Assembly: GCA_964432405.1 (NCBI GenBank)
Contig: CAYSNH010000001.1
Coordinates: 162,080-194,079, forward strand
DNA: 32,000 nucleotides
Direction of reading: 5' to 3'
DNA from: an uncultured Candidatus Saccharibacteria bacterium
GTDB taxonomy: Bacteria; Patescibacteriota; Minisyncoccia; UBA6257; UBA11618
In this document: one piece after another, positions 1 to 32,000 of the stretch
Layout of the letters: every line of letters begins with the position of its first letter
Numbering within the stretch: the first letter of the stretch is position 1
Position numbers and translations under genes: made by a program
Notes under the pieces: generated by a model
Database searches by the model: none
Told to the model about the DNA's origin: nothing
Seen by the model: the letters and a program-made list of their open reading frames with translations, nothing else

Positions 1-701
1 AAGGACAATATCATCATAGTACCCCCTCCCAAGACGGTGAAAGCAACAACAAAAAATAGTGCTGCTAGTAATTGAAGTGATGCCTTGCCAAATTGAAAAT
101 CAGCGCTTTCTGTAAATTTATCCTCCTCCTCTTCAAGAGTATCTGTTTTCATAGCCTCTTGTAATCCTAGGGCATGTGCAAGAGATTTGGAAAATTCACT
201 GAAGTCCCCGTGGCTAGCGTTTGGAGTTGATTTTGTCACAAAGAAATTACTAACAACACCAGTAGCATCAATAAATACACCGGCAATTGATAAGCTAAAG
301 TTGATTAGAAGAGCGACTATAATAATCTTTGGCAAAAGATTTTTATATGTATACCCTTGCAACCTTATAATAGTTCCGATAGCAGCTGTAATTATAGCCA
401 CAACCAACAACAAGTTAGCAAAGTCGCGAGATATCTGCCAACCAACTTGTACTAAGGGGCTGTTTATTAGATTGGCATTTAATTCCAGACCTACTTGGAT
501 TAAAAATCCAGCTATCATAAAGACAATTGCCGCTAAATAACCAATAAGATAGACAGCAAAATACAAAAATTTTGCCATTGCGGCATCCACTGCTGAGAGC
601 GTACTGAGAGCGCCGCCCTCTAAAAAACCTGCTTGAGCTAAGCTAGGTATTAAAATTACCAAGAGTAGAAGTAGAAGTAGTATTTTATGTCCTTTAAACA
701 T
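1..701 (-). CDS. polytopic membrane protein, C-terminus beyond window edge (possibly VirB6/TrbL-like)
   Basis: Absent from the ORF track because it runs off the window. ATG at 701-699 (complement), 5 nt after the stop of the 707..2101 gene. I checked the frame triplet by triplet and it is open from 701 to 3. Translation MFKGHKILLLLLLLVILIPSLAQAGFLEGG... has a signal-like N-terminus and several long hydrophobic segments (FLYFAVYLIGYLAAIVFMIAGFLIQ, LLLVVAIITAAIGTII, IIIVALLINFSLSIAGVFI, LLAALFFVVAFTVLGGG). The family assignment is only a guess. Confidence 0.7.
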   Translation of the reverse strand, partial: MFKGHKILLLLLLLVILIPSLAQAGFLEGGALSTLSAVDAAMAKFLYFAVYLIGYLAAIVFMIAGFLIQVGLELNANLINSPLVQVGWQISRDFANLLLVVAIITAAIGTIIRLQGYTYKNLLPKIIIVALLINFSLSIAGVFIDATGVVSNFFVTKSTPNASHGDFSEFSKSLAHALGLQEAMKTDTLEEEEDKFTESADFQFGKASLQLLAALFFVVAFTVLGGGTMMILS

Positions 702-706
702 TATGA

Positions 707-2101
707 TTATTTACAAGCTTCTAATTGCTGTTGGGTGCTTGATATTTTTCCAGTAATTTCATTTTGAATCTGATCCTTAGTAGTCTCTTTAGTAGTTTGG
801 AATGATTGAGCAGCTTCTTCATCTAATAAATTAACTATATTATTGTAATGATATGCGATAGTTGGAGTATCTTGATAAGTGGGGTTTTGGATATTAAACT
901 TAGCACTTTCTAGCGCCTCGGTAATCTGTTTATTATTTAACAGCTCTCCATTTAGTTGATTTAAAGCCCTTTGTTCATTTTCTAGGTTGGTTTCTGTAGA
1001 TATGACTTCTGGTAAGTTGCGTTGAGCCTGACAGTCTCTTAGTTCAGCCACCATTACCACCAGCGTAGATTGACTTCCTACTAATGTAGCTAGCACCTCT
1101 CCTCCAATCTGTCTTGGTAATAGGGTCGCGTCAATTTGAGTAATAAATGTTAGTTGGTTGTCCCCAAAAGTTTTTTCATTAGCCTTAACAATAGACAGGC
1201 AATTAGTTAAGTCACTACCTCTCAATCCGGCACACGGGCCAGAACCGCTTATGTAGCCATTAGTTGGTTTGTCAGGAGTGGTTAAGCTAATTAACCCTTC
1301 TGCACCGGACCTAATTAATCTATTAATTAAAGCATCCGCTATCGCCCCTACATAAACAGCTAAATCATTGGCGTTAATTAGATAGTCGATATCAGAGCCA
1401 ACAGCTTTTGCAACTAAAGCACCAACTTGAGCTCCTGGAGTGGTAATTGTACAGAATCTTCCAGAAGGATCACACTTTCTAGTGCCTAAGAAGCCATTAC
1501 CAGAAACAGCCTCTAAAATACTAGCCTGAGCCTCTTCAGCAATTCGACGATCTCTCTCATTCATAGCCATAAAGACAGCGCCATAATAATTGTTTTGAGG
1601 TAACCACATTTCTGAGTAAGCAAACCAACCACCGTTACGGAAGTCCTCATAAAAGTTTTCAATATTACCAACGATATCATCTAGTGTGCAAGAAACGAAA
1701 TCAGTAAATCTTGGCGGGTTAAGAATGCTTAACTGAACTTGGAGGCCGAAAGGAGAGCAGAGCTCTTCTAATCCTAGCTCTAGCGCAAAGTCACCTGCTG
1801 CAATATTAGCCGCATCAGATAAGAAGCCTTTCCAGTCAGTAACAAACAAAGGCTTCCCTCCTCCTTCAACCCAGTTAACTATCTGATCGGTAACCATTGA
1901 TAACAATCTTCTTTTTAGAGCTGCCACAGCTACCTCAGTAACTTTTCTAAAGAATGTTTCGTCACTAGCGTGAGTAAGTAAGACGGGGTTAGATTCAAAG
2001 ACAACATCGCCAACTCCGAAAATAGCCTCGGCTTTTTGAACAGGTGTTAAAATCAAGCTAAGTCCGATAATTCCAATTAAAATTTTATTTCTAATATTCA
2101 T
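707..2101 (-). CDS. secreted Cys-containing protein of unknown function
   Basis: 464-aa ORF with signal peptide MNIRNKILIGIIGLSLILTPVQKAEA, 8 Cys, and a Q/E/N-rich coiled-coil-like C-terminus. Its ATG overlaps the upstream stop (TAATG, 2099-2103), which suggests translational coupling. No family recognised. Confidence 0.8.
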   Translation of the reverse strand: MNIRNKILIGIIGLSLILTPVQKAEAIFGVGDVVFESNPVLLTHASDETFFRKVTEVAVAALKRRLLSMVTDQIVNWVEGGGKPLFVTDWKGFLSDAANIAAGDFALELGLEELCSPFGLQVQLSILNPPRFTDFVSCTLDDIVGNIENFYEDFRNGGWFAYSEMWLPQNNYYGAVFMAMNERDRRIAEEAQASILEAVSGNGFLGTRKCDPSGRFCTITTPGAQVGALVAKAVGSDIDYLINANDLAVYVGAIADALINRLIRSGAEGLISLTTPDKPTNGYISGSGPCAGLRGSDLTNCLSIVKANEKTFGDNQLTFITQIDATLLPRQIGGEVLATLVGSQSTLVVMVAELRDCQAQRNLPEVISTETNLENEQRALNQLNGELLNNKQITEALESAKFNIQNPTYQDTPTIAYHYNNIVNLLDEEAAQSFQTTKETTKDQIQNEITGKISSTQQQLEACK

Positions 2102-2883
2102 TAAATACTTATTTGATTAATCTTTAATAAATTCAAAACCTTGCTAGTTACCTCCTTAAACCCAGCATCTATTGACGGGTTGTATCTTAAAGCCGCTAAA
2201 GCCTCCAGAGGGCTGTCATTGGCATCCCGCAACTTAGTCATAACTATCTTTTGCTTAATCATTAAAGAGATTTGTTGCTTGTGTATACTGGTAGCTGGCA
2301 CAGGAACTTCTAATTTATAAAAATCAGCTATAGCACCGTCATAAGAAGAAGTTATTTTATCAAAATTATTTTTACTAAACTCCTCCCAATTTATCTTCTG
2401 TGTAGCGAAGTGCTTGTTGATTATTTTTTGGAAAGAACGTAAGTAGTTGGCAAGAGCTTCTTTGTCGGTTCGATGAGAAATATTAATCCTTGCTAATTTA
2501 ACATCATTAAATCCAAGATCTATATTATTAACTTTCTCCAGCTCTTCATTAATTATAGAGTTGGCTATATTTTCTGGATTAAGAGCCTTGGCATATTTCT
2601 GATCATCAATATCTACTAAACCATTATTATTTAATTCCTTGATATGTTGAGCTATCTTATTACCTAGCTGTTTAGTAGTCTCTTCTGCAACTGGATTAGT
2701 TTGACGTGTGTTAAGAGGAATATCCTCATTTAAGGTATTTGAAATATTTGATTTCTCCTGAGCTGTTTTTGGTGGTGATGCTGTTGGAGTCTGAGTCTCT
2801 AATGAATTACCAAAAAATATTAATCCACCCAAAACAAACAGGCCCATAAGCAAAAACAAACCGAATTTACGCACGGATCTCAT
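2101..2883 (-). CDS. N-terminally membrane-anchored protein of unknown function
   Basis: 260-aa ORF with a single N-terminal TM (FGLFLLMGLFVLGGLIFF) followed by a hydrophilic K/N/E-rich domain. First gene of the 2883->1 minus-strand operon. Confidence 0.75.
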   Translation of the reverse strand: MRSVRKFGLFLLMGLFVLGGLIFFGNSLETQTPTASPPKTAQEKSNISNTLNEDIPLNTRQTNPVAEETTKQLGNKIAQHIKELNNNGLVDIDDQKYAKALNPENIANSIINEELEKVNNIDLGFNDVKLARINISHRTDKEALANYLRSFQKIINKHFATQKINWEEFSKNNFDKITSSYDGAIADFYKLEVPVPATSIHKQQISLMIKQKIVMTKLRDANDSPLEALAALRYNPSIDAGFKEVTSKVLNLLKINQISI

Positions 2884-2938
2884 GTAATAATTATACCTTT
2901 AATTAGTAAACTAAAAAATTAAGAGAGTTATCCACTAC

Positions 2939-3700
2939 TTAAAACAACCTAGACATTTTTTGGATAGTTTCTAAATCCAAGTTTTGAGGCCTACTCCTCT
3001 CTTTTATATCTAAATCAGTTAATTTTTCTTTTATAGCATCTTTTTCTAGCTCTAATCCTTCAGAAAGATTATTTAAAATAGTTTTTCTAGGCTGTTTAAA
3101 TAGAATTCTAATGAACTTATAGTAGCGCTCACTATCTTTTACGTGCTTCGTTCTTAGGCTGATAATAGCGGAGTCAACTTTAGGGGGTGGAATAAAGCTG
3201 CCAGGGGGAATAGTGGCTATTATTTTAGGATCAGCCCAATATTGAACGCTAGCAGCTAGCAGGTTCATTGATGGCGGTTTGGCAGATAATCTTTTCGCCA
3301 CCTCTTTTTGCATGGTAAAGACGGTTAGAGAAGGCTTATTATCTAATTCAGCAATTATTCTCAATAAATGACCGGTGATGTAATAAGGGATGTTGCCTAT
3401 TAATTTATAATCCCTATTCAATTTATTGGTTATAGGCGGCAGGGCCTTTAACGCATCATCTTCAATAACCTCTAGGATTGCAGTACTCCTATTTTTTAAT
3501 TTAAGATCGAGAGCTAATTTTTTATCTTTCTCTAAAGCTATAATCTTGCCTATTGGAGCCTCCATTAACAGCTCGGTTAAAGATCCTCTACCCGGACCAA
3601 TTTCAATAACAAAATCCCCGCTCTGTATTTCTAGAGCTTCAATTATTTTTTTCAGAATATTCTGATCTTTTAAAAAATGTTGTCCCAATCTTTTTCCCAT
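2939..3700 (-). CDS. rsmA: 16S rRNA (adenine1518/1519-N6)-dimethyltransferase
   Basis: N-terminus MGKRLGQHFLKDQNIL and SAM-binding motif VIEIGPGRGSLTELL are typical of KsgA/RsmA. 253 aa. Confidence 0.95.
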   Translation of the reverse strand: MGKRLGQHFLKDQNILKKIIEALEIQSGDFVIEIGPGRGSLTELLMEAPIGKIIALEKDKKLALDLKLKNRSTAILEVIEDDALKALPPITNKLNRDYKLIGNIPYYITGHLLRIIAELDNKPSLTVFTMQKEVAKRLSAKPPSMNLLAASVQYWADPKIIATIPPGSFIPPPKVDSAIISLRTKHVKDSERYYKFIRILFKQPRKTILNNLSEGLELEKDAIKEKLTDLDIKERSRPQNLDLETIQKMSRLF

Positions 3701-3703
3701 ACT

Positions 3704-5479
3704 CTAATATTCAATATACATCTCATCCTCGTCAGGTAAATGGTCTTTGTCTTGCCCAAGACCTTTAAATACTAACAGCTCCTCAGGTATTTCGTATAAA
3801 AATCTTGAAGGAATACTGTTTAAGGTGAGGAATAGATTTTTTCTAGCCCTAGTCATAGCAACATACATTAATCGCCTTTCCTCTTCTAACTCTTCTGGAG
3901 AGCCTAGAGATCTTTCGTGAGGTAATAATCCTTCACTACAACCACAAACAAAAACATTATCAAACTCCAATCCTTTTGATAAATGAATTGTCATCAATTT
4001 AACTCCACCCATCCCCTCAGGCTGATCCTGGCTTTGTACCAAGCTAACCGCTTCCAAAAAAGCAGCTAAACCCTGACTTTCAAAAGAAGAGGCAAAATTA
4101 ACCAGCTCCTGAATATTTTCAATCCTCTCTTTGTAGTTTTTATAATGACTTTCTAGATAGCTAATATAATTAGAGTTATTTAGAAATGAATCAATCAATT
4201 GAGTGAGGCTAAGTTCTGTTGCTAGACGGGGTAGGTTTTCAATTAACACCCTGCTACGCCTCTTACCAAAAGCTTTTTGCAGACGCTCAAAGCTAACTTC
4301 GTCATTAGGATTAAAAGCAAAGCGTAATCCAGCCAATAAATCTTTAACCTCTTTTCTTTCATAAAAGCGAATACCGCCAAAAACCTGGTAAGGTATTTGT
4401 TCGTATATTAAAGCTTGCTCAATAGCTCGTGATTGAGCGTTAGTGCGATATAAAATGGCTATTTCATCAGAACTGTTATTAGATCCTCTCAGATCCATTA
4501 TTTTAGAGGTAATCCAACCAGCCTCTTCTTCTTCTGATTGAGAAGTGGTGACATTTATTTTATTGCCGGCTGGATTTTGAGTCCAGAGAGTTTTTTCTTT
4601 CTGAAACTTATTATGTTTAATCAATTCATTAGCCGCATTAATGATATTGGCGGAAGAGCGATAGTTTTCTTCTAATAAAACTACTTTGGCGTTAGGCCAA
4701 TCTTTTTCAAAGTTAAGAAAATTACGAAAATCAGCATGTCGCCAGCCATAAATTGATTGAGCATCATCACCCACAACGCTAAGGTTGTTATGTTTTTTAG
4801 CTAGCAGCTTTATTAATAGGTATTGGGTCACATTAGTGTCTTGAAACTCATCAACTAAAATATATTTAAATCTATTTTGATACTTTTTTAATATCTTAGG
4901 GTCATCTCTCAACAAAATAACTATTTTTTCAATCAAGTCATCAAAGTCAAAAGCATTACACTTCTTTAAGGTCTTCTCGTATATCTCATAAGCCCTAGTC
5001 ATCATCTCATCATCATTAGATGAGACTAACTCACTTTTTATTTTTGAAATATAATAACGTATTAAACGAGGCTTATACTCTTCCTTGTCCAAATGGAGCT
5101 CTTTAATAATCTTTCTAATAACAGATAAAGAATCACCGTCATCGAAGATTGTAAATTGAGAGCTTCTTCCTAAATGTTTTGCTTCAACTCTTAATAAGCG
5201 AGCTCCTAATGAATGAAAGGTGCTAACAATTAATCCCTTGGTATTAACATTTTTGGCCTGACAATCTCTTTCTATCCGAAACTTCATTTCATTAGCAGCC
5301 TTGTTGGTAAAGGTAATGGCTAATATTTTCTCAGCTGGAACACCGGACTCTAAAAGACTAATAATTCTATTAGTTAAAGTCTTTGTTTTGCCAGATCCCG
5401 CCCCTGCCGCAATCAATAAAGGACCCTCTTTATAATCAACGGCCTCTTGTTGATTTTTGTTAAGTTTTTCTGTTATCAT
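3704..5479 (-). CDS. pcrA: UvrD/PcrA-type ATP-dependent DNA helicase (compact, 591 aa)
   Basis: Walker A AGAGSGKTKTLTNRI, DEFQDT (motif II), VGDDAQSIYGWRHA, TIHLSKGLEFDNVFV and VAMTRARKNLFL motifs of SF1 UvrD-like helicases. Confidence 0.9.
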   Translation of the reverse strand: MITEKLNKNQQEAVDYKEGPLLIAAGAGSGKTKTLTNRIISLLESGVPAEKILAITFTNKAANEMKFRIERDCQAKNVNTKGLIVSTFHSLGARLLRVEAKHLGRSSQFTIFDDGDSLSVIRKIIKELHLDKEEYKPRLIRYYISKIKSELVSSNDDEMMTRAYEIYEKTLKKCNAFDFDDLIEKIVILLRDDPKILKKYQNRFKYILVDEFQDTNVTQYLLIKLLAKKHNNLSVVGDDAQSIYGWRHADFRNFLNFEKDWPNAKVVLLEENYRSSANIINAANELIKHNKFQKEKTLWTQNPAGNKINVTTSQSEEEEAGWITSKIMDLRGSNNSSDEIAILYRTNAQSRAIEQALIYEQIPYQVFGGIRFYERKEVKDLLAGLRFAFNPNDEVSFERLQKAFGKRRSRVLIENLPRLATELSLTQLIDSFLNNSNYISYLESHYKNYKERIENIQELVNFASSFESQGLAAFLEAVSLVQSQDQPEGMGGVKLMTIHLSKGLEFDNVFVCGCSEGLLPHERSLGSPEELEEERRLMYVAMTRARKNLFLTLNSIPSRFLYEIPEELLVFKGLGQDKDHLPDEDEMYIEY

Positions 5480-5493
5480 GGGTTATTGATACA

Positions 5494-6489
5494 ATGCTTA
5501 AAAAATTATCCTTTTTAAGGCAAAAGGCGGCTCTGCCGGCTATTTTTATTACTTGCGCCTCTATCTTCAACCTCTTTATTCTATCAGGTTTTTTCCAGCC
5601 TTTTTCTAACAATACGGTTTTAGGAGGTCCAGATCAAATGGATAATAATCAAGCGCTCTTGTCAGCGGAAACCCCCATTGATTTTGAGCCGGCTAATAAT
5701 TTAGAGGATTTTGGTGGTTTTGCTATTTTAGATAGCTCTTATGTTTTAAGTCCAGGTAGCTCCTTGAGTAATACCCTCCCTACCCGAAACGGCTTAATGA
5801 TTTATCGAGTCCAGTCTGGTGACAACTTATCTAGCATAGCTGCAAATTTTGGCGTATCACTTAATACTGTTTTTTGGGCTAACCCCAATTTAAATAAAAG
5901 AAGATCAATACAAGTCGGTCAGGAGATAGTAATCCTACCAGTCTCAGGAGTTAAACATGAGGTTCAAGAAGGAGAAACCCTTATCACTATAGCCTCTCTC
6001 TACAATGTTAACCCAGATCATATTTTAAAATATAATAAACAAATTGTGGCGGGTAGAAGTATTATCATTCCTGGCGCTAAGCCAACTAAAAAAACTACCC
6101 ATTACACCCAATCTAAAAAGTTACCACGTCTAGCTGGACATCTTGTTGTCCCAACTACCGGTTGGAACTGGGGGCAGCTTCATTATAATAATGCCGTTGA
6201 TATTGCTAATGCTTGCAACACATCAATTTATGCCGCCGCTGAAGGCTTGGTGGTTAAGGTTCGATCCGGTTGGAATGGTGGTTATGGAAATTACGTCATC
6301 ATAGAACATCCTAATGGCATCTCTACCCGCTACGCTCATTTGCAAAAATCTACCGTGTCAGTTGGTCAGTATGTTGTTCAGGGTGATCAAATTGGTCAAA
6401 TGGGAAGTTCAGGTAACACTCATGGACCAACCGGTTGTCACCTTCACTTTGAAGTTGTGGGCGCTGCTAATCCATTCGCTAAAAGATAA
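5494..6489 (+). CDS. membrane-anchored LysM-LysM-M23 peptidoglycan endopeptidase
   Basis: N-terminal TM, two LysM repeats (YRVQSGDNLSSIAANFGVS..., HEVQEGETLITIASLYNVN...) and an M23 core (GGYGNYVIIEHPNGISTRYAHL ... GPTGCHLHFEV). Confidence 0.9.
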   Translation: MLKKLSFLRQKAALPAIFITCASIFNLFILSGFFQPFSNNTVLGGPDQMDNNQALLSAETPIDFEPANNLEDFGGFAILDSSYVLSPGSSLSNTLPTRNGLMIYRVQSGDNLSSIAANFGVSLNTVFWANPNLNKRRSIQVGQEIVILPVSGVKHEVQEGETLITIASLYNVNPDHILKYNKQIVAGRSIIIPGAKPTKKTTHYTQSKKLPRLAGHLVVPTTGWNWGQLHYNNAVDIANACNTSIYAAAEGLVVKVRSGWNGGYGNYVIIEHPNGISTRYAHLQKSTVSVGQYVVQGDQIGQMGSSGNTHGPTGCHLHFEVVGAANPFAKR

Positions 6490-6496
6490 TAAAAAA

Positions 6497-6516
6497 CCCC
6501 AGAGTTGCCTCTGGGG
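6497..6516. terminator. bidirectional hairpin between convergent genes
   Basis: CCCCAGAG-ttgc-CTCTGGGG, preceded by an A-run and lying between the stops at 6489 (+) and 6531 (-). Confidence 0.7.
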
Positions 6517-6530
6517 GGCGGCTGACAAGA

Positions 6531-7523
6531 TCAGCCTTTGCTGGCGGTAGCTCCAAGACCGCCGGGTAGTCTTGATGGAGGAAAGACTTCCTCCATCATT
6601 TTTTTACTGACCTCACTTGTGTGAGCCTCAGCCTTGCTCTGGTTAAAAGTGTCAATCTCATTTTGAGCGCTCTTTCTGCCCAAGGTCGGATCCAGGTTGG
6701 GATGGAACTTCCTCCCATTTATGAGCTGAGCATTCTTTTGAAGATAGGCCGCTTTACGAGCTCTCCCCAAATGACCTTTGGTCATGTTGTCGCGAACCTC
6801 TCCAATCATCAGCTCGTCATCTCGGAAGTAGTAGAAATGGTGGCCATGGAAAGGATTGGCTACCAGCTTGTAACCGCGGTCAATAGGCTGTCGGCCAATC
6901 ACAAACGATCCAGTAGTTGCTCTTTGCCCGTTGCGCAAAACAAACAGAGCATCTTCAACATTTCTGTTGACACCAGTAGCGAGAAAGTTCTCATACTTGA
7001 TGACAAAAGCTTCCACTGGTTGAAATCGAGGTGCTGTGTCCGGACAGAAACGGCATTGTTCCATTTCGCCATCAACATGAACTAGGAAGTCCAAGATTTC
7101 TTCATCAAGCTGCTCGACGCGAAGCTTGAGCTCGACAGATTCTTTTGAAGTTCCCATTTCAAGCAGCACTTCTTCAGGGGAGCGTCCTTTGAAAACGGTC
7201 TCCCGACAAACCACTTCATGTGGTTTGAAGTGCTTGTCTTCCTCGATTTTTTTAGCGACGACATCTTGTAGTCGATCGCTAAAAAATTCTCTGATGGGCT
7301 TTGTGTGCTGAACACAGTTAAGCCAAACAAAGTCGATGGGGCTCAAAAGAGTCCCCGGTCCACCAGCCAGCCAATTTCCCACGCGTCTGAGCTCATTGAT
7401 TGGCAAGAAGCCTTTTCTGGCAGTACCAAACTCATCCAGCCTTTCGTTGTACAAGACAAAAGCCTTCTCGGACAGGATACTTGGCCTGTCAATCAATAGA
7501 TCTTTTTTTGAAGTTGTCGTCAT
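6531..7523 (-). CDS. 330-aa soluble ORFan (compositionally atypical cassette A)
   Basis: Long open frame. The track start at 7532 is GTG. I prefer the ATG at 7523, preceded by GGAGAG 9 nt upstream. No TM and no family recognised. R/H/F/C-rich, unlike the K/I/N-rich core proteins. Hand-counted G+C of two 60-nt lines is 45% and 57%. Confidence 0.8.
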   Translation of the reverse strand: MTTTSKKDLLIDRPSILSEKAFVLYNERLDEFGTARKGFLPINELRRVGNWLAGGPGTLLSPIDFVWLNCVQHTKPIREFFSDRLQDVVAKKIEEDKHFKPHEVVCRETVFKGRSPEEVLLEMGTSKESVELKLRVEQLDEEILDFLVHVDGEMEQCRFCPDTAPRFQPVEAFVIKYENFLATGVNRNVEDALFVLRNGQRATTGSFVIGRQPIDRGYKLVANPFHGHHFYYFRDDELMIGEVRDNMTKGHLGRARKAAYLQKNAQLINGRKFHPNLDPTLGRKSAQNEIDTFNQSKAEAHTSEVSKKMMEEVFPPSRLPGGLGATASKG

Positions 7524-7602
7524 GACAAACACTCTCCGTAATAAGGTGCTAAAAATTTTGGGCGGCTAAATTACAATAGCTCTAAAAACCCAATCAGAAA
7601 CT

Positions 7603-7630
7603 ATTTTACACCAAATTTTTTAAATGTCAA
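7603..7630 (-). promoter_or_regulatory. sigma70-like promoter for the 330-aa ORFan
   Basis: On the minus strand, TTGACA (7630-7625), a 16-nt spacer, then TAAAAT (7608-7603), about 75 nt upstream of ATG 7523. Confidence 0.6.
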
Positions 7631-7661
7631 ATAAAAACAGCCCTACAGGGCCATTTAAATG

Positions 7662-7733
7662 TGGGCATGGGAAGGATCGAACTTCCGACCTCGTCTTTAT
7701 CAGAGACGCGCTCTACCACTGAGCTACATGCCC
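7662..7733 (-). tRNA. tRNA-Ile (anticodon GAU)
   Basis: Folded by hand: acceptor GGGCATG/CATGCCC, D arm GCTC-AGTGGTA-GAGC, anticodon arm CGTCT-CTGATAA-AGACG, T arm GGAAG-TTCGATC-CTTCC, discriminator A. No encoded CCA. A weak GCCC-tgta-GGGC hairpin plus T-run follows at 7636-7651. Confidence 0.9.
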
Positions 7734-7754
7734 TAAATTAAACAAGCTAAACAA

Positions 7755-7955
7755 CTATCGTTTTAGTTGCTTAGCTTTATCGAGGTTAAATTTAACAATT
7801 TCTTCTGATTTTGACAAGTCTCCTCCAAATGCCTTGCTAGCTCTATTAGCTAAAAATGACATCGATCGACTGACATAAAAAATTATTAATGCAAAAATAG
7901 TGATGCCAATTATCCAGAAGATCAACTCTTTTTTATTGTGAAAAAACTTTCCCAT
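7755..7955 (-). CDS. small single-pass membrane protein
   Basis: 66-aa ORF with TM LIFWIIGITIFALIIFYV. Overlaps the 3' end of the upstream gene by 23 nt, so likely co-transcribed. Confidence 0.5.
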   Translation of the reverse strand: MGKFFHNKKELIFWIIGITIFALIIFYVSRSMSFLANRASKAFGGDLSKSEEIVKFNLDKAKQLKR

Positions 7956-8454
7956 TGATTATTGATTTAAACTTTTTTTCATCTCCGACCAAGTTAAAGG
8001 AATCAAAGCTGACTACATAAGGACTTCTTTCAATACTACTAACAAAATTTAACCAATTAACAAAAGGGGCGTCAGCAGTTATTGAGAAGCTGAGATAGCC
8101 AGGCTTAGTTTCTGAGCCTAAAACTTCTCTGCCAAAAGAAAACCCTACATCAACATCATTTTTTTTAGCTAGTGAATTTATACTACGAGGAAAATCGATC
8201 AATTTATCTGATATTGGTAGAGTCGTAATTAAAGATAATTTTTCAACGCGCGCCTTTTCAGAATCTTTCTGTAAAGAAGCTAAAGAATCAATAGCCTTAT
8301 AACGAAGAGCTACTTTATTTTTTAATTCAACTACCTTAGCAGTTCTTCTATTTATGTCGGCACGCAATAAAGCAATTAAAATTAACAAGACTACTACAAC
8401 CGCTGCTATAACACTTAAATTAACAGTCATTACTCTTTTGAAGTCTTTTGGCAT
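7933..8454 (-). CDS. membrane-anchored coiled-coil protein with PilO-like architecture (tentative)
   Basis: 173 aa: short basic N-terminus, one TM (VNLSVIAAVVVVLLILIALL), a coiled-coil segment, then a mixed alpha/beta C-terminal domain. This is the topology of type IV pilus PilN/PilO proteins. The call rests on architecture only. Confidence 0.35.
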   Translation of the reverse strand: MPKDFKRVMTVNLSVIAAVVVVLLILIALLRADINRRTAKVVELKNKVALRYKAIDSLASLQKDSEKARVEKLSLITTLPISDKLIDFPRSINSLAKKNDVDVGFSFGREVLGSETKPGYLSFSITADAPFVNWLNFVSSIERSPYVVSFDSFNLVGDEKKFKSIINGKVFSQ

Positions 8455-8473
8455 AAGATTATTATAACACTAT

Positions 8474-9139
8474 ATGACAGCAAATGAGATTACTTATTTA
8501 AAACAATCAGATTCGAATTTTCCTCAATCATTAAGAGAGATTTCTTCTTGTCCAGGTATTTTGTATTTTAAAGGCAATAAAGATTTGTTTAATTATAAAA
8601 AAAAGATTGCCATTGTTGGGACTCGTAAGGCGTCTAAAGCTGGCCAAGCTATTGCTAGTCAATTAGCTAAAGACTTATCTCAGCAAGATGTTGTTGTTGT
8701 AAGTGGGCTTGCTTCAGGAATTGATAGAGCGGCTCATGAAGGTTGTTTAAAAGGTGTTGCCAAGACAATTGCCGTTCTTGGTCACGGCCTTCACTTAATT
8801 TATCCTGATGAGAATAAGGAGTTGGCTTTTCAAATAATACGCAATGATGGGCTGATAATATCAGAGTATCAGTCTGGGCATGCTATAGCTCCTCATCAAT
8901 TTTTAGAGAGGAATCGTTTAATTAGCGGGCTTTGTCAGGGTATAATAATTATCGAAGCTCCTAAGCGCTCTGGCGCACTCAATACCGCTAATCATGCCTT
9001 AGAGCAAAATAGAGACGTCTTCGTTGTTCCTGGCTCAATTCTTGATGCTAATTATACTGGTTCTAATAATCTGATTAAGCAGGGCGCTTATCCAATTACC
9101 TCTGCGCAAGATGTTTTAGATGCCATGAATTTTAAATAA
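8474..9139 (+). CDS. dprA: DNA-processing protein DprA/Smf (core Rossmann domain only)
   Basis: VVSGLASGIDRAAHEG, TIAVLGHGLHLIYPDEN, FLERNRLISGL and IIIEAPKRSGALNTANHALEQNRDVFVVPG are hallmark DprA segments. At 221 aa it lacks the usual terminal extensions. Confidence 0.9.
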   Translation: MTANEITYLKQSDSNFPQSLREISSCPGILYFKGNKDLFNYKKKIAIVGTRKASKAGQAIASQLAKDLSQQDVVVVSGLASGIDRAAHEGCLKGVAKTIAVLGHGLHLIYPDENKELAFQIIRNDGLIISEYQSGHAIAPHQFLERNRLISGLCQGIIIIEAPKRSGALNTANHALEQNRDVFVVPGSILDANYTGSNNLIKQGAYPITSAQDVLDAMNFK

Positions 9140-9201
9140 AATAATTGACAAGTTATTATAAATACATAAAACTTGAATCTTTGTAACAAAATATTTCAAA
9201 T

Positions 9202-11184
9202 ATGAGTAAATTAATTATTGTTGAGAGCCCAACTAAAGCCAAAACTATAAGCAAGTTTTTAGGAAAAGATTATCAATTAGAATCATCTTTTGGTCATATT
9301 CGCGACCTACCTAAAAGCACCTTAGGTATTGATGTTGAGCACAACTTCGAACCAAAGTATCTAGTGCCTGTTAAAGCCAAGAAGGTGGTCAAGCATTTAA
9401 AAGAGTTAGCCAAAAAAAGCGATGGTGTTATTTTAGCTACTGATGAGGACAGAGAGGGAGAAGCTATCGCTTGGCATCTTGCTGAGGCATTAGGTCTAAA
9501 AGGAGAGGAGGTAGAACGTATCGTTTTTCATGAAATTACCAAAAAAGCTATCGAGGATGCTCTTTCGCAGCCGCGTCGAATAGATGTCGACAAAGTGGAT
9601 GCTCAACAAGCTCGCCGAGCTTTAGATAGGATTGTGGGATACAAGCTCTCCCCCTTTCTTTGGAAGAAGGTAGCTCGTCGTCTTTCCGCTGGTCGTGTTC
9701 AGTCGGTGGCTTTGCGCTTGATTGTTGAGCGTGAAGAAGAAATAAGAAAGTTTAAGCCAGAGGAATACTGGAGTATCAATGCTTTATTAAATAAGGATAA
9801 GGATTTTGAAGCTAGCTTAGTTAAAATAGATGGCAAAGCGCTTGATAAGTTTGATGTTAATGAAAATAAAAGCGCTGATAAAATAAAGAAGGAATTAGAA
9901 AAAGAAAAATTTGTTATCAGTAAGGTTGAGAGCAAGGAGACTAAGAGAAATCCCTCTCCTCCTTTCATTACTAGTACTCTCCAGAGAGCGGCTTCTAGTC
10001 GCTTAGGTTTTACAGCTAAGAAAACTATGTTCGTGGCACAGAAGCTCTATGAGAAGGGTCACATTACTTACATGCGTACTGACTCAGTTAATCTTTCTCA
10101 AGAGTCAACTGTTGCTGCAAAGCAGTATTTATTAGAAAAATTTGGTAAAGAGTATGCCTCACAAGCACCGCGCGTCTTTAAGAAGAAAGCCAAAGCAGCT
10201 CAAGAAGCTCATGAGGCAATACGACCAACTAATATTGTTAATGATCCCGAGTCAATTAAATTAGCCGGTGACGAAAAGAAGGTCTATCGAATAATCTGGC
10301 AAAGATTTGTTGGCTCTCAAATGCCACAAGCTATTTTTGCTAGCACTACCGTTGAGATAGAGGCTGGTAAGTACGGTCTTAGAACTACTGGCAGCACTTT
10401 GCAGTTTGATGGTTTCTTAAAAGTTTGGCCTCAAAAATTTGAGGAAAGAGATCTACCACTTCTTAAAGAAAAAGATAAGTTAGTTTTGAAAAAGATTGAT
10501 GCCGATCAGCATTTCACAGAGCCTCCTCCTCGATATAATGAGGCCAGCTTGGTAAAAACTTTAGAAGAGCATGGTATTGGAAGGCCTTCAACTTATGCGC
10601 CAATCATTTCTGTTATTCAGGAGCGTAACTATGTTGAAAAGGAAAATCGTCGTTTTACTCCTACTCAAATAGGAGAGCTCGTTAATAAAATGTTAGTTAA
10701 CCACTTCCCTCGTATTGTGGATATTGATTTTACCGCTAACATGGAAGATAATTTAGACGATGTCGCTGAGGGGAAAAAGGATTGGCATAAGATCATCGCT
10801 ACCTTTTACAAGCCCTTTATTAAAAATTTAGAAATTAAATACGAAGAAGTGAAAAGCGAAAAACCAGAACCAGAAAAAACTGACGAGGTCTGTGACAAGT
10901 GTAGTAAGCCAATGGTTATCCGCGCAGGTCGCTATGGTAAGTTCATGGCCTGCTCAGGATTTCCTGACTGTAAGAATACTAAAAAAGTCGAGGGAGATGA
11001 TTCAGGACCTCAATCAACCGGGTTAAAATGTCCGGATTGCAAAGAGGGTGATGTTATTCAACGCTTTACTAGAAAGGGTAAGCGAAAATTCTGGGGTTGT
11101 TCTAAATATCCAGAATGTGAATATGCTACCTGGGAAGATCCGACTCAGGAAAAGAAAGAAAAAGAAGATAAAAAAGACGCTTAA
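9202..11184 (+). CDS. topA: DNA topoisomerase I
   Basis: Toprim start MSKLIIVESPTKAKTISKFLG, DEDREGEAIAWH, the active-site region ITYMRTDS, and C-terminal C4 zinc ribbons (CDKCSKPM...CSGFPDC; CPDCKEG...CSKYPEC). Confidence 0.97.
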   Translation: MSKLIIVESPTKAKTISKFLGKDYQLESSFGHIRDLPKSTLGIDVEHNFEPKYLVPVKAKKVVKHLKELAKKSDGVILATDEDREGEAIAWHLAEALGLKGEEVERIVFHEITKKAIEDALSQPRRIDVDKVDAQQARRALDRIVGYKLSPFLWKKVARRLSAGRVQSVALRLIVEREEEIRKFKPEEYWSINALLNKDKDFEASLVKIDGKALDKFDVNENKSADKIKKELEKEKFVISKVESKETKRNPSPPFITSTLQRAASSRLGFTAKKTMFVAQKLYEKGHITYMRTDSVNLSQESTVAAKQYLLEKFGKEYASQAPRVFKKKAKAAQEAHEAIRPTNIVNDPESIKLAGDEKKVYRIIWQRFVGSQMPQAIFASTTVEIEAGKYGLRTTGSTLQFDGFLKVWPQKFEERDLPLLKEKDKLVLKKIDADQHFTEPPPRYNEASLVKTLEEHGIGRPSTYAPIISVIQERNYVEKENRRFTPTQIGELVNKMLVNHFPRIVDIDFTANMEDNLDDVAEGKKDWHKIIATFYKPFIKNLEIKYEEVKSEKPEPEKTDEVCDKCSKPMVIRAGRYGKFMACSGFPDCKNTKKVEGDDSGPQSTGLKCPDCKEGDVIQRFTRKGKRKFWGCSKYPECEYATWEDPTQEKKEKEDKKDA

Positions 11185-11201
11185 GAGAAAGCGTCTTTTT
11201 T
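11172..11201. terminator. hairpin terminator spanning the topA stop codon
   Basis: AAAAGACGC-(ttaagagaaa)-GCGTCTTTT followed by a T-run. Lies between convergent genes. Confidence 0.65.
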
Positions 11202-11214
11202 AATCCATTAACTA

Positions 11215-12243
11215 TTAATTACTCATCGCATCAACCGCTTGTAAGAAGCCTTTGTAGGTAGTAGAGATTATTAGATAGTCATCAATAAGTCCGTAGTTAA
11301 ATGAAGCTATCGTTCCGCTACCAAAGGAAGAGTAGCGACTGGTATTGTTATCTCCTACCGGGCCAGTTTTAAAGTCGCTAGGATCAGTGGCTGGCGGAGT
11401 TAGAAAAACATTTTTAATAGAAGCTCCCTCGATTTCTTCTAATATTTTTTTCATACTAACATAGTCATAATCAGCTGTTTCTGGACTTCTAAGTCGCACG
11501 ATATATCCAGGCCATGTTCCGTAACCCAACTTTGAAGTGTTGTAATAAAGGAAACTGGTAAAGTCTTTTTCGAAAGAATTCTTTAGCATGTTTCCAGCAT
11601 CAGAGTCTTTAAGCTCTGGTAGCAAGGTAGTTAAAAAGTCATGACTGTTAGCTGGATTGCCTCCAATAGAGAAAGTCACCTCTTTTAATCCCTCTCCTTC
11701 ATTATTTGCTAGAACATTACTTCCTTCATTTTGTAAGGTGGTTAAGATAGCTATTAAGTTATAATCACTAACACTAAGAGAGCTAATATTGTCAGCTGAA
11801 TTACCAAAAGCTGATACGTGAGTTATGGCTGGAACGATAGGCTCTTCTACTGTCGTGTCTGTATCAGACTCTTCTACAGCAGTCTCTTCAGGAAATAGAA
11901 GTGGGCCAGCATATTTATAGCCAAGTAGGGCTACGCCAATTATTAAAACTATTACCAATAACCAGACTAACCATCGTCGAGCACCTCCTTTGGCTTCCAT
12001 CTCTACCACCCCTGGCGAACTGTATTCATTAGGAGAAGTTGTTTCTGGGGGAGTGATAGGCCCACCCATATCATCAATCTCAGAGGGCTTAATAATCTCT
12101 GGCTCAGGCATACCACCACCAGTTTCTTCGACTGATTTTACATCAGACTCTAAAGACCTCATTTTTATCTCGGGTTGAGGTGGTGGAGGCGGACCACCTT
12201 GTGAAGAATCTTGTAAAGGATTCTTTTCTTGTTCTCCGTTCAT
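11215..12243 (-). CDS. single-pass membrane protein with Pro-rich N-terminal region
   Basis: 342 aa: N-terminal GGPPPPPQPE low-complexity region, TM WLVWLLVIVLIIGVALLGY, then a roughly 220-aa globular domain. No family recognised. Confidence 0.75.
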   Translation of the reverse strand: MNGEQEKNPLQDSSQGGPPPPPQPEIKMRSLESDVKSVEETGGGMPEPEIIKPSEIDDMGGPITPPETTSPNEYSSPGVVEMEAKGGARRWLVWLLVIVLIIGVALLGYKYAGPLLFPEETAVEESDTDTTVEEPIVPAITHVSAFGNSADNISSLSVSDYNLIAILTTLQNEGSNVLANNEGEGLKEVTFSIGGNPANSHDFLTTLLPELKDSDAGNMLKNSFEKDFTSFLYYNTSKLGYGTWPGYIVRLRSPETADYDYVSMKKILEEIEGASIKNVFLTPPATDPSDFKTGPVGDNNTSRYSSFGSGTIASFNYGLIDDYLIISTTYKGFLQAVDAMSN

Positions 12244-12288
12244 GTTGTTTATTGTAGCACAATAAACAACTAGTCAATGTGGATATTA

Positions 12289-14379
12289 TTACACCCCTTT
12301 TAGAGAAAGACTGATCTTGCCGCGTTCTGTTTTAATGATTTTAGCTCTTACAGACTCACCTTCTTTAACAACGTCTTCTACTTTTTTAACAAAGCCGTCT
12401 TTTAACTCAGAAACATGAATCATTCCATCAGAGTTATAGCCAAATTCAACGATCGCTCCAAATTCTAGGATCTTAACGATCTTTCCTTCAACAATCTCCC
12501 CTACTTTATAGTCATGGGTTATATCCTCAACGATTTTTTTAGCCTCCTCTGCTGCTTCAGCGGTACCAGCAGTTATATAAATTTCACCACTTTGGTCAAT
12601 ATCAATACTAGTAACTCCAGTATCTTCAACAATTTTATTGATCATCTTTCCTCCAGAGCCAACAACAGCACCGATTTTATCAGGATCTATTTTAGTAATA
12701 GTAATAGTTGGCGCGTATTTAGAGATTTCTTTACGAGGCTCTTTAATAGCTTTGTTTAGAGCATCTAATATATGAAGACGCGCTTTCTTAGCTTGTTCAA
12801 GAGTGTCTTTAATGATTTCAGAAGTTATGCCATCAACTTTTACATCTAATTGAACAGCGGTTACGCCATCTTTAGTACCAGCTACCTTAAAGTCCATGCC
12901 ACCATGATGATCTTCCGGTCCCTGAATATCAGTTAAGACTTTATAGACGCCTTTTTCATTAATAGCTAGTCCCATCGCAATACCAGCTACTTGGTTTTTG
13001 ATTGGTACTCCAGCATCCATTAAGGACATTGATGATGCACACACAGAAGCCATTGAAGAAGATCCATTAGAAGAAAGGATTTCTGACACTAATCGAATAG
13101 TATAAGGAAATTCTGACTGATCAGGAATAATATTTTTCAAAGCTTTCTCTGCTAAAGCGCCATGACCAATTTCTCTTCTTCCAGGACCACGCATCCAACC
13201 GGTTTCGCCAGTGGAGTAAGGTGGAAAGTTGTAGTGAAGGAAGAAGTGCTTTTTGCCTTGAAATTCCATGCTTTCAATTTGTTGAGATTCACTTGGTGCT
13301 GCTAGAGTAGTGACCCCTAATGATTGAGTGCTGCCTCGAGCAAACAAAGCTGAACCATGATGTCTCTCAAATAATCCAACTTCAGAGTATAGATCTCTTA
13401 CCTCATCAATTTTTCTACCGTCAGGTCGTTTGTCATTTTCAACAATATTTTTGTGAAAGAGATTATTCAAAGCTTCTTCAAAAATATTACCAGCAAAAGC
13501 AACGTCCTTTTCTTCGTGATCCTCACCCTCTAACATGTCGGTCATTTCTTTATGAAGAGCAGACAAATTATCTTTACTTTTGTCTTTATCAGCTACATAC
13601 ATAGCTTTTTCTAACTTACCCTCTAGAAAGCTTTCCACTTTTTTAACTAGCTCAGGATCAGGTTGGCTTATTTCAACATCAGCCTTTTCTTTACCAATCT
13701 CTTTAACTACACTTTCCTGGAATTTAATTAATTTATTGATTTCTTTCTGACCTAGATCAAAAGCTTTTTGAATTTCATCTTCTTGAACTTGCTTCCCCTC
13801 TAACTCAATCATGTTGATAGTGTTTTTAGGGCCAGTCACAACACACTCTAGATCAAATCCTTCAGCTAGTTGTGAGATGGTTGGGTTAGCCACATATTTA
13901 TCACCAATCTTAGCTACACGAATTCCACCAATAGGACCTTTCCAAGGGATGTCTGAGATAGCTAAAGCCACGGAGGTGGTAGCTAGTGCTACAAAATCCG
14001 GATCATTCTCTCCATCAAAAGATAGGATAGTGACAATAATCTGCATATCTCGACGAATGTTGTTATCAAATAAAGGACGAATGGTTCTATCAATCATTCG
14101 GCCAGTCAAAGTAGCTTCATCAGAAGACTTTCCTTCTCTACGCATGTAGCGACTACCAAGAATCTTACCGGTAGCATAAAACTTCTCTTCATAATCAACG
14201 ACTAATGGCATGTAGTTGATATCTTTATCTCGATTACTCATTACCGCTGTTACCAAAACAGTGGTTCCACCATACTTACCAATCACTGCTGCATTAGCTT
14301 GCTCGGCTAGCCGAGATACTTCAAAAGTTAGGGGCTTACCCGCTACATCAATGGAAAATTGCTTTCTGTTTAATTTCAT
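12289..14379 (-). CDS. pnp: polyribonucleotide nucleotidyltransferase (PNPase)
   Basis: 696 aa with two RNase PH domains, a KH domain (IGAVVGSGGKMINKI) and a C-terminal S1 domain (GEIVEGKIVKILEFGAIVEF). Confidence 0.97.
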   Translation of the reverse strand: MKLNRKQFSIDVAGKPLTFEVSRLAEQANAAVIGKYGGTTVLVTAVMSNRDKDINYMPLVVDYEEKFYATGKILGSRYMRREGKSSDEATLTGRMIDRTIRPLFDNNIRRDMQIIVTILSFDGENDPDFVALATTSVALAISDIPWKGPIGGIRVAKIGDKYVANPTISQLAEGFDLECVVTGPKNTINMIELEGKQVQEDEIQKAFDLGQKEINKLIKFQESVVKEIGKEKADVEISQPDPELVKKVESFLEGKLEKAMYVADKDKSKDNLSALHKEMTDMLEGEDHEEKDVAFAGNIFEEALNNLFHKNIVENDKRPDGRKIDEVRDLYSEVGLFERHHGSALFARGSTQSLGVTTLAAPSESQQIESMEFQGKKHFFLHYNFPPYSTGETGWMRGPGRREIGHGALAEKALKNIIPDQSEFPYTIRLVSEILSSNGSSSMASVCASSMSLMDAGVPIKNQVAGIAMGLAINEKGVYKVLTDIQGPEDHHGGMDFKVAGTKDGVTAVQLDVKVDGITSEIIKDTLEQAKKARLHILDALNKAIKEPRKEISKYAPTITITKIDPDKIGAVVGSGGKMINKIVEDTGVTSIDIDQSGEIYITAGTAEAAEEAKKIVEDITHDYKVGEIVEGKIVKILEFGAIVEFGYNSDGMIHVSELKDGFVKKVEDVVKEGESVRAKIIKTERGKISLSLKGV

Positions 14380-14380
14380 C

Positions 14381-14923
14381 TTACTTTTTATTTGTTCTAG
14401 TTTTAGTTATTCTACCAATCTTCTTTTTCAAAATCATTTTAGGATTATTGTCTAAATCAATAAACTCCTCAGCCGCCTCCTTTAAACGACCAGAGGAGCT
14501 TCTACCAAACGCAGCCACTTCAACTCCTTTGCCTAATCCCCATTTGAGATAATCAACTAAAGGAACAAAATCACCATCTCCAGTCACCAGGACGATTACA
14601 TCCAGAGAATCAGCCATTCTAACAGCATCGACAGCCATACCAACATCCCAGTCGGCTTTTTTCATGCCACCAGGAAAGATTTGAATGTCTTTCATTCTTA
14701 ATTCAATGCCACTTTTTTCTAAGGCATCAAAAAAAGAAGATTCACCGACAGTACTTTCTGTCTTGACTACATACCCGATTGATCTAATTAATCTTCGGCC
14801 AGCAACCAACTCTTTCATTAGCTCTTTATAGTTAACACGAGCCTGAAAAAGATTTTTAGATGAGTGGTATAAATTTTGAATATCAATAAAAATACCCACT
14901 CTCTGCTCTTTGTTTTTAATCAT
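14381..14923 (-). CDS. NYN/LabA-like domain protein (predicted RNase fold)
   Basis: VGIFIDIQNLYHS near the N-terminus and DVIVLVTGDGDFVPLVDYLK are characteristic of NYN (LabA-like) domains. Its stop lies 1 nt from the pnp ATG and its ATG 2 nt from the rpsO stop. Confidence 0.8.
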   Translation of the reverse strand: MIKNKEQRVGIFIDIQNLYHSSKNLFQARVNYKELMKELVAGRRLIRSIGYVVKTESTVGESSFFDALEKSGIELRMKDIQIFPGGMKKADWDVGMAVDAVRMADSLDVIVLVTGDGDFVPLVDYLKWGLGKGVEVAAFGRSSSGRLKEAAEEFIDLDNNPKMILKKKIGRITKTRTNKK

Positions 14924-14925
14924 TA

Positions 14926-15186
14926 TTATAAACCTAACTTCTTCACTAGAGAGCTGTGAGTTTTGCTATCTGTTCTTGCTAGATAGCGGAGTAAACGACG
15001 ACGTTTACCAACCATTTTTAACAAACCTCTTCGAGAGTGAACGTCTTTAGGATGTTTTTTCAAATGAGATACTAATTCTTCGATTTGTTTAGTTAATAAG
15101 CTAATTTGAATTTTAGCTGAACCAGTATCACTTTCATGAGCACCGTGTTCTTTTATAATATTTTTCTTTTTACGTGGTGTAAGCAT
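14926..15186 (-). CDS. rpsO: 30S ribosomal protein S15
   Basis: 86 aa; [50 protein letters not shown] is the canonical S15 signature. Confidence 0.95.
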
Positions 15187-15190
15187 TTTT

Positions 15191-16285
15191 TTATTTTTTT
15201 AATTTAAGAAAAATTCTTTTCTCTTCAGGTTTTATTAATTCAATAGTGAAATTATATTCTTCGTCGACTTTTAATTGATTTTTCATTTCTTCAACTCCTC
15301 CAAATTCAGAAACATGAATAAGTCCCTGAATATTTTGGTCTAAGCTAATAAAGGCGCCAAATGGATTAAAGCGGTTAACCTTACCACTCACATCCTGACC
15401 TACCTCATAAGTCTTTTCTACTTCATCCCAAGGATTTTCTTTTAGAGCCTTGAGAGAAAGAGATACACGACCATCTTTAATCTCAACAATCTTTGCCTTT
15501 ACTAAATCATTAATCTTGATAATCTCTTTTGGATTTTCAATTAAGCGGTGATCAAGCTCAGAAATATGTATCAATCCCTCAATATCTGGATCATTAGCAA
15601 ACTTCATGAAAACTCCGAAGTCAGCTACACCGGTAATAATGCCATCGATGACATCCCCTTCTTTATAGCTTACTAACTTCGCTTTTATATTTTCTGTTGT
15701 AAGGGCTTTTTCAGAGATGATCAGCTTGTTAGCTCTAGAATTAACATCAATCACCTTAACTTTTAAGGTCTCACCAACAAGCTTCTCTAGCTCTTCTTGA
15801 ATTTTTGATCGATCACCATCATTAATCTGAGGATAGTTATCGACACTTAATTGAGAAACTGGCAAAAAGGCCTTTAAATTATTAATATCTCCTACCAATC
15901 CACCAGAGTTAGCCATATTCATTTTTATCTCAATAGTTTCTTCACTATCTTTAAGCTCTTTCATCTCCTCCCAGGCTTTTTGCTTGTGAGTTTCTTTAAG
16001 AGATAGCTCAGCATAGCCTTCATCGTTCTCTACTTCTATGACCTTGGCTAAAGTAGTACCTCCTTTAGAGAGCTCTTTGATAGTGTCTTGGGCGTTAATA
16101 AGCTCTAGACCATAGATGATTCCAGTGCCACGACGACCAAGGTCAAAAAAAGCGGCCTTATTAGTTTTGCCAATATAAGTTGCTTCTACCAACTCATTTT
16201 GTTTCAAAACAGCAATAGCTGCCGGGTCATTTTTTAAAATGTTAGCCAGTGGAGACCTGGCTTTTTTAGAAATATTAATTGACAT
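15191..16285 (-). CDS. rpsA: S1 RNA-binding repeat protein (ribosomal protein S1-like, four S1 domains)
   Basis: Repeated S1/OB units (e.g. [40 protein letters not shown]). The track start at 16336 is a TTG coinciding with a likely -35 box, so I prefer ATG 16285 (MSINISKK...). Confidence 0.85.
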
Positions 16286-16307
16286 AATAATCAGAAAATA
16301 TATCAAA

Positions 16308-16336
16308 ACTATAGTGGTTTTATTTAAAAAAAGCAA
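16308..16336 (-). promoter_or_regulatory. candidate promoter of the S1-rpsO-NYN-pnp operon
   Basis: On the minus strand, TTGCTT (16336-16331), a 17-nt spacer, then TATAGT (16313-16308), about 20 nt upstream of ATG 16285. Confidence 0.4.
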
Positions 16337-16360
16337 GCTTTATTTAATAAGATAAAAGAA

Positions 16361-16380
16361 AAGACCCGTTTCCGGGTCCT
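16361..16380 (-). terminator. intrinsic terminator of the 62-aa ORFan
   Basis: The minus strand reads GACCCG-gaaa-CGGGTC followed by TTTTCTTTTAT, immediately after the stop at 16385. Confidence 0.7.
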
Positions 16381-16384
16381 TGAA

Positions 16385-16573
16385 TTAATAATCTTCAGTA
16401 TGACCAATAGCGCTTGAGGGCATGCTAAGGGTTGGGATTATGGGCACAACCCAAGGTTTTGTGCCTTGATCAACGCACGCTCTTCGAGCCTCTTCTCTAG
16501 CTGTCCAACTGGCCCTAATTTTTAAGCATGCAGCGTGAATTTCTTCTGGTGTTGGTGATGGCCTCTCTGTCAT
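16385..16573 (-). CDS. 62-aa ORFan (cassette B)
   Basis: The track ORF starts at a TTG (16657). I prefer the internal ATG at 16573, preceded by AAAGGA 7 nt upstream. Product is MTERPSPTPEEIHAACLKIRASWTAREEARRACVDQGTKPWVVPIIPTLSMPSSAIGHTEDY. It has its own terminator and no recognised family. Confidence 0.55.
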   Translation of the reverse strand: MTERPSPTPEEIHAACLKIRASWTAREEARRACVDQGTKPWVVPIIPTLSMPSSAIGHTEDY

Positions 16574-16685
16574 TTGCGAATCCTTTCTTTTTAAAGTTCT
16601 ATAATCTCTCAAAGAGACGTGTTCATATATAATAGAACAAAACAATGAAAAAAGCAACTTGTTTTACATCAAAAAAAGTGCTAGA

Positions 16686-17195
16686 ATGAAGCATAAATTA
16701 ATTATGATTATTAACTCTCTTGGTGAAGGAGGGGTTAGAATTCAAACCTCTGGAACTACAATTATAATCGAACCCTATAAAGACAAGATTCCCGCTCGTG
16801 TTAAAGCGGATATCTTTATTAAAACCACTTCAAACGAAGATAAGGTGGTTGCTGATCACATTATTAAGGGTCCTGGCGAGTATGAAATCAAAGAGGTGGA
16901 GATTGTTGGCTTCCATCCTTTCATTTATCGTCTTAAAGCTGAAAATCTTTCTCTTGGATTTTTGGGCATGCATAGTTCTGAGGATTTAACCGATATCGAT
17001 ATTTTATTTGTCGATGGTGATAGTGAGAAAGCTAAGATTATTAGGCAAATAGAACCAAAGATGGTGGTAGTGGTTAGTGGCAAGGCTGAGGAGATTGGTA
17101 AAGAGTTAGGTCTGAAGGCTAATAAGCAGGAGAAGATTACTTTAAAAAAGAAAGATTTAGCTAATCAAGACATGCAGCTTGTTCAATTGAAATGA
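16686..17195 (+). CDS. hypothetical protein, possibly a degenerate metallo-beta-lactamase-fold protein
   Basis: The track start at 16659 is TTG; the first ATG is at 16686 (MKHKLIMIINSLGEGGVRIQTSGTTIIIEPY...). The N-terminal strand pattern resembles UPF0173/MBL-fold proteins, but no HxHxDH motif is present. Weak call. Confidence 0.45.
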   Translation: MKHKLIMIINSLGEGGVRIQTSGTTIIIEPYKDKIPARVKADIFIKTTSNEDKVVADHIIKGPGEYEIKEVEIVGFHPFIYRLKAENLSLGFLGMHSSEDLTDIDILFVDGDSEKAKIIRQIEPKMVVVVSGKAEEIGKELGLKANKQEKITLKKKDLANQDMQLVQLK

Positions 17196-17560
17196 GTAAA
17201 GATATAAAAAGTTTTATTTCTAGGATTCAAGAGTCCGATGAGAATACTAAAAAAAAGTGGCTAATTATCCTATCTAGTATTAGCTCGGTTATTGTCATTG
17301 GTCTTTGGGCGGTGTATCTTAACTTTACCACCGCTAGTATAACTGCGGTTAATCCGATGCAAGAAAAAAAACCAGGATTTTTTAAAGTTTTCTTTGCCGG
17401 CGCATCAGTAGTTGGTGATAAGGCAACAACAGGATTAGCTAACAGTTATGTTTATTTCAGTGACAAGACCAAGTCTGAAAATAAGTTTTCAATTAACAAG
17501 GACGAACACAATTTTATTTATAAAGAGATAAAACCATTACCTAATAGACAGCTACCATAA
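17192..17560 (+). CDS. single-pass membrane protein of unknown function
   Basis: 122 aa; its ATG overlaps the upstream stop (ATGA); [23 protein letters not shown]. Confidence 0.65.
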
Positions 17561-17561
17561 T

Positions 17562-19988
17562 ATGGCTAAGGAAAAAGAAATAAAAAAATCAAAAATAGAA
17601 GATATAGAAATTACCGAAGAATTACGTGAGTCATACCTAGACTACGCGATGTCGGTTATCGTCTCTCGAGCTCTGCCAGATGTGCGTGATGGTCTTAAGC
17701 CAGTACAGCGACGCATTCTTTGGGCTATGTGGGATAGTGGTTTGAATCCAGGTGCTAAGTTGAGAAAATCAGCTAATGTTGTTGGTGAGGTTTTAGGGCG
17801 TTACCACCCTCATGGTGATAATGCGGTATATGATGCGATGGCTAGAATGGTACAAGACTTCTCTCTTCGCTACCCTCTTATAACTGGACAAGGTAACTGG
17901 GGTTCTATTGAAGGAGATTCTCAAGCTGCTATGCGTTATACGGAGTGTAAGATGGCTAGAGTTTCTGAAGAGCTCTTGTTTGATGTTGAAAAAGAGACTG
18001 TTGATTGGCAAGAGAACTATGACGCTAGTCGAAAAGAGCCCGTTTGTTTACCAGCCAGACTACCCCACCTTCTGTTAAACGGTGCTATGGGTATTGCTGT
18101 TGGTATGGCTACCAACATTCCACCTCACAGCTTAGATGAGGTAGCGGATGCAGTCATTCATTTAATTGATAAGCCAAAAGCTACTGGTGAAGACTTAATG
18201 AGCTTTATTAAAGGGCCCGATTTCCCAACCGGTGGAATTATTTATGATAAAAAAGCTATTACCGCCGCCTATCTTTCTGGTCGAGGTGGTATTACTTGTA
18301 GGGCTAAGACTGAAATTAAAGAAGACCGTATTGAAATTACAGAGGTCCCTTATCAAGTTAATGTTTCTGACTTGCTTGTTAAGATTGCTAATTTGGTAAT
18401 GGAAAAAAAGATTGATGGTATTAGAGATGTTCGTAATGAATCAGATAAAGATGGCTTGAGTATTGTGATTGAACTCAAGAAAGACACTATCCCCCAAAGA
18501 GTTCTAAATCAATTATTCAAATTTACTGAACTACAAAAAGATTTTCATCTTAATATGATTGCCTTGGCTAATGGTTTGCAGCCACAAGTCATGTCAGTGA
18601 TCGATATTCTTAAATATTACTTAGAACATCGCCAAATTGTTATTCGAAGGCGTACAGAGTTTGATCTTCGTAAGGCTAAAGAAAGAGCTCATATTCTAGA
18701 AGGGCTTTCCAAGGCTTTGTCAGTGATTGATAAGGTTATTGCTACGATCAAAAAATCTAAAAATAGAGATGATGCTCGTAAGAATTTAATTACCAAGTTT
18801 AAATTCTCCGAGATTCAGGCTAATGCAATTCTAGATATGAGATTGCAGAGTTTAGCTGCTCTTGAGAATAAAAAAATTAATGACGAGCTTAAAGAAAAGA
18901 AAGCGATCATTAAAGAATTAGAGCTTATCTTAAAAGATCCTAAAAAAATTCTTAAAATTATTAAAGATGACTTAAAGAGTCTTAAGGCTAAATATGGTGG
19001 CGAGCGAAGAACTCGAGTTGTTGCCACGGGCCTAAAGTCTTTAGGCGATGCCGACCTTATTAAGTCTGAAGAAACTATTATTACCCGCTCAAGAGGTAGT
19101 TATATTAAAAGAGTTTCTCCAACTGCATATAAATCTCAACATCGAGGTGGTAAAGGGCTAATTGGCTCAGATGTTGCAGAAGAAGATTTCATTGAGCATC
19201 TCCTTATCGCTAATACTCATGACAACATACTCTTCTTTACAGACAAAGGGCGCGTTTTCCAAACCAAGGTTTGGGAGATTCCTTCTTCAAGTAGAACTGC
19301 TAAAGGAAAATTAATTCAAAACTTCTTAGAAATCCCTCCTACAGAAAAAGTTAGTGCCATGGTTACCTATCAAGATAAGTCTGATGGTTACTTAATCATG
19401 GCTACCAAAAAAGGAGTCATCAAAAAAACCTCTCTAAAAGATTTTGATAAGGTGAGGCGGACCGGAATCATTGCCATCTCTCTAAAGAAAGATGATCTCT
19501 TGAGTTGGGTTAGACTGTCTTCTGGTAAAGACAATGTTATTTTAACCACTCGACAAGGTCAGGCTATTCGCTTTAAAGAATCTCAAGTCAGAGCTATGGG
19601 TAGAACTGCCGCTGGAGTAGCCGCTCTTCGTCTCAAGGAGGATGATGAAGTTAGTTCACTTAATATTATTAATGACGAACACATTAAGAAGGCTAAATTA
19701 TTGGTGGTAATGGATAGGGGGTATGGTAAGCAAACGAGTATTGCACAGTATAAGATTCAGAAACGTGGCGGTCTTGGTATAAAAACTGCTAGAATAACTA
19801 GTAAGACCGGCCAATTGATTTCAGCTCACTTAATCAATGGTGAAGAAGACCTCTTCGTCTTGTCTGCAAAGGGTCAGATGATTAGAACAAAGATTAGTTC
19901 TGTTCGTTCTGCTAGTCGTGCAACTCAAGGGGTTAAGATTATGAGCTTACGAGCCGGTGATAATATTATCGGTGCAATATGCCTCTAA
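17562..19988 (+). CDS. gyrA: DNA gyrase subunit A
   Basis: [20 protein letters not shown], the HPHGD motif, AAMRYTE with the catalytic Tyr, and C-terminal beta-pinwheel repeats. 808 aa. Confidence 0.97.
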
Positions 19989-21268
19989 ATTTATCTCGTA
20001 ATCAAATAATAATAGTCAGTCTAGTATTGTTACTGGTCGTTATTTCAATTTTTGCTTTTTTTGGAATAATACCGGGTATTTTTAAGAAGGACCAAGAGAA
20101 GGTCACTTTGAATTTAATGGGCTTTGAAGATCGTCGGGTCTTTTCTCCTGTAATTAAAAATTTTAATGACAGGTTTCCTTATATAAAAGTTAAGTATCAG
20201 CAGATTAATTTTAATAATTATGAAGATGTTTTAGTTAATCAGTTAGCTGCTGGTACTGGTCCAGATGTTTTTATGTTCCACAGCACCTGGTTGCCAAAGC
20301 ATTTTGATAAGATAACTCCCGTTGGCACAGAGCGATTTAACATTAGTGAGGTAGACAGGCTCTTCCCTACCGTCGTTAGACAAGACTTTGCTCCTAGTGA
20401 AGTCGTTTTCTCCCTTCCTTTATATATAGACACCCTTGCTCTTTATTACAATAAAGAAATTTTTGATACTAAAGGCATAGCTATCCCTCCTCGAACTTGG
20501 TTAGAGTTTCAGGACACGGTCTTAAAAACTCGTCAGAAAGATAGGGCTGGTAACTTGTTCCAGCCGGGAGCAGCTATTGGAGGGTCATCTAGAAATATTA
20601 GTCGAGCCACTGATATTTTAAACTTACTCTTTCTACAAACCGGCAACCCAATGGTTGATAGCAGGTTCACTCAAGCTAATTTTGCTAGTCGAGGACGACA
20701 AGCCTTTAATTATTATTTGAGATTTAGTAATCCTAACGATGATTTTTATACGTGGAATAAGTATCAGCCTTTTTCAGCTGACTTGTTTGCTGAAGGCAAG
20801 CTACCAATGATGCTTCATTATAGAGCTCAGGCTTTTGATATTAAGCAGCGCTCTCCTTTCTTGAGTTTTGGCGTTGCGTCTGCTCCGCATCCTGCTACTC
20901 CGGGTCCAGAAGTTAGCTACGCCGACTATTATGGCTTAGCAGTCTCCAATTCATCACTTAATCCTCAGGCCGCTTGGGAGTTTATAATACATGTTACTAC
21001 CGATCCTAAAGCATCTAACATCTATCTATCTAGCACAGGTATGCCACCAGCTCTTCGTTCTAGTATCAAAGAGAAACTTAATGATCCAGAGCTAGGAATT
21101 TTCGCTAAACAGGCTCTAACAGCTCGTTCTTGGCCTCAGATAGACAATAGAGCGGTTGAGGTATCTTTTTCTAAGATGATAGAATCGGTAATGGAAGGTA
21201 GGTTAAGAACTGATCAAGCTCTTCGACAAGCTGAATCAGAGATTACTCAATTAATGTCTCGTCGCTAA
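19979..21268 (+). CDS. membrane-anchored extracellular solute-binding protein (ABC family-1-like), orphan
   Basis: N-terminal [24 protein letters not shown] followed by an SBP_bac_1-like pattern ([43 protein letters not shown]). The start overlaps the gyrA end by 10 nt. No permease or ATPase gene is adjacent. Confidence 0.7.
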
Positions 21269-21275
21269 TTTTTAA

Positions 21276-21770
21276 ATGCCTCAATTTTTATCACACATAG
21301 TTCCTCAGTGTACGGGAAGATTATTCCCTAACAATATAGAAAGACTGTGTACTTTTTGTGACTTAATAAAGATGCTTGATAATATAGTTAAATTTTTAGC
21401 TGGTCTGGCTCCCTTTTTAGCTATCATTCTTATAATTTGGGGAGCCTTCCTTGTCATTACAGCCGGCGGATCTTCTGATAGATTGTCTAGTGGTAAAAAA
21501 GTTATTCAAGCTGCTGTCGTTGGTCTAGCCATCGTACTTGGAGCTTGGGTTATAGTTAGTACAGTATTTCTCATCATTACTGGCGGCAATAGATTTTATG
21601 GCGCTCCATTGCCTTGGCATTCTATTCGCTGCACTCAACTTAACACCCCTTCTAAACCTCGATCTCAATCACTAGGGCCAGGTAGGCATGGTGATGTTAG
21701 TAGCGCACAAGAAGCTAGAGAATTTGGCTATAGTGAAGAGCATATAAGAATGATTTATCCGGAAGAATAG
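21276..21770 (+). CDS. TrbC/VirB2-like (T4SS-type) pilin paralogue 1, Cys-motif N-terminus
   Basis: N-terminal IVPQCTG...CTFCDL motif, then a two-helix hairpin LAIILIIWGAFLVITAGGSSDRLSSGKKVIQAAVVGLAIVLGAWVIV shared with the next two genes. An extra 60-aa hydrophilic tail follows. Confidence 0.65.
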   Translation: MPQFLSHIVPQCTGRLFPNNIERLCTFCDLIKMLDNIVKFLAGLAPFLAIILIIWGAFLVITAGGSSDRLSSGKKVIQAAVVGLAIVLGAWVIVSTVFLIITGGNRFYGAPLPWHSIRCTQLNTPSKPRSQSLGPGRHGDVSSAQEAREFGYSEEHIRMIYPEE

Positions 21771-21804
21771 TCACTTACTATAATAATCTGGTATTATTAA
21801 TATA

Positions 21805-22230
21805 ATGAAAGTAATCTTACTAAAACTTCTTCAAGTTCAGACAGCTTTTGCTAGAAATCACTATATGATGATTGATGATTCTGGTGGTGGTCAGATTTCT
21901 CCAGTTGGAGCCGGACAGATTTCTCCAGTTGGAGCCGGACAGATTTCTCCAGTTGGCGGCGGCGATATAGTTTTTACCAGCCCTTTAGGCGGGTATAGTA
22001 ATCTGCAGCTCATCCTTGATAGAGTCATTAATGGCTTACTTATTTTAGCTACCCCAGTAGTGGTTATTATGATTCTTTGGGCTGGTTATCAATTTATAGT
22101 ATCTGGCGGTAGTCCAGATAAGATAACTAAGGCTCGTCAGACTATTCTTTGGGCTGCTGTTGGTTATGGTATTTTGCTTCTATCAAGAGGAATTACCTTT
22201 ATAATTCAACAGTTATTAACAGGATACTAA
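21805..22230 (+). CDS. TrbC/VirB2-like pilin paralogue 2 with an N-terminal (GQISPVGA)x3 repeat
   Basis: Signal-like MKVILLKLLQVQTAFA, the repeat, then VVVIMILWAGYQFIVSGGSPDKITKARQTILWAAVGYGILLLS, the same two-TM hairpin with the SGG...K loop. Confidence 0.7.
   Translation: MKVILLKLLQVQTAFARNHYMMIDDSGGGQISPVGAGQISPVGAGQISPVGGGDIVFTSPLGGYSNLQLILDRVINGLLILATPVVVIMILWAGYQFIVSGGSPDKITKARQTILWAAVGYGILLLSRGITFIIQQLLTGY
21889..21960 (+). repeat. 3 x 24-bp in-frame tandem repeat
   Basis: Units are ggtcagatttctccagttggagcc, ggacagatttctccagttggagcc and ggacagatttctccagttggcggc. They encode GQISPVGA, GQISPVGA and GQISPVGG. Confidence 0.95.
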
Positions 22231-22300
22231 TTGTTGAAACTAAACAATCGGTTAAAATAGTAATGAAAGGTCGTTAAGGAAATCTTATTGTATTAAATTA

Positions 22301-22663
22301 ATGAACAAATTAATGAAGTGGTCTATCATTGCCACATCTTCCCTTCCTTTGCTGTCATTTGCTCAGCCTTTTAGATCAGGATATGTAGGTGGTCAGTCTG
22401 GACAGTCAGCTTCTCGTATTCAGAGTATTGAGGGTGTTATTGACGCAATGAATACAGCTATAGGTTGGATCCAAAATATTCTTTTAATTTTAGCTATTAT
22501 ATTAGTATTATGGGCAGCCTTTCTTTATATCACCTCTGGAGGAGATGAGGGTAAGGTTGGGGCAGCTAAAAAAGCTTTATTCGCAGCAGCTATCGGAATA
22601 GCAATCGTGCTTCTAGCCTATTCCATCACTCCTATTATTCAACAGCTGTTACAAGCTAGTTAA
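22301..22663 (+). CDS. TrbC/VirB2-like pilin paralogue 3
   Basis: Signal peptide MNKLMKWSIIATSSLPLLSFA followed by LAIILVLWAAFLYITSGGDEGKVGAAKKALFAAAIGIAIVLLAYSI. Confidence 0.7.
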   Translation: MNKLMKWSIIATSSLPLLSFAQPFRSGYVGGQSGQSASRIQSIEGVIDAMNTAIGWIQNILLILAIILVLWAAFLYITSGGDEGKVGAAKKALFAAAIGIAIVLLAYSITPIIQQLLQAS

Positions 22664-22684
22664 AATATTTCTTAACGTAATAAA

Positions 22685-22716
22685 AAAGCCCCTGCTATTA
22701 ACTAGCAGGGGCTTTG
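22685..22716. terminator. bidirectional hairpin terminator
   Basis: AAAAAA-GCCCCTGCTA-ttaac-TAGCAGGGGC-TTT, between the convergent stops at 22663 (+) and 22743 (-). Confidence 0.75.
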
Positions 22717-22742
22717 TCGTTCACATACCCTCTATTCTCTGT

Positions 22743-23237
22743 TTAGGGCGATAGCAGTGTACGAACAGTAGCTGCACCCTCTCCACGCAATTGGAAGGTT
22801 GTTAAGGACCCTAACTCCAGGATCTTACCATTTTGTAGATCACTCCACTTTAACAGAAAGATCCGATCTCTATCAGGATCAAGTATCTCTACCTGACCAT
22901 CTGGAGGAGGGACGATCTGTATGTATTGGAATAGTCCTGGTTGCAGCTCAATGGGCGAAGACCACTCTTCGTTGTCCAACTTTACTTTCGTAGAAGTTGG
23001 CTTTGAAGAACTTCCTACAAACAAGACTTCTTGGTTGAACGGAGTCTTCTCAGAGGTTTTTTGAATCTGCTGACTCGGACTTTCCGAGGTTTCAAAAAAC
23101 TCACTCGTTTCCTTCCAGATACCTGGAAGGTAGTTGGCTGCCATCATAAGACAGCAGATGCAGAGCATGGCTCCAATAAGCCATTTTGCGCCAGCTTTTA
23201 CGCCTCCAAGAGGGGTCGTTGTTGCAGTATCGGCCAT
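22743..23237 (-). CDS. 164-aa single-pass membrane protein with beta-rich C-terminal domain (cassette C, gene 3)
   Basis: The track start at 23297 would read through a terminator hairpin. I prefer ATG 23237, preceded by AAGGAGG 5 nt upstream. Sequence begins MADTATTTPLGG..., TM WLIGAMLCICCLMMAANYL, and the C-terminus is predicted beta-rich. No family recognised; a role analogous to short NfeD is only a hypothesis. Confidence 0.7.
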   Translation of the reverse strand: MADTATTTPLGGVKAGAKWLIGAMLCICCLMMAANYLPGIWKETSEFFETSESPSQQIQKTSEKTPFNQEVLFVGSSSKPTSTKVKLDNEEWSSPIELQPGLFQYIQIVPPPDGQVEILDPDRDRIFLLKWSDLQNGKILELGSLTTFQLRGEGAATVRTLLSP

Positions 23238-23252
23238 GACGGCCTCCTTTCC

Positions 23253-23285
23253 AATAAAAAAGGACAGTGTTAATTTACTGTCCTT
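23253..23285 (-). terminator. intra-operon hairpin (attenuator/terminator) between the SPFH gene and the downstream gene
   Basis: The minus strand reads AAGGACAGT-aaattaac-ACTGTCCTT-TTTTATT. It lies about 25 nt after the stop at 23311 and immediately before the SD of the next gene. Confidence 0.6.
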
Positions 23286-23310
23286 AATATAGCACATTTA
23301 GCTATATTTG

Positions 23311-24396
23311 TCAATCAGAGCCAGAGTCAGCAAGATCTGGTCTGAGAATAGTTGTTGCGGACTCACTACCATCAATCGCCACAGTTTGGTGTCTGCTTTG
23401 ACCATTGATAGCTAGAGCCAAATTCATTCTTGTAGCTTCAGGAATCTCTTCAAATCCCTTTAGCCGACTCATTGTTTCTAGGATAGCCGCCGTTTCTTTT
23501 CCAGTTCGTTGGCGCTTTTCCATAGTTTTTTGGAATTCTTCAGTCCATTTAACGCTGGATAGAGCAAAATGATCGATGTCGATAGCATATCTTTCTTCGA
23601 CATCAGAGTTTTTATCTTTTTCAACAAGCTCTTTATCAAGACACTCTTTTATTTCTCGGTAAAAGAGTTTGTAGAAGGCGATCCTGGATTCTGGAGGGAT
23701 GCAGCAGGCATCGGTAAGAATCTGGCTGTCGTGATCTTCATTGTACTTTGCAACCTTTTGATCAAAAGACGCCTCATCCTCTTTCCTGATTTCTTCGAAA
23801 TCACGATGAGGAATAATTTCAAGGCATAGGATGCAGTTGATGACCAACTGTATGATTTCACGATCTTGTATAAATGCCGTGTAATTGTGACGTCCGGCAA
23901 TGATACCAATCTCGCTACTAATTAAATCTCCCAAGCCCTGCTTGATAGCGGCTTCAGACAGCCCCGCGAATTTAGAGGCCCTTTGGTCGTCAACTCTGTA
24001 TTGAGCGGATCCTTCAAGCTCAGCCTCTATCTCGTCTAGAGTTGTAAAGCTTTCTTTTATCCCAAGGCTTTTAACAGAGGCATCGTGGATATAGACTCTT
24101 TGCCATATCCAACACCAATGAATTCCTTCTCTCACATTCCTGCCAGTTCTTTCGCCAAAGACTCTGTATTCACCGAAGTGAATAGAGGGTACTTTGATGA
24201 TCGAGCAGTAAATGATAAAAATCACCATTCCACTCCACCCCATCCAGGGCATAGTTATTCCCAGCAGATCACTTCCCGTTTGTGAAGAATGATATGCTAG
24301 AGCTCCTAATCCTATCAGAGCGCTAATTAGCAGGACTTTCAAAAAATTGTCCAACAACCAGGTTGTTAATCGATAATCATCTTCCAAGTTACTCAT
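23311..24396 (-). CDS. divergent SPFH/band-7 (stomatin/prohibitin-like) membrane protein (cassette C, gene 2)
   Basis: 361 aa with two N-terminal TMs (VLLISALIGLGALAY, WSGMVIFIIYCSII). The segment VPSIHFGEYRVFGERTGRNVREGIHWCWIWQRVYIHDASVKSLGIKESFTTLDEIEAELEGSAQYRV fits the SPFH core pattern. The C-terminus is long and helical. SD GGGAGG lies 6 nt before the ATG. Confidence 0.65.
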   Translation of the reverse strand: MSNLEDDYRLTTWLLDNFLKVLLISALIGLGALAYHSSQTGSDLLGITMPWMGWSGMVIFIIYCSIIKVPSIHFGEYRVFGERTGRNVREGIHWCWIWQRVYIHDASVKSLGIKESFTTLDEIEAELEGSAQYRVDDQRASKFAGLSEAAIKQGLGDLISSEIGIIAGRHNYTAFIQDREIIQLVINCILCLEIIPHRDFEEIRKEDEASFDQKVAKYNEDHDSQILTDACCIPPESRIAFYKLFYREIKECLDKELVEKDKNSDVEERYAIDIDHFALSSVKWTEEFQKTMEKRQRTGKETAAILETMSRLKGFEEIPEATRMNLALAINGQSRHQTVAIDGSESATTILRPDLADSGSD

Positions 24397-24521
24397 TTCA
24401 ACCTCCCTTTCTTTTGGGCTTTCTTTCTTTCCCGTTTTTCTCTACGCTTCTCCTTTTTCTTTCTCTTCCTTGCCTCTCTTTCCTGGTTCTTCTCTGTTCC
24501 ATGAGGATTTCGTTTAACCAT
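24393..24521 (-). CDS. candidate 42-aa highly basic peptide (cassette C, gene 1)
   Basis: Hand translation: MVKRNPHGTEKNQEREARKRKKKEKRREKRERKKAQKKGRLK*. AGGAGA lies 7 nt before the ATG (24521), and the stop TGA overlaps the SPFH ATG (ATGA). It could instead be a purine-rich leader. Confidence 0.4.
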   Translation of the reverse strand: MVKRNPHGTEKNQEREARKRKKKEKRREKRERKKAQKKGRLK

Positions 24522-24597
24522 CTTTATTCTCCTAAATAAGGATACTTGTCAAAGTTCTGATTTGTGATATTATATTATAAAAAAAGAAACCCGTAAA

Positions 24598-24681
24598 GGG
24601 CGAGTGGCGGAATTGGTAGACGCGATAGGTTTAGGACCTATTGAGCTTACGCTCGTGGGAGTTCGAGTCTCCCCTCGCCCA
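24598..24681 (+). tRNA. tRNA-Leu (anticodon UAG), class II
   Basis: Acceptor GGGCGAG/CTCGCCC, anticodon arm ATAGG-TTTAGGA-CCTAT, 15-nt variable arm TGAGCTTACGCTCGT, T arm GGGAG-TTCGAGT-CTCCC, discriminator A. No CCA. Confidence 0.9.
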
Positions 24682-24706
24682 CACTTTTAAATGTTCTATT
24701 TTTATC

Positions 24707-25585
24707 TCACTCTTTTTTATCGTGAAAGGTTTTGTGCACTTCTTTTAGTTGCTTGTTAGTTATGTGAGTATAAACTTGGGTGGTAGAAATGTTGCTGTGA
24801 CCCAGCATTTCTTGAACAGACCTTAAATCCGCCCCATTCATTAAAAGATCAGTGGCAAATTGATGACGTAATGTATGTGGAGATACTTTTTTCTGAACAA
24901 TGCCTGCTTTACGAGCATAGAAATTTATTAATCGCTGTACTGAGCGAGGGGTTATTCTTCCGATAGCTTTCTCTTTCATTAAGCTAATAAAAAGAGCCTC
25001 TAAAGTATCACCTCTTTTATTCAAATAACTTTCTATAGCTTCTTTAGCTTTATCAGAAATAAAGACGAGGCGTAGTTTCTCCCCCTTCCCCCTTACCGTC
25101 ACCTCTTTTTTTTCTAAATTTATATACCTATCTAAAGCACAGAGCTCTGAAAGACGAAGGCCGGTAGAGAACAGTGTTTCCAAGATAGCTTTGTCGCGCA
25201 AACTTTTTAGATCACTCCCCTCAGGCGCACTCATTAATCTTTCTAAATCACTATTATCAATTATCTCTATTTGTCGCTGAGGTATTTTTGGCAGCTCAAC
25301 CTTATCTGGTGATATGGTTTTATAATCTTTTTTAGTTAAATATTTAAGAAAATTACGTAAAGCTATAATATAATAGCTTTGAGTCACCTTCTTTAAGTTT
25401 GTTCTAGCTAAATGAAGACGAAACTTTTTTATATTATCTAATGAGATGTCCTGATAATTCTTAATCTTGGCAAACTCAAAGAAGACAACAAGATATTGCT
25501 CGTAATTGTTACGAGTCTTAGGTGAGCGACCACGCTCAATCTCTATATAATCCAGATATTCTTGCAGTAATTGATCAATAGTCAT
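24707..25585 (-). CDS. xerC: XerC/XerD-type tyrosine site-specific recombinase
   Basis: N-terminal SAM-like core-binding domain, ATGLRLSEL-type box (FSTGLRLSELCAL) and C-terminal HTLRHQFATDLLMNGADLRSVQEMLGHSNISTTQVYTHI with the catalytic Tyr. Confidence 0.9.
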   Translation of the reverse strand: MTIDQLLQEYLDYIEIERGRSPKTRNNYEQYLVVFFEFAKIKNYQDISLDNIKKFRLHLARTNLKKVTQSYYIIALRNFLKYLTKKDYKTISPDKVELPKIPQRQIEIIDNSDLERLMSAPEGSDLKSLRDKAILETLFSTGLRLSELCALDRYINLEKKEVTVRGKGEKLRLVFISDKAKEAIESYLNKRGDTLEALFISLMKEKAIGRITPRSVQRLINFYARKAGIVQKKVSPHTLRHQFATDLLMNGADLRSVQEMLGHSNISTTQVYTHITNKQLKEVHKTFHDKKE

Positions 25586-25652
25586 ATTATAAGTCTATCA
25601 TATATATAGCAGCAGTTGACTAAATACTAATTTAATTTTATTATATATTACT

Positions 25653-27491
25653 ATGAAAATGTTGTATAAGAATATTATTTGGGCCATCACCACTCTTTTA
25701 GTGGTTGCGATAGCCTTTTCCGCGGTTTCTGGTTCGTTTACTAAACCAACCTCTCTAACCTTAGATGAGCTGGTTACTAAAATTAATAAACAAGAGGTCT
25801 CCAAAATTATTGTTGCTGGAGAAAAACTAGAGATCGATCTAAAAGATGATACAAAAGCTGTGGCTCGTAAGGAGGCTGGCTTAGGTTTGAGTGAGACTTT
25901 AAAGAACTATGGTGTTGAATCAGGTCAATTAAGCGGAATCTCTTTAGAAATTAAAGATGAGTCTGGCTTGAAGTTTTGGGCTAGCATTCTTATCCCCTCC
26001 CTTTTACCTATTATAATCATTCTTTTTATTTTTTGGTTAGTGTTTAAAAATGCTAAACAAGGAGCTTCTCAAGCCTTTACTTTCGGCAAGGCTAATATTC
26101 GTCTTTTTGCTCCACAGAAAAAAGACAAAATCACCTTTAAAGATGTTGCTGGTCTAGAAGAAGCTAAACAAGAATTACAAGAAGTGGTTCAGTTCTTAAA
26201 AAATCCAAAAAAATTCTTAGATATTGGTGCTAAGATTCCTCGAGGTGTTCTATTAATGGGATCTCCAGGGACTGGTAAGACTTTATTGGCTAGAGCTGTT
26301 GCTGGTGAAAGTAATGTGCCGTTTTTCTCTATCTCAGCTTCAGAGTTTGTAGAGATGTTTGTTGGTGTGGGTGCTTCTCGAACTCGTGATGCTTTTGCTA
26401 CTGCTAAAAAAGCTGCCCCGGCTATTCTCTTTATTGATGAGATCGATGCCATTGGTCGTCAACGAGGCGCGGGTCTTGGTGGAGGTCATGACGAAAGAGA
26501 GCAAACTCTTAATCAGATCTTAGTCGAGTTAGACGGCTTTGAAAGAGATACACAAGTTATCATTATTGCTGCTACTAACCGACCAGATGTTCTTGATAAA
26601 GCTTTGCTACGACCAGGTCGTTTTGATCGACAGGTTGTTTTAGATCTTCCTGATATCAGAGATCGTGAGGCTATCCTAAAAATTCACATGTTAGATAAGC
26701 CAGTTGAAGAAAGTATTGATATTAAAAAGGTTGCTGTTAGAACTCCTGGCTTTTCTGGTGCTGATTTAGCTAACCTGGTTAATGAAGCTGCTATATTAGC
26801 TGCTCGTAATGATAAAAAGATTGTTTCCGAACAAGACTTGCTCGAGTCAGTAGAAAAGGTCTTGCTTGGTCCAGAGCGTCGTAGCCGAGTCATTACAGAC
26901 AAAGAGCGTAAAATAACCGCTTACCACGAAGCTGGCCATGCTTTAGTGGCTGCTAGCTTAGAGAACTCTGACCCAGTTCATAAGGTGTCTATTATTAGTC
27001 GTGGTTTTGCTGGTGGTTACACTCTTAAGCTTCCCATTGAAGAGGCTAGCCTCAAAACTCGTTCTCAATTCTTAACCGACCTAGCTACTATGATGGGTGG
27101 TTATGCCGCTGAAGAGATAATTTTTGGTGAGATGAGTACTGGTGCTTCCAACGACCTTAAGCAAGCTTCTAGTCTGGCTCGAAAACTAGTTACCAAATAT
27201 GGTATGAGTGAAAAGCTAGGCCCAATCGCTTATGGAGAAGGTAGTGATATGGTTTTCTTAGGCAGAGACATAGCATCTGACAAAAACTATTCTGAAGATG
27301 TAGCAGCTAAGATTGATGCTGAGGTTAAAAGCTTTATCACTCACGCTTACGAGACTGCTAAGAAGGTTTTAGAAGATCGCAAAGAAGTTCTTCAAGCTGT
27401 TACCGACGCCCTTCTTCAGAAGGAGGTCCTTGAACAAGAAGAGTTTTATGGTATATTGGAACCTTTCCAATTAAACAAGCTTGCGGTATAA
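25653..27491 (+). CDS. ftsH: ATP-dependent zinc metalloprotease FtsH
   Basis: Two TMs, Walker [18 protein letters not shown], Walker [13 protein letters not shown] region and zinc motif HEAGHAL. Confidence 0.97.
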
Positions 27492-27503
27492 TAAATGCCG
27501 CAA

Positions 27504-27576
27504 GGGCCTGTAGCTCAATGGTTAGAGCGCCAAGCTTATACCTTGGTGGTTCCTGGTTCGAATCCAGGCAGGCCCA
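27504..27576 (+). tRNA. tRNA-Ile (anticodon UAU)
   Basis: Acceptor GGGCCTG/CAGGCCC, D arm GCTC-AATGGTTA-GAGC, anticodon arm CCAAG-CTTATAC-CTTGG (positions 34-36 = TAT), T arm CCTGG-TTCGAAT-CCAGG, discriminator A. The body resembles Ile2-type tRNAs. No CCA. Confidence 0.85.
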
Positions 27577-27578
27577 CA

Positions 27579-27650
27579 GGGCGCTTAGCTCAGTGGTAGA
27601 GCGACTCGTTTACACCGAGTAGGTCGGGGGTTCGATACCCTCAGCGCCCA
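27579..27650 (+). tRNA. tRNA-Val (anticodon UAC)
   Basis: Acceptor GGGCGCT/AGCGCCC, anticodon arm ACTCG-TTTACAC-CGAGT, T arm GGGGG-TTCGATA-CCCTC, discriminator A. Starts 2 nt after the preceding tRNA. Confidence 0.9.
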
Positions 27651-27664
27651 CAATTGCTTTTTAC

Positions 27665-27693
27665 TTGACAATTAAAATTTGTTGGTTTATGAT
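27665..27693 (+). promoter_or_regulatory. near-consensus sigma70 promoter of the 97-aa ORFan
   Basis: TTGACA (27665-27670), 17-nt spacer, TATGAT (27688-27693). Confidence 0.65.
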
Positions 27694-27761
27694 ATAAAAA
27701 CATCTTTGCCGGTGTTGGTGAAGATTTTTTAGTTCTTTTTAAGGAAGGAGATCTGTCTAGG

Positions 27762-28055
27762 ATGCTAACTAGAACGGAGTCTACACAAATCACGTTGGTC
27801 CCTGGTGGAGAAGCTTTGGTTTTGGATGTAGGCAAACACAAGCTCGCACTTCATCTCGATTCTGAGAGCAGAAGGATGTGGGTTGGAGACGTCAATGGTC
27901 GTCTGGATGATGGACAAATGGTTTTGTTTCGATTCTTTAAGGTACCGACTGAAAATCATGATGTCTGGATCATGCTCAGAAACAGTTTAAGAGTAGAGGA
28001 TTTCACCGAAGAAGTTCAGCACTTGGTAGACTACTTTAACAGTCTGTCAGCATGA
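27762..28055 (+). CDS. 97-aa soluble ORFan (cassette D, gene 1)
   Basis: ATG preceded by AAGGAAGGAGA (10-nt spacing). It has its own promoter and its own terminator. No family recognised. Confidence 0.7.
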   Translation: MLTRTESTQITLVPGGEALVLDVGKHKLALHLDSESRRMWVGDVNGRLDDGQMVLFRFFKVPTENHDVWIMLRNSLRVEDFTEEVQHLVDYFNSLSA

Positions 28056-28079
28056 TCTTCAGGTTCCTGTTCTTTCCCC

Positions 28080-28108
28080 GCGCCTTGCTTAACAGCAGGC
28101 GCTTTTTT
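28080..28108 (+). terminator. intrinsic terminator
   Basis: GCGCC(T)TGCT-taac-AGCAGGCGC followed by TTTTTT. Confidence 0.75.
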
Positions 28109-28112
28109 ATTG

Positions 28113-28142
28113 TTGACTAATAATACAATATTCTTTTATAAT
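28113..28142 (+). promoter_or_regulatory. near-consensus sigma70 promoter of the M16 peptidase gene
   Basis: TTGACT (28113-28118), 18-nt spacer, TATAAT (28137-28142). Confidence 0.65.
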
Positions 28143-28186
28143 CTTTTCTTAGAGCTCATTAACAAACCGAATAAAGGAGTTGGTTT

Positions 28187-29491
28187 ATGAAAGACTGTTA
28201 CAAAGTTCACTGTGGTCGTCTTCAAAATGGCTTAAGGTTTTATAGTCAAAATGATAGTAGTGAATCAAAGGAGTTGGCCTTGATTGTTATCATGGCTGGC
28301 TCTATTCACGATCCTCCTAACCGTAGAGGTCTCTCACATCTAACGGAGCATGTTATATGCGCTGAATCAAAACAGCATAATCCTCAGCAGGTTGAATCGA
28401 TTATGCACAGAACTATTGGCTATAGTGATTTAGCTTGGATTACTACTGGTAGGACAGCTACTACATTTGGTCCAATGGACAGTATAAAAAAATCTCACAA
28501 TCGAAACCTCTTCAACATGTTTTCTTGCATGATTAAGGAACCGGTTATTTCTAAATCAGTCTGTGATTCAGAGAAAGCTAGTGTCAATCAAGAACATTTT
28601 CTGATGGCACGAGATTCGATGGTAGATTGGATAGAGGATCTATTCTGCGAGCTCCTTTTTCCTAAAAGGTTTACTGCTCGAAATCCAATCGATGGCCGAA
28701 TGAGCGATGTTCGCCGCTCCTCTCTTCTTGATATCAATAGGCATATTCAAAGATACTATGTCCCTAAGAATGCGTTCGTTGTTTATTTGGGACCTAGTCA
28801 TTCGGAAGTTGCAAGGTTGATTGAAAGAGAGTTGGGAGATTGGGTTAATCAGCCGAGGCATTATAATCCTAGTTTTCGAACTAGGTACAATGCTGATTCG
28901 TACGTTCTTAAAAAGCCAAAAAGGAAGGTCGTTGTTCGGCCAGGTATTCATCAGTATCATGTTGCTATAGGCTTCCCTACCGAAACCTATCTTAGTAAAG
29001 ATGCTGAGGCTATCGATATCCTTGCTAGAATTCTTTCTAGACGGATGTATGGAGAGATAAGGACTAAGAACCAGTCTTGGTCAGGAGGTTCTTATCGATC
29101 ACCGGTATTAACAGAAAGGACTTTTGCTCACGGATTATTTTGTTTTCACTTTGCTACCATTGACCAGAGTTTTGTAAGAGTCGGAATAAGAGCCTTTCGC
29201 GATCAATGCCGTTTGCTATGCGATCAGCTTGTTAGTAGGTCGGAGGCTGAAGATTGTATTGGTTTTATGTACGACAGTGAGTTCATGGAGGTTTTTAAAA
29301 GATGTCCTTCCTTGCTCATGGATGAAATTGTAGCAAGCGTTTCAAATGGAGATCTTGATTTAACAAGGTTGCATGAAAGGGGAGAGAGGATCAACAAATA
29401 CCTCAGAAGAGGAGGTCGTGCCAAATTGAGAGAGGTGGCTCAAAAGTATCTTTCTCAGAATAGTGCTTGTGTTGTAATCAAGCCATCTTAA
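28187..29491 (+). CDS. M16 (pitrilysin/insulinase) family zinc peptidase, solitary, no signal peptide (cassette D, gene 2)
   Basis: Inverted zinc motif HxxEH in GLSHLTEHVICAE near the N-terminus, with a downstream acidic residue in SVNQEHF. 434 aa is the typical two-domain M16 size. SD AAGGAG lies 8 nt before the ATG. R/C/H-rich composition. Confidence 0.75.
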   Translation: MKDCYKVHCGRLQNGLRFYSQNDSSESKELALIVIMAGSIHDPPNRRGLSHLTEHVICAESKQHNPQQVESIMHRTIGYSDLAWITTGRTATTFGPMDSIKKSHNRNLFNMFSCMIKEPVISKSVCDSEKASVNQEHFLMARDSMVDWIEDLFCELLFPKRFTARNPIDGRMSDVRRSSLLDINRHIQRYYVPKNAFVVYLGPSHSEVARLIERELGDWVNQPRHYNPSFRTRYNADSYVLKKPKRKVVVRPGIHQYHVAIGFPTETYLSKDAEAIDILARILSRRMYGEIRTKNQSWSGGSYRSPVLTERTFAHGLFCFHFATIDQSFVRVGIRAFRDQCRLLCDQLVSRSEAEDCIGFMYDSEFMEVFKRCPSLLMDEIVASVSNGDLDLTRLHERGERINKYLRRGGRAKLREVAQKYLSQNSACVVIKPS

Positions 29492-29498
29492 CAAAGAC

Positions 29499-29522
29499 CA
29501 GACCCCAATCGGGGTCTTTTTT
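29499..29522 (+). terminator. intrinsic terminator of the M16 gene
   Basis: AGACCCC-aatc-GGGGTCT followed by TTTTTATTTTT. Confidence 0.8.
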
Positions 29523-29528
29523 ATTTTT

Positions 29529-29580
29529 AAGTGTCTACCACGGCCTAGATGGTAGACACTTTGGTAGACAGTGGTAGACA
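29529..29580. repeat. cluster of four TGGTAGACA 9-mers (one inverted, three direct)
   Basis: TGTCTACCA at 29532-29540. TGGTAGACA at 29550-29558, 29562-29570 and 29572-29580. The first two copies form a 12-bp-stem hairpin, AAGTGTCTACCA-(9 nt)-TGGTAGACACTT. Confidence 0.9.
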
Positions 29581-29618
29581 CCCCCTGTTTTTTAAAATAT
29601 TGTAGATTTTATCGAGCT

Positions 29619-29699
29619 ATCGGGTTTTCAAAAATTGACAAATATCATTTTTTAATGTCAAACATGGGTCTTTTTTTAGTGTTTTTTGGAAAACCCGAT
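29619..29699. repeat. nested inverted repeats (possible structured RNA or protein-binding site)
   Basis: Outer arms ATCGGGTTTTC (29619-29629) and GAAAACCCGAT (29689-29699). Inner arms TTGACA (29635-29640) and TGTCAA (29656-29661). Confidence 0.8.
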
Positions 29700-29757
29700 A
29701 TGCCCATAAAACCTATAAGAATTCGCGATTTTGCCAAAAACAGCTATTTTCGGTGGT

Positions 29758-29781
29758 AGACGTCTACCATCCTTACGTAAA
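29758..29781. repeat. left arm of a 24-bp perfect inverted repeat flanking the LAGLIDADG-like gene
   Basis: AGACGTCTACCATCCTTACGTAAA. Its outer end forms the 16-bp palindrome TGGTAGACGTCTACCA (29754-29769). Confidence 0.95.
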
Positions 29782-29798
29782 AAAAATAAAAAATTCCC

Positions 29799-30203
29799 CT
29801 ACTTTTTCCAATAACCTGTCCTATGTAGTCTGTAAAATAGCTTATAAAGCTTTGGAACAGCAGGATCCTTCCCTATTTTATTGAGCCAGCTAATAAATTC
29901 CTTTCCCTTACTCCCCTTTAATTGGTTATAAAAGAATGGAATTATTATGTTTTTTATTTGATTGAAATCCCTTACAGCTATTTTTGCCGAACTTTTTCTT
30001 TTTGCCCCATCTTTTTTATAAGGATCGTGTACGTATATTTTATTCTTTAAACCTAGATATAGCTTAACTTCTTTAACCATTTCTTTATCTTTAGCCTCCA
30101 TTACAAAATAAAAGGCAGGGATCTTTTTTGTCCCATTGCCGGAAAAAGTAAAAATTGCCTTACTTTCGGCAATTCCTAGTATGTAGTCTTTTGATAATTT
30201 CAT
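29799..30203 (-). CDS. single-motif LAGLIDADG-like homing endonuclease homologue (134 aa, degenerate motif)
   Basis: N-terminal DYILGIAESKAIFTF aligns with the LAGLIDADG helix (compare GFIDAEGCF), but the second acidic position is Lys. NIIIPFFYNQLKGSKGKEFISWLNKI matches the conserved IxxFxxYxLxGxKxxxFxxW block of LAGLIDADG_1 proteins. AT-rich and without an SD, like the core genes. Confidence 0.55.
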   Translation of the reverse strand: MKLSKDYILGIAESKAIFTFSGNGTKKIPAFYFVMEAKDKEMVKEVKLYLGLKNKIYVHDPYKKDGAKRKSSAKIAVRDFNQIKNIIIPFFYNQLKGSKGKEFISWLNKIGKDPAVPKLYKLFYRLHRTGYWKK

Positions 30204-30226
30204 TTACGTAAGGATGGTAGACGTCT
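30203..30226. repeat. right arm of the 24-bp perfect inverted repeat
   Basis: TTTACGTAAGGATGGTAGACGTCT, the exact reverse complement of 29758-29781. Followed by the near-palindrome TGGTAGACGTCTGCCA (30215-30230). Confidence 0.95.
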
Positions 30227-30243
30227 GCCATTGCTGCGTAATT

Positions 30244-30274
30244 ATAAAAATGTTTCACTGTGAAACATTTTTAT
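30244..30274. promoter_or_regulatory. 31-bp perfect palindrome in a divergent intergenic region (candidate operator)
   Basis: ATAAAAATGTTTCAC-T-GTGAAACATTTTTAT, between the divergent starts at 30203 (-) and 30377 (+). Confidence 0.5.
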
Positions 30275-30376
30275 TATAAGCTATATAAAATATATAAACA
30301 AATTTGTTTTATTCCGTTTACTTATATAAAGTTTAGTAAAGTACTTTGAAACTCGTTGATTGCTTAGGAGGAACTT

Positions 30377-30706
30377 ATGTTATTCGAAAATCATCGTGAA
30401 GAGATGCTGAGGCTCATAAAGGGCTTGGGTGAATTACCAAAAGAAAGTTACCAAACTAATATCACGATTTTTATCAAAGCTGATGTGGAGACAGGCGAAG
30501 GATTCTCCGCTTCCACTTTGATTGAGATTATAAAGGAAGAGTTTGGCGATACGCCCTTAGATCAGATTAGGATTGGCACTACTACAAGTCTGAGGATAGA
30601 AGGCGACAGTGATTCCCAAACCCCTTTTATTTGCCTGATTGGCTCAGTAGATGAAGAGAGTGATGAATCAGAATCATGGGATCAAAGTCCTCCTTCCATG
30701 AACTAA
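30377..30706 (+). CDS. 109-aa strongly acidic ORFan (cassette E)
   Basis: ATG preceded by TAGGAGGAA (5-nt spacing). D/E-rich C-terminus VDEESDESESWDQ. Followed by a hairpin terminator. No family recognised. Confidence 0.7.
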   Translation: MLFENHREEMLRLIKGLGELPKESYQTNITIFIKADVETGEGFSASTLIEIIKEEFGDTPLDQIRIGTTTSLRIEGDSDSQTPFICLIGSVDEESDESESWDQSPPSMN

Positions 30707-30711
30707 AAAAA

Positions 30712-30739
30712 CACCCCCTTATTAAATGGGGGGCTTTTA
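30712..30739. terminator. bidirectional hairpin terminator
   Basis: CCCCC-ttattaaat-GGGGGG flanked by an A-run and TTTTATTT, between the convergent stops at 30706 (+) and 30752 (-). Confidence 0.65.
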
Positions 30740-30751
30740 TTTGGTTATAAT

Positions 30752-31081
30752 TTATTTACAATTTCTACAAAGACTTGATTCGGGAGAGATCTCTATCTTT
30801 TCTTCATCGATCCCTTCATTGCATTTTTCGCACTTGCCGTATTCTCCTTTATCGATTTTCTCTAATGCATTATCGATGGCTTTTAATCTTTCCTTGAGAG
30901 AATCTCTAATAGCAGCATTATTAACCATTGCCTCTGCCTCATCAGCCTCTTGATCAAACGAAGTGCCTTCTGTGTCACTTCCCATATCTTCAACAAGGGG
31001 AGTCTTAGCAATCAACCCTTCAAGTTCCTTCTTATTACTCTCTAGACTATCTTTATATTTTTTAAGTTCTTCTTGTGTCAT
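30752..31081 (-). CDS. DksA/TraR-family C4 zinc-finger protein
   Basis: C-terminal CEKCNEGIDEEKIEISPESSLCRNC (CxxC-N17-CxxC) preceded by a coiled-coil region. The track start at 31111 adds an atypical hydrophobic MIFCCIYTFG, so I prefer ATG 31081 (MTQEELKKYK...). The start remains uncertain. Confidence 0.7.
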   Translation of the reverse strand: MTQEELKKYKDSLESNKKELEGLIAKTPLVEDMGSDTEGTSFDQEADEAEAMVNNAAIRDSLKERLKAIDNALEKIDKGEYGKCEKCNEGIDEEKIEISPESSLCRNCK

Positions 31082-31164
31082 ACCAAAAGTATAGATGCAA
31101 CAAAAAATCATTTCAATAACCTTTTACAAATAACTAATATCGTGTTATTAATTATTTTGCATAA

Positions 31165-31236
31165 GCCACCCTAGCTCAGCGGCAGAGCAGCTGTTTTGTA
31201 AACAGCAGGTCGTCGGTTCGAATCCGACGGGTGGCT
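31165..31236 (+). tRNA. tRNA-Thr (anticodon UGU)
   Basis: Acceptor GCCACCC/GGGTGGC, D arm GCTC-AGCGGCA-GAGC, anticodon arm GCTGT-TTTGTAA-ACAGC, T arm GTCGG-TTCGAAT-CCGAC, discriminator U. No CCA. Confidence 0.9.
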
Positions 31237-31243
31237 CAAAAAT

Positions 31244-32000
31244 ATGAACAGGATTTATTTTATTGGTATAGGAGGAATAGGTATGAGCTCCCTGGCTCGA
31301 TACCATCTCTCACAGGGCTATAAAGTTAGTGGATCTGATCTTGCTAAATCAGAAATTACAGACTCCTTAAAAAAAGAAGGGGTGGATTTATTTATCGGAC
31401 ACAAATCTAAAAATATTAAAAATAATTTTGATAGAGTGGTTTATTCTTCAGCGATTAAAAAAAATAATCCGGAATTAAAAGAAGCAAAAAAATTTAAGAT
31501 CCCAACCCTTACCTACGCTGAGTCATTAGGGGAGTTGACCAAGCAGTATATTACATTAGCTGTCTCTGGTAGTCATGGTAAGTCCACCACCACTGCTTTA
31601 TTATCTCTGATGATGATTGAGGCAGGTTTAGACCCTACCGTTATCGTAGGTACGCGCTTGAAAGAGTTTGGTGGTAGTAACTTTCGTTTAGGTAAAAGTC
31701 GCTACCTTATTATAGAGGCTGATGAATGGAATAATTCCTTTCATCAATACAAGCCAACAATTGTTACGGTTACCAATATAGATAAGGAGCACTTAGACAC
31801 CTTTGAAAATCTTCAAGGCGTTATTAATGGTTTTAACAAATATTTAAATAACATAGCTCCTCAAGGAAAAGTATTTATCAATGCTAAAGATAAAAACTCT
31901 ATACAAGCCACTAAGGGTGTTGTTGCTGAGACTTTTCTTTATAATAAAAAAGCATTTTCTAAATGGCCTTTGAAAATACCAGGGGAGTTTAATCAATTAA
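31244..32000 (+). CDS. murC: UDP-N-acetylmuramate--L-alanine ligase, N-terminal part (continues beyond window)
   Basis: Hand translation MNRIYFIGIGGIGMSSLARYHLSQGYKVSGSDL...LAVSGSHGKSTTTALLSLMM...IIEADEW. This is the Mur ligase N-terminal Rossmann domain plus the GKT/S P-loop typical of MurC. Not in the ORF track because it is truncated by the window edge. Confidence 0.9.
   Translation, partial: MNRIYFIGIGGIGMSSLARYHLSQGYKVSGSDLAKSEITDSLKKEGVDLFIGHKSKNIKNNFDRVVYSSAIKKNNPELKEAKKFKIPTLTYAESLGELTKQYITLAVSGSHGKSTTTALLSLMMIEAGLDPTVIVGTRLKEFGGSNFRLGKSRYLIIEADEWNNSFHQYKPTIVTVTNIDKEHLDTFENLQGVINGFNKYLNNIAPQGKVFINAKDKNSIQATKGVVAETFLYNKKAFSKWPLKIPGEFNQL

Follow-up and report, generated by a model that had tools for sequence, protein, structure and literature searches.

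Why should eight open reading frames (ORFs) in one patescibacterial locus carry strong Shine-Dalgarno (SD) motifs when their neighbours do not, and are they recent arrivals? The window, by which we mean the whole 32,000-nt stretch of DNA analysed, belongs to a Paceibacteria/Parcubacteria-like patescibacterium from groundwater, with a tiny genome. A sequence-only reading had divided its genes into SD-less, A+T-rich core genes and SD-bearing ORFs in five blocks (A to E), and had likened the latter to phage morons, autonomous units dropped between genes that may share a donor or a function.

The division into two classes is sound. Among the 34 genes compared, an SD motif lies 5-10 nt before the ATG in all eight block ORFs, exactly where it had been claimed (starts at 7523, 16573, 24521, 24396 and 23237 on the minus strand and at 27762, 28187 and 30377 on the plus strand). 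Anti-SD duplex energies, computed for the 22 nt upstream of each start against a typical 16S 3' end rather than the organism's own, range from -9.6 to -17.0 kcal/mol for the seven block ORFs scored and from +1.5 to -6.6 kcal/mol for the 25 other genes scored, with no overlap, which bears out the reported lack of SDs in core genes. No rRNA gene is present in the window or in the 180 loci fetched. The 42-aa ORF at 24521 was left out of this scoring; it has AGGAGA 6 nt before its ATG. An annotation-free scan for ORFs of 40 codons or more whose ATG is preceded by an SD 5-mer returned 13 starts, against 1.9 +/- 1.2 in shuffled sequence. Seven of these are starts from the sequence-only reading, the motif at 7523 (GGAGAG) falling outside the 5-mer set used, and the remaining six are chance hits, either at internal in-frame ATGs of real genes (for example, at the GIGGIG motif of murC) or inside other genes. 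The block motifs are purine-rich, complementary to CCUCC and kept among orthologues, as in canonical SD-led initiation, and we infer that they function in initiation.

The core genes probably lack SDs because they are read from leaderless mRNAs, the ATG following a -10 box by 6-9 nt, or because their starts are translationally coupled. Hexamers resembling a -10 box are seen 6-8 nt upstream of the ATG in hyp260, pilO, dprA, hyp342, pilin2, ftsH and dksA, and nine other window genes overlap the preceding stop codon or start within 7 nt of it. SD-poor loci, most of them from other Patescibacteria, supplied 1,041 uncoupled SD-less ORFs, and in 54 of these a strict -10 hexamer ends precisely 6 nt upstream of the ATG, compared with a background of about 7 per position; orthologous core genes of distant relatives are likewise without an SD. 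The rule that a leader implies an SD is not absolute, since topA, M23, pcrA and the MBL-fold gene have neither a convincing -10 box at 6-9 nt nor an SD. Such starts, like the hypervariability of the blocks, had been overlooked in the sequence-only reading.

Composition separates the same two classes. Block genes have a GC3 of 0.33-0.48, compared with 0.21-0.34 for the other genes (Mann-Whitney p=2e-7), and block proteins are, as proposed, richer in R, H, C and W (p=0.0035) and poorer in K, I and N (p=0.0033). Core intergenic G+C is 0.21, so that block GC3 stands above the local intergenic level, and the fast-evolving SD-less genes pilO, dprA and hyp122 stay low in GC3. The link between SD and GC3 recurs, more weakly, in 85 other SD-poor, mostly patescibacterial loci, where SD-led ORFs have higher GC3 than their neighbours (p=3e-6), an association that comes from a crude ORF caller and is in part circular, G+C-rich DNA being more prone to contain G-rich motifs. 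Striking cases among these loci lie next to ftsH and a tRNA-Ile/Val pair.

The blocks also have the layout of autonomous units. The three promoters quoted earlier for blocks A and D exist and two more were found in block C; an intrinsic terminator closes every block transcription unit, and each ORF has one directly 3' of its stop except c42, behind which the SPFH gene comes next. The impression that terminators concentrate in the blocks is true only in part: core operons have them too (for example at 11202-11169 and 7777-7744), and the concentration arises partly because block genes are short independent units. Four of the five blocks lie near tRNA genes, as described (three directly adjacent, and block E separated from tRNA-Thr by the DksA-like gene). 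With a terminator for each unit, a long leader and SD, and for most a predicted promoter of their own between conserved genes, these signals support the view that the blocks would be transcribed autonomously. Most products are indeed ORFans, two of them (the SPFH protein and D_M16) having a Pfam domain.

Block A (6497..7630, minus strand) lies directly downstream of tRNA-Ile(GAU) (7661-7733). Its promoter (TTGACA-N16-TAAAAT, 7630-7603), a conserved leader of about 80 nt and the SD (GGAGAG, 7537-7532) are kept across three species and precede A_333 (6531-7523, 330 aa) and a terminator (6516-6497). A search of 5.8 billion proteins gave just two close homologues of A_333, each in the corresponding syntenic position; the family has conserved motifs and a dN/dS of 0.11-0.21, and a fold search with its AlphaFold2 model (pTM 0.71) gave no match. 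Block B (16360..16600, minus strand) consists of an SD (AAAGGA, 16586-16581), the 62-aa ORF B_62 (16385-16573) and a terminator (16381-16360). SD, N-terminal codons and terminator are kept in two related strains, L169 and L171, and the 3' half of the coding sequence is hypervariable.

Block C, on the minus strand, has two units, and three T4SS-type pilin genes abut it. The first unit starts (24393..24597) against tRNA-Leu(UAG) (24598-24682) with a promoter (TTTACG-N17-TATAAT, 24597-24569), an invariant leader, an SD (AGGAGA, 24533-24528) and the small basic ORF c42 (24393-24521), whose 3' end holds the SD (GGGAGG, 24407-24402) of a gene for a 361-aa SPFH/Band-7 membrane protein (23311..24396; Pfam Band_7, E=8e-10), closed by a terminator hairpin (23285-23260). 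Besides a near-identical representative, the SPFH protein has six homologues, all from related species. The gene is mosaic, made up of allele segments: relationships among four genomes drawn from the 70 alignment columns at the N-terminus conflict with those drawn from the remainder. The second unit (22685..23314) has a promoter overlapping the SPFH stop (TTGACA-N17-TATATT, 23314-23286), an SD (AAGGAGG, 23249-23243), C_164 (22743-23237), which encodes a membrane anchor and a conserved C-terminal domain, and a terminator (22715-22685). Its regulatory DNA and terminator are nearly invariant in four genomes, and the protein is 35-40% identical.

Block D, on the plus strand, follows tRNA-Ile(UAU)/tRNA-Val(UAC) (27504-27651). 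In its first unit (27665..28108), a promoter (TTGACA-N17-TATGAT, 27665-27693), a leader hairpin with T-run (27702-27725) and an SD (AAGGAAGGAGA, 27741-27751) precede D_97 (27762-28055) and a terminator (28084-28099 plus T-run); homologues 54-56% identical occupy the same site in L172 and L177. The second unit (28109..29527) is an M16 metallopeptidase cassette (Pfam M16 and M16_C) with promoter TTGACT-N18-TATAAT (28113-28142), SD AAGGAG (28174-28179), D_M16 (28187-29491), which has an HLTEH zinc motif, and a terminator (29500-29517 plus T-run). The cassette forms a clean indel, about 1.45 kb long, with CTTTTTTATT on either side, missing from L172 with precise junctions and found in L177/L178 at 61% identity. 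Homologues at 51% identity sit at unrelated sites in other Patescibacteria, and one of these is led by a very strong SD and closed by a terminator of its own. D_M16 has the behaviour of a cassette that was inserted or deleted, and is the only block unit with clean presence and absence. Block E (30330..30733, plus strand) has a conserved leader, an SD (AGGAGG, 30366-30371), the acidic ORFan E_109 (30377-30706) and a terminator (30715-30733); its homologues at the same site are 37-47% identical.

Synteny with relatives changes the picture of recently dropped units. Blocks A, B, C, D_97 and E are present at identical positions in all related genomes sampled, D_M16 being present in some and absent in others, and seven of the eight ORFs keep their position in species whose core dS is roughly 0.5-1.5. 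Flanking core proteins in these species are 82-97% identical compared with 36-73% for block proteins, and conserved promoters, leaders, SDs and terminators surround divergent coding interiors. Block genes have a dN/dS of 0.11-0.27 wherever dS is finite, and this range, the conserved HxxEH and the A-family motifs argue that the ORFs encode real proteins. Under identical amino acids, four-fold sites diverge by 0.48-0.63 in the blocks versus 0.33-0.41 in the core. The sequence-only reading had named conserved positions together with indistinguishable codon usage as evidence against itself; the positions are identical across related species, and the codon usage is still distinguishable. Should the sites be old, either repeated import or selection would be required to sustain the G+C excess.

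At strain level, L169 and L171 have core DNA about 99% identical, whereas the 3' two-thirds of the SPFH gene is 52-82% and the block B region 60-73% identical, both with sharp edges. Such sharply bounded divergence between nearly identical strains indicates allele replacement by recombination at blocks B and C. Divergent alleles between near-identical flanks, with breakpoints, as in replacement-type flexible islets, were found at B, C and n192. Hypervariability extends beyond the SD-led genes, as the SD-less n192 gene and a LAGLIDADG-like ORF also vary, and blocks A, D_97 and E may have evolved fast in situ.

The reading that we favour, with a probability of about 0.6, joins SD-less housekeeping genes to SD-led accessory units at fixed hot spots whose interiors are replaced. 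The bacterium would use two modes of translation start. Housekeeping genes would need no SD, being expressed from leaderless mRNAs or coupled inside tight operons, and the eight SD-bearing ORFs would be lineage-restricted accessory genes transcribed as independent leadered units, for which an SD would be needed and kept by selection. These units would lie at operon boundaries, mostly beside tRNA genes, at sites fixed across related species, where homologous recombination, with the conserved tRNA genes, promoter-leader regions and terminators on either side as its anchors, would swap the coding interior for diverged alleles, with occasional gain or loss as for M16. The sources of the imported DNA would probably belong to a wider pool of Patescibacteria richer in G+C, with natural transformation as the route of uptake; the window holds DprA, a PilO-like protein and three T4SS-type pilin genes, and T4SS genes (PrgI, TraC-like, VirB4/TraG-like) lie just to its left, which suggests that route.

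Alternatively, the block genes could be a native, vertically inherited set under SD control, such as a condition-specific regulon comparable to the few SD-led genes of SD-poor Bacteroidota, evolving fast in place under diversifying or relaxed selection. We find this rather unlikely, even though it accommodates the conserved positions and the strong conservation of promoters, leaders and SDs, and the leader hairpin and T-run elements could be attenuators. The window's M16 and that of L177, from two related species, are each other's closest relatives, a pairing as compatible with vertical descent and rapid divergence as with replacement. Left unexplained are the GC3 above intergenic level, given that other fast-evolving SD-less genes remain A+T-rich, the sharp-edged 25-48% divergence between 99%-identical strains, the mosaic SPFH gene and the scatter of M16 over different chromosomal positions elsewhere.

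That the blocks are recently acquired morons, foreign units perhaps from phage or one donor that keep the donor's SD and composition, appears distinctly unlikely. Their autonomy and atypical composition agree with it, as does the cassette-like D_M16, and horizontal transfer has been put at up to 13% of patescibacterial genome length, mostly between Patescibacteria (PMC12455944). The other blocks, however, are fixed in species separated by considerable core dS, as described above, and the supposed phage connection gained no support: the sole PHROGs match, for SPFH, was marginal (E=0.005), tblastn against 50,697 phage records (INPHARED) and a search of IMG/VR gave zero matches, and the block neighbours are housekeeping genes without flanking phage genes. 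No shared donor or function emerged either. No block protein resembles another, GC3 varies among them, and tests with 43 SD-led G+C-rich ORFs of other loci yielded no homology among block proteins, the only homologous pair lying in two other loci; neither block families outside Patescibacteria-like contexts nor a donor were found.

It is very improbable that the SD and sigma-70 signals serve expression in a bacterial host after T-DNA-like transfer by a T4SS: the T4SS genes to the left and the pilin genes at block C are circumstantial, border repeats, relaxase and oriT are absent, the blocks are spread over 24 kb and do not make up a single transferable segment, and their products include ordinary membrane and protease types. 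An artefact, whether assembly chimeras or spurious ORFs behind G-rich motifs, might be suspected from the metagenome source and several short ORFans, but is effectively refuted by the syntenic homologues, the dN/dS values, the two Pfam domains, the roughly two chance SD-ATG-ORF combinations expected, and a check for chimeras, in which four other assemblies of the strain (one JGI, one ENA, two Logan) spanning the block boundaries of B to E showed 0-1 differences from the window, and a fifth, covering its left part with block A, showed 7, none inside the block.

How do these blocks compare with known systems? Phage morons are autonomous promoter-gene-terminator units in lambdoid and other prophages. 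Like them, the blocks are single genes or pairs with a terminator each and mostly a promoter, of atypical composition, set between conserved genes, and the M16 unit is present or absent between relatives; unlike them, they lie in a bacterial chromosome that shows neither phage genes nor homologues in phages, and all block ORFs but D_M16 hold their place across species, differing through replaced alleles or rapid divergence and not by being present or absent. Integron cassettes are likewise single-gene units gathered at preferred sites, but intI and attC are missing here (no IntI-type gene among the window ORFs scanned with Pfam) and the blocks bring their own promoters and terminators. As a candidate integron cassette, the M16 unit fails, its junctions being terminator T-tracts (CTTTTTTATT) and GTTGACT not fitting GTTRRRY.

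With regard to initiation, SD-poor Bacteroidota have most genes without an SD and an SD-led minority, and leaderless-rich bacteria (Actinobacteria, Deinococcus) have a -10 box some 6-7 nt upstream of the ATG. The window shares with the former its SD-less majority and a minority with strong conserved SDs, and with the latter the -10 spacing. Its SD-led minority, however, consists of accessory, G+C-richer, hypervariable ORFans rather than particular housekeeping genes. In the literature found on SD or leaderless initiation in Patescibacteria there is no account of such an SD-led gene class.

The blocks also resemble tRNA-associated islands or islets and replacement flexible islands of bacterial pangenomes, which share the location at operon boundaries by tRNA genes, the deviating composition, the very divergent alleles at one locus and the sharp recombination edges. 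A tRNA-targeting integrative island does not fit, as the only recombinase, encoded by the adjacent xer gene, is a tyrosine recombinase of the conserved core (92-94% in related species), its gene paired with ftsH in L007 and related species, and no tRNA-derived direct repeats were among the families shown by a repeat search of the window. Unlike such islands, the blocks are tiny (0.25-2 kb), without an integrase or a duplicated tRNA 3' end, and they keep promoter, leader, SD and terminator while the interior changes. The blocks are a form of genomic islets, a class whose mode of translation initiation sets it apart from the rest of the genome.

The genes of the window fall into two classes by their translation signals, and the claim of the sequence-only reading that every block ORF carries a strong Shine-Dalgarno (SD) motif is correct and statistically strong. 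When the 22 nt ahead of each of 32 gene starts were scored against a typical 16S 3' end, which may not be the organism's own, the seven scored block ORFs gave duplex energies of -9.6 to -17.0 kcal/mol and the 25 other genes +1.5 to -6.6 kcal/mol, with no overlap (the 16S 3' end was absent from every locus examined). The eighth block ORF (42 codons, 24521) has AGGAGA 6 nt upstream of its ATG, and SD-to-ATG spacing is 5-10 nt for all of them. An annotation-free scan returned 13 SD-ATG-ORF starts versus 1.9 +/- 1.2 in shuffled sequence; the extra starts are due to chance, being internal in-frame ATGs (murC GIGGIG, M23 LGGP) or starts within other genes. An SD for murC or M23 was rejected because the GGAGG motifs there encode internal GG residues. 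Gene callers disagree over several start codons in the window. The compositional contrast is also as claimed, with GC3 of 0.33-0.48 in the blocks versus 0.21-0.34 elsewhere (p=2e-7), and block proteins richer in R+H+C+W (p=0.0035) and poorer in K+I+N (p=0.0033).

The absence of an SD from core genes extends to the orthologous core genes of distant relatives. Seven uncoupled core genes of the window have a good -10 hexamer 6-8 nt upstream of the ATG, and in nine other genes the start overlaps the preceding stop codon or lies within 7 nt of it; topA, M23, pcrA and the MBL-fold gene fit neither mode. The same signal was counted in 1,041 SD-less, uncoupled ORFs of SD-poor loci that mostly belong to other Patescibacteria: a strict -10 hexamer finishes precisely 6 nt ahead of the ATG 54 times, where the background count per position is about 7. 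This peak is a signature of leaderless mRNAs. Taken with block-gene leaders of roughly 40-85 nt, the pattern in the core suggests that the dichotomy is one of leaderless or coupled core genes versus leadered, SD-bearing blocks. A -10 hexamer ending 6-9 nt ahead of the ATG is found in many SD-less genes, for example at 2884-2895, 8455-8466 and 12244-12256. Our literature search found no relevant description of SD or leaderless initiation in Patescibacteria. As murC begins 7 nt past tRNA-Thr(UGU) (31165-31246), the 5' end of its mRNA could arise by tRNA 3' processing, and the message could be near-leaderless.

All of the promoters quoted in the sequence-only reading were found, together with two further ones in block C. 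An intrinsic terminator closes every block unit, straight after the stop codon in seven of the eight ORFs, and the blocks make up about 23% of the interval originally delimited yet hold two-thirds of its intergenic DNA. The long leaders gave no match to known RNA elements in Rfam at E<=1. In the stretches 23260-23314 and 27665-27725 a promoter is succeeded at once by a hairpin with a T-run, before the SD is reached, and neither belongs to an Rfam family. Transcription from the C_164 promoter (block C) is predicted to begin within the hairpin's 5' arm, and transcripts made from this promoter would thus not be stopped by the SPFH terminator; the leader of D_97 (block D) holds the whole hairpin, a possible attenuator. 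M23 (plus strand) and the block A gene A_333 (minus strand) are convergent and have a common terminator zone at 6497-6598, and an M23-terminator-like hairpin (6573-6598) falls within A_333 itself, in the 3' end of its coding region.

The window is otherwise compact, with about 1.9 kb of intergenic DNA in 32 kb. Its housekeeping genes are rsmA, pcrA, topA, dprA, pnp, rpsO, gyrA, ftsH, xer, murC and one encoding an S1-domain protein, accompanied by three T4SS-type pilin genes, a PilO-like gene and five tRNAs. Three 24-nt tandem repeats in the second pilin gene (21882-21962) encode GQISPVGA, and pilin-gene indels occur between species and between two 99%-identical strains (21600-21900 versus L169, a related-species locus). 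A tRNA-Ile(UAU) at 27504-27577, beside tRNA-Val(UAC) and directly past ftsH, is also present in L011, L120, L129, L169 and L172, distant relatives included, which suggests that AUA is decoded without the usual lysidine-modified CAU tRNA. Chimeric assembly is ruled out: JGI contig Ga0117920_1000017 is identical to the window over the 18.7 kb compared, three more assemblies, one from ENA and two from Logan, carry 0-1 differences, and the fifth, ENA scaffold_37, which spans the left 9.3 kb and with it block A, has 7 differences, none of them within the block.

The block ORFs have the properties of genuine genes. Related genomes carry homologues of all of them, with length conserved, and dN/dS is 0.11-0.27 where dS is finite. 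Two products contain Pfam domains, namely SPFH/Band-7 and a peptidase M16 with an intact HxxEH motif; the remainder are ORFans in Pfam (without a match even at E=5), PHROGs and PADLOC. A_333 has strongly conserved motifs and belongs to a family of only 8 clusters among 1.84 billion representatives. Its AlphaFold2 model from 9 sequences is confident (pLDDT 77, pTM 0.71; pLDDT 31 with 3 sequences) and is without a match in either PDB or BFVD (E<=0.001). The PADLOC search for defence systems gave no identity beyond a marginal PDC-S04 match for A_333 and homing-endonuclease models for a LAGLIDADG-like ORF. The 42-codon ORF (24393-24521, minus strand) is very Lys/Arg-rich, is preceded by an SD of its own and overlaps the start of SPFH (TGAAATG); its length and start are kept in L169 and L171 at 60% identity. 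The product may be a small basic protein or else a leader peptide with a regulatory role.

Close relatives were reached with block proteins as queries. By FtsH comparison, the closest GTDB genomes are Patescibacteria (labelled Paceibacterota, Jorgensenbacteria or 'Patescibacteria group') at <=67% identity, and no block homologues were found in their ftsH flanks; a metagenome scan with FtsH saturated on conserved peptides and matched only relatives at <=63%. Homologues of A_333, SPFH and M16, by contrast, led to related-species contigs (L087, L088, L169-L173, L177, L178) whose core proteins are 82-97% identical to those of the window. Identities of the block proteins to the window are 56-62% for A_333, 41-43% for B_62, 36-38% for C_164, 49-73% for SPFH, 54-56% for D_97, 61% for M16 and 37-47% for E_109.

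Several explanations for the blocks can be weighed on this material. Integron and tRNA-island models were dropped on the basis of the repeat search and the M16 junctions. Reading the blocks as phage morons, autonomous units perhaps sharing one donor or function, accounts for their architecture and suits the M16 unit. A phage origin finds no support, as tblastn, IMG/VR and PHROGs searches gave no phage or plasmid link, and no common donor or function emerged. Recency does not hold either, because the block gene has the same position and neighbours in every related-species case, so the blocks are mostly not recent insertions. The coding interiors diverge, but around them the SDs, promoters, leaders and terminators are preserved, in many cases almost without change; that the SDs are retained suggests that they still serve the ribosome. 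GC3 is still raised in most of the relatives' copies, the exception being the M16 copy of L177 (GC3 0.28, SD weakened).

What appears to change is the content of the fixed sites. The core DNA of L169 matches that of L171 at about 99% identity, but with sharp edges identity falls to 52-82% over the 3' two-thirds of SPFH, 60-73% in block B and 55-73% in n192, an SD-less, A+T-rich ORFan of 192 aa that lies between xer and tRNA-Leu in relatives (L169 2964-3542; L172 8621-9199; L171 1-570). In the window n192 is absent and the gap from xer to tRNA-Leu is 24 nt. The L171 copy is a replacing allele (57% identity), so hypervariability is not confined to SD genes. The N-terminal segment of SPFH groups L169 with L171 (95%) and the rest of the gene groups the window with L169 (83%), conflicting groupings which indicate that the gene is a recombinational mosaic. 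At four-fold sites under identical amino acids, divergence is 0.48-0.63 in block genes versus 0.33-0.41 in the core; the L169 SPFH gene overall is at the core level (0.24) because the bulk of it is the window's allele. Relaxed selection alone cannot raise synonymous divergence above that of the flanks, but older imported alleles can.

D_M16, the M16 gene of block D, departs from this pattern and relative to L172 is a clean 1.45-kb indel running from its own -35 box to its own terminator, with both junctions reading CTTTTTTATT. M16 homologues at 51% identity occupy unrelated sites in other Patescibacteria, one of them between the rplO-secY operon and nusA, equipped with its own terminator as well as a very strong SD. 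In L174 (8973-11891) the homologue lies between two ZIP-transporter-family ORFs of 265 and 158 aa, and looks as though the cassette had split a zip gene.

To the right of the M16 cassette, the region 29531-30233 holds a LAGLIDADG-like ORF (29799-30203, minus strand) with weak Pfam and PADLOC homing-endonuclease matches. It is flanked by 34-nt inverted repeats (29754-29787 and 30197-30230) containing the palindrome TGGTAGACGTCTACCA, and seven of the ten window copies of GGTAGAC cluster in this region; the expected number for the entire window is 1.9. L177 has the ORF at 86% identity, L172 at only 45%. About 150 nt of non-coding DNA (29590-29750), with 77-83% identity to L172, is better conserved than either flanking gene; it holds a 40-nt imperfect inverted repeat (29595-29634/29684-29723) and a TTGACA box, and might be a small RNA or regulatory region.

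The raised GC3 of the blocks (0.33-0.48) lies above the G+C of the intergenic DNA nearby, which is a sign of import or selection: core intergenic DNA has 21% G+C, and the fast-evolving SD-less genes pilO, dprA and hyp122 have GC3 of 0.22-0.30. The composition of M16 homologues fits the patescibacterial contigs of 42-48% G+C in which they lie, and published work names other Patescibacteria as the main source of horizontal transfer into the group (PMC12455944); for the non-M16 block families no donor was identified. Across 1,410 ORFs from 85 other SD-poor loci, those led by an SD deviate from the locus median GC3 by +0.030, against -0.007 for the rest (p=3e-6), in a crude and partly circular comparison that used a simple ORF caller and in which G-rich motifs are likelier in G+C-rich DNA. 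Qualifying ORFs are about 3% elsewhere versus roughly 22% of window genes, and nearly all the SD-led, G+C-rich ORFs of other loci are ORFans. L120 has an SD-led ORF with GC3 of 0.75 in a background of 0.31, and L011 has G+C-rich SD-led ORFs right behind the ftsH/tRNA-Ile/tRNA-Val cluster, the block D hot spot. One ORFan family of 294-300 aa, found in L120 (3293-4177, minus strand) and L031 (613-1515) at 31% identity (E=2e-35), combines a strong SD with GC3 near 0.75. The two genomes are unrelated Patescibacteria of median GC3 0.31 and 0.45. The family matches nothing in Pfam or among phages and plasmids and is a candidate mobile gene.

The best-supported picture is of fixed, autonomously expressed, SD-led accessory loci whose coding parts are exchanged or diverge fast, in a genome that translates its core genes without SDs; it supplies a rule for Patescibacteria that can be tested and may be general. 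More tentatively, and with a probability of roughly one in five, the blocks would be 'expression sockets': fixed frames of promoter, leader, SD and terminator at operon boundaries, often anchored at tRNAs, into which transformation and recombination swap diverged alleles or single-gene cassettes from a phylum-wide pool, with SD initiation as a separate translation channel for flexible genes and the core leaderless or coupled. Were this so, the SD would be a simple sequence marker of an accessory, possibly host- or phage-interaction, repertoire. These bacteria make up a large share of bacterial diversity, are uncultured and carry many unknown genes. An SD that reliably marked exchanged genes would allow a cheap, annotation-free choice of accessory genes, possibly for symbiosis or defence, would permit correction of start-codon calls, and would offer a route to study how foreign genes enter streamlined genomes while compact operons remain undisturbed; it would also imply that the same ribosomes handle leaderless and SD-led initiation. 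Should the pattern fail genome-wide, the window would simply be a local dense patch of small genomic islets. Among known systems, the blocks belong with genomic islets or replacement islands, as a new form of these that is of moderate interest.

Follow-up and report, generated by a model that had tools for sequence, protein, structure and literature searches.

Single-motif LAGLIDADG endonucleases homodimerise and make site-specific double-strand cuts with 4-nt 3' overhangs, and the I-CreI-type homodimeric proteins recognise sites of about 16-20 bp palindrome size. The settings in which homing endonucleases are known are introns, inteins and phage genomes; in CPR bacteria they are rRNA insertions. 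A bacterial transcription factor, WhiA, also derives from LAGLIDADG endonucleases; near-universal in Gram-positives, it has two degenerate LAGLIDADG domains and a C-terminal HTH, and it has lost the catalytic residues and retained DNA binding. It has been documented that CPR bacteria are rich in single-domain LAGLIDADG enzymes, among them I-ShaI, a homodimeric enzyme from rRNA insertions (PMC11270868). Our literature search on LAGLIDADG and Patescibacteria returned such rRNA-insertion enzymes, or papers that named LAGLIDADG only in passing.

We analysed ORF134, a gene in a 32-kb window (the whole stretch of DNA under study) from a marine Patescibacteria (CPR) bacterium; a same-species locus, L022, comes from a Patescibacteria MAG of UBA11618. 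The original prediction had described a LAGLIDADG-like gene here, and the coordinates and sequences it gave for the ORF were correct. The gene and its motif lie as follows:

29799-30203, minus strand: ORF134, 134 aa, ATG start, a free-standing single-domain LAGLIDADG-like protein, predicted to be catalytically degenerate (ORF list)
30156-30182, minus strand: degenerate LAGLIDADG helix motif ILGIAESKA, residues 8-16 (family alignment)
30159-30161, minus strand: Lys15 codon, aligned with the second Glu of the family consensus G-L-I-E-G-E-G

ORF134 alone scored 21.4 bits against Pfam LAGLIDADG_1, slightly below the cut-off of 23.1, and NCBIfam gave no model for ORF134, its neighbours or two homologues. 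PF00961 was matched by 25 of 36 family members, and the family profile matched I-LtrWI with E=1e-18. A phmmer search against the PDB gave the bI3 maturase 2ab5 as the top match of ORF134 (E=7e-7). The AF2 model (pLDDT 95, pTM 0.86) showed the element order alpha-beta-beta-alpha-beta-beta-alpha (H-E-E-H-E-E-H), followed by two more C-terminal helices. Foldseek with this model returned the bI3 maturase, I-OnuI and I-TnaI at probability 1.0, with a query-relative TM-score of about 0.66 against many LAGLIDADG structures. Pfam and AF2 indicated one domain in the 134 aa, with no second Pfam domain. AF2, Foldseek and the family profile all recovered the proposed fold, and we are confident in assigning the modelled protein to it.

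Like I-CreI, I-CeuI and I-ShaI, ORF134 has one LAGLIDADG domain (a class of about 130-180 aa) with the same core fold, and its gene is associated with a palindromic DNA site. Unlike them, it lies outside any intron, intein or rRNA insertion and stands free in a non-coding repeat region; its catalytic acid is Lys, its site is uninterrupted by the gene, and the protein is smaller (134 aa) and borderline to Pfam LAGLIDADG_1.

The family alignment gave the consensus EYIRGLxEGEGxFTF, with S14, K15 and A16 of ORF134 at the consensus G, E and G. The conserved acidic metal-binding residue at the C-terminal end of the LAGLIDADG helix is absent from ORF134, and Lys15 aligns with this conserved second Glu, as had been foreseen; about 35 of 40 genome-encoded homologues retain G-E/D-G-E-G. 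Given K15, cleavage would be expected to be absent. An orthologue occupies the same location in a second lineage, L009/L065, and both lineages encode AESKA. Comparison with this orthologue gave a dN/dS of 0.12 at a dS of 0.61, and the comparison genes gave 0.07 (FtsH) and 0.09 (a DksA-like gene). The ORF134 protein is identical in all nine same-species loci (L001-L008, L022), and the strains differ by one nucleotide, at 29832. Because the gene stands at the same place in a second lineage at a dS of about 0.6, it is no recent arrival, and by its codon substitutions it is under purifying selection despite a dead active site. ORF134 shows the pattern of a non-catalytic LAGLIDADG protein, in which the predicted fold is kept, the catalytic residue is gone and selection is purifying. 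The earlier wording "inactive or domesticated binder" fits this dN/dS, obtained against an orthologue that likewise lacks the acid; the binding we infer.

ORF134 resembles WhiA as a LAGLIDADG scaffold without the catalytic residue that is retained by its host, DNA binding being known for WhiA. Unlike WhiA, it consists of one domain and lacks an HTH; its family is patchily distributed, and most of the members keep the catalytic Glu. It also resembles the bI3 maturase of yeast mitochondria (2ab5), its best match by both sequence and structure, in having Lys where the acid was lost: in the phmmer alignment, the Lys of the second, degenerate maturase motif FFEAKS falls opposite Lys15 in GIAESKA. 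The maturase, unlike ORF134, is two-domain and intron-encoded and binds its group I intron RNA; ORF134 has one domain, with no intron or structured RNA detected at its locus. Since an RNA-binding protein also has Lys at the catalytic position, the partner of ORF134 could be RNA.

We scanned genomes for homologues with a 10-sequence family alignment, and all 43 genome loci found had a Patescibacteria host. Among 1.8 billion representatives, the family formed 84 clusters at 50% identity. Judged from its sequences, the family is one of Patescibacteria-only, free-standing, single-domain LAGLIDADG genes. The divergent neighbour of the homologue is UPF0102 (YraN) in 33 of 40 loci, and the divergence of the homologues correlates with that of UPF0102 (Mantel r=0.40, 0/2000 permutations). 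The gene is optional, carried by only 3 of about 13 closest UPF0102 loci, and its presence among relatives is patchy, most members still having the catalytic Glu. Flanking repeats were significant in 20 of 42 homologous loci (12 direct, 13 inverted, 5 of them both) and are lineage-specific; the boxes are parS-like GTTTCAC in many lineages and GTCTACCAC in this clade. The homologue's start codon abuts a box in most lineages, so expression of ORF134-type genes appears tied to the boxes. Two homologues with an intact motif are paired with palindromes of their own, GCTTGTGTAATTTTTACACAAGC for L021 and GCAAAGTTTCACGTGAAACTTTGC for L041, and intact-active-site homologues with their flanking palindromes offer protein/candidate-site pairs for meganuclease work.

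Yeast HO and the seg/mob genes of phage T4 are similar to ORF134 in lying outside introns and inteins, beside rather than inside a conserved site, and in being patchy. HO, however, is eukaryotic, and the T4 genes are phage-borne and of GIY-YIG/HNH type, whereas ORF134 belongs to a chromosomal bacterial LAGLIDADG family in one non-coding niche and is an inactive copy by prediction. What sets this case apart is a chromosomal, free-standing LAGLIDADG lineage tied to one non-coding niche of palindromic, protein-binding-type repeats.

The niche around ORF134 contains two palindromes, the 16-bp TGGTAGACGTCTACCA (P16) and the 8-bp TTACGTAA (P8), and the following elements:

29500-29517, plus strand: intrinsic terminator that ends the M16 peptidase gene upstream and bounds the non-coding region on its left (terminator scan)
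29529-29581, no strand: array of four GTCTACC/GGTAGAC boxes, also present in L009/L065 (motif search)
29595-29723, no strand: conserved non-coding module, a long imperfect inverted repeat (repeat search)
29754-29787, no strand: arm at the 3' end of ORF134, consisting of P16, TCC, P8 and then an A-run (repeat search and direct reading)
30197-30230, no strand: arm at the 5' end of ORF134, in which P8 and GGA are followed by a degenerate P16; the arm adjoins the start codon and overlaps it (repeat search and direct reading)
30251-30267, no strand: parS-like palindrome TGTTTCAC-T-GTGAAACA, 17 bp, one base longer at its centre than canonical parS

Read in the direction of ORF134, the array runs GTCTACCAC-t-GTCTACCAA-agt-GTCTACCAT, then 7 nt and an inverted GTGGTAGAC, which makes three direct boxes and one inverted. 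The window contains 10 copies of the heptamer GGTAGAC/GTCTACC where 1.9 would be expected (0/100 shuffles reached 10), 7 of the 10 lie within 29533-30222, and the GTCTACCAC boxes are spaced 10-12 nt apart. The module has two 40-nt arms (29595-29634 and 29684-29723), 78% complementary, around a 49-nt core. Its counterpart in other Patescibacteria consists of 'tgtaggttttatgcg..ttatcgggttttt' units, and the module is present in about 40 loci, with and without an ORF134-type gene. The stretch that holds it, 29525-29798, is 82% identical to L009, compared with about 56% expected at neutral sites (dS about 0.65). The only two GTTTCAC heptamers of the 32-kb window together form the palindrome at 30251-30267, which is kept in L009/L065, its central base alone varying.

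We also considered the module as a structured RNA and rejected this: it folds equally well on both strands (z=-4.7 and -5.5), its arm mismatches show no G-U wobble bias (GT 15, AC 22, other 44), and strain SNPs within it are compensatory on neither strand. Rfam at the gathering threshold found only tRNAs in the window and 16 loci, and a permissive RNA-family scan of 29350-30450 gave chance-level matches only, with no intron model even at E<=1. The intergenic, intron-free setting described before is in line with these scans.

The two arms flanking ORF134 are 34 nt long and 91% complementary. Repeat search and direct reading confirmed that they share a perfect 24-nt inverted core, 29758-29781 and 30203-30226. 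The 3' arm follows the stop codon after 17 nt, and the A of the ATG belongs to the 5' arm. P16 stands at 29754-29769 and, with one mismatch, as TGGTAGACGTCTGCCA at 30215-30230, a P16 copy being two GTCTACCAC boxes back to back; P8 stands at 29773-29780 and 30204-30211. In L022, the flank-to-flank inverted-repeat score was reached by 0/200 shuffles. The 3' arm differs from the L009 lineage at 1 of 32 positions, and the 5' arm is less conserved (7 of 34). An A>G change in P8 of the L009 5' arm is mirrored by T>C in the 3' arm, and four more changes in the 5' arm are uncompensated. Copying of host repeats alone leaves two features unexplained, the 12-nt arm extension (TCC, TTACGTAA, A) and this mirrored substitution.

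According to the original prediction, a gene for a homodimeric LAGLIDADG enzyme had inserted itself by homing at the very centre of a 48-bp palindromic target between genes, whose two halves are the arms. The exact geometry and the LAGLIDADG fold (AF2, Foldseek) agree with this, and homodimeric enzymes use palindromic sites (PMC11270868). However, each arm, composed of the palindrome TGGTAGACGTCTACCA, TCC and TTACGTAA, is complete by itself and already contains a whole 16-bp palindrome, and the same box occurs four more times nearby. A 24-nt half-site is about twice the length contacted by a LAGLIDADG monomer. The insertion is also old (dS about 0.6), the flanks of homologues are direct as often as inverted, and repeat arrays exist without the gene. 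When we searched metagenome_contigs for the uninterrupted ...CCATCCTTACGTAAATTTACGTAAGGATGG... site that the rejoined arms would form, 0 matches were found with a gap of 0-20 nt allowed. Neither the split 48-bp palindrome nor homing into its centre stood up to these results, and we disfavour this origin as very unlikely.

The repeats are kept without the gene in L075, L078, L081, L083 and L087, and within the clade itself, gene-less L155, L157 and L158 have GGTAGAC arrays and the module downstream of the M16 gene. Gene-less L154 has the array, the module, one intact palindrome CGTGGTAGACGTCTACCACG, 47 nt and then UPF0102, in this order. Its palindrome (20 bp, L154 2087-2106) is homologous to the palindrome of the window's 3' arm, and L154 aligns collinearly with the window if all the sequence that separates the two P16 copies is left out. 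The neighbouring M16 proteins are only about 54% identical, and L154 is therefore not a true allelic empty site. A palindromic site without the gene does occur, uninterrupted, in L154; it is 20 bp rather than the 48 bp of rejoined arms, it belongs to a distant relative, and it is not split in the window. The syntenic search via M16 showed that a lineage at 61% identity still carries the gene and that the 51%-identity relatives L068-L073 are not syntenic; it also yielded L154-L158, distant gene-less relatives in which the same repeats occur. The alignment of L036 (filled) with L075 (empty) was too diverged for clean insertion boundaries. Around ORF134 we found none of the marks of a gene inside its own recognition site, neither an intron, intein or insertion nor an empty allele.

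The arrangement in L154 also bears on a transposon-like cassette, with TCCTTACGTAAA and TTTACGTAAGGA as terminal inverted repeats and the two P16 copies as a 16-bp target-site duplication, which, P16 being palindromic, would look inverted. There is only one P16 in gene-less L154, in the window the cargo is flanked on each side by a 12-nt inverted repeat and, beyond it, a P16 copy, and the 12-nt extension is confined to gene-carrying lineages. The inverted ends are present, but we found no transposase and only this one copy in the 32-kb window and about 4 kb beyond it (about 36 kb in all); the unit keeps one fixed position in two lineages, and the flank architectures of other family members differ. 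To our knowledge, a 16-bp target duplication is longer than that of any known IS family. Such a cassette is hardly credible.

At the RNA level, the 5' leader including the AUG could pair with the 3' UTR, and the duplex of at least 24 bp would block translation or be cut by RNase III, thereby controlling ORF134 expression. In the MFE structure of the minus strand of 29745-30240, as in the centroid, the arms pair; the fold buries the AUG (z=-7.7), and the one mirrored P8 substitution in L009 turns A:T into G:C. Transcription of the 5' arm is predicted because a TATAAT lies upstream of it by reading, and a consensus scan found no promoter. Against this, the four other changed positions of the L009 5' arm are uncompensated, and the 3' arm is part of a host repeat system that is found without the gene. 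With flank repeats direct in 12 loci and inverted in 13, the stem is therefore not a feature of the family. We regard this kind of control as rather improbable. It could coexist with the explanation that we prefer.

The boxes themselves invite comparison with host sites. The T. maritima DnaA box is ACCTACCAC (PMC10316083), and GTCTACCAC agrees with it at 7 of 9 positions, the CTACCAC core being identical. Canonical parS appears as TGTTTCACGTGAAACA in PMC7383237 and PMC7022226, and L041 and L083 have arrays of perfect parS GTTTCACGTGAAAC in their homologous region. Like parS and DnaA-box clusters, the locus has 16-bp palindromes with a central ACGT and 9-mer boxes about one helical turn apart. 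Unlike the 16-bp parS palindrome TGTTNCACGTGAAACA, the window's site at 30251-30267 is 17 bp long because of its additional base in the middle, and P16 agrees with parS at only 10 of its 16 positions. Unlike DnaA-box/oriC regions, the locus shows no switch in GC skew, which has the same sign on both sides in this genome, no switch in gene orientation, and no dnaA in the window. Across 29 loci, GC skew on either side was origin-like in 11, opposite in 4 and of the same sign in 14, a comparison confounded by gene strand. The literature search for a link of the box sequences with DnaA found nothing relevant. Canonical DnaA boxes did not clearly mark an oriC: TTATCCACA was only weakly enriched (0.5 per kb vs 0.27 per kb), and a motif within the UPF0102 coding sequence accounts for its peak in the -500 bin.

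Alternatively, ORF134 may be a passenger. The palindromes and boxes would then be DnaA-like or ParB-like host sites in a region of origin or centromere type, and the LAGLIDADG protein would have an unrelated role, such as maturase-like RNA binding, or would merely persist. The boxes and module of gene-less genomes, the 7/9 match and 10-12-nt spacing of GTCTACCAC, the perfect parS arrays of L083 and L041, the presence of parAB about 5 kb from ORF134 (with ParB encoded at 126-1067 of L001), and the Lys substitution shared with the best PDB match, a maturase, are all consistent with this. On the other side, the dN/dS rules out a functionless relic, Rfam found no structured RNA partner and the hairpin arms have no wobble bias, and the start codon abutting a box in most lineages links expression of the ORF to the boxes. 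We consider a passenger role unlikely, though the most serious of the alternatives to binding of the flanking palindromes.

The explanation we prefer is that ORF134 is a disarmed LAGLIDADG descendant kept as a non-cutting binder of its flanking palindromes, and we hold the account as a whole with about even confidence. Its ancestor would have been a free-standing, single-domain LAGLIDADG homing endonuclease of the homodimer type. Family members are optional genes inserted into a non-coding region that is conserved and rich in repeats, in most cases directly upstream of UPF0102/YraN. This region is made of short palindromic or iterated boxes of the protein-binding type, and the "split palindrome" would be two copies of the region's own 16-bp palindrome. 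The metal-binding Glu, now Lys15, would have been lost before the two known lineages split. The loss of catalysis together with continued purifying selection suggests that ORF134 now works as a non-cutting protein. Its homodimer may still recognise the palindromes around its gene as remnants of the old target, and it may regulate its own expression or have an architectural role in the repeat region. Most likely, ORF134 is a relic that has been domesticated and still binds nucleic acid, with the flanking palindromes as its probable target; its dimerisation, its DNA target and the effect of the binding are points that we infer. Since the boxes occur in gene-less genomes, they must be bound by some host protein, which does not have to be ORF134. 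The sites of parS and of HTH-type dimers are likewise built as 16-bp palindromes with ACGT at the centre.

A broader possibility is that this Patescibacteria family is specialised on centromere- or origin-type boxes (parS-like or DnaA-box-like) beside UPF0102, and that the marine member studied here lost its cutting activity and was recruited to bind this region in a structural or regulatory role. We offer this as a doubtful extension; if true, the family would have conserved, essential, palindromic non-coding targets in place of the usual rRNA or protein-coding ones. The conserved repeat region of Patescibacteria could be their centromere or origin, neither of which has been defined experimentally in these organisms. 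ORF134 provides a testable case of a selfish nuclease that may have turned into a DNA- (or RNA-) binding host factor in ultra-small bacteria.

Re-reading the window sequence bore out the original prediction's description of ORF134, a 134-aa LAGLIDADG-like ORF, and of the inverted arms beside its two ends, coordinates included.

Features of the ORF134 region (window coordinates unless a comparison locus is named)
29529-29581: GTCTACC/GGTAGAC array, three direct boxes and one inverted
29529-29581 and 29752-29771: clade box GTCTACCAC, also at 5387-5424 in L155 and 1374-1480 in L158 (gene-less clade relatives)
29754-29787: 3' arm, 34 nt, 91% complementary to 30197-30230
29754-29769: perfect 16-bp palindrome TGGTAGACGTCTACCA (P16), with a one-mismatch copy at 30215-30230
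29758-29781 / 30203-30226: perfect 24-nt core of the arms
29799-30203, minus strand: ORF134, 134 aa, from ORF reading
30197-30230: 5' arm, 34 nt, overlapping the A of the ORF134 ATG
30251-30267: parS-like palindrome TGTTTCAC-T-GTGAAACA, just upstream of the 5' arm

A gap of 17 nt separates the ORF134 stop codon from the 3' arm, and in the same-species locus L022 the flank-to-flank inverted-repeat score was reached by 0 of 200 shuffles. The arms are composite, consisting of P16, then TCC, then the 8-bp palindrome TTACGTAA (P8). Ten copies of the heptamer GGTAGAC/GTCTACC are found in the window (1.9 expected), 7 of them between 29533 and 30222, and the 32 kb has just two GTTTCAC heptamers, both in the parS-like palindrome. 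This palindrome, the only such site in the 32 kb, carries one extra base at its dyad, which is kept in the sister lineage and varies only in identity (A or T). Upstream of ORF134 there is a TATAAT, and the parS-like palindrome overlaps its likely -35 region. Elsewhere in the window, a tRNA-Ile with anticodon TAT (27504-27577), an unusual way for bacteria to read AUA, adjoins tRNA-Val(TAC), and two adjacent small genes at 21276-22230 match the T4SS pilin family PF18895 in otherwise housekeeping surroundings (GyrA, solute-binding protein).

We then assessed the proposed LAGLIDADG fold and the proposed Lys at the catalytic position. ORF134 scored 21.4 bits against Pfam LAGLIDADG_1, just under the 23.1-bit cut-off, and its best PDB sequence match was the bI3 maturase (2ab5, E=7e-7). 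A search of 1.8 billion cluster representatives yielded 84 related clusters, all of small proteins of about 100-165 aa. With the cluster-search alignment as input, AlphaFold2 gave a confident model (pLDDT 95, pTM 0.86) with the element order alpha-beta-beta-alpha-beta-beta-alpha and two extra C-terminal helices; the model matched LAGLIDADG enzymes in Foldseek with probability 1.0, and the family profile matched I-LtrWI at E=1e-18. This confirmed the LAGLIDADG fold. The family consensus is EYIRGLxEGEGxFTF and the window protein reads DYILGIAESKAIFTF: the second, catalytic Glu is replaced by Lys15, as had been noticed, and both flanking Gly are also lost. The active site is almost certainly dead. 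The bI3 maturase likewise has a Lys at the position aligned with Lys15, in its degenerate second motif FFEAKS, and a LAGLIDADG fold with catalytic loss is ordinary for LAGLIDADG biology.

Many contigs from marine metagenomes, as well as the MAG "Patescibacteria group bacterium UBA11618", encode the identical ORF134 protein. In a sister lineage the gene lies in the same place, its product is 86% identical and shares the AESKA motif, and the neighbouring M16 peptidase is 61% identical. Between the two lineages ORF134 has a dS of 0.61 and a dN/dS of 0.12, the latter similar to the values of 0.07 for FtsH and 0.09 for the DksA-like neighbour. This ratio shows that ORF134 has been under purifying selection since the catalytic acid was lost and that it is not a decaying pseudogene. 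The selection data support the earlier suggestion of an inactive or domesticated binder, with the binding itself being what we infer. The non-coding DNA from ORF134 to the M16 terminator is 82% identical between lineages, against about 56% expected for neutral sites at this dS. Between the lineages, 1 of 32 positions has changed in the 3' arm and 7 of 34 in the 5' arm; an A>G change in P8 of one arm is mirrored by T>C in the other, and the 5' arm has four further, uncompensated changes.

Two strain groups of the species differ by one SNP and one A-run indel in the 530 nt of 29701-30230 (ORF134 and arms), compared with about 1.5-2.8% in the neighbouring genes (28187-29491 and 30377-31111); these numbers are small, and constraint, a recent sweep or recombinational cassette transfer could underlie the low divergence. 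The sister-lineage M16 is called as a 139-aa fragment in L009 (2463-2882) and L010 (1074-1493) and is full length (433 aa) in other contigs, e.g. L065 (663-1964); either some strains carry a pseudogene or the two contigs are misassembled.

A pattern scan with one genome per species located 43 family loci, all in Patescibacteria. Those from named lineages were mostly Parcubacteria-type (Liptonbacteria, Colwellbacteria, Wolfebacteria, Harrisonbacteria, Jorgensenbacteria), and many of the MAGs were labelled Saccharibacteria. UPF0102/YraN was the divergent neighbour of the LAGLIDADG gene in 33 of 40 loci, NusA, FtsH, DksA-like and ComM-like genes recurred nearby, and the pairwise divergences of the LAGLIDADG gene and UPF0102 were correlated (Mantel r=0.40, 0 of 2000 permutations). 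The G-E/D-G-E-G motif is kept in about 35 of 40 members, and a box directly adjoins the start codon in most lineages. The gene is always followed by a long non-coding stretch that is dense in repeated boxes, including GTGAAAC (20 of 40 loci, 0.7 expected), AAAGTGT (25 of 40, 1.2 expected), lineage-specific 16-mers such as TGTAAATCGGCAAACA or GTGTAATTTTTACACA, and direct and inverted copies of tgtaggttttatgcg..ttatcgggttttt type units. Locus L041 carries one perfect parS core on each side of the gene; this core, GTTTCACGTGAAAC, is the canonical one (PMC7383237, PMC7022226).

In several Patescibacteria the surroundings of FtsH and the LAGLIDADG locus also include a protein of roughly 220 aa that matches HTH_23 weakly (L155 2553-3224, L156 1658-2329; cluster C12 in L040, L043, L048 and L055). 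Tandem phased T-tract repeats of about 9-10 nt, of the (A/C)GGTTTTTC type in 5-8 copies, occupy non-coding flanks of L057, L074, L084, L085 and L058, beside the conserved hairpin module, and suggest bent DNA or a DNA-unwinding element. The last ~90 nt of the L066 contig, beyond the ORF at 4626-5030, form a perfect fold-back around a parS-like palindrome (ACCATCGCTGCGTAG...GTTTCACTGTGAAAC...CTACGTAGCGATGGT), probably an assembly artefact at a hairpin and not biology.

In a metagenome scan with UPF0102 as query, only 3 of the roughly 13 closest relatives had the LAGLIDADG gene upstream of UPF0102; in the gene-less loci a repeat region of the same kind lies immediately upstream of UPF0102. The ~900 nt upstream of UPF0102 (at 1215) in L083 contain at least six perfect parS cores, and gene-less L087 has five copies of GTTTCACGGCAAACA. 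Across these sequences, the gene is optional, unlike the repeats. The UPF0102-side region is long, non-coding and box-packed in L083, L087, L081, L075 and L078, with parS cores, hybrids such as GTTTCACGGCAAACA, CGGCAA/TTGCCG arrays and GTTTCACACTTT; a box-packed region also lies downstream of the gene in L024, L027, L041 and L044.

We compared 110 nt upstream with 130 nt downstream of the gene in 42 gene-bearing loci, and found a significant flank repeat in 20, of which 13 were inverted and 12 direct, 5 of these being both (the motif is palindromic). Since direct repeats numbered 12 against 13 inverted, and the gene in L077 lies between four direct copies of TTGTAAATTGTGAAAC, inverted orientation is no family property, which argues against an RNA stem or a split-palindrome target common to all members. 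The window's arms possibly act as an RNA stem, as they pair as RNA and bury the AUG (z=-7.7), but such a stem is no family-wide feature. Downstream hairpin arms showed no G-U wobble excess (GT 15, AC 22, other 44) and Rfam returned nothing; therefore, the family repeats are read as DNA-level repeats.

To examine the window's own clade, we located relatives L154-L158 via M16 proteins 50-54% identical to that of the window; no LAGLIDADG protein is encoded in L154, L155, L157 or L158. The order in L157 and L158 is FtsH, M16, terminator, four GTCTACC/GGTAGAC boxes, the same hairpin module as at window 29595-29723, and UPF0102 (convergent with M16), with further boxes and a second module beyond. 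L154 has boxes, module, one intact 20-bp palindrome CGTGGTAGACGTCTACCACG (2087-2106), 47 nt and the UPF0102 start (E=5e-35 to the L041 protein), and is collinear with the window after deleting everything between the two P16 copies; the window additionally has a 12-nt inverted repeat, ORF134, a 12-nt inverted repeat and the second P16. This collinearity makes the GTCTACC boxes, the module and P16 host features that are older than the gene or independent of it. The original prediction had ORF134 homing into the centre of a 48-bp palindrome with the arms as its halves. That geometry did not hold: the nearest thing to an "empty site" is L154, with a single 16-20-bp palindrome in place of a 48-bp one, the arms are composite, flank repeats are direct or inverted, and a search of metagenome contigs for the rejoined arms, allowing 0-20 nt between them, found nothing. 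The unit may also be a TIR/TSD-type cassette, formally compatible with the L154 comparison, but the sequence at hand holds no transposase and no second copy. In L158, UPF0102 (1576-1968) is bracketed by an inverted palindrome pair AGTGTTCGCCGGCGAACA (1546-1559 / 2074-2087) of the 20-bp class (ACGGACAGTGTTCGCCGGCGAACA...), the same architecture as ORF134, so small genes between array palindromes are normal in this region. In the position and on the strand that belong to UPF0102 in L158, the window has ORF134, and its 32 kb yielded no homologue of UPF0102.

To our knowledge, the Patescibacteria box region beside UPF0102/YraN has not been described; it could be a centromere and/or origin. A centromere-type region is suggested by the perfect parS arrays of relatives and by parAB, which lies about 5 kb away from the window locus. 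The clade box GTCTACCAC and the DnaA box of T. maritima, which has been defined biochemically as ACCTACCAC (PMC10316083), agree at 7 of 9 positions, the complete CTACCAC core among them. In L155, GGTAGACaatGGTAGAC precedes a canonical DnaA box, TGTGGATAA, which the clade box adjoins, and the three direct boxes at 29529-29581 are spaced 10 and 12 nt, about one helical turn. Evidence against an origin is that the enrichment of canonical DnaA boxes is no more than weak, that the window has no dnaA, and that gene orientation and GC skew do not switch at the site.

In the best-supported reading, an active, homodimer-type, free-standing LAGLIDADG endonuclease ancestor would have colonised the repeat region; in the window clade its gene would have settled beside P16, and the enzyme later lost its catalytic Glu, yet was kept by selection. 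Homodimer-type LAGLIDADG enzymes recognise sites of roughly the length of a 16-20-bp palindrome. Because this size fits a dimer and start codons abut a box in most lineages, the dead enzyme would still bind the palindromes flanking its own gene, as an autoregulator or architectural factor. The protein may otherwise be a passenger or an RNA binder, with host factors binding the boxes. As far as the libraries searched show, a Patescibacteria-wide family of free-standing LAGLIDADG proteins linked to a single conserved niche of non-coding repeats next to UPF0102 is new, as is a disarmed member of it kept by selection.
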